Below, piece after piece: positions 1 through 64,000 of a stretch of 64,000 bases of DNA. The translations under genes and the position numbers were made by a program. The DNA lies in the NCBI GenBank assembly GCA_000165345.1, contig CM000432.1, positions 672,001-736,000 of the forward strand, given 5' to 3'. The first letter of the stretch is position 1; the number at the start of each line of letters is the position of its first letter. Below the pieces are notes generated by a model, which saw only the letters and a program-made list of their open reading frames with translations, was not told where the DNA came from and searched no databases.

Positions 1-3000
1 CCACGAAATTAAATATGACAGCAACTTCATTTACAGCAACAGGCGCAGCTGCTTCAATTATCTCGAATAGACTTTCATTTATCTATGGCATTAAAGGACC
101 CTCTGTAACAATTGATACTGCATGTTCGTCTTCATTAGTTGCATTAGATATTGCAAAAAAAGATATTAATTTTGGTAATATAGAAACAGCAATTGTAGCA
201 GGCGTGCAGCTTTTATTATCTCCCTTGTATTATATAGTTTTTTCCAAAGCTAATATGCTTAGTCCTAGGGGAGAATGTAGAGCATTTGATGAATTATCTG
301 ATGGATTCTTAAGAGGAGAGGGTTGTATATCATTGATAATAGAAAACCATTTAAAATCCTTTGGAAAAAAAATATATGGTCGAATTTGTGGTACAGCTGT
401 AAATCAGGACGGAAAAAGTGCGAGCTTAACTGCCCCGAATGGACCTTCTCAAAAACGTGTAATTATTAATGCAATTGAAGATTCTTGCATTTCGAATAAT
501 GATATATTTTATATAGAATCTCATGGAACTGGAACACCTTTAGGGGATCCAATAGAATTCGGTGCAATATCAGATGTTTTTAAAAATAGGGCAAATAAGC
601 TTTACATTGGAACTCTAAAACCTAATATTGGTCACTTAGAAGGTGCTTCTGGAGTTGCTGGAATTTTGAAAGCTATATTAGTAGTTAATAATGGAGTAAT
701 TCCTCCGAATATTTTAATAAATAAGTTAAATTCAGGTTTATGTTTTGATGATTCTAATATGAACATAGTATTTCCTACAAATAAAGTTGAAACCAATTCA
801 AAAAGTTTAATTGCAGGAGTATCATCATTTGGATTTGGTGGAACAAATTCTCATATAATTGTAGAAACAGGTGACAGTGTGAATTCATGGGAATTACCTA
901 GAATAGATTTCAAAAGAAAAAAATTTCCATGGATTACTCCAGCACATCCATATATTGGACCAAAAATCTCAGGATCTGATAATCTGTCTCACCCATCAGA
1001 ATTAGGTCTTATAATTGATGAAATGAGTAATATTACAAATATTAAAAAACCTGACTCAAATATAACCAGATTTGTAAGAAATGTTGGTGAAAATGTGTTC
1101 TCATCAATAGTTGGTCATGTGATACAAGGAAAGATTATTTTTCCTGGATCTGCATTTATTGAAATGTCAATAGGTGGACTCATTAATTACTCTATTCGGA
1201 GTGGAATTAAAGATGTAAGCTTACTTACTATTAGCAATATTCAATTCATTAAGCCTCTAATTTTCCCAAATGAATTAGGACGGAATCCTCAAGGAAAATT
1301 AATATGTGACATTTCTCCATATGAAAATAATAATAGGAAATTAAATATACGTATTTCAACATCAGGAATTGAATATGGTATTGACGAAATGATCTATCAT
1401 TCAACATTTACTGCAGAAATTAGTAATGATGACAATTTGAAGCTTTCTGATGAGACAATAAACTTTGATAAATGCTCAAATTTTAATTCTGATCAATTTT
1501 ATTCAGAATTAAATGAAATAGGGCTAAATTATTCTGAAAAATATAAATCTATTAGAAAAATATATAAAAACAAGACTGAGATATTTGGAATTATTGAAAT
1601 TGATTCTTTAAATCGAGAAATTGATACATTTTTCTTACATCCTTCATTATTAGATGGATGTTTTCAATTATTCGCTTTATTTATTGAAAATCATGAAAAT
1701 AAAGCCAATAAACCATTTATTCCTGTGAGTATTGAAGAAATGATATTTAAACCAATTTTCAATAATAATAAATATATTGTTCCTTATAACTCATTAACTA
1801 ACTTGAAATTTATTCATCCAATAAATAGATTATTTGCTTGCATTAAAAACAAAAAAATACTAAATAGCGAAGGAATAAAAGTAGACATAAATATATATAT
1901 TAGAGACGAAGGAACTGATGGGTTAATACAAATATGTGAAATTAGAAATCTGCACTTCAGAGAATTGATTCCGATGAAAACCATAAACTATCTCCCAATA
2001 AAAGATCATTACTCATGGATATCTACTTATAGAGAATTAGAACACAAATTTGATAATGATGAAGAATTAAATAAGCTAAAGTTTCTTTTTACATCTTTAG
2101 AAGTGAATAAATTATCACTCGAACAGTTTGATTACTTTGATAACAATAAAATTCTGAATTTGATTCAAGAAAATATTTTTTCCTTCAGTACTATACCTGT
2201 ATATATTACAAGCACAAACGAAAAAGATTCATATAAAGAGCTTATTTCTATACAAAGAACTCTTCAAAACATTTATAAAAATATTGATTCATATAATAAA
2301 TTAACAATTATTTTTGTCACTATCGGTGCGAACTTATTATGTGGCAAAAATACTTTATCATCTCACTTTCAATCATCTTTACTTTCATATTTAAGGTCTG
2401 CGAGCAACGAATTCAATCAATTAGGAAAAATAAGTTTGATTATTGTTGATTGGAATAGTATTTCAAACCTAAAAATTAACAAAAACTTTTGCCAAATATT
2501 GAAATTGATATATAACAATGTTATAAATAAAAAATGGTTTGAAAAAGAATATCAGTTACTAGAGTACAATAATGAAATTAAAATCAAAACTATTAAAATA
2601 AAAGAGTCAATTAGTCCATATAATAATTATATGGCTTTAAAACTTACAAATAGAGGAGCAATATCGAATATTATAACCAATTTACAGAAGTTTAGGGTTG
2701 TTCCTATGGAAGGGGAGGTGGAAATAAGAATAAGAGCAATTGGCCTGAATTTCAGAGATGTTTTAAATGTTATGGGATTATATCCTGGCGATCCTGGAAA
2801 ACCAGGGAGTGATTTTTCGGGTACAGTAGTATCTGTAGGGCCTGGAGTGAAAAATATTCAAGTTGGTGACGATGTATTTGGTCTTTCTCAGGGTTGTATT
2901 GAAACATATCATACTACAAATGCTTTGTTGGTTGCGAAAAAACCTAAATTATTAACATTTGAAGAGGCTGCATCAATCCCAACGATTTTTTCAACAGTAA

Positions 3001-6000
3001 AAGTTTCTTTAAACCAGTATTCAAAACTAAAAAAAGGTGATTGCGTTCTAATTCATGTTGCTTCCGGTGGAGTTGGATTAGCTGCAATACAAATTTGTTC
3101 TAGAATTGGTGCAAACATCATTGCTACAGTTGGAAGCATTAAAAAGGTTGAATATCTCAAATCTATTGGGATTAAATTTGTTTCAAGCAGCAGAGATTAT
3201 ACAAAATTCTCTCAAGATATGAAATATTTTATGAGTGAATTGAATATTGATGGTGTTGATATTGTTATAAATAGCTTAGTAGGAGAATTTATTCCGTTGT
3301 CAATGAAATTTTTAAAAAGAAATGGAACTTTTATTGAACTTGGAAAACGTGAAATATTAAGTGAAAATCAATTAAAAGAAATTAGGACAGACATCAATTA
3401 TCAAACTGTTGAATTTGACAAGTTGGTTGAAAATGACATTGTTTGGTTCCAAAATCTATTACAAGAGATAATGATAGATATAAATAAAGGAAAAATCCAA
3501 CCAATACCAACTAAAGTATTTAGTATTCAAGATAAATCAGGAATAATTGACGGATTTAGATATATACAACATGCTAGCCACATAGGGAAGGTTATACTGT
3601 CAAATCCAAGCACTTCAATTTGCTCATACAGTAAAGATGCATACATTATTACCGGTGGGATGGGCTCACTTGGTTTGGTTGTTGCAAATTGGTTAGTTGA
3701 AGAAGGAACGAAAAATATTATATTAATGGGTAGGAGTTCAATAGATTTTGAAAATAAATTTGCAATCAAGCTATTAGAGTTAAGTGAGAAGGGAAAAATA
3801 AACTTGGAAATGCTTAAATGCAATATTTGTGATTTAAATTCACTATTTAATATTATTAATAAAATTAAAGGAAAATATAATATTAGAGCAATCATTCATG
3901 CTGCAGGCGTGCTTAATGACGGGAGCATACTTTCGCAAACTGATTCAACTTTCCTGAGTACATTTCTTCCAAAATCTATCGGGGCTTGGAATATTCATTA
4001 CATTACAACTTCCTTACTAGAGCATATTCCACTTTTAATTATGTTTTCATCAATATCAGCACTGATAGGAAACAATGGTCAGACTAATTATTCTGCAGCT
4101 AATGGCAATATTGATTATTTATCAGAGATACGCTCTCAACTTGGAATGAAATCAATCAGTATTCAATGGGGTCCTTGGGGTGAACAAGGCATGGCAAAAG
4201 AAAACTTAAATTTAAAAATGTTAAAAGCAATTGGACTAGTTCCAATAAAAAATTCCTTAGGTCTTATCTCACTAGGAGGAATAATTTCTAATTGTATGAT
4301 AAACAAAGTTAATAAATATATTGTACAACCATTAGATCCTTTGGTCGTAAAAAATAATGCATTAACACACATTTTCAGTGAAATTGAATCAGAAGTACAA
4401 GAAACAAGAAATGGATATCTCTTTTCGACAATGAACTCGGAAGAATTACATTTATTCGTGCTTTCAAGTATTAAAGAAGCAATTTCAGATGCAATTGGAA
4501 TTGATGTTAATCTTATTGATTCAGAATTGCCATTTAAAGACCTGGGAATCGATTCTTTGTCTGCAGTAGAATTAAGAAATACTCTAACTTCAAAATTTGA
4601 AGTTAATCTTCCTCCAACTATAATAATTGACTATCCAACAATTTCAGAACTTTGCAAATATATAGAGATGATTATTGGAAAGAAAAATGTTAAGGAATTT
4701 GATAATAAAAATATAATACATTCTAATTTTAAGAAAAGTGATATTTTTATATCAGGAATTGGAATCAGAGTCCCCGGGGATGCAAGTTCAGTTTTTAAAT
4801 TCTGGAAAAACATGACTAGTCTGGTAACCTGTATATCTGAAATCCCTTATGAAAGATGGGATGTTGATAAGTTATTTGGAGATTACAATGACAAAAATGC
4901 AACATATTATACAAGAAAGGGAGGATTTATTTCTATCGTTGATATTTTCGACTACTCTAAATATCAAATATCGAAAGAGGAAGCAATTCAAATGGATCCT
5001 AATCAAAGGATAGCTTTAGATACTTGTTTTTCTGCATTATCGGATGCAGAGATTGAAATTAAAGATTTATTCAATACAAATGTGGGTGTATTTGCAGGGA
5101 TGTGTAATGATGAATGGGCAATACTTTCATCTAAAAGAAATTATTGTAATGCATTTTCAGGAACAGGAAATGCAAAATCAATCATTTCAAATAGAATCTC
5201 TTATGTGTTTGGACTAAAAGGTCCGTCAATAACTATTGATGCGGCATGCGCTTCTTCATTAATTGCAATTGATCAGGCCATAAAATCATTGAAAAATAAC
5301 GAATGTAATATGGCCATTGCATTTGGAGTACAATTGAATTTATCTCCGAACAATTTTATTGTATTTAGCAAAGCAAAAATGTTGTCCAAAAATTCTGAAT
5401 GTAGAAGTTTTGACAAAGATGCGGATGGATTTGTAAGAGGAGAAGGGTGCGGAGCTATTGTACTATCGAACAATAATATTAAAATTAAAAAAAAATGGGG
5501 AAGGATATTAGGATCATCTACAAACCACAGCGGAAGATCAATTTCCTTAACAGCCCCAAATGGAGTTGCACAGCAAAAAGTTCTTTCCACCGCACTAAAT
5601 ATTGCTCGGGAAGAAAATAAATCCGATATTAGGCCTGGATATATAGAATGCCATGGTACTGGAACATTACTTGGAGACGCAGTTGAATTTGGTGCAATTA
5701 AAGAAGTATATAAAGATATGTACAAAATTATCGATAGTAACATCGACTCTCCACTTATTTTAAGTACAGTAAAGCCACAAATTGGACATTTGGAGGGTGC
5801 TGCAGGAATTGTTGGATTTATCAGACTTCTAGTAGTTTTATCATTTGGAGCAGTTCCAGCACTGTTAAATTATAAAAACATCAATCCACATATTGAAGTT
5901 GAAGATTTCAATATCGTTTTCCCTAATAATTCAACGTGGAAATTAAATAAAAATGTGGGAGGAGTTTCTTCATTCGGATTTGGTGGTGCAAATTGTCATA

Positions 6001-9000
6001 TATTAGTAGAGGGAGTTAAACAAAAGAATCCACTAATCAAAGATAATGAAAAATTGATATTTATGTTTACAGGGCAAGGATCTCATTACGATAAGATGGG
6101 TATTGAATATTATAATTCTAATGAAATATTTAGGAAATCAATAGATGAATGTTCAGATTTTCTGGACAAATTCCTCGATATTCCATTGAAAGAAGCAATG
6201 TTTATAGAAGGAGCCAAAGAAAAAATTAATATTGATGTTGAAATTTATAATCAACTTTCAATAGTTTCAATTGAATATGCTGAAATGATGTTATTAAGAA
6301 GTATTGGAATTTTTCCAGACATTATTTTTGGTCATTCTTTGGGCGAATATTTAGTGGCTGTTGCGGCTGGAGTAATGACAATTGAAATTGCATTGGAAAT
6401 AATATATCGAAGAGGTATAGTTATCTCTAAATTTGGAAAAAAAGGGATTATGGTAGCAGTAAGACGTTCTGAAGAACAAATTAAAAAAGCTATAAAACAA
6501 TTTGAAAATAGTCTTTCTCAAGAGCAAAAACTGAAAATAAGTCTTGGATTAATAAATGCTCCAAAAAATTGCATTATTAGTGGAGAAGAAAATCAAGTAA
6601 TGGCAGTATTAGAATTATTGGATTCCAGTAAGTCATATAAAAAACTTCCAGTTTCATATGCATTTCATTCAGTAATGTTTTCTGAGATAAGCAACATTTT
6701 ACATGAAGAAATAAAAAATAAAAACCTTAATTATATAGATAAAAAAGTCATAGTTTTTTCATCAATTTTGGGTTTAATGGTTAAAGATGAAATGTCAAAT
6801 TTAAACTATTGGTCAAGCCAGTTATTTAAACCTGTCAATTTTTATTCGATGATTAAAAATTTAGAAGAATTCATTATAAAAAATGAAATTAAAGTGAAGA
6901 ACATAATAGAGATTGGTCCAACTTCGTTGTTAACTCCGCTTTTAAAAGCTTCTTCAAAAGGGATATTAAACAACGCAAAGTTTTATTCCTTGATGAAAAA
7001 AGACTCGAATGTTAATCCAACTGAAGTTCTAGAAAATATTTGTTCTAATGTTAATATAAAAATCGCTAATAGATCTTCAAATGAAAATAATTTACCAAAA
7101 ATTGATTATCACCTAAAATGGAATGAAATATCACATCCATTTTTATTAAAAAGAATGCTTTCACCAATAATTAATTTAAATAAAATAGTTAAAGATTTAA
7201 GCTTTGTTTATGCGACTCCTTTGACGGAAAAAATATCTAAATTTTTCCACGGATATAAAAGAAATGGTGCATTCGTTATGCCAGAGATAGCCTTAATCGA
7301 AGTAATTTCAGCTGCAATAAACGATATTAATTCTCAAATTAGTATGATCGATAATGGGTTTTTATCGGTTGAGTCGAATGTTCCGATTTTCCAGCTTGAA
7401 AAAATCCATTTTGGAATTCCATGGGAATTTAGAACTTACAAAACTCAAGATGATAGACCTACGCTGATTTTTACCTTAGATTCTCGTAGAAATATTTCAA
7501 TTAGTTCAAATAAAGGAGGCCACATTAATGCAGATTTAAAAAAGAACTCAATACATCACCTGGATGCAAAATTAAATGTTTATTTCCCTGAGAATAAAAG
7601 AGAGTCAATTAAATTCCCAATACATGCTTTAGAAAATTCTGAAGCTTTATTATTTGAAGAAATTTACGGGCCAATAATTAAAGGATCTTTCCCAGTTATA
7701 AATTCAAGTAAATGCATTCGAAAGATAGTATTAAAAGAAAATGAATCATTTTCAATTTTAAAATTAAATTTCGATATGGAAACAGACTTAGAACCATCTG
7801 GAATTAATATGGGGTTATTTTATTCTATTGACAGATTTATGAATGTTCATCCAATGATACTTGAGTCATCAATTCACACAATTATGTTGGCTGCAATAAA
7901 AAATAATAAACATTTTGATTTATATTTTCCTACTAAAATTGACCTACTTAATATATCTAGCATTGATTTTACAAGGAATGTCTATGTTCATTCTGTTATT
8001 AGAGAACAAAATGAAGAATATATATTGGGAGATATATTGATTTATCATGAAAATCAATTTGATTTTCCTATTGTTGAAATAAGAAAAATTAGACTCGAAA
8101 AACTTAATTTCGAAAATAAAATACCTTTACTTTTAAATCAAGAATATGCATTTTTAAAAGAAGAATGGGAATTGCAAAATAATAATGAGCAAAATCATTA
8201 TGATAAAATCATTATATTTGGTTGTTCAAAAACATTTGATTTGTTTAAAAAAAACCTGGCCCAGAATATTTATTTTGTTGAAAATGAGAAAGATCTTCTG
8301 ACATATCTAAATTCAATCTCATCCTCAAAAATTTTAATTATAAACACATTTTTCCGAAGCGGAACTAAGTTTGAAGTTATTAGCAATGAAATTGAACTAA
8401 TTAAAGAAATAATTATTTCAAATGATAATTTCCAAAAAAAACAGAATAATTTTATCACGTGGTGGATAGTAACTAAGGGAGTAGTACTATTTAGAAATAA
8501 TCAAAGTATTAATAACTCAATCTGGAAAAAAATCAAAGAAATAAAGGAAAAAATGAGAGATTATTGCAGGGTATTTATGACAGATACAGACGATATTTAC
8601 TCAATTAATAATATAATTAGTTATCAAAAAACAGATGAATGTTGCTACAGGAATGGAGCTATTTACTTTTTAACGTTAAATTGTAAACAGTTAATTAATC
8701 ATAGGGTTTTTGATTTACGGAAAAATAAGAATCTGTCCATAGAAATAATTATGGTTGAAAATATAATAAATGAAAGCTTCAAATTCTTAGGAAAAGTTGT
8801 TTATTCTTGTAATACAAATATTTTGGGTCAGTACGTAATTATCGAGAATAATAATGATATTCAACACGAGATAAAAATAGGTGATTTAGTTATCACTGAA
8901 GTTGATAATAAATATTTGATTGGAATCGATGATTATAATTATTTTGGTCTAAGAAGCAATGTTGCACTTCCAAAAATTCAATATATTTTTGATAAAATTC

Positions 9001-12000
9001 CATTTAATTTGTTTGAAAATATAGTTATTAAAATTTCTAATAAAAACAAATTAGTAAAAATATATGAAATATGTTTCAGTATAATAATTAATGTATTAAA
9101 GCTAAATTCAGTGAACAAATCAAGAAAAATAACAGTAATTGGTAATTATGATGAGAAATTTTCGAAAATAATTCTATCTTTGGGTTGCAAATTAAATATT
9201 GATAATTTATCTAAGCCAGATTGTTTAATACAAATAGGTGAAGAAACCAAATTATTTAATATTAATCAAGATCCAATTGCTAAATTTAGAATTGGAATTA
9301 ATCATGAAGTTATAAATGAATGCAATAATGAAACTATACTTAATCCTAATTATCAAGAATCTAATCAACTTAAATTAGAGTTATCAAATCCTTATTTAAA
9401 TAAAACAGAAAAAATTAACTTTGTTAATAAGTTTGGATTAATACTAATTACAGGAGAAATGAAAAACATTACTTTGATAATAAACTGTTTATTTGCTTTG
9501 GGTTACAAAAAAATTGCATTAGTTAAAATGGACAATAATGCTCTTTCTGAAAAAATTTCTGAATTCGGAGAAAGTATTAAACTATTTAACTGTTTACCTA
9601 ACAAGGTTTCGATAAACAATTGTTTTAATAAAATTATTTCCGAATATCAAAATTTGGAAATAACTGGTTATATCCACTTAAGCTCTATTGAAATACTTAA
9701 AACAGATCAAGAAAAAGTGAATAATTATTCGCTAATTCCCTGGAATATCCACAATTTAGTTACAAAAAAAGGATATAATCTAACATTTTTCGTGATAATT
9801 TCAGGTATTTTTGGGCAACTTGATCAATTAAAATTTGGAATTGCTGAAAATTTATTTGAAAACCTAACATACCATAGAAACGAATTATTAAAACTTCCTT
9901 CAACTTATATTCTGGATAACAAAATTGTAAATTATATTGGAGGCAATAAAAGTTCATTATTTTCTATTGAAAATTATATTAATAAAATACCATTATTTAC
10001 AAATCTATTCAGTGAAATAATTAATAGTAAATTAAATGGAACTATAGTCCCCATTGAAATTGATGAAGAAGTTATTAATCAATTATCTAAAAATAGTACT
10101 GAAAAATCTAAGAAACTTTATTTTAAATTTGTTGAAAAAATATCTAGGAAAAATTTCAATAATATCAAATATGTTAAATTTTCAAATAATTTGTCTAAAA
10201 GAAAAAAGTTGATCGAAGAAATGGTATTAAAATCAGTAAATTCATTAATTCCAGAAAATAAGAAGTATAGCATGGATGATTCATTATTATCGATTGGTAT
10301 TTCTTCATTAAGTGCTATAGAACTTGTAAATAAATTGTCTTCAGAATTTAACTATGAAATATCACCATCTTTACTTTACGAACACCCTTCTATTAATTCA
10401 ATTATTAATTACTTGTTAAGTTTAAGTCATCATTTTGACGAAAATATTGAATATTTTGATGACAAAATAAATAGTGAAATTATTGAGAAAAATACTCTGC
10501 TAAATATTAACAACTACTTCATAAATCCTGAAATATTGGTTTCTTCAGTCAATAATGATTTAGATTTAAACTCCAGAATGTGTATTGTTGGTATGGCAAA
10601 CAACATCCCTGTTGCAGGTGCCTCAGTAGGTTTATTTTGGCATCTATTGAAAGAAAATAAAGATTTTGTAATAGAGGCACCAATAAATAGAATTGATTGG
10701 GGAGATTCTTTAAATACTGATCAATCAATTATTGGAAAAAGCTATTGTAATCATGGAACATTTATAGAAAATGCACATCTATTTGATAATGAATTCTTTA
10801 AAATAAATGAATATGAAGTTTTACAGATGGACCCACAACAAAGATTAATATTGGAAGTTTGTTTTGATGCATTACATGTTTCAGGATATAAAAATTTAAA
10901 TGAAATGACCAATTTAAATTTTGGGGTTTTTATTGGTAGTTGTACAAATGATTGGTTGGAAAAATTGTCTGACTTAGATTCCATAAATGCATATTCAGGT
11001 ACTGGGTTTTCGTCATCACTAATATCTAATAGGGTTTCCTATTCTTTTGGTTTAACTGGACCATCATTAACTATTGATACTGCATGCTCATCTTCACTTG
11101 TTTCTCTAAATATTGCAGTCCAAAATATAGAAAAAAAACAATGTAATGGTGCAGTTGTAGCAGGAGTGCAAATGACATTAAACAAGACGACATTTATTGT
11201 TTTTTCTAAATCGATGATGTTATCTAAAGATGGAAGATGCAAATCATTCGACTATTCTGCAGATGGCTTTGGAATTGGAGAAGGGGTTGCTGCAATAGTA
11301 ATTTTGCCTAAAAAAGAATGTGAGAGGAAAAATAAAAAAGTACTTGCCTATATTTCAGGTTCATCTGTAAATCAAGACGGAAAATCTGCAACACTAACTG
11401 CTCCAAGCAAGAATTCCCAAGTTAAATGCATTAACTTGGCTCTTTCTAGTATGGAACATATTCATCCTTCAATGGTAACGATAGTAGAGGCTCATGGAAC
11501 TGGTACATTAATTGGAGATTCCATTGAAGTAAGTGCATTATACGAAGCGTACTGTTCTTCTGAAAGAAAATCGAAATTAATGATAGGAAGTGGCAAATCA
11601 AATTTTGCACACACTTTTGCAGCTTCTGGAATAATTGGATTAATTAAATTAGTTTTAAGTCTCCATAATTCTATGATTATTGGGAATATACATTTAAAAC
11701 AACTAAATCCATATATTGTTCATTACGAAAAACTAATAATTCCAAAAATAAACACATTAATTCCAATTGAAAGTGAAGTAGCTTTTGGGTCAGTTTCATC
11801 ATTTGGATTTGGTGGTACAAATTCTCACGTTATAGTTGGTGTGGAAAAAAGTGATTTTGATATAATTTCATATATTCAAAAGTCTAAATTTAATAATTTT
11901 AAGAGAAAATCATTTGAATGGAAAAATTTTCCAATTTACGATTCAAATAAACCAATTATTGTATATACAAAAAATAGTTCAGGAATTTTTGAAAAATGTG

Positions 12001-15000
12001 ATTCAATATTATTAAATAACTTTAACCCAAATATTGAAAACATATTTAGAGAGTTTTTTAATCTCGCCAACAAGTTACAGAATAACAATGAATTTGGTGT
12101 CAGAATAACCAGGTTTAGGCACTATGGTCGAGAAAAAAATGATTTATATTTATTAACTTATGAAAATTGCAAAGACAAGTATCATGTATCTCTATGGTCT
12201 ATTGAATATAAATTAATTAGAGAAAAAGAGATATTTTTGGATATTTTCTCTCGAGGAATTTCAATTATTTCGGAATGCATTGTAGAAAAAGACTATAGAT
12301 TTGAATATTATTTATTGGAACAAAATATTGATATCAAAAAAGATAATCTAGCTATTTCTTTGGATAATACAAATGTAAATGATATTATACAGGAGAAATT
12401 ATCGATAACATCATCGAATAATATAATCGACCAAATTCTTAATCGCATTTCAGAGTTTATTGATATAAATTATTATAGTATATCCGAAGTAATATCGTTT
12501 GTTAATATTCTGGATTTTTTAAATAGTAAGAATATTGAATTATTGTACCAAGTAAATACAAAATCTAAAAATAATAAAGTTCCCATTCGTTTATATTCTC
12601 AATACTTACAAGAACAACTAATTGAAGACGTTTATTCTGTTAAAAAATCATGGAGATGCATATTAGAAATAAATTTATTACAACAACCTCCAGTTATTAA
12701 CCCATTTTCCAACCTGCTAGAAACAGCTTCGAGAAAAATTCCGGGAAGCAAAGAAATTGAAATAATCATTAATGCATTTTCTATTACAGAATGTTTTGGA
12801 GAAAAAATATTTGGGATCTCTGGAACTATAGTATCAAAAGGAAACGAAGTTTCCGATTGGAAAATTGGAGATAATATTATTGGAATTGTTGAAAGTAAAA
12901 TAAATCAATTCATTACAACTTCAAACCTAGTTTTCAGAAAACCGTCATTTTTATCTCATGAAGAGTCAGCATTACTTTTGTTACATAGCCCTGTAACTGA
13001 AGAAATTATTAGAAGAATTTCTGAATTGAAAAGGCAAAACTGTATATTAATATTCTCAAAGTTAAATGGAGTTTTTCTAACAGTAATAAATTACTTATTA
13101 TACTCTGAGTTAAACTTTACTGTAGTAATTAGCGAAAAGAATGTATATAACTTTTTATTATCTATTGGGGTCAAAAAAATTGTTATGAAAGATAATATTG
13201 ATATTATCAAATCTTCAACAGACAACTCTTATCCAGATTTATTGATTACTGATGAAGTTTTAAATTTAGACCTAATAAATATAATGGATAATAATGGAAA
13301 AATTATATCAATTAATTCAAAAAACATAAATTATTGGAATGAAATTGAAAGGAAAAATATTACATACGAGAATATTTCCATCATTGACATACTTAGTAAA
13401 AAGAATATGGATCAAAATTTCGATATAAATCGATTAAAAAAAGAAAATATTTTCAATTTTCCGATTTTAATTCAAGAATATAATTTTGATAATTTAATGA
13501 TAAATAATTGTAAAAACTATAATTATTTGGGTGAAATCGTATATTCATTAAGATCTAATTTATCAGAAAATATATTTTCTTTCAGCAAGGAATTATTTAC
13601 TTCATTTAAAAACAATGAAATGAACGCGTCACGACATAATTTACGTAATTTTATTATCAACAAATTATTAAACAATTATTCTAATACTATAATAATTGAT
13701 GGAGATTATTTTTCAATAGAAGATGCTTGGGAAATTTATTATTTAATTACATTTATTCAACTAAGCTTCAGGGAAATCTTTATCATATTTTCCCAAAATA
13801 ATAAAAATATAGAATACAAATATTTAGCAAAGAAAATTATAGAAAATGGATTCAAAGCAATGATTGAATTAAAAAATTTCGATCAAATAGACAAATTTAA
13901 TTCAATAAATATTCCTATCTTTATAGACTTTAAATTGGGAGGTTTTAATAGGTTATTGAATAATGATCTAGTTTGTTCTAAAAAAGAAAATGGATCCATT
14001 AAATTTAACATAATTTCAGAAAGAATCAAAAATATAATATTAAATATCATTAAAATTGATAGTAAAAACCCTATTGAAGAAAAGAAACTATTTGACACTC
14101 CAATTCGTGAACTTGGTGTTGATTCGCTTGAGATTACTGAATTAAGAAGTATTCTATCCAAAGAGTTCGAAATTAAACTGCCAATTTCTGTATTATTTGA
14201 TTATCCTACGCTTAACGAATTAATTGGATATATAGAGAATAATTCATCAAAAGAAATTAAAATAAATAAAACTGATTTAAAAATAAACTTTGATGGAATG
14301 AAGAAATTTAATATAGGAATAATTGGTGCTAGTTGTACGCTTCCTACTGGAATTGATAACCTTTCTTCTTTCTGGGAGTCACTCATGCTAGGCAAATGCG
14401 GCGTCAATCTGATTCCTTATAGCAGATGGAACTGTGAATTAGAGAATGATAGCATTACAAAAAATATATCAACTATTTTAGGGTTAGAGCTCTTTGATAA
14501 TAATTTATTTGGAATATCTAACATAGAGGCTCGTACAATGGATCCACAGCAAAAACATCTTTTAAATTCAACATTTAATGCACTAGTTTCTTCAGGAAAT
14601 TCTATTGAATCAATAAAAAATACAGACACAGGAGTATTTGTTGGATTGTGCAATATTGATTGGTCTTTGTACCTATTAAACGAAAGATCATGTAATTCTG
14701 CGTACATCGGTACTGGGACTGCAAGTTCTATTGCTTCAAATAGACTTTCTTATTTTTATGGTATTAAAGGTCCTTCAATTACAATTGATACCGCATGTTC
14801 TTCATCTCTTGTTGCAATTGATGCTGCATTTAAAAACATTTCACTTGGAATATGTGAAATGGCAATAGTATCTGGTTCTCAATTAATAACAACTCCAAAT
14901 TTATTTTCTGTATTTTCTAGGGCAAATATGTTAAGTAAAGATGGCCTTTGTAAATCATTTGACGAATCTGCCGATGGTTTTGGCAGGGGTGAAGGTGTTG

Positions 15001-18000
15001 CAACAATTATTTTGAAAAAATTTAACTTTAAAAACGAATCTAACAGAGCAGTTTTAGGAATTTTGAAAGGTACAGCTGTTAATCAAGATGGTAGAACTGC
15101 ATCTCTTACTGCCCCAAGTAGTAAATCACAGTCTGACGTAATTTCTCATGCATTACTTAGATCAGAAGTTCAATTTAATGAAGTATCAATGATAGAGTCT
15201 CATGGTACCGGCACACAATTGGGTGATCCAATAGAAATAGATGCGATAAAAACGGTTTATCAACTATCATCAAAGAAATTAGTAATTGGAGCTCTAAAAA
15301 CAAATATTGGGCATTTAGAAGCTTCGGCAGGAATTGCAGGTTTAATTAAATTATTGTTATCATTAAGGAATGGAATTTCGCCACCTAATTTACACCTAAA
15401 AAATCTGAATAAATATATCAATGTTGATAACACTAATATTGTTTTTCCAAGTTCAAAAACTAGGCTTTCTATCTCAAGCGATGAATCTTTTATTGGAGGT
15501 GTTTCTTCATTTGGGTTCGGAGGAACGAACGCACATGCAATATTGGAAGTTAGTAGTGCAAATAAAATTCCAATGATAAATGATATGGCAATTGCAATAC
15601 TAAATGAAGAATTTGAAAATGAATACACAATGAATATTACTCATTTAACTCAACTCCGTGAGTTAATTGCTAATAACACAATTTTTGAATCTTATTTCAG
15701 ATATTGCACAATGATTATCCTACAGATTTTAAACATAAATTTTTACGAAATTATAATTGAAAATAATGAAAAGTTACTCAGAGCAGAAGAAATGTATATT
15801 TTATTATTTGCATTTTATTATTCGATATATCAAACTTTAAAATATTGCAAAATTGTTGTCGATACATTCATTTCTGATGAATTTGGTTCAATATTATTTG
15901 ATACTATTACAAACAAAATTAAATTACCAAATGCAATAGAACTTCTTAAAGAATATTGTAATAAGAAATTATATTCTATGAATTCAAATCTAAAAATTTA
16001 TTGTTTAAATGAAAAAGAGAATCATCCATTTAAACTAGAAGAGGTTAAATTTTTAAACGCTAGTGTTGTGATAATAAATCCATTCACATTTAATAATAAA
16101 CAAAAAAAACAATTGAGAAACATGTCAAAATTAATAATACATAATGAAAGCAATTATTTACAGTTCATTGAAAATGTGATAAATAACTTTGGAAAAATGA
16201 GTAAGGTTTCAAAAATCGAAAGATTTCCATTAAACAATTATATCCACCCACTTCTTGATTCAGATATTGATTCAAGTTATAATATAGAAATTTCAAAATT
16301 CTTCATAGAGAGATATTGTGATCCTTCTTATGAAAATGAAACTATTCATCAGGGATCTATTATTATCATTTCTTTATTATTTGAATCTTTAATATCCATT
16401 TTAAACAAAAAACATAACCTTTCTTTGGAATTTAAAATTGAATCTATTGAAGGAATATACGAGACTGCAAATAGAGTGAGAAAATTTGACAAATATTCAA
16501 AATTGAAACTAATGAAGAATAAAGATCATTTTATTTTATGTGCTTTCAATGGACTTCCACTCTCATCACTCTCAATAAAAGAGAGTCTTGAGAGAAAACC
16601 ACAAGTTTACATTCCAGAAATAGAATCTCCCAAATATAATGAATTTAAAAAAACAAAAATTCCCAAAAATATATTAAAGTTGATTAGTTCCATCGAAGTT
16701 CACGAATCTTCGATATACATTAAACTTAAACTTCCTTTCTTTAATTTATCGGTTGAGTCCATTTTTTGTATTCACCCAGCCATATTTACCTTGATGATAT
16801 ACTCATCTATGGAAATCTTAAGTAAAAAGATAGATCCATTAAAAATAACAATTGAGAAACTCTCAAACATTATTATCTCTGATGTTTTTGATATCGAGAA
16901 AATATGCTGTAATTCAAGATATACATTAGAATTAGTATGTAAGATTAATGAAGGAAAAAATATTAATATAAACTTATGGGTAGCAGACGATTATGGGATT
17001 CAACCAACAGAATTATTCTTACAATGTGATGTTATTTTTACCGAAAATAAAGTTAATATAATTAATTCATCAACTGGATTAGTTTGGAATACTATTTGGA
17101 AAGAAATCAAATATAATTTGATTTCTGAACAAAAACAAGGAAATAAATTAATAATTAACTTTAACAAAAATACTATTATTTCAAGGAAGGATTTAATGGT
17201 TAACGACATATTCATGAATTATTCACAATTTTTAGAAGATAATTTTGACTTAAAAGACATAAATAATATAATTGTTGATATGTGTATTCCAATTCCAAAT
17301 AATTGTCAAATGAAAGAAATAGACCAAAGTTATTTTGTAATATCAGAAAATTGGGAAATAGATTTTATTCAAACATTTAAAAAAATAATAAATAAAAACA
17401 ACAGAAATGAATCGATAAATATTTTCATTTTAGTCAATAATACTGTTAAAACTGTAGAAAATGATCAAATTAATATGAATATGACCTGGGTATGGGGGTT
17501 TATGAGATCTTTGAGAATGGAATTAAGTTCTAAAGTAAAAATTTTACTGATTGATATTGACATTAATCAACTTGAAGAGAAAAGTTGCCTAAATACTGAA
17601 CAATCGATCCAAGTAACTAATATTGTATCAAATGTTAAAAGTTTGGATGAAGATGGGGAATATGAATTTGTAATTAGAGAAAATAAAATATTTGTTCCTA
17701 GATTGAAACAGTATGAATTTGGAAATCATATTAGGGAGAAATCTCAGACTGATCTAGAAATTTGTAACATTATTACCGGTGGTCTAGGAGGAATTGGATT
17801 GGCTATTGCAGAGTGGTTAATAGAAGTTGTTGGAATGAAAAATATATTATTATTAAGTAGAAATCCACATATGTCAACAAAAAAATCTAAAAAATGGAAA
17901 CAATTAACAGAAAAAACCAAAGAAAATATATTGATTGAAAAGTGTGATATATCAAATAGTGCAGAAATTGTAACTATAATTGAAAAATACAGTAAAATAT

Positions 18001-21000
18001 ATAAAAAAATTGGCGTAATGCATATTGCTGGCTCTCTAATTGATTCGAATATTCATAATCTTACCGATAATATTGTTTCTGATGTTAACTTGCCTAAAAT
18101 TAGAGGAATTATTAATTTACATAATGCAACTTTAAACAAAAATTGCGAATATTTTATTGCATTTTCCTCCATAACTTCACTTATTGGAAATATTGGTCAA
18201 TCTGCATATGCTGCTGCAAACTCAGTATTAGATTCTATTATTGAATTTAGAAGGAAACTAGGTATGCCAGGAAATAGCTTACAATGGGGTGCTTGGGCTG
18301 AACAAGGAATGGCAGCAGAGAATGAATTACTGCAAAAAAATTTGGTTAATGTCGGTCTTTCATTAATAAATAATAATATAGCATTTGAAATTATTAAATA
18401 TATTATCTCTGATTCAAACAAATTCCCGTCAGTTTTAGCGATTCAACCTGCAAATTGGGATAAATTTATAGATAAAATTGGAATTAGGTATGGAATTCTC
18501 AAAGAAATAACATCAAACAAAATAAATCATGATAGAATTACTATTCTCAATTCAATATCTGCTGAGAACAGAATAGATTTTATTTCAAATAAAATTATTT
18601 CAATTTGTAGTGAAGTTCTTGGAATTGAAAATGATCTGAACTCTGAACAGTCTTTGATGGACTTTGGAATTGATTCTATTATGGCAGTTGAAATTAGAAA
18701 TTCTCTTTGCGATAATTTTGGAATTTCCCTTTCACACACTATATTATTTGATTATCCCACAATTTCAAGCCTTTCAACATATATTAATCAGAAATTCATG
18801 TCAAACTGTAAAATAGAAAAAAGTCAAGAGCAAATGAATTTAAAGGAAAATTTGTTTGATTACAATGTCGCCGTAATAGGTGCAGCTTGTCGTTTACCAA
18901 AAAATATTACTAATTTAAGTGGACTTTGGGAACTGTTAATGGAGTCTAATTGTAGTGTAGGAAAAATACCTTATAATAGGTGGGATAGTGGCTTATTTTT
19001 CTCTGAAAATATTAATTCTGGAAAAATGTATACTGAGTCTGCAAGTTTTATTGATGGAATCGAATTTTTCGATAATTCAGAATTTAAAATATCTTCAAGT
19101 GAAGTCTATTATATTGATCCTCAACAAAGAATAATTATGGAAACTGCATTATTGGCTATAAAAAGCTCCAATGTTAAATTAGAAACACTAGTAAATTCCT
19201 TAACAGGTGTTTTTATTGGTTGTTCTTCTAGTGATTGGACAATCTTGACCAATACAGCATCAGTTCCTCCTGGGCCTTACACAGGTACTGGAATTTCCTC
19301 ATCAATATTATCAAACAGAATTTCTTATATATTTGGATTCCAAGGACCTTCTTTTACAATTGATTCTGCTTGTTCGTCTTCTCTTGTGGCCTTAGATTCT
19401 GCATTTGAAAAATTTAAAAACAATAATATTCAATTTGCTATAGTAGGAGGAGTAAATCTTCTTCTTTCTCCTCAACCATTTTTGGCGTGTTGCGCTGCAA
19501 ATATGCTTTCTTTTGATGGTATTTGCAGAAGTTTTGATGAAAAAGCAAATGGATATGGAAGAGGAGAAGGATCTATTTCACTATTGTTAACATACCTATC
19601 TAAAGCAAAAGAAAATAATGAAAAAATACTTGGTATAATTAAATCCACATCTGTTAATCAAGATGGAAAAAGTGCTACTATTACTGCTCCTAATGGCCCC
19701 TCACAGCAATTTGTGATAAAACATGCAATCGAAAAAGCTAATTTATCTCCTTCAAATATAACTTATATTGAAACTCACGGAACTGGAACCAAACTAGGTG
19801 ATCCAATTGAGTATAATGCTATAAAATCTGTGTTTAATTTGGAAGATAATACATTCGATAATAATGTTTGTTTATTGAGATATTCTCCACTATATTTAGG
19901 TGCAATAAAAGCTAATATTGGACATTTGGAAGGTGCTGCTGGAATTGCAGGTTTAATCAAATTAATTTTAGTTCTGAATTACAAGGTTGCTGTTCCAATC
20001 CCAAATCTTAGAAAAGTTAATCCATTAATCGAGTTAAATAATTTTAATGCAATATTTCCCATGGATAAAAAACCAGTAAACATTAAGAATGACTCTAACA
20101 TTATTTATGGAGGGATTTCATCCTTTGGATTTGGAGGAACAAATGCTCATGTCATAATTGAGTGCAATTCAGATAATATAACGGAAAACAGTATTTTGTT
20201 CCGTTCAGAAAATTTCTCTTTAAGAAGAAAAAACTATGCTTGGTCAGATACTAAACATCCTTTAATCGACGAAAAAATATTGGAAAATATCGGTAATAAG
20301 AACTCAGAACTAAATGGAATTAAATTATTTAGAAATATTAATCATAAAATATTTAGTTCAGTAAAATTTGCACTTAAAGTCAATAATGATATAATAAACA
20401 TGCTTTCTGATCACGTAATTGATAACAAAATAATATGGCCTGCTGCTGCATTTATTGAAATGATTTTAGGAGTTGCAAGAAATATATATATTTGTAACAA
20501 TGAACAAATTTCATTTTCAAAAAGAATTTTAAAAACTAACATAAGAAATTTATTATTTGAACAACCATTAATATTAGAAAAAAATGAAGAAAATATATTA
20601 GTTTGTGATTTTGATTTGAGACTTAAAAGAATAAAAATATATTCTGAGTTAACATATGAAAGCAATAATGAGTTGATTTATGTATCATCTGAGATTGGAA
20701 ACACGGATAAAATAGAAATGATAAATGAAGGGTGTTTAATAAATGATCTAGAGATTTCAAAAGAAAAGGAACTAGATATTTCATTAATTTATAATAGATT
20801 AATGGAATTGGGAATTCAATACGGCAAAAAGTTCAAGACAATAAAGAAAGCATGGAAACTAAAATCAGAAAATGAAGCTTTAACAAAAATACAACTTAAT
20901 AGTGACGAATATATCATTAAATCAGATGATTTAAGTGCCCAAGAACCTTTTCTTTCTTTAACAGAGTTAGGGTTTGGAATTCATCCAGCTTTGCTAGATG

Positions 21001-24000
21001 GAGCATTACAATCATCCTTTATTTGCATTAGCGAAATAAAAAACGATTTGGAAAAAATTATTTGGGTTCCATTCTCGATATCTGAAATAGAATATTATAA
21101 TAATCAAGAACCAATATTAGAAGCATGGGTACATTGCAAAGTTTCACCCACAAATAACAAAAATGAAGTTATCTCAGATATAAAAATCTATTCAGTGAAT
21201 AAAGATCTGCTATTTAATATCAAAAATATTAGGTATAGAAGTACAATTGATATAAGTAATAAAATTATTAAAGATTCAAAAGAAAATAATCCAGAAAATA
21301 TCAAAAATTGTTGGGGATTAACTTGGAAAAAATCGAATAACATTTTAGATAAAATTGAAAAGAAAAGATGGATGATATATTTGGGTGATGAAATTGAAAA
21401 AAAGAGCAGCTTAAATAATTTATTTAAATATTATTGGAACAAAAATGACATTTTAGAAGAGTTATCTGATTTTTCTGGTGAAATCAACATTGCATTCGTA
21501 ATAAATTCTGGAATCAATAATAAATTACATAATCATGGCATTGAAATAGTAAATTGGCTTAAACATCTATTTGATATTAACTCTAAAGTTTCTCGCTCTT
21601 CTGTTATTTTATTTATAACAGAAAACACAATCCCTCATAATAATAATAATCATAAATTTATTGGATCAGATATTTGGGGTCTTGTGAGATCGGCTAGGTA
21701 TGAACTTGATAAATATTCTCTTAGATTGCTTGATTTAGACTGCTTTACAAAAGATTTAAGTGAAGATAATTTATCAAAAATATTTTCATGTATTTTAAGT
21801 TCCAACGAATCAGAATTCATTTTTAGAAACGGAGAGCTGCTATTTCCCCGTTTATCAAAAATTTCAATCCCAATAAACGGACCTTTAAATATTAGATTGG
21901 CTGAAAGAGGTGCATTAACAAATTTATTAACAGAGATGCAAACAAATATTCCATATATAAATTCAGATAAAAAATTGGATCTAATCGACTGCTTTGATAA
22001 ATTGGAGAATTATTCTGAAATGAAAAATGAGCCTATTTTAAAAGATAACGAGGTATTACTGAGAATATGTTCTGTAGGATTAAATTTCAGGGATGTATTG
22101 AATGTTATGGGCTTATATCCAGGTGACCCTGGCCCTCCTTGTTCTGACTGCTCAGGAATAGTAGTTTCTGTAGGTAAAGGCGTGAAGCATCTAAAATGTG
22201 GTGATGAGGTATACGCAATGGTCCCTGGGTGCTTAAATACATTCATAGTTGCAATTGGAGATACTTGTTGCTTGATGCCAAAAAATTGTGACTTTTCTTT
22301 ATCTTCATCAATACCAACAATTTATTCTACTGTTGATATTTGTTTGAGAAAAATTTATAATATTAAGAAAGGAGATCGCGTATTAATTCATGCAGCTTCA
22401 GGAGGAGTTGGATTGGTCGCAGTAAATTACTGTAATTCTATTGGTGCTAAGGTATTTGCAACCGTTGGGAATAGTAAAAAGGAGAAATATTTGAGACACC
22501 TGGGAGTAAAGAATATTTCGACCAGTAGAAATTCTGAATTGTTCAAATTAGAAATGGAATGCTTATTAAAAGGAGAAAAGCTAGATGTGGTGATAAATTG
22601 TCTATCTGGGAAATATATTGAATATAGCTTGGAGTTACTTTCAAACAATGGTATCTTTATTGAACTAGGGAAGATAAACATTTTATCAAAGAAAGATGTA
22701 TCCTTAATAAAACCTGGAATTAGGTACGAAATTGTAGCTCTTGACGACTTAATATTAAATGATCCCTCATGGTTTGGAACTGTCTTAGTTGATATTAAAA
22801 CAAGAATTGAAGAATGTAAAGAATCTGTTATACCCTTAATAGAATTCTCAATGGAGAACCATAAAGATTCAAATGATCTAATCGAAAAATCTGGATGTAT
22901 TTCTGGATTTAGATTTATGCAGAAGGCAAATCATATAGGTAAAGTAGTAATAAAAAACCCAACTCTTGATAATTCTTTATCTAGAAAAAATGGAGCCGTA
23001 ATAGTTATAGGAGGAAATGGATCTCTAGGGAAATTTACAACGAAATGGCTTTATTTTAATGGATTAAAAAATATAATTTTGTTATCTAGGAGTTCAAATA
23101 ATTATGCTTCAAATCTACCTGGTGTTAAACAAATTAGCTGTGATATTTCAAATATTAATTCTACTATTTCAGCGATAAATACTGTACTTGAAAATCCAGA
23201 AAGTAAACCAATTGTAGGTATAATTCATGCTGCAGGAGTATTAGACGATAGGAAATTATTTGAACATTCAAAAGAGTCATTTAAATGCGTATATAGTCCT
23301 AAAGTTCAAGGCTTATGGAATATTCATCAAATAACTCAATATCTCTATATTGAATTGGAATTTTTAATCGCCTACTCTTCAATTGCGAGTCTATTAGGTA
23401 ATATTGGACAAGCAAATTATTCTGCGGCAAACTCTTTCATAGACTCTTTTATGAGCTATAGATCAAGTCTTGGAATCAATAGTTTTAGCATTCAGTGGGG
23501 TCCTTGGCTAGGAGAAGGAATGGCATCAAACAATTTAAGTTTGAAATTTGAGTCTACAGGATTAATTGGAGTAGATAAATTAACTGCGATGCAAGCGTTA
23601 AATACGATTATAAAATCAAAAAAAAAATCAATTCCAAATGTGATTTGTGTAGTAGATGCTGATTGGGGAAAATTAGTTTCTAATATTCCTCCCAAAACTT
23701 CTAATATCTTTACAGATATAATTAATAAAAAAATCATAGAAAAAGATTACAATAAGTCGAAAATTATGGAATTATTGGAAAAAAAGAGTTCGGTCGAAAT
23801 GGAAGATTATATAATTAATTTACTAAGGGATATTATTAAAACAGTTGTCACTGACGATAAAATAGATATTAATGATTCCAAATTACTAGAAAAACCACTT
23901 CACGAGTTTGGGATAGATTCACTTTCTGCTGTTGAGTTCAGAAATATTTTATCTAAACATACTGGAATATTACTTCCGACTACATTGATGTTCGATTATC

Positions 24001-27000
24001 CAACGATAATAAACATAAAAGATTATATTCTGAGTGAAATGGAGGACATTAGACTTGGAGACAAATCATGCGATCCTTTAGTTACTGATATTAAGAAAGA
24101 TCGAATATTAGATATTGCTATTATTGGCTTGTCTTGCAAATTACCTGGATCAACTGAAGATATTGAATCATTTTGGGAGATATTAACTGGTGGTATTAAT
24201 TGTGTTTCTAATGTACCTGTAGTTAGATGGGATCATAAAAAATATTTTAGTTTAAATCTAGAAAATTTTGGTCCATATTATTATGCAAATTATGGCTCAT
24301 TCATTGACAATATTGATATATTTGATGCACATTATTTTGGAATTTCCCCTTCAGAAGCAACAATTATTGACCCTCAACAAAGACTTTCCCTTATGCTTGC
24401 AGTACAATCAATTGAGGATGCAAAATTAAACTTGTCAAAATTGAAAGGAACAAAAACTGGTGTCTATGTTGGATGTGGAAATAGTGATTGGGCATTAATG
24501 CAAGGAAATCAAATATCTGAATCAGAATATATTTCACCTTATACTGGTACTAGTGTTGCGCTTTCACTTATTTCTAATAGGATTTCTTATAATTTAGGCC
24601 TGAATGGACCTTCTATGACAGTTGATACTGCATGTTCATCATCTCTTGTTGCACTGGACATAGCTGTACAAAATCTTAGATGGAAAAAATCTGATATTTC
24701 CATTGTAATTGGAGTAAATTTATTAATTTCTCCCCAAGCATATATTGTATTTTCCAAGTCAAAGATGCTATCTATAACGGGAAGTTGTAAAACTTTTGAC
24801 AAAGATGCTGATGGATATGTAAGAGGGGAAGGATGTTGTTCAATGGTACTTTGTAGATTTGATGAAAGAGAAAATGTAGATTTTGATAAAAAAACTTTAA
24901 AAGCTGAACAGAATATTATTATCTATGGTTTTATTAAAGGTTCAGCAGTAAATCAAGATGGAAGAAGTGCTTCTTTAACAGCTCCAAATGGTCCTGCGCA
25001 ACAGAAAGTAATAAAATCTGCTATTGAAGATTCGTACATAAAGTTAGATGAAATTTCAATTATTGAAGCCCATGGAACAGGAACACAGTTAGGGGACCCT
25101 ATTGAGTTTGGAGCAATAAAAAATGTTTTCAATTCCAGAAATAGGGGTCCAATTTATATTACAGCGTTGAAAACAAATATTGGACATTTAGAGGGAGCAT
25201 CAGGAATCGCAGGAGTTATAAAGATGATATTGATGCTTAATCATTCAATCGTTCCAAAAAACCTTCATTTTAAAACATTAAACCCATTGATTGACAATTC
25301 TAATTTTAATGCAATAATCCCAGATAGAAAATTAAAAGTTTCAGCTAACATAGGGGGAGTTTCATCGTTTGGATTTGGTGGAACAAATGCTCACGTAATA
25401 ATTGAAAAAAATATCTCAAAAATTCCTCTTGAAAATCAAAACTATTCAATAATCGAAAATACTAATAAGGAAGTTTCAAATAAGATAGCATTTATATTTA
25501 CTGGCCAAGGAAGCCAGTTCGAGAATATGGGTCAAGAGCTTTTTGAAAATGAACCTATATTTAGAAAATCAATGTTAGAATGCGCAAAGCATGCCAATGA
25601 ATATTTACCAGAATCTTTAATTGAAATTTTATACCCAGAAATTTCAACACCAAGGACTAAAGCTGGATCGAAAGATGCTGGTTTTTATGATATTAATGAT
25701 ATTTTGTATTCTCAGGTTGCAATTTTTTCAGTAGAGTATTCTCTTACAAAGTTATTAGAGAGCAAAGGAATAATTCCAGATTTAGTAATTGGGCATTCCT
25801 TAGGCGAATACTGCGCTGCAGTTATTGTAGGTGCAATTGAACTAAACCAAGCATTAAAAATGATAATAAATAGATCAAAAATATTGGAGAAATCAAATAT
25901 TAGTGATGGAGGAATGCTTGCATTGAGAAAATCTGCGAGTAGTATTGCAGAAATCCTTAAAGAGTTTGATGAAAATAATGTATCATTGGCTGCAGTTAAT
26001 GGGCCAAATAGTGTTGTGATTTCCGGAAGAAAATATATATTAAAGTCAATATTAGAAAGATTAGGTGGTAGTGGAAAGTTTCTTAATATAGATAATGCAT
26101 TCCATTCATCCCTAATGCAAGATGCATCAAATAAATACAAAGATTTCATTGAAGAAGAAATAGTTTTTTGTAATGAAAATAAAAAGAAAATAAAGTTTAT
26201 TTCTACATTGAAAGGAAGACTTATAAATTATTCTGAATTGATGAGTTCTGATTATTGGTCTAACCACATAGTTTGTCCTGTATTGTTTTATGACGCAATA
26301 AATCATGCACTAAACAAGTTTGATTGTACAATATTGTTGGAGATCGGACCTCAACCAATTCTTACAAAATTATCAATACAATGTATTCCAAGGGAACTTA
26401 AAACAAAAATTAAGAGCTTTTGCGCAATGCTTGGAAAGCCTTCAACAGAAATTGAGCATTTTAAATTAGTTACACATCAAATTAATCAAATATTTTCCCC
26501 GTACATGAATACCATTAGAGGAAACTCAGAAGTAAGCAATAAAAATATTTTCAATAATTTAAGACGTTTTCCATGGATAAACATCAATTCACATCCTTTA
26601 GTTAAATTGGAGACTGATAGAAAAATTTTGTTAAAAAATTTAAACAAAATGTTTGATATCTCAAAAGAAGGGGCGATAATTGAGTTAGTTAATGGAGGAA
26701 TTAGGGAAATTTTTAAGAATGAAATATTTAACTCTATGAAAATGGGTAGATATTATCAATGCGAAATTGTTTTAGAGAACCTGTCTTTTAATATAATAGA
26801 AGGTAATCAAGAAGGTTGGTTAGAAGTCGAGAAGAAAGATATTAATGGTTTTACAATAAATATTTGTTCACAAAATAATTTGACTTATACTTTATATGCG
26901 AAAATAATATTTAGGGAAGATGCAGAAATAGAGCTCCAAGAAATAAACATTGAAAATTCGGTTATTTCCATTGAGAAGTTCATTTCTATTGGTTTGAAAG

Positions 27001-30000
27001 AAAATATATTATTTCAGAAAATCATGAATTCGATACAAGAGTTAACTATTAAATTAGAATCCAAAATATCTTTCGCAAAAAATACTCAAAAAAACTCTAT
27101 CTGTTTAATTCTCACTACGGACGACTATTTTAAGTCACTATCAAAATCATTTAGTGGTTTTAGCATACATCCATTCTTATTACAATTATTGTTTGATTTT
27201 ATTAAACTTTACAATATTGAGGAAATAATTAAAGGAAACAGCGAAATTAATTTTTATGAAACAATTATCAGAGAATTGTTAGATTCTTCTATTTCTCAGA
27301 AGTATCTAGTTTTTGAAGTTAACAATAATTCTGCAATAATTAAGGATAAATTTGGAAAAATATTGTTCAAAACTAGTTATTCTTTAGTTTATCTAAATTC
27401 CAAGAACACTGGAAGTGTTGAATACGAAATAGAACAGTTTTCAAATTTAAATAATTTAGATAATTTATTTTGGAATACAGAAAATCAAAAAATATTCGAG
27501 GTTGAAATGGGTATAGACGAAATTGAAGAGGACGAATATAAATGTAAAAGAATATTAATTATAGGATCTAACGATTTGGAAGATAATCTTGAAACCAAAG
27601 AAGAGACTTACTACAATGTTAGATCAGAATTTGAATTAATTAAAAATATTAAATTAAAAAATTGGGAAAAAATTATTTTTGTTATTGATAATTTCAATGT
27701 AAGCGAAATTGAGTTAATGCATTATGCAGTTATTACATGCAAAGAATGCGAATCTGATTCTAATGTGTGGTTTATTAAAATTAATCAATCGAACGACAAT
27801 TCCCTGGAGTCATATAATAAAGGAAGAGGTATTTTGGGTTTATGTAAAACTGCAAGGATTGAGTTAAGAAAGATGATTAATTACATTTCAATAGAGAAAT
27901 TTGAAGACTTGAATACTAATGCTAAATTAATTTGCAATTTAGTTAGTCTTTTATCAAAAAATAAATCAATTCCCGAGGATATTTTTGTAAATCTATATCG
28001 AAAAAAAATTCAAGTTTATACAAAAATCATAAAAGCCCAGTATTCAATTCAAATGAAAAACAATGAATTAAATAGGGATAACGAATTAATCAATGGTATT
28101 GTATTAATTAGTGGAGGTACTGGCGCGCTTGGACTTATCATTGCAGAATGGTTAATTAAATGCAAAAATATAAGAAATATTATATTACTTTCTAGGTCGG
28201 GGTTACCTTCCAAACGGTGTGAATCGATATGGGAGAGGATATTAATTTTAGATTCTAATATTCGAATTATAAAGTGCGACGTTGCAAATTATGATTCAGT
28301 GTTTTCAACATTAAAATATATCATCTCTCAAGCGATGGAATCGAACTCTAAAATTGTTGGATTAATCCATGCATCTGGGGTTTTGAATGATTCATTAATA
28401 AAAAATCATTCAATAGAGAATTTGGAGAATGTTTTTAGACCTAAAGTTTTTGGAGCAATTAATTTACATTATGCAATAAAGAACATGCTTCCATACAAGC
28501 TAAGGTTCTTTATTGGTTTTTCTTCTATTTCTTCATTATTTGGTAGTTTTGGGCAATATAGCTATTCTTCAGCAAATTCATACCTTGATTCATTGATTAA
28601 TTATCGAAGAAAGTTCAAGGAATCTAGTATTTTAGATCTAAGCATACAATGGGGACCATGGGCAGAACAAGGAATGGCAGCAGATTTATTTCAACATCAT
28701 TCATCATCAGGTATAAAACCAATTTATAATTCAGAAGGCTTAAAATGTTTGTCATCGATCTTTGATATAATTGAAGGTAGAATCGAAGATATCATCCTAC
28801 CCTCTGAAATCGCAATAGCAAATATTAATTGGAGCGAGTTCTTAACTATTTTTGAAGGCAACCCACCAATCATTTTTAGTGAAATTAGTAGCAAATTTTT
28901 AAACAATGGATCAAAACTTGAGAGCGGTTCAAAAATTAAGGATAAATTTGAAGGAATTACTGACATTCGAAGGCATATAGAGGAAGTTTTATTAATTATT
29001 GCATATGAAATATTTGGAATGGAGAAAAATAACTGTGATTTAACAGAAGTTGATTCTTTAATGGCAGTTGAGTTTAGAAATTCTATATCTAAAAATTTTG
29101 GAATAAAATTGCCAATATCTTTAATGCTTGATAATCCAACTTTAGATGAAGTCATTTCATATTTAGAAGGAGAGGTTAGGAAGGAGTTGTTTGGATCAAG
29201 TACAGAAGAATTGGTTTCTTCTAAGTCTAGGAGATGGGAAGAAATCAGACAAGATATTAATTTAGATGGAAAGATTTCTTTGTTATCAAATCCTTCCGAT
29301 GCAGTTCGTGGCTTTAGATTACCATCTGGAGAGAAAAACAAATTGCGTGAAGTATTTTTAACAGGAGGAACTGGGTTTATGGGCACCTGCATGATTGAAA
29401 ATCTTGTAAAATTGAACAGTGATATTAAGATTTGGTGTTTGGTGAGATGTTCTGACAAAAAAAATGGTAAAGAAAAGTTATTGGACGCACTTTATAAATA
29501 TTCAATTCAGAATGCAGATTTAATTTTAAAAAATAACATCAAAATTGTTGTTGGAGACACTTCAATCCCATATTTTGGTATAAATAAAACTGAATATAAA
29601 GAGATAGTAAATTCAATAGATTCCATTATTCATATTGGTGCTGTGGTAAACTTCACATCTTCTTATTCAAATATTAAAAATGTGAATGTATTAAGCATTG
29701 TAGAGTTGCTAAATCTCTCTTCTGCTCCCAACCATTGTAGCAAAAATTGTACTGAAAAAGGAAAATGTAATTCTTGCATTATTCCAATACATCATGTATC
29801 AACTTTGGGAGTTTTTTATGATCATATTGAAAATCCTCCAGTAGAACCGTATTTATCTGGCTTGGAAAATACTGAATTTATGGAAAGAACTTACTTTTTG
29901 GATGATGGAAGAAGAATATTTTACGAAGATGACCCAGTGATTACAAATGACGATGAAGGAACTCATCACAAATCACTATTATTGGGTTATTCACAATCTA

Positions 30001-31502
30001 AATGGGCAGCAGAAAGAATTCTTAGATCAGCAAGAAAAAGAGGATTCCCTATAGCCATATATAGACCAGGAAGAATAGGAGGAAACAGCATTACAGGCGC
30101 ATCCAATATTTCGGACCTCCCAAATGCATTTGTGAAGGGATGCATTAAGATGGGGACTTTACCTAGAACAAAAATGGCAATTCATTTAGTTTCGGTCGAT
30201 TTTTGCTGTCAAGTTTGTTGTTTTGGAATGAACAATCCGTCTTTATCAATTAATAATGATTTTAATTTAGACTCTGAAGGATGGGCAAATATGAATGATA
30301 TAAAAGCAGCACTTAAATTATTGGATATTGAGTTAGAAATGGTAGAATTTGAAGACTGGGTTGAACAGTTATTAGAAGAAACTTCTAAAGACAGAAATCA
30401 TCCACTTACCCCATTACAACACATGTTTGTTAAGGAAAAACCTGCAGACTCAATTATGCCATATTTTGACATGAAAAACACAAATAACCTAATATCTAAT
30501 TCTGAAAATATTAAACATGTACCTTGTGACCCAAATTATTTACTTACTTGTTTCAAGTATTTGCTTGAAAAGGATTGGATTTATTCAATTGATTCTATTA
30601 ATAAAATGATGAATAAGGACGTTTGTGCGAAGGAATATATTTTCGAATTTACAAATGACGAATTGAAGGTTGGCAATTTAGAAGTTGCTAACTTTATGAT
30701 ATTTATTTGCGATAAATTGTTTATATTAAATATCCAAGAATTTTGTAATAAAATACAATCTAAATATAATTGCAAATGCATTATAGTTACAATTCCAAAT
30801 TCTAAAGTCGATAATATTTTAAGTTCATTATCCCACATTATACATGAAGCAATTAAAGAAAATATTTCAAAAATAATTGATAAAGGAAACTCAAAAATAA
30901 TATTGGCAAGTTGGTCAATATCAAGCAATCTCACATTGCAAATATTTAAGAACTTGAATTATAAAATTTTGGATTGTGACATAAAACTATTGTTGATTGA
31001 TCCGGTAGTTCCAGTTAAATTAAGTGATAGTAATGACTCGAGAATAGATGAAATTTCATTCAAAGTTTTAAAGAAATTAGTAAAATCCTCAAGCTTACTA
31101 TCTAACTCTCTCACAGAACCAATAATAGATATATTGAATAATTCTGATTCAATTATAAATGTATACAATAAAATAACTAGCTACACAAAAAATGATTCAA
31201 AAACTGAGTTTGAAGAGTTGAAAAATGTATTAGAGAGATTAAGAACTACATTCTTAATAAGCTTGAATATCTCTAAGTCCGTATTAGAAGTCGATGAAAA
31301 AGTATATTTTGTTTTGTCACGCTCTTCAATAATGGGGGACGTATTCGAAAAGAACGGGTCATACGCAATAGTTAATGCTCAAAATATTTACAAAATAAGG
31401 GATTTAGAGCTAGTACATTTATCTGATGGAAACCATTTCACAATTTTTAATTTTTCAAATGTTGAAAGTTTGGTTAATGGACTTTCAAAAATTTTTAATT
31501 AG
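1..31502 (+). CDS. PKS1: Type I modular polyketide synthase, 5'-truncated (frame open to the window edge). It carries 6 KS, 2 AT, 2-3 DH, 2-3 ER, 4-5 KR and 6 ACP domains plus a terminal thioester reductase (R) domain and a C-terminal extension.
   Basis: One uninterrupted ORF of 10,495 aa from nt 15, with the same frame open back to nt 3. Repeated KS motifs (TIDTACSSSL; HGTGT; NIGH) occur 6 times. AT motifs (GQGSQ, GHSLGEY, AFHS) occur twice. DH motifs are HxxxGxxxxP and HPALLDGALQ. ER motifs are LNFRDVLNVMGLYPGDPG and ASGGVGL. KR motifs are a Rossmann ITGGxGxLG and YSAAN. ACP motifs are GIDSLSAVELRN. The R domain shows TGGTGFMG ... YSQSK. Stop is TAG at 31500-31502. Confidence 0.95.
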   Translation, partial: TKLNMTATSFTATGAAASIISNRLSFIYGIKGPSVTIDTACSSSLVALDIAKKDINFGNIETAIVAGVQLLLSPLYYIVFSKANMLSPRGECRAFDELSDGFLRGEGCISLIIENHLKSFGKKIYGRICGTAVNQDGKSASLTAPNGPSQKRVIINAIEDSCISNNDIFYIESHGTGTPLGDPIEFGAISDVFKNRANKLYIGTLKPNIGHLEGASGVAGILKAILVVNNGVIPPNILINKLNSGLCFDDSNMNIVFPTNKVETNSKSLIAGVSSFGFGGTNSHIIVETGDSVNSWELPRIDFKRKKFPWITPAHPYIGPKISGSDNLSHPSELGLIIDEMSNITNIKKPDSNITRFVRNVGENVFSSIVGHVIQGKIIFPGSAFIEMSIGGLINYSIRSGIKDVSLLTISNIQFIKPLIFPNELGRNPQGKLICDISPYENNNRKLNIRISTSGIEYGIDEMIYHSTFTAEISNDDNLKLSDETINFDKCSNFNSDQFYSELNEIGLNYSEKYKSIRKIYKNKTEIFGIIEIDSLNREIDTFFLHPSLLDGCFQLFALFIENHENKANKPFIPVSIEEMIFKPIFNNNKYIVPYNSLTNLKFIHPINRLFACIKNKKILNSEGIKVDINIYIRDEGTDGLIQICEIRNLHFRELIPMKTINYLPIKDHYSWISTYRELEHKFDNDEELNKLKFLFTSLEVNKLSLEQFDYFDNNKILNLIQENIFSFSTIPVYITSTNEKDSYKELISIQRTLQNIYKNIDSYNKLTIIFVTIGANLLCGKNTLSSHFQSSLLSYLRSASNEFNQLGKISLIIVDWNSISNLKINKNFCQILKLIYNNVINKKWFEKEYQLLEYNNEIKIKTIKIKESISPYNNYMALKLTNRGAISNIITNLQKFRVVPMEGEVEIRIRAIGLNFRDVLNVMGLYPGDPGKPGSDFSGTVVSVGPGVKNIQVGDDVFGLSQGCIETYHTTNALLVAKKPKLLTFEEAASIPTIFSTVKVSLNQYSKLKKGDCVLIHVASGGVGLAAIQICSRIGANIIATVGSIKKVEYLKSIGIKFVSSSRDYTKFSQDMKYFMSELNIDGVDIVINSLVGEFIPLSMKFLKRNGTFIELGKREILSENQLKEIRTDINYQTVEFDKLVENDIVWFQNLLQEIMIDINKGKIQPIPTKVFSIQDKSGIIDGFRYIQHASHIGKVILSNPSTSICSYSKDAYIITGGMGSLGLVVANWLVEEGTKNIILMGRSSIDFENKFAIKLLELSEKGKINLEMLKCNICDLNSLFNIINKIKGKYNIRAIIHAAGVLNDGSILSQTDSTFLSTFLPKSIGAWNIHYITTSLLEHIPLLIMFSSISALIGNNGQTNYSAANGNIDYLSEIRSQLGMKSISIQWGPWGEQGMAKENLNLKMLKAIGLVPIKNSLGLISLGGIISNCMINKVNKYIVQPLDPLVVKNNALTHIFSEIESEVQETRNGYLFSTMNSEELHLFVLSSIKEAISDAIGIDVNLIDSELPFKDLGIDSLSAVELRNTLTSKFEVNLPPTIIIDYPTISELCKYIEMIIGKKNVKEFDNKNIIHSNFKKSDIFISGIGIRVPGDASSVFKFWKNMTSLVTCISEIPYERWDVDKLFGDYNDKNATYYTRKGGFISIVDIFDYSKYQISKEEAIQMDPNQRIALDTCFSALSDAEIEIKDLFNTNVGVFAGMCNDEWAILSSKRNYCNAFSGTGNAKSIISNRISYVFGLKGPSITIDAACASSLIAIDQAIKSLKNNECNMAIAFGVQLNLSPNNFIVFSKAKMLSKNSECRSFDKDADGFVRGEGCGAIVLSNNNIKIKKKWGRILGSSTNHSGRSISLTAPNGVAQQKVLSTALNIAREENKSDIRPGYIECHGTGTLLGDAVEFGAIKEVYKDMYKIIDSNIDSPLILSTVKPQIGHLEGAAGIVGFIRLLVVLSFGAVPALLNYKNINPHIEVEDFNIVFPNNSTWKLNKNVGGVSSFGFGGANCHILVEGVKQKNPLIKDNEKLIFMFTGQGSHYDKMGIEYYNSNEIFRKSIDECSDFLDKFLDIPLKEAMFIEGAKEKINIDVEIYNQLSIVSIEYAEMMLLRSIGIFPDIIFGHSLGEYLVAVAAGVMTIEIALEIIYRRGIVISKFGKKGIMVAVRRSEEQIKKAIKQFENSLSQEQKLKISLGLINAPKNCIISGEENQVMAVLELLDSSKSYKKLPVSYAFHSVMFSEISNILHEEIKNKNLNYIDKKVIVFSSILGLMVKDEMSNLNYWSSQLFKPVNFYSMIKNLEEFIIKNEIKVKNIIEIGPTSLLTPLLKASSKGILNNAKFYSLMKKDSNVNPTEVLENICSNVNIKIANRSSNENNLPKIDYHLKWNEISHPFLLKRMLSPIINLNKIVKDLSFVYATPLTEKISKFFHGYKRNGAFVMPEIALIEVISAAINDINSQISMIDNGFLSVESNVPIFQLEKIHFGIPWEFRTYKTQDDRPTLIFTLDSRRNISISSNKGGHINADLKKNSIHHLDAKLNVYFPENKRESIKFPIHALENSEALLFEEIYGPIIKGSFPVINSSKCIRKIVLKENESFSILKLNFDMETDLEPSGINMGLFYSIDRFMNVHPMILESSIHTIMLAAIKNNKHFDLYFPTKIDLLNISSIDFTRNVYVHSVIREQNEEYILGDILIYHENQFDFPIVEIRKIRLEKLNFENKIPLLLNQEYAFLKEEWELQNNNEQNHYDKIIIFGCSKTFDLFKKNLAQNIYFVENEKDLLTYLNSISSSKILIINTFFRSGTKFEVISNEIELIKEIIISNDNFQKKQNNFITWWIVTKGVVLFRNNQSINNSIWKKIKEIKEKMRDYCRVFMTDTDDIYSINNIISYQKTDECCYRNGAIYFLTLNCKQLINHRVFDLRKNKNLSIEIIMVENIINESFKFLGKVVYSCNTNILGQYVIIENNNDIQHEIKIGDLVITEVDNKYLIGIDDYNYFGLRSNVALPKIQYIFDKIPFNLFENIVIKISNKNKLVKIYEICFSIIINVLKLNSVNKSRKITVIGNYDEKFSKIILSLGCKLNIDNLSKPDCLIQIGEETKLFNINQDPIAKFRIGINHEVINECNNETILNPNYQESNQLKLELSNPYLNKTEKINFVNKFGLILITGEMKNITLIINCLFALGYKKIALVKMDNNALSEKISEFGESIKLFNCLPNKVSINNCFNKIISEYQNLEITGYIHLSSIEILKTDQEKVNNYSLIPWNIHNLVTKKGYNLTFFVIISGIFGQLDQLKFGIAENLFENLTYHRNELLKLPSTYILDNKIVNYIGGNKSSLFSIENYINKIPLFTNLFSEIINSKLNGTIVPIEIDEEVINQLSKNSTEKSKKLYFKFVEKISRKNFNNIKYVKFSNNLSKRKKLIEEMVLKSVNSLIPENKKYSMDDSLLSIGISSLSAIELVNKLSSEFNYEISPSLLYEHPSINSIINYLLSLSHHFDENIEYFDDKINSEIIEKNTLLNINNYFINPEILVSSVNNDLDLNSRMCIVGMANNIPVAGASVGLFWHLLKENKDFVIEAPINRIDWGDSLNTDQSIIGKSYCNHGTFIENAHLFDNEFFKINEYEVLQMDPQQRLILEVCFDALHVSGYKNLNEMTNLNFGVFIGSCTNDWLEKLSDLDSINAYSGTGFSSSLISNRVSYSFGLTGPSLTIDTACSSSLVSLNIAVQNIEKKQCNGAVVAGVQMTLNKTTFIVFSKSMMLSKDGRCKSFDYSADGFGIGEGVAAIVILPKKECERKNKKVLAYISGSSVNQDGKSATLTAPSKNSQVKCINLALSSMEHIHPSMVTIVEAHGTGTLIGDSIEVSALYEAYCSSERKSKLMIGSGKSNFAHTFAASGIIGLIKLVLSLHNSMIIGNIHLKQLNPYIVHYEKLIIPKINTLIPIESEVAFGSVSSFGFGGTNSHVIVGVEKSDFDIISYIQKSKFNNFKRKSFEWKNFPIYDSNKPIIVYTKNSSGIFEKCDSILLNNFNPNIENIFREFFNLANKLQNNNEFGVRITRFRHYGREKNDLYLLTYENCKDKYHVSLWSIEYKLIREKEIFLDIFSRGISIISECIVEKDYRFEYYLLEQNIDIKKDNLAISLDNTNVNDIIQEKLSITSSNNIIDQILNRISEFIDINYYSISEVISFVNILDFLNSKNIELLYQVNTKSKNNKVPIRLYSQYLQEQLIEDVYSVKKSWRCILEINLLQQPPVINPFSNLLETASRKIPGSKEIEIIINAFSITECFGEKIFGISGTIVSKGNEVSDWKIGDNIIGIVESKINQFITTSNLVFRKPSFLSHEESALLLLHSPVTEEIIRRISELKRQNCILIFSKLNGVFLTVINYLLYSELNFTVVISEKNVYNFLLSIGVKKIVMKDNIDIIKSSTDNSYPDLLITDEVLNLDLINIMDNNGKIISINSKNINYWNEIERKNITYENISIIDILSKKNMDQNFDINRLKKENIFNFPILIQEYNFDNLMINNCKNYNYLGEIVYSLRSNLSENIFSFSKELFTSFKNNEMNASRHNLRNFIINKLLNNYSNTIIIDGDYFSIEDAWEIYYLITFIQLSFREIFIIFSQNNKNIEYKYLAKKIIENGFKAMIELKNFDQIDKFNSINIPIFIDFKLGGFNRLLNNDLVCSKKENGSIKFNIISERIKNIILNIIKIDSKNPIEEKKLFDTPIRELGVDSLEITELRSILSKEFEIKLPISVLFDYPTLNELIGYIENNSSKEIKINKTDLKINFDGMKKFNIGIIGASCTLPTGIDNLSSFWESLMLGKCGVNLIPYSRWNCELENDSITKNISTILGLELFDNNLFGISNIEARTMDPQQKHLLNSTFNALVSSGNSIESIKNTDTGVFVGLCNIDWSLYLLNERSCNSAYIGTGTASSIASNRLSYFYGIKGPSITIDTACSSSLVAIDAAFKNISLGICEMAIVSGSQLITTPNLFSVFSRANMLSKDGLCKSFDESADGFGRGEGVATIILKKFNFKNESNRAVLGILKGTAVNQDGRTASLTAPSSKSQSDVISHALLRSEVQFNEVSMIESHGTGTQLGDPIEIDAIKTVYQLSSKKLVIGALKTNIGHLEASAGIAGLIKLLLSLRNGISPPNLHLKNLNKYINVDNTNIVFPSSKTRLSISSDESFIGGVSSFGFGGTNAHAILEVSSANKIPMINDMAIAILNEEFENEYTMNITHLTQLRELIANNTIFESYFRYCTMIILQILNINFYEIIIENNEKLLRAEEMYILLFAFYYSIYQTLKYCKIVVDTFISDEFGSILFDTITNKIKLPNAIELLKEYCNKKLYSMNSNLKIYCLNEKENHPFKLEEVKFLNASVVIINPFTFNNKQKKQLRNMSKLIIHNESNYLQFIENVINNFGKMSKVSKIERFPLNNYIHPLLDSDIDSSYNIEISKFFIERYCDPSYENETIHQGSIIIISLLFESLISILNKKHNLSLEFKIESIEGIYETANRVRKFDKYSKLKLMKNKDHFILCAFNGLPLSSLSIKESLERKPQVYIPEIESPKYNEFKKTKIPKNILKLISSIEVHESSIYIKLKLPFFNLSVESIFCIHPAIFTLMIYSSMEILSKKIDPLKITIEKLSNIIISDVFDIEKICCNSRYTLELVCKINEGKNININLWVADDYGIQPTELFLQCDVIFTENKVNIINSSTGLVWNTIWKEIKYNLISEQKQGNKLIINFNKNTIISRKDLMVNDIFMNYSQFLEDNFDLKDINNIIVDMCIPIPNNCQMKEIDQSYFVISENWEIDFIQTFKKIINKNNRNESINIFILVNNTVKTVENDQINMNMTWVWGFMRSLRMELSSKVKILLIDIDINQLEEKSCLNTEQSIQVTNIVSNVKSLDEDGEYEFVIRENKIFVPRLKQYEFGNHIREKSQTDLEICNIITGGLGGIGLAIAEWLIEVVGMKNILLLSRNPHMSTKKSKKWKQLTEKTKENILIEKCDISNSAEIVTIIEKYSKIYKKIGVMHIAGSLIDSNIHNLTDNIVSDVNLPKIRGIINLHNATLNKNCEYFIAFSSITSLIGNIGQSAYAAANSVLDSIIEFRRKLGMPGNSLQWGAWAEQGMAAENELLQKNLVNVGLSLINNNIAFEIIKYIISDSNKFPSVLAIQPANWDKFIDKIGIRYGILKEITSNKINHDRITILNSISAENRIDFISNKIISICSEVLGIENDLNSEQSLMDFGIDSIMAVEIRNSLCDNFGISLSHTILFDYPTISSLSTYINQKFMSNCKIEKSQEQMNLKENLFDYNVAVIGAACRLPKNITNLSGLWELLMESNCSVGKIPYNRWDSGLFFSENINSGKMYTESASFIDGIEFFDNSEFKISSSEVYYIDPQQRIIMETALLAIKSSNVKLETLVNSLTGVFIGCSSSDWTILTNTASVPPGPYTGTGISSSILSNRISYIFGFQGPSFTIDSACSSSLVALDSAFEKFKNNNIQFAIVGGVNLLLSPQPFLACCAANMLSFDGICRSFDEKANGYGRGEGSISLLLTYLSKAKENNEKILGIIKSTSVNQDGKSATITAPNGPSQQFVIKHAIEKANLSPSNITYIETHGTGTKLGDPIEYNAIKSVFNLEDNTFDNNVCLLRYSPLYLGAIKANIGHLEGAAGIAGLIKLILVLNYKVAVPIPNLRKVNPLIELNNFNAIFPMDKKPVNIKNDSNIIYGGISSFGFGGTNAHVIIECNSDNITENSILFRSENFSLRRKNYAWSDTKHPLIDEKILENIGNKNSELNGIKLFRNINHKIFSSVKFALKVNNDIINMLSDHVIDNKIIWPAAAFIEMILGVARNIYICNNEQISFSKRILKTNIRNLLFEQPLILEKNEENILVCDFDLRLKRIKIYSELTYESNNELIYVSSEIGNTDKIEMINEGCLINDLEISKEKELDISLIYNRLMELGIQYGKKFKTIKKAWKLKSENEALTKIQLNSDEYIIKSDDLSAQEPFLSLTELGFGIHPALLDGALQSSFICISEIKNDLEKIIWVPFSISEIEYYNNQEPILEAWVHCKVSPTNNKNEVISDIKIYSVNKDLLFNIKNIRYRSTIDISNKIIKDSKENNPENIKNCWGLTWKKSNNILDKIEKKRWMIYLGDEIEKKSSLNNLFKYYWNKNDILEELSDFSGEINIAFVINSGINNKLHNHGIEIVNWLKHLFDINSKVSRSSVILFITENTIPHNNNNHKFIGSDIWGLVRSARYELDKYSLRLLDLDCFTKDLSEDNLSKIFSCILSSNESEFIFRNGELLFPRLSKISIPINGPLNIRLAERGALTNLLTEMQTNIPYINSDKKLDLIDCFDKLENYSEMKNEPILKDNEVLLRICSVGLNFRDVLNVMGLYPGDPGPPCSDCSGIVVSVGKGVKHLKCGDEVYAMVPGCLNTFIVAIGDTCCLMPKNCDFSLSSSIPTIYSTVDICLRKIYNIKKGDRVLIHAASGGVGLVAVNYCNSIGAKVFATVGNSKKEKYLRHLGVKNISTSRNSELFKLEMECLLKGEKLDVVINCLSGKYIEYSLELLSNNGIFIELGKINILSKKDVSLIKPGIRYEIVALDDLILNDPSWFGTVLVDIKTRIEECKESVIPLIEFSMENHKDSNDLIEKSGCISGFRFMQKANHIGKVVIKNPTLDNSLSRKNGAVIVIGGNGSLGKFTTKWLYFNGLKNIILLSRSSNNYASNLPGVKQISCDISNINSTISAINTVLENPESKPIVGIIHAAGVLDDRKLFEHSKESFKCVYSPKVQGLWNIHQITQYLYIELEFLIAYSSIASLLGNIGQANYSAANSFIDSFMSYRSSLGINSFSIQWGPWLGEGMASNNLSLKFESTGLIGVDKLTAMQALNTIIKSKKKSIPNVICVVDADWGKLVSNIPPKTSNIFTDIINKKIIEKDYNKSKIMELLEKKSSVEMEDYIINLLRDIIKTVVTDDKIDINDSKLLEKPLHEFGIDSLSAVEFRNILSKHTGILLPTTLMFDYPTIINIKDYILSEMEDIRLGDKSCDPLVTDIKKDRILDIAIIGLSCKLPGSTEDIESFWEILTGGINCVSNVPVVRWDHKKYFSLNLENFGPYYYANYGSFIDNIDIFDAHYFGISPSEATIIDPQQRLSLMLAVQSIEDAKLNLSKLKGTKTGVYVGCGNSDWALMQGNQISESEYISPYTGTSVALSLISNRISYNLGLNGPSMTVDTACSSSLVALDIAVQNLRWKKSDISIVIGVNLLISPQAYIVFSKSKMLSITGSCKTFDKDADGYVRGEGCCSMVLCRFDERENVDFDKKTLKAEQNIIIYGFIKGSAVNQDGRSASLTAPNGPAQQKVIKSAIEDSYIKLDEISIIEAHGTGTQLGDPIEFGAIKNVFNSRNRGPIYITALKTNIGHLEGASGIAGVIKMILMLNHSIVPKNLHFKTLNPLIDNSNFNAIIPDRKLKVSANIGGVSSFGFGGTNAHVIIEKNISKIPLENQNYSIIENTNKEVSNKIAFIFTGQGSQFENMGQELFENEPIFRKSMLECAKHANEYLPESLIEILYPEISTPRTKAGSKDAGFYDINDILYSQVAIFSVEYSLTKLLESKGIIPDLVIGHSLGEYCAAVIVGAIELNQALKMIINRSKILEKSNISDGGMLALRKSASSIAEILKEFDENNVSLAAVNGPNSVVISGRKYILKSILERLGGSGKFLNIDNAFHSSLMQDASNKYKDFIEEEIVFCNENKKKIKFISTLKGRLINYSELMSSDYWSNHIVCPVLFYDAINHALNKFDCTILLEIGPQPILTKLSIQCIPRELKTKIKSFCAMLGKPSTEIEHFKLVTHQINQIFSPYMNTIRGNSEVSNKNIFNNLRRFPWININSHPLVKLETDRKILLKNLNKMFDISKEGAIIELVNGGIREIFKNEIFNSMKMGRYYQCEIVLENLSFNIIEGNQEGWLEVEKKDINGFTINICSQNNLTYTLYAKIIFREDAEIELQEINIENSVISIEKFISIGLKENILFQKIMNSIQELTIKLESKISFAKNTQKNSICLILTTDDYFKSLSKSFSGFSIHPFLLQLLFDFIKLYNIEEIIKGNSEINFYETIIRELLDSSISQKYLVFEVNNNSAIIKDKFGKILFKTSYSLVYLNSKNTGSVEYEIEQFSNLNNLDNLFWNTENQKIFEVEMGIDEIEEDEYKCKRILIIGSNDLEDNLETKEETYYNVRSEFELIKNIKLKNWEKIIFVIDNFNVSEIELMHYAVITCKECESDSNVWFIKINQSNDNSLESYNKGRGILGLCKTARIELRKMINYISIEKFEDLNTNAKLICNLVSLLSKNKSIPEDIFVNLYRKKIQVYTKIIKAQYSIQMKNNELNRDNELINGIVLISGGTGALGLIIAEWLIKCKNIRNIILLSRSGLPSKRCESIWERILILDSNIRIIKCDVANYDSVFSTLKYIISQAMESNSKIVGLIHASGVLNDSLIKNHSIENLENVFRPKVFGAINLHYAIKNMLPYKLRFFIGFSSISSLFGSFGQYSYSSANSYLDSLINYRRKFKESSILDLSIQWGPWAEQGMAADLFQHHSSSGIKPIYNSEGLKCLSSIFDIIEGRIEDIILPSEIAIANINWSEFLTIFEGNPPIIFSEISSKFLNNGSKLESGSKIKDKFEGITDIRRHIEEVLLIIAYEIFGMEKNNCDLTEVDSLMAVEFRNSISKNFGIKLPISLMLDNPTLDEVISYLEGEVRKELFGSSTEELVSSKSRRWEEIRQDINLDGKISLLSNPSDAVRGFRLPSGEKNKLREVFLTGGTGFMGTCMIENLVKLNSDIKIWCLVRCSDKKNGKEKLLDALYKYSIQNADLILKNNIKIVVGDTSIPYFGINKTEYKEIVNSIDSIIHIGAVVNFTSSYSNIKNVNVLSIVELLNLSSAPNHCSKNCTEKGKCNSCIIPIHHVSTLGVFYDHIENPPVEPYLSGLENTEFMERTYFLDDGRRIFYEDDPVITNDDEGTHHKSLLLGYSQSKWAAERILRSARKRGFPIAIYRPGRIGGNSITGASNISDLPNAFVKGCIKMGTLPRTKMAIHLVSVDFCCQVCCFGMNNPSLSINNDFNLDSEGWANMNDIKAALKLLDIELEMVEFEDWVEQLLEETSKDRNHPLTPLQHMFVKEKPADSIMPYFDMKNTNNLISNSENIKHVPCDPNYLLTCFKYLLEKDWIYSIDSINKMMNKDVCAKEYIFEFTNDELKVGNLEVANFMIFICDKLFILNIQEFCNKIQSKYNCKCIIVTIPNSKVDNILSSLSHIIHEAIKENISKIIDKGNSKIILASWSISSNLTLQIFKNLNYKILDCDIKLLLIDPVVPVKLSDSNDSRIDEISFKVLKKLVKSSSLLSNSLTEPIIDILNNSDSIINVYNKITSYTKNDSKTEFEELKNVLERLRTTFLISLNISKSVLEVDEKVYFVLSRSSIMGDVFEKNGSYAIVNAQNIYKIRDLELVHLSDGNHFTIFNFSNVESLVNGLSKIFN
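3..880 (+). other. PKS module a: KS domain (partial, window starts inside it)
   Basis: DTACSSSLVA active-site Cys, ESHGTGTPLGDP, NIGHLEGASG and GFGGTNSH motifs are present. Boundaries are approximate. Confidence 0.85.
940..1900 (+). other. PKS module a: dehydratase (DH) domain
   Basis: The sequence HVIQGKIIFPGSAFIEM fits HxxxGxxxxP, and HPSLLDGCFQ is the second DH motif. Confidence 0.7.
2640..3600 (+). other. PKS module a: enoyl reductase (ER) domain
   Basis: LNFRDVLNVMGLYPGDPG and VASGGVGLAAIQI (NADPH-binding) are present. Confidence 0.8.
3640..4200 (+). other. PKS module a: ketoreductase (KR) domain
   Basis: The Rossmann motif IITGGMGSLGLVVANWL and the catalytic-region motif SSISALIGNNGQTNYSAANG are present. 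Confidence 0.8.
4440..4680 (+). other. PKS module a: ACP
   Basis: LGIDSLSAVELRN gives the phosphopantetheine-attachment Ser in a DSL context. Confidence 0.8.
4730..6020 (+). other. PKS module b: KS domain
   Basis: TIDAACASSLIAIDQA, ECHGTGTLLGD, QIGHLEGAAG and GFGGANCH are present. Confidence 0.85.
6050..6960 (+). other. PKS module b: acyltransferase (AT) domain
   Basis: FMFTGQGSHY, GHSLGEY (active-site Ser) and YAFHS are present. Confidence 0.85.
10230..10430 (+). other. PKS module b: ACP. It follows a roughly 1,100-aa region (nt 6960-10230) with only degenerate DH-like and KR-like motifs.
   Basis: SIGISSLSAIELVNKL marks the ACP. The preceding region carries ITGEMKNITLIINCLFALGYKKIALV (Rossmann-like) but no catalytic YxxxN/K motif. 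Confidence 0.6.
10570..11860 (+). other. PKS module c: KS domain
   Basis: MCIVGMANNIP, TIDTACSSSLVSLNIA, EAHGTGTLIGD and GFGGTNSH are present. Confidence 0.85.
14060..14260 (+). other. PKS module c: ACP. The module has no AT, DH or KR that I can recognise, only a degenerate ER-like stretch.
   Basis: LGVDSLEITELRSIL is present. Confidence 0.6.
14300..15560 (+). other. PKS module d: KS domain
   Basis: IGIIGASCTLPTG, TIDTACSSSLVAIDAA, ESHGTGTQLGDP, NIGHLEASAG and GFGGTNAH are present. Confidence 0.85.
17760..18320 (+). other. PKS module d: KR domain
   Basis: IITGGLGGIGLAIAEWL and SSITSLIGNIGQSAYAAANS are present. Confidence 0.8.
18590..18800 (+). other. PKS module d: ACP
   Basis: FGIDSIMAVEIRNSL is present. 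Confidence 0.75.
18860..20170 (+). other. PKS module e: KS domain
   Basis: VAVIGAACRLP, TIDSACSSSLVALDSA, ETHGTGTKLGDP, NIGHLEGAAG and GFGGTNAH are present. Confidence 0.85.
20250..21300 (+). other. PKS module e: DH domain
   Basis: HVIDNKIIWPAAAF and IHPALLDGALQ are present. Confidence 0.75.
21990..22950 (+). other. PKS module e: ER domain
   Basis: LNFRDVLNVMGLYPGDPG and AASGGVGLVAV are present. Confidence 0.8.
22990..23540 (+). other. PKS module e: KR domain
   Basis: VIVIGGNGSLGKF and GNIGQANYSAANS are present. Confidence 0.8.
23850..24050 (+). other. PKS module e: ACP
   Basis: FGIDSLSAVEFRNIL is present. Confidence 0.8.
24100..25410 (+). other. PKS module f: KS domain
   Basis: IAIIGLSCKLPG, TVDTACSSSLVALDIA, EAHGTGTQLGDP, NIGHLEGASG and GFGGTNAH are present. 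Confidence 0.85.
25480..26400 (+). other. PKS module f: AT domain
   Basis: FIFTGQGSQF, GHSLGEY and NAFHSS are present. Confidence 0.85.
28090..28700 (+). other. PKS module f: KR domain
   Basis: LISGGTGALGLIIAEWL and FGSFGQYSYSSANS are present. Confidence 0.8.
28960..29180 (+). other. PKS module f: terminal ACP
   Basis: EVDSLMAVEFRNSI is present. Confidence 0.75.
29330..30450 (+). other. PKS terminal thioester reductase (R) domain, SDR fold
   Basis: FLTGGTGFMGTCMIENL is an NAD(P)-binding TGxTGFxG motif. YSQSKWAAE gives the catalytic YxxxK about 210 aa downstream. The architecture matches NRPS/PKS terminal R domains. Confidence 0.8.
30460..31499 (+). other. PKS C-terminal extension of about 340 aa beyond the R domain, function unknown
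   Basis: The frame continues with no known PKS motif. Weak alpha/beta-hydrolase-like hints are ILASWSISS (a GxSxG-like elbow) and DGNHFTIF (a GxH-like motif) near the C-terminus. Confidence 0.35.
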
Positions 31503-31557
31503 GATAGAGTGATATTTAGATGAATATAGATTTTTAATATTTTATTTGTAAATGCGC

Positions 31558-31579
31558 AAAAAAAAAAAAAAAAAAAAAA
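31558..31579. repeat. Poly(A) homopolymer (22 nt) in the PKS 3' / aminopeptidase 5' intergenic region
   Basis: The A-run is read directly from the sequence. Confidence 0.9.
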
Positions 31580-31659
31580 TACATTCCCGCAACGACTAAC
31601 GAAAAGAGGAACCTGGGAAATTATAAGCTCTACATTTAATAAAAATTACTTTACCAATT

Positions 31660-33711
31660 ATGTCAAATATTTCAAAATTGAAAAAACTAGAAGAACTTAG
31701 AAGTATTATGAGCCAACATGGGGTTGACGCATATATCATTAGTTCAAGCGACCCTCATATGTCGGAATATACTCCAGATAAATACAAACGAAGAGAATTT
31801 ATGACTGGTTTCTCTGGGTCACAGGGAATTTGTCTTGTTACACAGTCGAGCGCACATTTAATTGTTGATGGTAGATATATTGTCGAAGCAAAGAAGACTG
31901 CTACTCCTGAGTATCAGGTTCATTTGTTAAAAAAGGGCTTTTACGCTGATATTGTAGATATTTTAAAAGAAGAAAGTTTTGATGGCACATTAGGAATTGA
32001 CGTTGAGGTTACTTCTTGGATGTCATTTAAAGCCTTAGCTAATTATATTGAACTTTCAGATCTACATTTAAATACAAACTTCCGAATAAAATTGCTAAAT
32101 TTGAATTTTGTCGATGTTTTACGGCCACAAGAAGAGATTGAACAAGCCAGAAGTGAGATTTTTGTTCATGGAATTGAATACGCTGGTGAATCATCCAAGT
32201 CAAAGGTTAGCAAAGTTTTATTGGAAATGAAAAAACTGAATGCAAAAATATTGTTTCTAAGCAGCCTAACTCAAATTTCATGGCTACTTAATTTAAGAGG
32301 CTCAGATGTACATTGCACACCTGTATTCCTTTCATATCTAATTGTAGAAATTCTTGATGATAAAGTTGGAATAGATAAGAAGGAAACATCATTTAGTCTT
32401 AAAGTTTTTGTTAATGTTGAATCTATTAAGTGTTGCGAAGAAGTATTGAAAAATGAATTTCAGGACAAAATTTCTATAATTCAAATTGAAAATATAATGG
32501 ATGAACTCTTTCATTCATTTAGTAAATTGAATTCACATACAAAAAACGAATTGAATAAAATATGGCTGCCTGAGAATTTTTGCAACTTAGCAGCAATGGA
32601 CACGTTATTTAAAGTATTGAACCCTCGTGAAAATTGCAATAATTCGAGTTATTATAAATATTTAATCGACTACTTAAACTCTTCAAAATTACTAATAACT
32701 TCCGAGTCCCCTATCATCATGCTACGTGCAATAAAGAACAAAATCGAATTAAAGGGAATGCGCGAGTGCCATATTTATGATGGTTTAGCACTTACTAAAT
32801 TCCTATATTATTTGTACAAGGCTGGAAGAGATAAGACTCTTTTTAATGGAAAAGTATCCGAGTGGGATCTTTCTCAGAAGCTGCTTGAATTTAGAAAACA
32901 ACAACCAAAATTTGTCTATCCAAGTTTTGATACAATTTCTTCTATAGGAGAAAATGGGGCGATAATTCATTATCGTCCTGAAAAAGAAAATTCTTCAATT
33001 ATTAAGCCTGATCTTTACCTTTGTGATTCTGGTGGACAGTACCATACTGGCACAACAGATGTAACAAGAACTTTGTTCTTGTTCGGGATTGGAGAAGAAA
33101 GGCCAACAATTGAGCAAATTGAATCGTTTACTCGAGTATTGATAGGTTTTATTCGCTTACATAAGCTAGTATTCCCAATTGGGACAAATGCTACTGCAAT
33201 TGACGTTCTTGCAAGAGCCAGCCTATGGGAGGCTGGTTTAGATTATTTACATGGTACCGGACATGGGGTTGGCTCGTTTTTATCTGTTCATGAAGAGCCC
33301 TGGTCAATTTGTTATAAGGTTGGAAGGGATGGTGCTTCTAAACAAAATCTAGCTGCAGGCGCAGTAGTTTCAATTGAACCTGGATACTATGAAGAAGGAA
33401 AATACGGTATAAGAATTGAAAACTTGGCTGAGATTATTGAAGTAGATATTGATAATGGCTACAGAAAGATGAATAAATTTCTCAAGTTCTCGCCTCTTAC
33501 ATTCGCACCCATTCAAAAAGAGATGATTGACATTTCAATTCTTTCAGATGATGAACTAGATTGGTTAAATTGGTATCATTCAAAAACCCTGGAGAACTTA
33601 GAGCCGTTGGTAGATGATGATCCCGAGTTTTTGAAATGGCTAGTTCAAGCATGTTCACCAATAAATAGATATATTTCAAAAATTGATTTTCCAAAAACAT
33701 TATACCAGTAA
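31660..33711 (+). CDS. Xaa-Pro aminopeptidase (aminopeptidase P, M24B family), cytosolic type
   Basis: HGTGHGVGSFLSVHEEP is the M24 metal-binding signature. The protein has an N-terminal creatinase-like domain and a C-terminal EPGYY..GIRIEN stretch. Confidence 0.85.
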   Translation: MSNISKLKKLEELRSIMSQHGVDAYIISSSDPHMSEYTPDKYKRREFMTGFSGSQGICLVTQSSAHLIVDGRYIVEAKKTATPEYQVHLLKKGFYADIVDILKEESFDGTLGIDVEVTSWMSFKALANYIELSDLHLNTNFRIKLLNLNFVDVLRPQEEIEQARSEIFVHGIEYAGESSKSKVSKVLLEMKKLNAKILFLSSLTQISWLLNLRGSDVHCTPVFLSYLIVEILDDKVGIDKKETSFSLKVFVNVESIKCCEEVLKNEFQDKISIIQIENIMDELFHSFSKLNSHTKNELNKIWLPENFCNLAAMDTLFKVLNPRENCNNSSYYKYLIDYLNSSKLLITSESPIIMLRAIKNKIELKGMRECHIYDGLALTKFLYYLYKAGRDKTLFNGKVSEWDLSQKLLEFRKQQPKFVYPSFDTISSIGENGAIIHYRPEKENSSIIKPDLYLCDSGGQYHTGTTDVTRTLFLFGIGEERPTIEQIESFTRVLIGFIRLHKLVFPIGTNATAIDVLARASLWEAGLDYLHGTGHGVGSFLSVHEEPWSICYKVGRDGASKQNLAAGAVVSIEPGYYEEGKYGIRIENLAEIIEVDIDNGYRKMNKFLKFSPLTFAPIQKEMIDISILSDDELDWLNWYHSKTLENLEPLVDDDPEFLKWLVQACSPINRYISKIDFPKTLYQ

Positions 33712-33724
33712 AGAAATTTATTAT

Positions 33725-35548
33725 TCATTCTCCAACTAGGATTCCTTCGTTTATTAATTTCTCTCTTAATGTTATCAATTCCTTATCAATGCTTACTTCG
33801 TCTCTATTTTGCTGGTCGTTAATATCAATATTAATCTCTTCAAAAGATGCAACTGTAGAATTATATGCACTTGAGCGCCTAGATTCTGATTTTTTATTGC
33901 AAGTTTTAATGCTACTGCATCTTTGTTCAAGCTCATCTATTTCATTAACAACTGAGGTTAGCCACTTTATGCCACTAAGAACTAGTTCTTCTTGTTGGTT
34001 TTCGCTTATTAGGTCGGTTTGCCTTGAGTTCATACGGTTTGTACACTTTATCTTAGCATGATCCTTTGTCCGATTATTAATTCTTTTCATTAAGAAAAGA
34101 TCCTGTTTTAATTTCTGATTTTCCTTTTTTAATTTGTTATTTTCGCTTCTTAACGATATTAATTCGCTTCTGGATGAAATAATACCTATTTCTGAATGTT
34201 CTATTGTTGAACCATTCAAAAGGGGAAAACCCACCTGAATGGACGCATTTTTTTTAATAAAAGACCTTTTAAGTTTTTCATCTTGTTTAGAACCATTATC
34301 GAGGTTAACAACTATTTCTTCTGCAATCTCATACGCAAGTCTTGGAATAATTGATTGACATATTTCGAATGCAAGCAAAGACGCTTCATTATTGTTGAAA
34401 TTCTTATCTTCCATAAAATCTTTTATTGCATCGTTTAATTCTTCTTCTATATTAGGCAAAACAGTTTCATCATTGATCTTTTTATAGTGAGTTTCAATTC
34501 TGCTAATTACAGATTTTGTTAGCTTCAAACCTTCATTTTCCTTCATTACTAAATGCATTTCTTTAAAAAGGGCGTTCTTCGCTTCAGTAAGAGAAAGAAT
34601 TTCACCATCTGCAATTCTAAGTTGTTCAGTTTGAAATATTTCCAATTCGTTAAATTCTTTTGTAATCCTTTCTAATTCATTTTCAAGGAATAGTACCTTT
34701 TCTTTCAAACAATTGGCCCCTTCTAATTCCTTTTCATAATCTCTGACTTTTGACTCGATAGTTCTTACTTTATTCCTTAAAAAGTATAATTCTTCTTTAT
34801 CTTCCTCCATAAATGACCTACTTTTTAGAAAAGGAAGTTGCGCATTAAGGGCCAAAGAGTTAAGCTTATATTTAGATAAAAGTAATTCATTATTTTTTAA
34901 TAACGTATTTAAACGCGAAATTTCTTCTTTATAATTTTCATTTTCGATTAATAGACCATCTAATTCAGCATGAACTTCTTCTTGGTGTTTATTGGATGCT
35001 TCAAGTAAAGATTTGACTTCCAATTGTAATTCTTTATATGAAATTTCATTTTGATCTGTGGGTTTTAAGTTTTTTTGAATATTTTTTTTTTGCTCATTCA
35101 AATTAGTTTTAAATAGAGCAGGTTGATTATATTCAGTTTCAGTTTCCAAAACTGGTTCATTATTTTCATCATTATTTATTAGTTTTTTTTGAGATATAAT
35201 TGATTTATTATATTTGCTAATAAGATTATTAGATTTTTGAATATTGTGAGTAACATGATTTTCATTATTTTTGCCAATTTCTGTTATTAAATATTCTTTA
35301 TCTTTATTAAAATCTTCAATTAATTCTTCTGAATCTGAATAAAGTTGTAAATCACCTTCTTTGTAAATGTGTATATCTTCTTCTTTATCTGTTTCACCAC
35401 CAGAATTTTCTTCAGAGTAGTTGAACTCACCAAATCTTGGAGAACAAAATTCCATACTATTTTCGTCGTAACTCTCATCTAAATTCTCAGAAAATTTTCC
35501 TTCAATATAGGGATCATATTCTTCAATTAACTCGTCTAAATCGCTCAT
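33725..35548 (-). CDS. Coiled-coil protein, function unknown
   Basis: A 607-aa intact ORF with heptad-like E/K/L-rich segments and an acidic N-terminus. I see no recognisable catalytic motif. Confidence 0.5.
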   Translation of the reverse strand: MSDLDELIEEYDPYIEGKFSENLDESYDENSMEFCSPRFGEFNYSEENSGGETDKEEDIHIYKEGDLQLYSDSEELIEDFNKDKEYLITEIGKNNENHVTHNIQKSNNLISKYNKSIISQKKLINNDENNEPVLETETEYNQPALFKTNLNEQKKNIQKNLKPTDQNEISYKELQLEVKSLLEASNKHQEEVHAELDGLLIENENYKEEISRLNTLLKNNELLLSKYKLNSLALNAQLPFLKSRSFMEEDKEELYFLRNKVRTIESKVRDYEKELEGANCLKEKVLFLENELERITKEFNELEIFQTEQLRIADGEILSLTEAKNALFKEMHLVMKENEGLKLTKSVISRIETHYKKINDETVLPNIEEELNDAIKDFMEDKNFNNNEASLLAFEICQSIIPRLAYEIAEEIVVNLDNGSKQDEKLKRSFIKKNASIQVGFPLLNGSTIEHSEIGIISSRSELISLRSENNKLKKENQKLKQDLFLMKRINNRTKDHAKIKCTNRMNSRQTDLISENQQEELVLSGIKWLTSVVNEIDELEQRCSSIKTCNKKSESRRSSAYNSTVASFEEINIDINDQQNRDEVSIDKELITLREKLINEGILVGE

Positions 35549-35872
35549 ATTAATGTTATTAATTAATTTATAAGTATATATTTTTCATTTGGTAAAAATC
35601 TTTTCAACAAAGTCCTAATTGACCTCTTTAAAAGACATGACATCTTATACAAATATTAATTGTTGATCTAAAAACAAATTTTAAAGGAAAAAAATTATAA
35701 ATGGGTTTCTTTATCTATTATAAACTTTATTTACGTTAGGCAATGATAAATACTTCACAATTGTTATAATTCAATAAATTTTTTTTAATGCATTTAATAA
35801 GTTATACATAGTGTGGGGTAAAATAAAAACTTCGCGGAAATGGGCAAAATTTATTGCAATATTAATTAAACA

Positions 35873-37918
35873 ATGAATAAAGGAGCTGCATTATTAGAAT
35901 TATCTAGTGAATGGTTTTTGAATAGCTATAAAGGTTCAAATGGCGACTTAAAATATGCAAAATTGATTTGTAACCGAAATTCTATAACAGATTTAGCTAA
36001 AAATGTTGGGGAGGAACTTCATTATCAACATTTCATTAATACAGTTATTAAATTGGGAAGTAAAATAGTTGAATTTAATAATATTAATTCAATATTTTGC
36101 TATTCTGTTGACTTAGTTTATAGTTTGTTTTCATCATTACAGAATGAAGTATCGATGCATTCGATTAAGGTAGAGGCCATTAAAGATGAGTTTATTATGC
36201 TACAAAATAGCTTAAAGTCAATTAAACTTTTGCACGAAAAGATTCAAAATTTCATTGATAAAACAGTTGTTAGTTATGATTTAATAGATGAAATAAAGAA
36301 TGCCGAGCTCAATAAGGATTATTATATTCCCTTGAAAAGTTTGTTAGACAAATTAAATACTATAAAAAACACGTACATTAGAAAAACAAAAATAGGAAGG
36401 GAACTTTATTTATTATATAGCTCATTGTTTAATATTGTTGTAAATAGAATGAAGTGCAATTTAAATTCGTTATTTTCTAATAAAGAATCTATGTTCATAA
36501 TAATGGAAACAGGATATTCAAATTCGGCCACATTTTCTGAATTAATCAGATTGAGTAAAGTAATAAAGCAATTAACCTTGAATGCAAATGAAATTGATTT
36601 TTTTAGGGAAAGATATATTATGTTTGCATCAAGGCTGTTTTCACAAATTGTTAAAGAAATAGAAGGGCTTTGCCAGAATAAATACGAACAAGGTGTTATA
36701 ATTACTTCCAAGGATTATGACAAATATCACTCAGTACTATTCGAAAGAGAACAAATTTTAAACAACTTTTATTTGTTGATCGGTGAGCCTGTAGAGGAAT
36801 CATTTTTTTCAAAGCCAAAAAAGGTATTTAAAATAGAGGAAATTTTTTTTAAATCACAGAAGATGATATATAAGGCATTCATATCGATCTTCGAATTTAC
36901 TAGGCAACTTTTTGATAGTGCATTAAAGGATATTCTACATCGAATTTTTGGTGATCATTTGATAAGGACTTTAGAATTATTTCAACTTTCAATATTGAAA
37001 ACAAACGATACTATCGGGCTATCAATATTGTACAACATAATGCTCAAATTTAAGCGTCTTACTGAATCAAAGTTGAAAGTCTTTGTAAATGCTATAACAG
37101 ATTCAAGTTCTTTGTTTGAATATTACGGCATGCAAAGTAAAGCAATTTACATTTCATTGGAGTCTTCAATTATTTTACAGATTTATTCATTGTCTTCTCT
37201 CTCAAACCGTGAATTTATCAAATTATGCATTTCAGACAAACGACCGCATCTAAATCCTATTACTCGCAGAGTTTCAGAATTATTAACGGTTTTAACAAAA
37301 CTAATAGATGAACCAGATGGTCACAACGATCAAATAAAGAAACTAATTGACAGAGTTCAATCATCCCTAATCAATTGGTTGCTGTCATCAAATGAATTTT
37401 TGCAAAATGAAAATTACATTGGGCCTGAAGAAGGTTGTATATTTATAATTAACAATGCTGACGCAATAATTTCAGTGTTACGAGGAAAAAACGGAATTTC
37501 TTTAGATAATTTTCAGCATTTATTCCGTGAATACACACAAAAATATATTGAATATCGCTTGAATAATTCATATTCTGGAATAATGCAAGTTGTTGATTCA
37601 AAATTCTGCTTAAGGGAAGTTAATCTAGAATATATTAACAAAATACTCACAAGCTTTAATAACACTTGGAAAAAAAATATTGATATTGAATTGCAAGCTA
37701 CATTAACGTCATTTTCAAACTTTCATACAAGCGAGGAGATATTAAGACTGCTTGGAACTACCGTTGCAATGAGGTATTCCAAGTTCATAAATGTAATAAA
37801 AAATGAGTACGAAATAAGCGGATTATTGGAAAAGAATAAGGTAGATATTGAGGTAATACTGGATTACATTCAGAGTTGTTTATACCCTACTAATACAAGA
37901 ACTGACTTACTTACCTGA
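35873..37918 (+). CDS. Hypothetical protein (681 aa), no domain recognised
   Basis: A long intact ORF with good coding-like composition, flanked by intergenic A/T tracts. Confidence 0.5.
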   Translation: MNKGAALLELSSEWFLNSYKGSNGDLKYAKLICNRNSITDLAKNVGEELHYQHFINTVIKLGSKIVEFNNINSIFCYSVDLVYSLFSSLQNEVSMHSIKVEAIKDEFIMLQNSLKSIKLLHEKIQNFIDKTVVSYDLIDEIKNAELNKDYYIPLKSLLDKLNTIKNTYIRKTKIGRELYLLYSSLFNIVVNRMKCNLNSLFSNKESMFIIMETGYSNSATFSELIRLSKVIKQLTLNANEIDFFRERYIMFASRLFSQIVKEIEGLCQNKYEQGVIITSKDYDKYHSVLFEREQILNNFYLLIGEPVEESFFSKPKKVFKIEEIFFKSQKMIYKAFISIFEFTRQLFDSALKDILHRIFGDHLIRTLELFQLSILKTNDTIGLSILYNIMLKFKRLTESKLKVFVNAITDSSSLFEYYGMQSKAIYISLESSIILQIYSLSSLSNREFIKLCISDKRPHLNPITRRVSELLTVLTKLIDEPDGHNDQIKKLIDRVQSSLINWLLSSNEFLQNENYIGPEEGCIFIINNADAIISVLRGKNGISLDNFQHLFREYTQKYIEYRLNNSYSGIMQVVDSKFCLREVNLEYINKILTSFNNTWKKNIDIELQATLTSFSNFHTSEEILRLLGTTVAMRYSKFINVIKNEYEISGLLEKNKVDIEVILDYIQSCLYPTNTRTDLLT

Positions 37919-37970
37919 ATTTCTTAGATTTTAACAATATTTTTATTTCTTTTGTTGGTTACACGTAGCA

Positions 37971-38044
37971 GCGGGCTTGGTCTAGGTGGTTATGACGCTT
38001 GCCTTACACGCAAGAGATCACGAGTTCGAGTCTCGTAGCCCGTA
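37971..38044 (+). tRNA. tRNA-Val (anticodon UAC)
   Basis: A cloverleaf was folded by hand. The acceptor GCGGGCU/AGCCCGU has a G1-U72 wobble. The D arm is GTC/GAC. The anticodon stem CTTGC/GCAAG closes the loop CTTACAC. The T arm is ACGAG-TTCGAGT-CTCGT. The discriminator is A. A downstream T-tract (GGTTTTTTCTTTTT) follows. Confidence 0.8.
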
Positions 38045-38051
38045 TTTTACG

Positions 38052-38066
38052 GTTTTTTCTTTTTGC
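38052..38066 (+). terminator. Pol III terminator T-tract after tRNA-Val
   Basis: TTTTTTCTTTTT lies immediately 3' of the tRNA. Confidence 0.6.
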
Positions 38067-38398
38067 ACGACTTCTAGTCTTTTCGAGTTCGACCTAAAAA
38101 AGAATCATATTAGTTTATAATAATATAATTTTCACAGGGATGAATAGGTTTTCGATTTAATATTTAGCAATCATTTAATCAAGATATCCTATTTTACGAA
38201 AGCATTCACTACTCTTGTCGGACAAATTTTTGAAATAATATTGATAAAATTCCTTCCAACTTTGGAATTAAAAAATAAATCGAAGCACTCTACTAATACT
38301 TTTAGTAAATATTGCTTTGGTTTTACAAAAGATTCTTCATTGGTTTTTGAGTTTTTGAATAGCGCTTCGCTCTATTGAAAGTTATTTTTTTTTTCAAA

Positions 38399-38824
38399 TT
38401 AAATTGTGCAACTTACAATTTTTTTGCTTTTTGAAATGTATTGTTTTTGCTTTAACAGAGCATTATACCTAACTTTTTTGAACACAACATTGTTGGGCTC
38501 AACTTTCAAAGCTATATCCGCACATTCAACGCATTGTTTATATTCGCTCAATTCGAATAGCGCTATACATTTGTGGTGTAATGCTTTCAAATTATTCGAT
38601 TCATATTCCAGAGCCTTATTTGCATAGTGTATAGCGTTTGGATAGTCTTGGAGCTTCAAGTACGCAATAGATAGATTAGAGTCCAATTGCATTTTCAAGA
38701 CCTTAATTTCCTTGTCTTTGTCTGGCATTTCAGAATAAACATTTTTTGACAAAATATAACAACATGACCTGTATGCTCTAAGCCAATGCTCAATAGCTTT
38801 CTCATATTCTTTATTATTAAACTC
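38399..38824 (-). CDS. TPR-repeat protein, 3' exon (an immunophilin/TTC1-like C-terminal TPR domain)
   Basis: TPR consensus segments are present (EYEKAIEHWLRAY; NAIHYANKALEYESNNLKALHHKCIALFELSEYKQCVECADIALKVEPNN). The frame is open upstream of the first Met back to the acceptor ...tttaag|GAG. Confidence 0.65.
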   Translation of the reverse strand, partial: EFNNKEYEKAIEHWLRAYRSCCYILSKNVYSEMPDKDKEIKVLKMQLDSNLSIAYLKLQDYPNAIHYANKALEYESNNLKALHHKCIALFELSEYKQCVECADIALKVEPNNVVFKKVRYNALLKQKQYISKSKKIVSCTI

Positions 38825-38874
38825 CTTAAATTTTAATCATGAAAAAAAGTCGGGCATATTTCCAAAAACCTACC

Positions 38875-39071
38875 TCATTTCCTTTCTCTTTTGCCGTTGG
38901 AGTCAAATTATCATTGAGTTGAAAGTCAGATGTTTCGTCACAATTTACACTATGCCTAATTTTATCAATTTTTTCATCAATCATATTTGTCCCTGGAATA
39001 TCAATTAACAAAATTTCATAAAATTCTTGGCATGAATTAAAAAAAAAGGCCAGTGCGCGATTAATACTCAC
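38875..39071 (-). CDS. TPR-repeat protein, 5' exon (ends ...AKEKGNE|GTAGGT). It joins the 3' exon across a 49-nt intron at 38825-38873.
   Basis: The phase-0 donor GTAGGT and acceptor TTTAAG give the continuous TPR helix KEKGNE-EFNNKEYEKAIEHW. The true start may be the internal Met at 38984 (MIDEK). A further GTGAGT...CCAG intron candidate lies at about 38994-39071. Confidence 0.5.
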
Positions 39072-39519
39072 AAGACGGCGCTAATGTCAAATTTCTGCAC
39101 AAAAAAAAAAGCATGCACTTTGTTATTAAGGTATTAAAAAAAAAAATCAGCTCATATAGATCTCAGCTTTAAAGCGACTAATAGTGAATAATATAATAAA
39201 TTAATACATTTTTAATTAGTAGAACTTAAGAAATTTTTATTACAAATTCACAAGATTTTTAGAAATTAGCATTTTTATATCCAGAAAAAAAATAAAAATT
39301 GCAGTATAGTCTTAAAGCGTAATGTCGTAATTCCTCATCTATTATTGCAGGTACCCAGATTGATACCTATTTATACATGCTTCAATGATATTGATTAACA
39401 TACTATTTTAAAATTGTATTTACAGTGAATTATTTCAATAAAAAAAAAAAAAAATTATTGGACTGAGGTGTTTGCTTAATTATATTATTGAATTTATGTA
39501 GAGGAAATCTAGATAATTA

Positions 39520-40686
39520 TTGGCAGTGGGATTTACTATATTTGTAAATCAATCAAATATATGCTTCCAATATTTCATATATAAACCACTGAGTGAAGAG
39601 GTTTTTCCAGCGAAATCGATGTGCAATTCTTACTCTGAATGGAATTCGTGCATAAATAACTTTGAAGATCCAGATGGTTTTGAAGATATATACAATCCTG
39701 GAGTAGGCTCAGTTTTTACCACAAATCAATTTCATGAGCTTACTTTACCTGCAAGAGCAACAATTGGAGATGAATATATTTGGGTTTCTCAAGAAGTAGA
39801 AGAAGATAGTGTTCATTCGAACCAAAGATTATTCGAAGGTTTAAATGCTACTCAAGTTTGTAATGAACTGGAATATTCAGAGGCTCCCAACTATTGGAAT
39901 AATAATTTTAGAGAGTATTTAACTAATTTTCAAGCACCTAATCAGAACATATATTCAAATACAAACCAAACTTCATTAAATGCAGATGACACATTTTCTT
40001 TAAGCAATAATTGCGGTAGAGTATCATCTGATAACTCATCAGTCTCTCACACGTCTACCTTGCATGGTGTTTGGGTCGTTCCAAATAGAGATAGCGATAC
40101 TAATTTAGTGACAAATAAAAGTAAATTCGATCATTCATCGGATGATGTTTCATCTTCTATTGAAACGAGCAATTCAGAAATACGCAGGAGGCTTCATTTT
40201 TCACGTCAAAAGTCAGATATAATGATCGATGGAACACGAATTAAAACCGATAACCATAAATATAAAAATAATGATGAGATTTCCATGTTAGTTGCTTCCG
40301 GAGGAGCTCCTTTAGGAAGGCTTGATGAAATTGGGGGAGTAGAGTGGTATCCAGAAAGACAATCTTGGAAAGTCGTTGGACACACTGGAATCTCTTGGTG
40401 CGTTAGAAGGAAAACATGGCGTGTTTGGTTTATTACATCGGGAGGAACAAGAGCGACCAGATCATTTAACCCCAAAGAACATGGAACAGTTGCCGCTGCG
40501 CTTAAAGTAGCAATTGAGTTTCTTGAGCACAAGCGCGCAGAGAAGTCGCCAGCTCAGAAAAATTTAAGAGGTAGAGCACGACGTTCGAATTTATATTCAA
40601 ACAGTTTTGTTGATGGTTTTTCAAAATCGAATAATCTGTCATTAAATGAAAGTACTTATGAACATGCTAGCGATTTAATAAATTAA
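39520..40686 (+). CDS. ApiAP2-family transcription factor (single AP2 DNA-binding domain near the C-terminus, about nt 40300-40525)
   Basis: VEWYPERQSWKVVGHTGISWCVRRKTWRVWFITSGGTRATRSFNPKEHGTVAAALKVAIEFL matches the apicomplexan AP2 three-strand-plus-helix pattern. The N-terminus has N/S-rich low complexity. The start codon is uncertain and may be the downstream Met in MCNSY. Confidence 0.7.
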   Translation: MAVGFTIFVNQSNICFQYFIYKPLSEEVFPAKSMCNSYSEWNSCINNFEDPDGFEDIYNPGVGSVFTTNQFHELTLPARATIGDEYIWVSQEVEEDSVHSNQRLFEGLNATQVCNELEYSEAPNYWNNNFREYLTNFQAPNQNIYSNTNQTSLNADDTFSLSNNCGRVSSDNSSVSHTSTLHGVWVVPNRDSDTNLVTNKSKFDHSSDDVSSSIETSNSEIRRRLHFSRQKSDIMIDGTRIKTDNHKYKNNDEISMLVASGGAPLGRLDEIGGVEWYPERQSWKVVGHTGISWCVRRKTWRVWFITSGGTRATRSFNPKEHGTVAAALKVAIEFLEHKRAEKSPAQKNLRGRARRSNLYSNSFVDGFSKSNNLSLNESTYEHASDLIN

Positions 40687-40689
40687 CAA

Positions 40690-41616
40690 TTATCTCAGAT
40701 TAATATTTTCCGAGTAGCCCTCATGCAATGCTCTGAAAAGAGATGTTCCAAATGAGATCCCTAAATGGTTTATTAAATTTTCCAATGGCGTATTAATTAT
40801 TTCTTTAATTGAGCGAAAGTTAGAGGTAAGAACTTTAATATTTTTGGCATTTATCCCAGGTAGATACCTTAGAAATGCAGTTGCATAATAATTGGATTTG
40901 GTTGAGTCTGAGGATACTTTTCTTTTTTTACCTTTAGATTTTTTTTCCTTTTCAATTGAAATATCATTTGCTTTAAGAATTCCAGTATTCAAAGTACTAG
41001 CATCTTTTAGATTAGGTTGCTCTCTATCTTTCTTGATGCGGAGAATAACTAATGAAGAAAATGACGAATTGCAACTCCAAATAAATTTAATATTAGGAAA
41101 ATGCCTTGTTAGAAGAATTAATTTCAAATAAATGTCGCAAGAATTAAACTTCATTGGCAAAAAATTTTGTTGCATCCCTTGATGATTTAATATTTCTATC
41201 AAGCTATTTAATTCAATTAGTATTACAGGGGTGGAATAATGTTTTGAAATCCATTGCAATTGCGTGAATAGCCTTCCATTACTAAGTGAGTTGACTAAGT
41301 CAGGTAGTGACTTCCGTTCAATACATACATCGCGAGATATTACGTAATCTCCTATTTCTAAACTCATAGGAATTATTTTAACTCCTTTGCAAAAAAGCTG
41401 ATATGGAAGAGATGACCTAAATTCTCGTATATCTACGATTATTTTTTGAATATCATTTTCTTCTTTATACCGATCTTGATAAATTGAGGAGTTGCTAAGC
41501 TTTGCTAATATTTCACCTTCAGTTATGTCACTTAACGGCACAACTAAAGTTTTTTTGTGCCTTTCAAGACCTATCCATGAGAGTTCTTCACTTTTTATTG
41601 CGTTAAGGAGCTTTTC
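40690..41616 (-). CDS. XPF: XPF/ERCC4 (Rad1) structure-specific endonuclease, 3' exon: ERCC4 nuclease domain plus C-terminal HhH region
   Basis: IVDIREFRSSLPYQLFCKGVKIIPMSLEIGDYVISRDVCIERKSLPDLVNSLSNGRLFTQL is the ERCC4 nuclease signature (GDY...ERK). The frame is open upstream to the ctatag| acceptor at 41617-41618. The ORF-track start is a GTG, so it is not a real initiator. Confidence 0.85.
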   Translation of the reverse strand, partial: EKLLNAIKSEELSWIGLERHKKTLVVPLSDITEGEILAKLSNSSIYQDRYKEENDIQKIIVDIREFRSSLPYQLFCKGVKIIPMSLEIGDYVISRDVCIERKSLPDLVNSLSNGRLFTQLQWISKHYSTPVILIELNSLIEILNHQGMQQNFLPMKFNSCDIYLKLILLTRHFPNIKFIWSCNSSFSSLVILRIKKDREQPNLKDASTLNTGILKANDISIEKEKKSKGKKRKVSSDSTKSNYYATAFLRYLPGINAKNIKVLTSNFRSIKEIINTPLENLINHLGISFGTSLFRALHEGYSENINLR

Positions 41617-41699
41617 CTATAGAAATATTATTAATTATAAAATATTTGAATATTGAAACTTACATGCCTAAGAGAATTCTGAATTGTAATCATAATTAC

Positions 41700-41830
41700 C
41701 TGTATATACAATTTTATACTTTTCTCTGAAGTTGCAGTAAATAATTCGATTTCCCTGAGCAATGAAATGTCGGGATCCAACATTATAATTAGATGCGGTG
41801 AATGTAATGAGAGTATATTCCAGAATTTCC
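41700..41830 (-). CDS. XPF: XPF predicted internal mini-exon (131 nt, phase 1 to phase 0)
   Basis: A direct 41875-to-41617 splice gives an in-frame stop. Using acceptor ttaattattag| (41831-41832) and donor CAG|gtaatt (41698-41699) gives an open frame GKFWNILSLHSPHLIIMLDPDISLLREIELFTATSEKSIKLYIQ that restores the phase between exon 1 and the nuclease exon. Confidence 0.45.
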
Positions 41831-41875
41831 CTAATAATTAATTAGATTTTAGAAGAAAAACGATTGTTTTCTTAC

Positions 41876-43733
41876 CTTGCACATTAACACTCGGATGACT
41901 AATGATTATTTTTGGATTAATTCTGTCGTTTTTGATTATTTGGTTCAAATCATTATTTTCAGATACACTCAAATTTGGGATAGAATTAATTATTAAATCA
42001 TTAGAAGAGTATGAGTAATTTAGATTACTATTATTTTTAATTAGTTTTGATAATACGTCTCTAAGCTGATTAAAAGAATGAAGTTTTTCATTAGAATTAG
42101 TACAGGTTGTAGCCCCAAAAGAAGATATTATTTTCGTAATTATATTCGACACTCCAGACGCTAAATCAAATTCGATATTTTGTAAAGTTTCAATTAATTT
42201 CATAGCAGAAAAATTTTGTGGGCCATTTAGTACCAAAAATTCGACTTCAGCAATTGTAAGGTAGAATTCATCAGGAATAATAAGTAGAACTCTATATTCT
42301 GGAACTTTATGCACAAAGTTATTATTCAATATATTCGAACATATTTCCACATATTTTTCATTTATTTGCGAGTATTCGTTTTGATCCAGGCCATATTCGA
42401 TACCATCCGTTTCTACAAAAATGGTTTCATCACAAGTTTTTGTTTCAGCATTTTTTCCCAAAGAATTTAAGTTAGAGTTCAATTCAATTTGATTTTTTTT
42501 GACTGAAAGCCTAACATATAAATCATTTTCTTGTAATAAAGTAGAAATATCATCATCAGTGAGTTCTTTACCAATATTTGAGATAATATCAATTAATTGA
42601 ATATATACGGGATTAACCTCAAGAGAAAGAGTAAAAGGAGTTTCAGATCCACTGCTATTATTATTAGCTTCATTGTTGATTCTAAATATTCTTGATCTTG
42701 ATACTTTATATAAAGTTTCAAATTCTGTAGTTAACATCCAAGAAGTATCAATAAGTTTTGATGATCGAATGCATTCTAAACAAAAAAAGAATTCAGATGC
42801 ATCTGATAAATATAGCAATTCAAGCAAATTTCTTAAAGATATAATATCCTTTGTAATTTGTTTGTGTTTAGACGTCATTTTATACCACAAATCTTGCGTT
42901 AATGACTCAATTTTATTTTTTAATTTTTTTGATGAGTTATATAGCAAGTCATACATGGTTAATTCAATGTTTGGATTAAATTTCAAAATTTCGTGTAGCC
43001 CTTTTTCCAATAATATTTTAATGCACTTTTGTATAACATAAAAGTATTCAGTTGCCTTTACTGACTTTTCTATTACTTTTATTTTCTGAGTAAGTTTAAA
43101 CGATTCTTCAACAATAGTATTATTTCTTGGGTATAAAAATAAATCAGTTGCCCCTAAATATCTCATGGTAATTCCGGGCCCAAAATATCCCTGATTTAGA
43201 ATTTCTGGGCGTTGTGAAATTCCTTTAATGAACCCATTTGGATTTTTGCTTTTAAATAATTGTAGAATAAACGCATCATTCCAATTTCTAACATTTAAGC
43301 TCTCTGCATTAAATAATATAATACCATCTATATGTGAAAAATCGAGCTTTTCTGATAATAGATCGGTTAATAGGATTCTTGAAGTGATAATATATATCCC
43401 ACCATTACTATAAAATGCCTTTCTTTTGTTTAAATTCATTTCTGAATTAATAGCCACAAGTTTACTAGAAAGAAGAGAACCATTTCTCGTAAATTTATCT
43501 TTATTTTTATCATGTTGCTTTTGATCCATATTTTGCACAAACAGCTTAAAAGAATCAACCTCAGGTACTGATAAGTTTAAAATAAAAATAGAATTCCCTG
43601 AATTGATTTCTGTGTTAGTCAAGTAGTTGTAGATGATATTAAAAATACCAAGGCCTTTACTTAGGATGATTAGGCAAGACTTGTGATTATTAATATCATT
43701 TAGTATTGATTTTTGAAAAGGTAATAGCTGCAT
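41876..43733 (-). CDS. XPF: XPF/ERCC4 5' exon: SF2 helicase-like N-terminal domain
   Basis: MQLLPFQKSIL...LIILSKGLGIF fits the XPF N-terminal LxYQ motif. The exon ends at CAAG|GTAAGA, a phase-1 donor just before the in-frame TAA at 41838. Confidence 0.8.
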
Positions 43734-43882
43734 TTTTCCCCATTAAAAATATATTCAAGAGATATGAATAAATATAATATCTGTGGTTTAACATAGTACA
43801 ATTTTTAATAGTATACTTATTAAACAATGGCAATAAGTTACAAAATAAAATTCTAATTCAAATACGAATTTTACCAAAAATC

Positions 43883-43954
43883 AGCCCACGCAGGGGATTG
43901 AACCCTGGATATTTCGCTTACGAAGCGAACGCATTACCACTATGCTACGGAGGC
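43883..43954 (-). tRNA. tRNA-Thr (anticodon CGU)
   Basis: A cloverleaf was folded by hand on the minus strand. The D arm is GCAT/ATGC. The anticodon stem TTCGC/GCGAA closes the loop TTCGTAA. The T arm is CAGGG-TTCAATC-CCCTG. The acceptor stem has one C5:U68 mismatch. The discriminator is U. A downstream T-tract (GATTTTTGG) follows. Confidence 0.65.
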
Positions 43955-44207
43955 TAACTAGGTGTGCACTGGGAATTAAAAGCTAATTAATGAAAGCAAA
44001 AATTAATATTCAGTAGATTTTATGTACATAACTATCAGATTTTATCTAATAAAATATTTTTTTTTTTTAGGCAGCGGTACTAATGTTAAGTGCCGATCTA
44101 CAGAAATAACTTGTTGGCTACAAAAAAGTTTAATACAAATTAAATTATTCAAAATGGATACTTCAATATTCGAATAACTTTAATTTGCAGCCGTCACACA
44201 GTGAGTT

Positions 44208-44282
44208 TCTCCTGTAGCTCAGCTCGGTTAGAGCGTCGGTCTTATGAGCCGAAGGTCGCGAGTTCGATCCTCGCCGGGAGAA
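44208..44282 (+). tRNA. tRNA-Ile (anticodon UAU)
   Basis: A cloverleaf was folded by hand. The acceptor is TCTCCTG/CGGGAGA. The D arm is GCTC-AGCTCGGTTA-GAGC. The anticodon stem TCGGT/GCCGA closes the loop CTTATGA. The T arm is GCGAG-TTCGATC-CTCGC. The discriminator is A. It is followed by TTTTTTT. Confidence 0.75.
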
Positions 44283-44405
44283 TTTTTTTCATAGTCTTTG
44301 CAAGAAAATAAAAAAAATTGACATTAATTCCTTAATGAATAAACGAGCGATGAGACTATAGCAATTGGCAAGAATAGATATTGGTTTCAATAAGAAAAAG
44401 CGTTC

Positions 44406-45663
<1,258 letters not shown>

Positions 45664-45786
45664 CTTTGAAGCACATCATCTCCTAAATAAAAAATAAACC
45701 TCGTTTCTTCATAGCTTAATATGGATTTTTAGGAAGTTAATTTTACTTGTTTAAGCGACGTTTATAGTATATTTTTGTTTACTTAC

Positions 45787-45890
45787 CTATTAAATACTTT
45801 ATCCTGAGTTGCTTCTATTATTGCTTCGTAATAGCTGGGATCGACTTCAGCATCCGAGTCCATGTAATATCCTGTATTACGTAGAAGCAT
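45787..45890 (-). CDS. RhoGAP-domain protein, predicted 5' exon (MLLRNTGYYMDSDAEVDPSYYEAIIEATQDKVFN..) ending at AATAG|GTAAGT. The intron is 45664-45786 (123 nt).
   Basis: The ATG at 45890 is preceded by in-frame stops. The phase-2 GTAAGT donor pairs with the phase-compatible acceptor ..ttcaaag|G at 45664, which joins to ..R-PVIMLVSCFLPP. An alternative is no intron and a start at the internal Met (MLVS). Confidence 0.45.
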
Positions 45891-46215
45891 AATAATTGGT
45901 TACTAATATATGAGAATGTTTGCTTTATTTTTGCCGAATGATTTTTTATTCCAAATAATTGCATTACTTATTAGATATTAACATGTTTCTACATTCCCGT
46001 CATGTCTTGGCAATATTGTTTCGACTAAATGTATTCAAATGGCCCGTGATAATAATGCCAAGAAAACTATTTATATTTTGCACATAACAATTCGTTTTCA
46101 ATGTTATTGGTAGATTTAGTTCAATATCTTTTTATAAATGACTTATTTTCAGGCGGTATTACAAATCATTTCGACTGGGCTTAGTATGATATATAAATGA
46201 ATTAGTACGCTTATA

Positions 46216-47592
46216 TTGCATTTCGTATGTTACGATCTTTACCTGAATATGATTTTTAATTCTTTCAAAATTTGGAAGGAAGAGAGAAAAAGTACAATAG
46301 GATTTTTTCATCCTCAGTGTGGTAACTTTGGTGGGGGCGAAAAGGTATTATGGTGTATTATATATGAAGTTCTAAATGCCAATATAAAAAACAAGGTTGT
46401 GATATATTCTACTTGTAAACTTGATAAGACTGAACTTGTCAAGAAAGTTGAGAGTTTATTTAGAATCCCTTTAAACCGTCCCGAGTTTGTTTACAGGATT
46501 AAAATCGTCGAATTAAAGTTAGGGTTTCTTTTACAACTTGCATTTTTTAGACTCTGGAGTGTGAACTTAGCAGCTTTAATTGTTTCTCTGGAGGGTTTAT
46601 TATTTAGCTGGCCATTTCCGGAAGTTTTTGTAGAAACAGCAGGATTCCCGTTTGCACTAATACCAGCAAGAGTTCTCCCAACAACTAAACATATTTCAAC
46701 ATATATTCATTATCCTCAAGTTAGAAAAGAAAATATTGAAAGTGAAAAGGAAAGGAATATTCTAAGATATTTTTATTTAAAACTATTCTTGTTTGTTTAT
46801 AAACTTAGTATTGGTCTTGCAAACAAGGTTGTTGTAAATTCAAATTGGACGTTTAATAAGCTTAATGAGCTTTGGGAGAAAAATTCTATTGAAATGAGTG
46901 TTTGCTACCCACCTATAAATATAGATCATTCACTAAATAAATTAGTAGATCCAAAACTAAGAAAAAATGTGATTATTTCACTTTCACAATTTAGGGTTGA
47001 AAAAAATCACTTTGTACAAATACGAATTTTCTCTGGGGTGCTTAAAAGGATCAAGGAAATTATTAATAGAGCGAGCAAAGAAGAGAAAATTAGGCTTGAA
47101 AAAATATATGAAGAAATAAGGTTTAAAATGTGTGGAACTTCACAGAATTCAAATCCTAAATACAATGATTATCTAAATTCCCTTAAACAAATGATAGTAG
47201 ATGAGAAGCTTGAAGAGAAGTTAGAGCTAGTTATTGATTCAAGCTCAACAGAGTTGCAGAATATTATGAGAACATCAAGGTTTGCAATCCACACAATGGA
47301 AGATGAACATTTTGGTATCTGCGTTGCAGAATTCGTCTGCTCCGGCTTGTTAACGTTCGCACACAAGTCAGGAGGGCCTGAGAAAGACATCCTAACGAGA
47401 TTCGATGGACAAGATGTCGGGTTCTTGGCATCGAACATCCAGGAGTTTGTGGAAAAACTTGCACATGCAATCATTTACTATGAAGACCCAGCTATTCAAG
47501 GCATTTTAAACAATGCACTTAAGTCAGTATTTGAAAGGTATCAGGATAATATCTCGTTCGGAAAGACATGTTGGAGAGCTCTAAATATATAA
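46216..47592 (+). CDS. ALG11: ALG11-type GDP-Man:Man3GlcNAc2-PP-dolichol alpha-1,2-mannosyltransferase (GT4)
   Basis: IGFFHPQCGNFGGGEKVLW matches the ALG11 N-terminal signature FFHPYCNAGGGGERVLW. The C-terminal EHFGICVAEFVCSGLLTFAHKSGGP fits GT4 EX7E-type motifs. The likely start is the Met at 46249. Confidence 0.8.
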   Translation: MHFVCYDLYLNMIFNSFKIWKEERKSTIGFFHPQCGNFGGGEKVLWCIIYEVLNANIKNKVVIYSTCKLDKTELVKKVESLFRIPLNRPEFVYRIKIVELKLGFLLQLAFFRLWSVNLAALIVSLEGLLFSWPFPEVFVETAGFPFALIPARVLPTTKHISTYIHYPQVRKENIESEKERNILRYFYLKLFLFVYKLSIGLANKVVVNSNWTFNKLNELWEKNSIEMSVCYPPINIDHSLNKLVDPKLRKNVIISLSQFRVEKNHFVQIRIFSGVLKRIKEIINRASKEEKIRLEKIYEEIRFKMCGTSQNSNPKYNDYLNSLKQMIVDEKLEEKLELVIDSSSTELQNIMRTSRFAIHTMEDEHFGICVAEFVCSGLLTFAHKSGGPEKDILTRFDGQDVGFLASNIQEFVEKLAHAIIYYEDPAIQGILNNALKSVFERYQDNISFGKTCWRALNI

Positions 47593-47727
47593 CTTAAAAT
47601 ATAGAAAAGCAAGATGTCGTAGACATCGCTCTATTATTAGTCGTTTAGAATACTATAAAAAAATTAATTAAATGATAGCAATTCATATGATAACATCGGT
47701 ATCAAACACTGCGCAATTTGTTGCTGT

Positions 47728-49836
47728 TTACCATGCATCATCGTGATCAAAGTCTCTGTTGGAAACTTTAGAGTGCGAAGCATTATTCCCGTTCCCAGCT
47801 ACCCCATTGTAAGAGTGGTTCACTGGACCCTTTCTGTTTCTCCATTGCTCGTTATTAGAACCTTGGTTTCCAGAACTTGAGTTATTACCAGAATAGCCAT
47901 AGCTAGAATTAACAGAGCTACAATTACTTCCTCCCTGATTACTTCTAATATCTACACTTCCAAAACTGTGTAACCCTCTATTTCCTCTTTGAGAACTAGA
48001 TACCCCGCCCTTGTTGAATCTGTTACCATACCTTCCGAACGAGGCTGTGCATGACTTAACCATGTCTTGGAACCATTCAGGGGCATCCTGACCACTTTCT
48101 TCTAATGCTGCAAGTAAGTCTCTTAATATAGGCTTATTACTTTCATTGACAAAAGACGTGGCTAAGCCCGTGTTTCCGGCTCTGCCAGTTCTACCTATTC
48201 TGTGCACATAGTCATCTATGTTGCAGGGCATGTCCAAATTAATTACGTGCGTAATATTAGGGATGTCAAGCCCACGAGCAGCAACATCAGTAGCCACTAG
48301 GATCGGTCTTTGACCGCTCCTAAAAAGCCTTAGTGCATGCTCACGTTCCTGTTGCGATCTATCCCCGTGAATAGAGACAGCAGGGAAGTTTTGATCAATA
48401 AGGAAGTCTTCTATTTGATCTGCTCTGCGCTTCATTTCAACAAAAACGACGGTTAGACCCTCACCCTGCTCTAATAGAAGTTTAACTAGTAAACGGGGTT
48501 TGTGGTCTTCCTCAGCATATACAACACGTTGAACAATAGAACCGCTAGTTGCGCCAACCCTTCCAACAGTCAAAAAAATGTAGTTGTGTAAGAAGTCCTT
48601 TGCAAGTTGTTGTATTTCGCGTGGGAAAGTGGCACTGAACATAACAGTCTGTCTACCATCAAGACTATGAGGCATTTCAGAATCCTCTACAATTTCCCGT
48701 ATTTGAGGAGCAAAACCCATATCAAGCATTCTGTCAGCTTCGTCTAGAATCAAAAATTTGATTAATTTGAGATTAACTTTTCCCCTATCAATTAAATCTC
48801 TAAGTCTTCCCGGAGTCGCTACTATAATATCTGAACCCCTGTCTAAGTCCATTATTTGACTTCTAACTTCGCTTCCACCATATAATACATTAGTTCGAAT
48901 TCCAGTTCCAAAGCAGAACTTCCTAGATTCCTCATAAGTTTGAATAGCAAGTTCACGTGTCGGAGATAGAACAAGAGCAACTGGGTATGCCATTCTCTTT
49001 ATTCTAAGAGAAGATTGTTGAGGGGTTGGAGGGGGGCCGTCGTTTAGCATTTTCATTACTATTGGAAATAGAAATGCCGCTGTTTTGCCAGATCCAGTCT
49101 GAGCGCATGCCATTAAGTCTCTCCCGTTTAAAACAGTCGGTATGGAGAACTTCTGAACTGGAGTAGGTCTTTCATATTTAACTCTTCTAATGTTATCTAA
49201 TAATATTTCGTGTATTCCTTCAAGCTCCATGAAACTTTGCATTGGCTTGATTTTGTTTGTATCAGAGCCTGTCATTTCCACTGGAATATTATCGTATGCA
49301 TCAAAATTAATCCCTGCTCTGTGTTCTTTTGACTTTGAAAATATTTTGTCTTCATCATCTCGATAAAGTGATCTGCCATCTCTTACGTCCCATCCAGTAC
49401 CTGAAACGCCAATACGATTTCTGTAGTACTTATTGTAGCCCCTTTCCTGAGGTTTTTCATTTAGGTTGACAAATCTATCGTTATTACCACCCGTAACTGC
49501 ATTATATTGGTACTTCGAGTTAGAGGCGTTTGATTGCCTCTCTCCCAACGCACTAAATCGATCCATACTTACGTTTGATTCATTAAAAGAATTGTTGTGT
49601 TTTCTGAAGCCTAAATTACTAGCCTGATCATTACGCTTACCATCTATATTATTTCTACTAGAATTATTTCTTTGACTATTGTAGGAATTAGCTTGATTTC
49701 CTGTAAAGCTCGCCAAATTAGAATTAGGATCTTCTCTTAACCCTTGTTGCCTTCTATGTGGAGGGATATATGCCCCATCCTTCCGGCGTTCAACATTCTG
49801 TTGTAGATCACGAGTGCCTATCTCCTTTTCAGACAT
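47728..49836 (-). CDS. DEAD-box ATP-dependent RNA helicase, DDX3/Ded1 subfamily
   Basis: A Q-motif and PTPVQK, AQTGSGKTAAF (motif I), DEAD, SAT, HRIGRTGRAGNTG (motif VI) are present. Both termini are N/S/G/R-rich and low-complexity, typical of Ded1/DDX3. Confidence 0.9.
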   Translation of the reverse strand: MSEKEIGTRDLQQNVERRKDGAYIPPHRRQQGLREDPNSNLASFTGNQANSYNSQRNNSSRNNIDGKRNDQASNLGFRKHNNSFNESNVSMDRFSALGERQSNASNSKYQYNAVTGGNNDRFVNLNEKPQERGYNKYYRNRIGVSGTGWDVRDGRSLYRDDEDKIFSKSKEHRAGINFDAYDNIPVEMTGSDTNKIKPMQSFMELEGIHEILLDNIRRVKYERPTPVQKFSIPTVLNGRDLMACAQTGSGKTAAFLFPIVMKMLNDGPPPTPQQSSLRIKRMAYPVALVLSPTRELAIQTYEESRKFCFGTGIRTNVLYGGSEVRSQIMDLDRGSDIIVATPGRLRDLIDRGKVNLKLIKFLILDEADRMLDMGFAPQIREIVEDSEMPHSLDGRQTVMFSATFPREIQQLAKDFLHNYIFLTVGRVGATSGSIVQRVVYAEEDHKPRLLVKLLLEQGEGLTVVFVEMKRRADQIEDFLIDQNFPAVSIHGDRSQQEREHALRLFRSGQRPILVATDVAARGLDIPNITHVINLDMPCNIDDYVHRIGRTGRAGNTGLATSFVNESNKPILRDLLAALEESGQDAPEWFQDMVKSCTASFGRYGNRFNKGGVSSSQRGNRGLHSFGSVDIRSNQGGSNCSSVNSSYGYSGNNSSSGNQGSNNEQWRNRKGPVNHSYNGVAGNGNNASHSKVSNRDFDHDDAW

Positions 49837-50650
49837 TTCTTTGAATTTACTTATTGTTTAATTTAATTAAAAAGACGATACCAAAAGGAGCGAGCGGATA
49901 AATGTTACTTTAGAGCGGTGTCTTATTTATTTTTTTTGTATATTTGAAAAAATGTGTAAAAATATTCATTTAACAAAGGGAATGATGTCGACTTACCAGA
50001 GCCGAATGTTTGATATCGGTAGCAAGATTTCAGATCTTTCAATCTCTTTGAAGATTAGTTTTTTGTCATATTGTTGATTAGTTAATATCCCGCCAATCAA
50101 AATGTTGTTTCCGCATGGAACAAGTATTATTTGCAAAATTATTCTTCCAAGTTAAAGTTGTTTGTGTTTATTCAGCTTTATTGTTTCATAGCGAGCATTC
50201 AGAAGAATCCACTCTTAGAGCTCTATTTAGATTTTTGGTAATTTTTTTTTGTTAAAAATAATTGGAGCAAAAAAAAAAAGATCACTTCGTTCTTAAGGTA
50301 TTAACTCCAAAATAATTTTTGTTCATATAAACTAATCTTAATTTTTACAAGTTAATCTTCGATGAATCAGGTTATCACCGAGAATTCTACCCCAGATCCG
50401 TATCCTGAGAAGTTAGGGATCATCTCATCGATTCCCAATAATTTAACGCCAGTAGACTGGGCGAGATTAAATAAGGAAGCGTTTTTACTTAATAATCAAG
50501 TTCAATTAAATAAGGAGGGAAAAATTTGCACACACATATTGTATACATGTATTCCAAAAGGAATGTTGGAAGAAAGGTACAGAGAGAGACAACAAAATAA
50601 ATTGAGTTACATTAATAAGTGAAATTTAGAAACGGAACGAAATGCAGTGG

Positions 50651-51466
50651 TTAGACACCCTGCATTACATCAATAAACTTCTTTAGTAGTAGTGCAAGTT
50701 CATCCGCAATACTATTTTCTTCAAAAGTATCTGCAGTCCTTTTTAAAAGATAATCAGCATCACTACTTAATTTTTTAAATATTTTGCGGGAGTTCTCCCA
50801 TGATTTTGTTTGGCTATTAAGCATATTCATAAGCGAATCCGTTGATTTTGCCACATTTTCCAATACTTGGAAATTAGTGACAAACCTATCATCTAGGCGA
50901 TTAATTTTGCTCTCTAAAAGGCCAACCTTTTCTTCCAACAGATTAATTTTGTCCTTTTGATTCTCTATTAAATGTGCCAAGGTTGTAATGTGCCCAGTGC
51001 TAACTTCCAGATTTTTTTCTAGAGAATGAATTTCGCTACTTTTTAGTGAGAAATTTTCTTTGCCATGAATAATGTGATCTTCTATTTCTTTAACTTTTGA
51101 CTGTATTTCCGTTTGATTTTTGAAATGCTCATAAATATATTTTTGCATTGTTTTCCATTCTCTATTTAGGAATTCTTCATTAGTAATATTGTTTTCTTCA
51201 CATATCGGACTATCATTGACTTCAGAAGTTTTTTTTGAATTTGATCCAGCACCAAATTTATTTAAAAATGATTGTTGCATATCGTTAATACAGTTTTTTA
51301 AAGCATTTAGTTCATTTGATAGCTTTTTAATCTCTAAATCATAACTTTCCTGAATCACATTTTCCTTCCCCTTAGAAGATGCAACTACAGCAGCAGCAAA
51401 CGCTTCTGCAATTTGAGTGTTGCAGAATGCAGTTTTAACTGTCGCTGTAACATCGTTTATGTCCAT
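50651..51466 (-). CDS. Coiled-coil protein, function unknown (271 aa)
   Basis: An intact ORF with heptad-like L/E/K periodicity (LEEKVGLLESKINRLDDRF). Confidence 0.5.
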   Translation of the reverse strand: MDINDVTATVKTAFCNTQIAEAFAAAVVASSKGKENVIQESYDLEIKKLSNELNALKNCINDMQQSFLNKFGAGSNSKKTSEVNDSPICEENNITNEEFLNREWKTMQKYIYEHFKNQTEIQSKVKEIEDHIIHGKENFSLKSSEIHSLEKNLEVSTGHITTLAHLIENQKDKINLLEEKVGLLESKINRLDDRFVTNFQVLENVAKSTDSLMNMLNSQTKSWENSRKIFKKLSSDADYLLKRTADTFEENSIADELALLLKKFIDVMQGV

Positions 51467-51571
51467 TTTATAAGGTTATTATGAAGAACAGTGCTTATTA
51501 ATAACTAATTTCGTGGCGCCTCAGCCTCACGCCTGTAGTTTGCCACATGCAATAAATTACGCAATGTAAAT

Positions 51572-52726
51572 TTATTTTTCTAAATGCTCGCTTTCTTTAA
51601 GTTGATACATGACATATCTAAACCAGTGTGATTGAGAGAATGATTTGGGAATTTTATTATAATCCTTAGTTTTAATATATGTAATGGAACATTTTTTGTC
51701 AAGCAGAACAGTCGCAATCATTCGCATGCTTGTATAAATATATGTAATAATAAGCTCCGCATGATCTGCATCTAGTTTAAAATATCTAACATAGTCCGAA
51801 TAGTTAGACAAAAAATTTGAAAGTTTCCTGCCATGTCTCTTATAATGGAAGATCCTATCACTTTTTCCACTAAGAATAAAGTACTTTGTTGTTTTCTTTC
51901 CGATCAATGAATCATCCAATACATCCTCCAGATAATTTTTCCAAAAAAAGGACGGTGCATTAAGAACAACGACTTTCATATTTTCTTTGATTAATAGCGA
52001 AGCAAGGGCAATATTCAATGTTCCGATACATAATCCATATGCTCCTGTATCAGAAAGTGAAGGAATTACGCCTATACGGAACAATTTGTTGATGAAAGCA
52101 GCAGAGCTCACTGCAGGTATGATAATATCTTTTTTTTTAGGCTTGCTGATCCAGTATCTAACCATTTTCTTGGAAAAATAAAGGTCGTTGGATCCATGAT
52201 AAACAAGATAGAACCAGTTAAGAAAAATGAATTGTGTCGAATTTACAATTTCCAGGCCATAGATGCTTGAAATGTAGTTGATATATTTCCTAAAAAATTT
52301 AAGAGATTCTTCTGAACACGCATGAGTGCTCAATCCACCCAGCGAGACTATAATCGTATATTTCGGAGGTAAACTTTTGTGAACAAAATGACCGCAGGTA
52401 TTTATTATCCTTGGTCCATGTTTGGCTTTGACTTTAATATTTTCAAAATCAGAATTAATATAATCTCCATAGAATGCTAGCTTGACTTTAATATCAAGCG
52501 TGTAGTCGCTTGTAGAGTAAAAAGGTTCATTAGGAAAATGGTTCGGTAAGGGAATATCTGAGCTGTCAGCCCTTTCCCTAAGTAAAAATGTTCTCGAGTT
52601 TTTTTCTTCAACAGGGACTACTTCTCTATAACCAGGTTGAAAAGGATTTTGGGTAAGACAACTATTTGGAGTGAATTGACTTATGAAGACGATAACAATG
52701 ACTAATTTCGCGAGTCTTACGAGCAT
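51572..52726 (-). CDS. Secreted alpha/beta-hydrolase-fold protein with a putative Cys-Asp-His triad (dienelactone-hydrolase-like), paralog A
   Basis: The N-terminal signal peptide is MLVRLAKLVIVIVFISQF. Conserved blocks shared with the ORFs at 53026-54018 and 55727-56851 are PKYT, GVIPS, G-x-C-x-G-(G/T) (here YGLCIGT), an acidic SD, and a C-terminal His (DADHAE). Confidence 0.65.
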   Translation of the reverse strand: MLVRLAKLVIVIVFISQFTPNSCLTQNPFQPGYREVVPVEEKNSRTFLLRERADSSDIPLPNHFPNEPFYSTSDYTLDIKVKLAFYGDYINSDFENIKVKAKHGPRIINTCGHFVHKSLPPKYTIIVSLGGLSTHACSEESLKFFRKYINYISSIYGLEIVNSTQFIFLNWFYLVYHGSNDLYFSKKMVRYWISKPKKKDIIIPAVSSAAFINKLFRIGVIPSLSDTGAYGLCIGTLNIALASLLIKENMKVVVLNAPSFFWKNYLEDVLDDSLIGKKTTKYFILSGKSDRIFHYKRHGRKLSNFLSNYSDYVRYFKLDADHAELIITYIYTSMRMIATVLLDKKCSITYIKTKDYNKIPKSFSQSHWFRYVMYQLKESEHLEK

Positions 52727-53025
52727 TTTTTAAGAAAAGCTGACAAGTAACTGTATGGCGGTATCTTCCTGCTATCTTAGTAAAAAAAAAAAAACGAATA
52801 GTGAAAGAAATAAACGCAAAATAAAAAACTAATTGTTTTAGTTATGAGAAAGCAGTATAATGAATACTTGCATCTATTACTATGGTTAAGAAAGTACTTC
52901 TTAATAGAGAAGTTTCATATTTGTTTTCAATCATTAAAGCCGCCTGCGGAAAGCGTATAAGTACATAAAATCTTTCTTCAAATATTTGAATACCAAACTC
53001 AAAATATTTGCAATTAAAATAGCAA

Positions 53026-54018
53026 TCATTTAGTGCTATTAAAACTTTGAATATCATCATTAGGTGTTACTTTAGGAACAATGGGAACAATTTCTGAGAT
53101 ATTTTCAACTCTCCTTTTAGTTTTTGCAATCAATTTAGTGTTATAAGAATCTTCGAGGCGGAATATTTCCTGCCTTTTAAGGAGAACAGATGCAATGAAT
53201 CTGAAACCTGTATATAAATGCTTTGCCATGACAGAGAAGTGCCCACCTTTTGTTTTATGTAGTAACACATTTTTGGCACCCCAATCTCTAAGAATGGACT
53301 CGGTTACAGATGCAAATTTGTGGTAGATTATCTTATCTTCATCGCCTTGAACTAACAAAAAAGAAGTACTTATAGCAGACTTTCTAAGTATCTTCCTCCT
53401 AATTAAGTCAGGATGTAATAAAGCAGAGTTGCATGTTGCAACTGCTCCAATATTTGATTTCATTCCAAGGGCCGCAGCAATACCAATAATACCACCCAGA
53501 CAATTTCCCTGTATACCTGTATTTTCAAGTGAAGGAATAATACCTTGCCTTACCAAGCTATTTATGAAGGCAATTAAACTCAATACCTGTAAGATGTATT
53601 GTTCAGCAGAAGGTCTTCCTGCTTTGAATGTGGTAATAGTCTCATTTGGTATTTCTTCAGTAAAAGGGAGAAATTCTTTGTGCCAGTTTGGAGCAATTAG
53701 TTGAACATTATTACTATAATCCTGATCGTAGTGATCTAGGTGGCGTACCATTCTGACAAAAAATTTTGAGGTTAACCGATATAGAGTGCTACTGTCAACT
53801 ACAAATCCATGCATAAATATAACAGTATATTTAGGAGTTTCTGAGCGAGACAAGTGTCCAAATGTACCAAGTCTTAATGGCCGTAAATCACTTATCTTTC
53901 TCAAATATCTATAATCAGAGCCAACAACTTCGACAGTATCATCAGGCAAATTCAGTCTGCCACAAATACTCATAAACAGCTGCAAAAATATAATGAGGAA
54001 CGACACAGCTATACCCAT
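53026..54018 (-). CDS. Secreted alpha/beta-hydrolase-fold protein with a putative Cys-Asp-His triad (dienelactone-hydrolase-like), paralog B
   Basis: The signal peptide is MGIAVSFLIIFLQLFMSICG. VIFMHGF is an HG oxyanion motif. VRHLDHYD, GIIPS, QGNCLGG (a nucleophile elbow with Cys), GDEDK and GGHFS (C-terminal His) are present. Confidence 0.7.
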   Translation of the reverse strand: MGIAVSFLIIFLQLFMSICGRLNLPDDTVEVVGSDYRYLRKISDLRPLRLGTFGHLSRSETPKYTVIFMHGFVVDSSTLYRLTSKFFVRMVRHLDHYDQDYSNNVQLIAPNWHKEFLPFTEEIPNETITTFKAGRPSAEQYILQVLSLIAFINSLVRQGIIPSLENTGIQGNCLGGIIGIAAALGMKSNIGAVATCNSALLHPDLIRRKILRKSAISTSFLLVQGDEDKIIYHKFASVTESILRDWGAKNVLLHKTKGGHFSVMAKHLYTGFRFIASVLLKRQEIFRLEDSYNTKLIAKTKRRVENISEIVPIVPKVTPNDDIQSFNSTK

Positions 54019-54208
54019 TACCTTAGATTTCGTTTTTCATAGGTAATCTTGTTAGTGTATCCAATAATGGGCGCCAACTCGCAGGATGCTTCGAACAAAT
54101 AAAATTTTTAGTCAAATTCGAAAAAATATTTAATCTTGTCAACCTACTATTGAAATAATAAATTTTATATTCTACTTAAATTTAAGTGTTCGTATATTCA
54201 AAGTAGTT

Positions 54209-64000: not shown

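Follow-up and report, generated by a model that had tools for sequence, protein, structure and literature searches.

Predicted excision and in-place decay of acyltransferase domains in CpPKS1, the modular polyketide synthase of Cryptosporidium parvum

The giant polyketide synthase (PKS) frame at the start of this window (the whole stretch of DNA analyzed, 64 kb in length) raises the question of how modules that have no acyltransferase (AT) of their own come to have their ACPs loaded. Six KS domains and a terminal NAD_binding_4 reductase are encoded in the frame (residue i begins at nt 15+3(i-1)), and because a KS active site, DTACSS, already stands at aa 34, the gene must extend upstream of the window. 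An ApiAP2 gene and further eukaryotic genes flank the frame, and its downstream neighbors on C. parvum chromosome 4 are aminopeptidase, VPS52, RAD1, and NifS genes. Eight ORFs downstream match chromosome-4 proteins of C. parvum Iowa II/ATCC with 100% identity, which identifies the frame as part of CpPKS1, the PKS of Cryptosporidium parvum, and specifically as its C-terminal 78%. CpPKS1 was reportedly described by Zhu et al. in 2002 as a protein of 13,411 aa with seven modules, an AL-ACP loading unit, and a C-terminal reductase. The frame does not differ in kind from that protein, being giant and intronless with 6 of the 7 modules and the terminal reductase; modules a to f of the window are CpPKS1 modules 2 to 7, and the loading unit and module 1 (~2,900 aa at the N-terminus) lie outside. 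The 2002 abstract is also said to give the modules "between 2 and 6" of six domain types, a range that already implies AT-less modules, and the AT-poor architecture has been in the literature since that year. A preliminary description of this DNA had called the arrangement unusual among eukaryotic type I PKSs, which overstates the case given the published CpPKS1 and the algal multimodular PKSs, most of which are without integrated ATs (PMC4661987). What is new here is the detail that modules 2, 4, and 6 have apparent excision junctions and module 5 a putative dead remnant, features of which we found no earlier description in the literature covered, the original 2002 and 2007 CpPKS1 papers lying outside it. 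The top library match for the frame, "polyketide synthase, partial [Cryptosporidium canis]" (KAJ1610357.1), is collinear with it from aa 5279 to the end at 41 to 85% identity per domain, and this one partial orthologue is the basis of every orthologue comparison below.

PF00698 (Acyl_transf_1), searched at E ≤ 10 against each module in full and against shorter pieces, matched the frame only twice, at aa 2015-2336 with E = 1.5e-31 and at aa 8494-8797 with E = 5.8e-47. The first match has GHSLG at nt 6330 and AFHS at nt 6660, the second GHSLG at nt 25791 and AFHS at nt 26097. An AT HMM built from 103 sequences and run with filters off over all six frames of the 64 kb returned the same two ATs and a weak in-register match at aa 5216-5286; it found no further AT in the window, including the 32 kb downstream of the gene. 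An integrated AT is therefore present in two of the six modules seen (b and f), and the other four (a, c, d, and e) have no functional AT of their own, where a canonical cis-AT line would carry one in every elongating module. These scans bear out the preliminary claims that ATs follow only KS b and KS f, whose starts (~nt 4737 and ~nt 24111) and GHSLG positions also agree, and that modules a, c, d, and e are without a functional cis-AT, the relaxed PF00698 scan being negative there. No divergent GxSxG with a downstream Arg and His, the pattern that would have spoken for a hidden AT, was found in them: module d has SDEFG and no recognizable Arg/His part. The order of KS followed by DH, ER, KR, and ACP proposed for all four modules holds for a and e (Table 1); in module c we found a dead ER and no DH or KR, and in module d an AT remnant and a weak DH-like signal.

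Table 1. Positions of the CpPKS1 frame, its domains, and the predicted sites of AT loss in the window
Feature	Position (nt)	Strand	Remarks
Open frame	3..31502	+	single, ~10,500 aa; stop at 31502; 5′ end cut by window start
Module a			KS-DH-ER-KR-ACP
KS a (module 2)	15..866	+	N-terminal third outside window; Cys/His/His intact
Junction a	867..947	+	KS end, 24 aa, FKRKKFPW, then AHPYIG (DH start); no AT
DH, ER, KR, ACP of a	1038..4664	+	aa 342-580, 899-1195, 1209-1389, 1486-1550
KS b (module 3)	4737..6011	+	active site DAACAS; His residues intact
AT b	6048..7034	+	GHSLGEY, Arg, YAFHS present; N-terminal motif GQGSH, not GQGSQ
Rest of module b	7035..10418	+	DH-like remnant ~aa 2398-2628; KR-like remnant ~aa 3241-3299; ACP aa 3422-3468 (GISSL)
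Module c			KS-(280 aa unassigned)-dead ER-ACP
KS c (module 4)	10602..11840	+	most divergent KS; Cys/His/His present, NFAH replacing NIGH
Junction c	11841..11939	+	FKRKSFEW 29 aa past KS end; no AT; AT HMMs negative
Dead ER remnant, module c	12813..13409	+	aa 4267-4465; NADPH motif GGVG changed to NGVF
ACP c	14028..14237	+	GVDSL
Module d			KS-predicted dead AT remnant-(weak DH-like)-KR-ACP
KS d (module 5)	14310..15548	+	triad intact
Predicted dead AT remnant, module d	15588..16208	+	aa 5192-5398; core aa 5215-5311 (nt 15657-15947) securely aligned
KIERFPLNNYIHPLLD, module d	16212..16262	+	degenerate post-AT-linker motif and HPLL-type DH start, by eye; compare f LRRFPWININSHPLV; weak DH-like signal downstream
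KR d, ACP d	17772..18788	+	aa 5920-6097, 6194-6258
Module e			KS-DH-ER-KR-ACP
KS e (module 6)	18864..20162	+	active site DSACSS; triad intact
Junction e	20163..20264	+	FSLRRKNYAW ~26 aa past KS end, then KHPLID (DH start); no AT
DH, ER, KR, ACP of e	20400..24032	+	aa 6796-7078, 7345-7606, 7661-7832, 7950-8006
KS f (module 7)	24111..25406	+
AT f	25479..26408	+	canonical: GQGSQ, GHSLGEY, Arg, NAFHS (malonyl-type AFHS)
KR f, ACP f, terminal reductase	28098..30218	+	aa 9362-9552, 9680-9718, NAD_binding_4 aa 9783-10068

The manner in which the ATs were lost appears to differ among modules. The frame contains the post-AT-linker motif F.[RK][RK].[FY].W at exactly three places, 24 to 30 aa past KS a, c, and e, and each occurrence matches the linkers that follow the ATs of f (LRRFPWININSHP) and b. 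In modules a and e the KS ends only ~30 aa before the HP(Y/L)I at which the DH begins, which leaves no room for an AT of ~300 aa, and junction e is arranged alike in C. canis. Judged from the sequence, all three junctions look like clean AT excision. A MAFFT alignment had given the impression of an AT remnant in module c ("KPIIVYTKNSSG" and "VSLWSIEY"), which we rejected: the z score from pairwise shuffling was 0.4, the scores from two AT HMMs and from hhalign did not exceed those of shuffled sequence, and the residues in question sit past the post-AT-linker motif.

Module d retains a stretch that matches the N-terminal part of an AT, scoring 19.1 bits (E = 4.7e-8; 0 of 2,000 shuffles) against an HMM of 126 cis-AT domains, with P = 1.7e-4 by hhalign and in-register phmmer matches to genuine ATs of at least 10 PKSs. 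Aligned to a Chromera PKS, module d runs continuously from the KS into an intact AT. These matches indicate that the stretch descends from an AT, and the state of its motifs predicts that it is catalytically dead: NEEFENEY stands in place of FTGQGSQ and SDEFGSI in place of GHSLGEY; neither the Ser nor the His of GHSxG, nor the malonyl-binding Arg, nor the catalytic His of xAFHS was found; and past HMM position 127 nothing of the C-terminal two thirds of an AT can be recognized. The remnant lies below the Pfam gathering threshold, with no PF00698 match at E ≤ 10 in the whole module or in short segments, and a two-sequence HMM of AT b and AT f, too weak a profile, detected nothing, the remnant included. 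AlphaFold2 run on aa 5175-5500 without an alignment was uninformative (pLDDT 37), as was a search of a protein index evidently without giant proteins, in which the module d stretch had no match and AT f matched only proteins of ≤540 aa. We considered "NNYIHP" in module d as a counterpart of the AT motif NAFHS and rejected it, a post-AT linker followed by an HPLL-type DH start being the better reading. The C. canis counterpart of the remnant also appears dead, with VANKLGS (ANKLG at the GHSLG position), and in the part of that protein matching aa 5279 to the end AT f is the only AT, module e being AT-less there too. It is extremely unlikely that the unassigned parts of modules c and d conceal functional but highly divergent ATs. 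Each of these modules does hold ~730 aa without a Pfam match, and in d some of this is AT-derived, but the remnant has lost its Ser, GHS His, Arg, and C-terminal two thirds and is only 41% identical between C. parvum and C. canis, as against 70% for AT f; in module c the AT searches stay at shuffle level and the post-AT-linker motif comes straight after the KS.

Whether modules without an AT still elongate bears directly on the need for a donor. All six KS domains keep the Cys-His-His triad and all six ACPs the phosphopantetheine Ser; the ACPs of AT-less and AT-containing modules are similar, and the KS domains are mutually 39 to 54% identical without obvious grouping. Because the KS triads and ACP serines are intact, the AT-less modules probably elongate. 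Some or all of them might instead be non-elongating, either skipped or used only to pass on or process the chain, giving fewer than seven extensions, as the preliminary description allowed; we regard this as improbable. It would suit module c, in which the KS is the most divergent and no working β-processing domain is left (the ER match, 43.6 bits with 0 of 300 shuffles, is to a dead domain, and no KR or DH was found), and the published product-length estimate is wide enough for it, spanning C28 to C38 (PMC6568194). A 16-sequence DH HMM was weakly positive in b (11 bits) and d (5 bits) and negative in c, and a two-sequence DH profile gave no support for DH-like remnants in c, d, or f. Against non-elongation, the retained KS residues include the HGTGT His that is missing from trans-AT KS0 domains, every ACP has its Ser, and identity between C. 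parvum and C. canis is 80% for KS e and 71 to 82% for the KR, ER, and ACP of d and e, which indicates purifying selection.

We lean toward the view that CpPKS1 is a hybrid line whose AT-less modules elongate and are loaded by ATs embedded in CpPKS1 or CpFAS1. ATs would have been retained in modules 3 and 7 and, we infer, in module 1 outside the window; they would have been cleanly excised from modules 2, 4, and 6 and have decayed in place in module 5. The AT-less modules still have the look of functional elongation modules, and malonyl for their ACPs would therefore have to come from the AT of another module or enzyme. The likeliest donors would be AT7, AT1, and possibly AT3 of CpPKS1, or the CpFAS1 ATs, each serving several ACPs, since the window holds no free-standing AT and type II FAS is reported missing, Cryptosporidium being described as without type II FAS or PKS components (PMC6568194, PMC2995488, PMC7464705). 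These two observations also count against a free-standing trans-AT with its gene at another locus of the genome, the standard solution of AT-less PKSs and the one that most algal multimodular PKSs use (PMC4661987). Modules a, c, and e moreover have no counterpart of the ~100-aa post-KS flanking/docking subdomain of bacterial trans-AT modules, and we consider such an enzyme an unlikely source of malonyl here. Self-malonylation, in which ACPs acquire malonyl from malonyl-CoA with no AT involved, has been claimed for some ACPs of type II PKSs; here it is less likely still, the ACPs being alike in modules with and without an AT and nothing in the sequence speaking for it. Self-malonylation is disputed even for type II systems, which counts further against self-loading in CpPKS1. 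The three options of the preliminary description (loading in trans, iterative use of the two cis-ATs, and non-elongation) are inseparable by sequence alone; the intact triads and serines disfavor the third, and the second can be kept with a caveat that concerns AT b.

In AT b, His2024 (nt 6084-6086) takes the place of the second Gln of GQGSQ. AT3 of Toxoplasma gondii TgPKS2 naturally carries the same His and is inactive, and in TgPKS2 the GQGSH substitution (Q72H) abolishes malonyl-CoA hydrolysis; the authors of the TgPKS2 work placed one such AT of C. parvum "in the 3rd module or later." The two domains are alike in this motif, with loss of activity demonstrated for the TgPKS2 domain alone. 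By this analogy AT b may be inactive, in which case the seven ACPs would perhaps have just two good ATs between them. Of all the ATs, AT b lies closest to modules 2 and 4, and its GQGSH motif counts against the embedded-donor reading.

Going beyond the embedded-donor reading, we offer the more doubtful speculation that CpPKS1 is a naturally occurring transitional form between cis-AT and trans-AT lines, in which two or three embedded ATs would serve seven ACPs across a 1.5-MDa polypeptide with no free-standing AT, and in which the module 5 remnant, its length conserved between species, would be kept as a scaffold or docking surface and not as junk. C. parvum, a major diarrheal pathogen, has only two lipid megasynthases, and CpPKS1 is one of them; it has been put forward as a drug target and also as the maker of oocyst-wall lipids. 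The assignment of ATs to ACPs fixes the number of extensions and therefore the product. The apparent excision junctions and the predicted dead remnant would represent two separate routes of AT loss in a eukaryotic assembly line, and as such they bear on the origin of trans-AT systems.

Among the closest known systems is CpFAS1, the type I fatty acid synthase of the same organism, which shares with CpPKS1 an AL-ACP loading unit, PKS-like modules, and a C-terminal reductase. Each of the three CpFAS1 modules is a complete KS-AT-DH-ER-KR-ACP (PMC2995488), whereas in CpPKS1 the AT appears to have been lost or killed in four modules. CpPKS1 resembles bacterial and algal trans-AT PKSs in having AT-less modules that would need an AT serving several ACPs, and in algae the loss of ATs from cis-AT ancestors has been proposed as an evolutionary scenario (PMC4661987). 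Unlike trans-AT PKSs, it retains two or three integrated ATs, with none free-standing in the 64-kb window, and modules a, c, and e differ from bacterial trans-AT modules in the short distance from the KS to the post-AT-linker motif. Bacterial AT-less PKSs such as leinamycin LnmI/J carry non-catalytic AT-docking remnants after the KS, which are usually described as flanking regions or linkers. Like these, the remnant in module d is a putatively non-catalytic leftover at the former AT site after the KS, but it differs in that it derives from the AT core itself, comprising the N-terminal helices and the nucleophile elbow.

The six KS-headed modules a to f lie in a single frame that stays open from nt 3 until the stop at 31502 and encodes 10,495 aa counted from the first ATG (nt 15). 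Because the KS active-site motif DTACSS already appears at aa 34, the gene begins upstream of the window. Eight downstream ORFs match Cryptosporidium parvum Iowa II/ATCC proteins exactly, which identifies the frame as the C-terminal 78% of CpPKS1, with modules a to f corresponding to its modules 2 to 7; it belongs to the CpPKS1 orthologue group. CpPKS1, described in 2002, has 13,411 aa and comprises an AL-ACP loading unit, seven modules and a terminal reductase (summaries in PMC6568194, PMC10394414 and PMC7464705). Genes downstream of the frame encode X-Pro aminopeptidase, VPS52, an ApiAP2 protein, RhoGAP, ALG11, a DEAD-box helicase and NifS. At 20-25 kb beyond the PKS, three alpha/beta-hydrolase genes neighbour one another; Abhydrolase_2 (phospholipase/carboxylesterase/thioesterase) matches two of them, and the third goes by the name alpha/beta hydrolase in C. 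hominis. Purines are in steady excess on the PKS coding strand (window 1-32000; GC skew +0.07 to +0.17, AT skew +0.06 to +0.09), and both skews are near zero from 32001 to 64000. The AT-poor architecture of CpPKS1 is already in print, the 2002 abstract reportedly giving each module "between 2 and 6" of six domain types.

Pfam scans, run on the entire frame and on the modules one by one, confirm the preliminary description at the coordinates it gave: only two KS domains are followed by acyltransferases (ATs), and modules a, c, d and e have none. At a relaxed threshold (E<=10), and with short sub-segments submitted alone, Acyl_transf_1 (PF00698) matched only aa 2015-2336 and aa 8494-8797, and GHSLG occurs at nt 6330 and nt 25791. 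A 103-sequence AT HMM, run in six frames over all 64 kb with filters off, returned these two ATs and, in module d, a single weak match that is in register.

Domain content of the modules and window positions of individual features
Feature	Position	Strand	Content	Source
Module a			KS (to aa 284)-DH-ER-KR-ACP	Pfam
Module b			KS-AT-(weak DH)-ACP	Pfam
Module c			KS-~730 aa without match-ACP	Pfam
Module d			KS-~730 aa without match-KR-ACP	Pfam
Module e			KS-DH-ER-KR-ACP	Pfam
Module f			KS-AT-KR-ACP-reductase (NAD_binding_4)	Pfam
KS-to-AT linker, module b	6012-6047
His2024, AT of module b	6084-6086
Stretch of module b	7035-10277		~1,080 aa, little recognisable domain content
KS of module c	10602-11840
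Stretch of module c	11940-12812 (aa 3976-4266)		~290 aa
ER remnant, module c	12813-13409
KS-to-AT linker, module f	25407-25478
Stretch of module f	26409-28097		~560 aa, no significant domain match
alpha/beta-hydrolase gene	51572-52726	-
alpha/beta-hydrolase gene	53026-54018	-
alpha/beta-hydrolase gene	55727-56851	-

The KS-to-AT linkers of modules b and f span only ~12-25 aa, in line with the short linkers described in TgPKS2; the linker domain of bacterial cis-AT PKSs is roughly 100 aa. Module b also retains two weak remnants, one DH-like (11 bits) and one KR-like (9 bits). Among the six KS domains, that of module c has diverged furthest, being 39-45% identical to the other five, and around its second catalytic His it reads NFAH where NIGH is usual. 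Module c further contains a dead ER remnant (43.6 bits against an ER HMM; CurK ER match, E 1.6e-8), absent from the Pfam output, in which the NADPH motif GGVG has become NGVF. The ~290-aa stretch between this remnant and the post-AT-linker motif matched neither a Pfam family nor any AT, DH, ER or KR profile.

That motif indicates how three of the ATs were probably lost. Each KS of modules a, c and e ends in GGTN[SA]H, and 24-30 aa further on stands F-x-[RK]-[RK]-x-[FY]-x-W, a pattern with exactly three occurrences in the frame (aa 299, 3962 and 6736). The same motif follows the ATs of module f (LRRFPWININSHPLV) and module b (YHLKWNEISHPF), in each case immediately ahead of the HPxx with which the next domain begins. 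A post-AT-linker motif so close behind the KS points to clean in-frame excision of the AT, and a hidden one has no room there.

Module d has a KS junction resembling those of b and f and unlike those of a, c and e, and its sequence behind this junction (aa 5192-5398) is of AT descent. A cis-AT HMM of 126 domains, cut from large PKSs with the Cryptosporidium orthologue excluded, scored 19.1 bits (E 4.7e-8) on aa 5186-5500, aligning aa 5215-5311 with AT positions 30-127; none of 2000 composition-matched shuffles exceeded 2.0 bits. A FabD-type HMM gave 6.2 bits (0 of 1000 shuffles that high), hhalign of the remnant against AT gave P 1.7e-4, and phmmer matched it to genuine AT domains of at least 10 PKSs, in register every time. 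A Chromera velia PKS aligns unbroken from the KS C-terminus into its intact AT, placing FTGQGSQ opposite NEEFENEY and GHSLGEY opposite SDEFGSI; module d has lost the nucleophilic Ser, the GHS His and the Arg, and nothing recognisable remains of the C-terminal two thirds of an AT. Applied to modules a, c and e, these tests were all negative. The divergent ATs that the preliminary description had considered for the KS-DH linkers of a, c, d and e were thus not found, and functional ATs hidden in the frame are scarcely credible.

The best match in the representative library, KAJ1610357.1 ("polyketide synthase, partial [Cryptosporidium canis]"), has a gene model whose residue 1 corresponds to C. 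parvum aa ~5279, inside the module d remnant; this partial start suggests a frameshift, gap or mis-called start in that assembly. It contains one AT only, the counterpart of that of module f, shares the AT-less junction of module e, and reads VANKLGS at the remnant elbow. Catalytic domains are 70-85% identical between the two species (module f AT, 70%), linkers 50-57%, and the visible half of the remnant 41%, with almost no gaps; the remnant thus evolves as a non-catalytic spacer does, while keeping its length.

How the AT-less modules are loaded is settled by sequence alone for none of five explanations. The Cys and both His are kept in 6/6 KS domains and the serine in 6/6 ACPs, which argues against the suggestion that these modules are skipped or non-elongating and makes it improbable. 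A discrete AT, undiscovered so far, seems similarly improbable; the six-frame AT HMM found no free-standing AT encoded in the 64-kb window. Cryptosporidium is reported to lack an apicoplast and type II FAS, and each of the three CpFAS1 modules includes an AT. Self-loading by the ACPs appears very unlikely. The best explanation, toward which we lean slightly, would have the ACPs of modules 2, 4, 5 and 6 malonylated by ATs embedded in other parts of CpPKS1 or in CpFAS1. The AT of module f is canonical (GQGSQ, GHSLGEY, Arg, AFHS), and that of module b reads GQGSH in place of GQGSQ. This substitution also occurs in Toxoplasma TgPKS2 AT3, where the natural His (H72) renders the domain inactive and H72Q restores activity (PMC9301873); by this analogy, the module b AT, one of two in the window, may not be a normal malonyl transferase. 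The TgPKS2 authors pointed to a single AT of this kind in C. parvum, "in the 3rd module or later" (PMC9301873).

The AT-poor arrangement is real and already known; the excision junctions, the module 5 remnant and the GQGSH of the module b AT are useful refinements and not a discovery. The frame is not a member of the canonical cis-AT PKSs, and two testable defining features of trans-AT PKSs, a discrete AT in the locus and a post-KS docking subdomain, are absent. The preliminary description called the arrangement unusual for a eukaryotic type I PKS; multimodular PKSs without integrated ATs are, however, common in algae (PMC4661987), so it is not exceptional for a protist.
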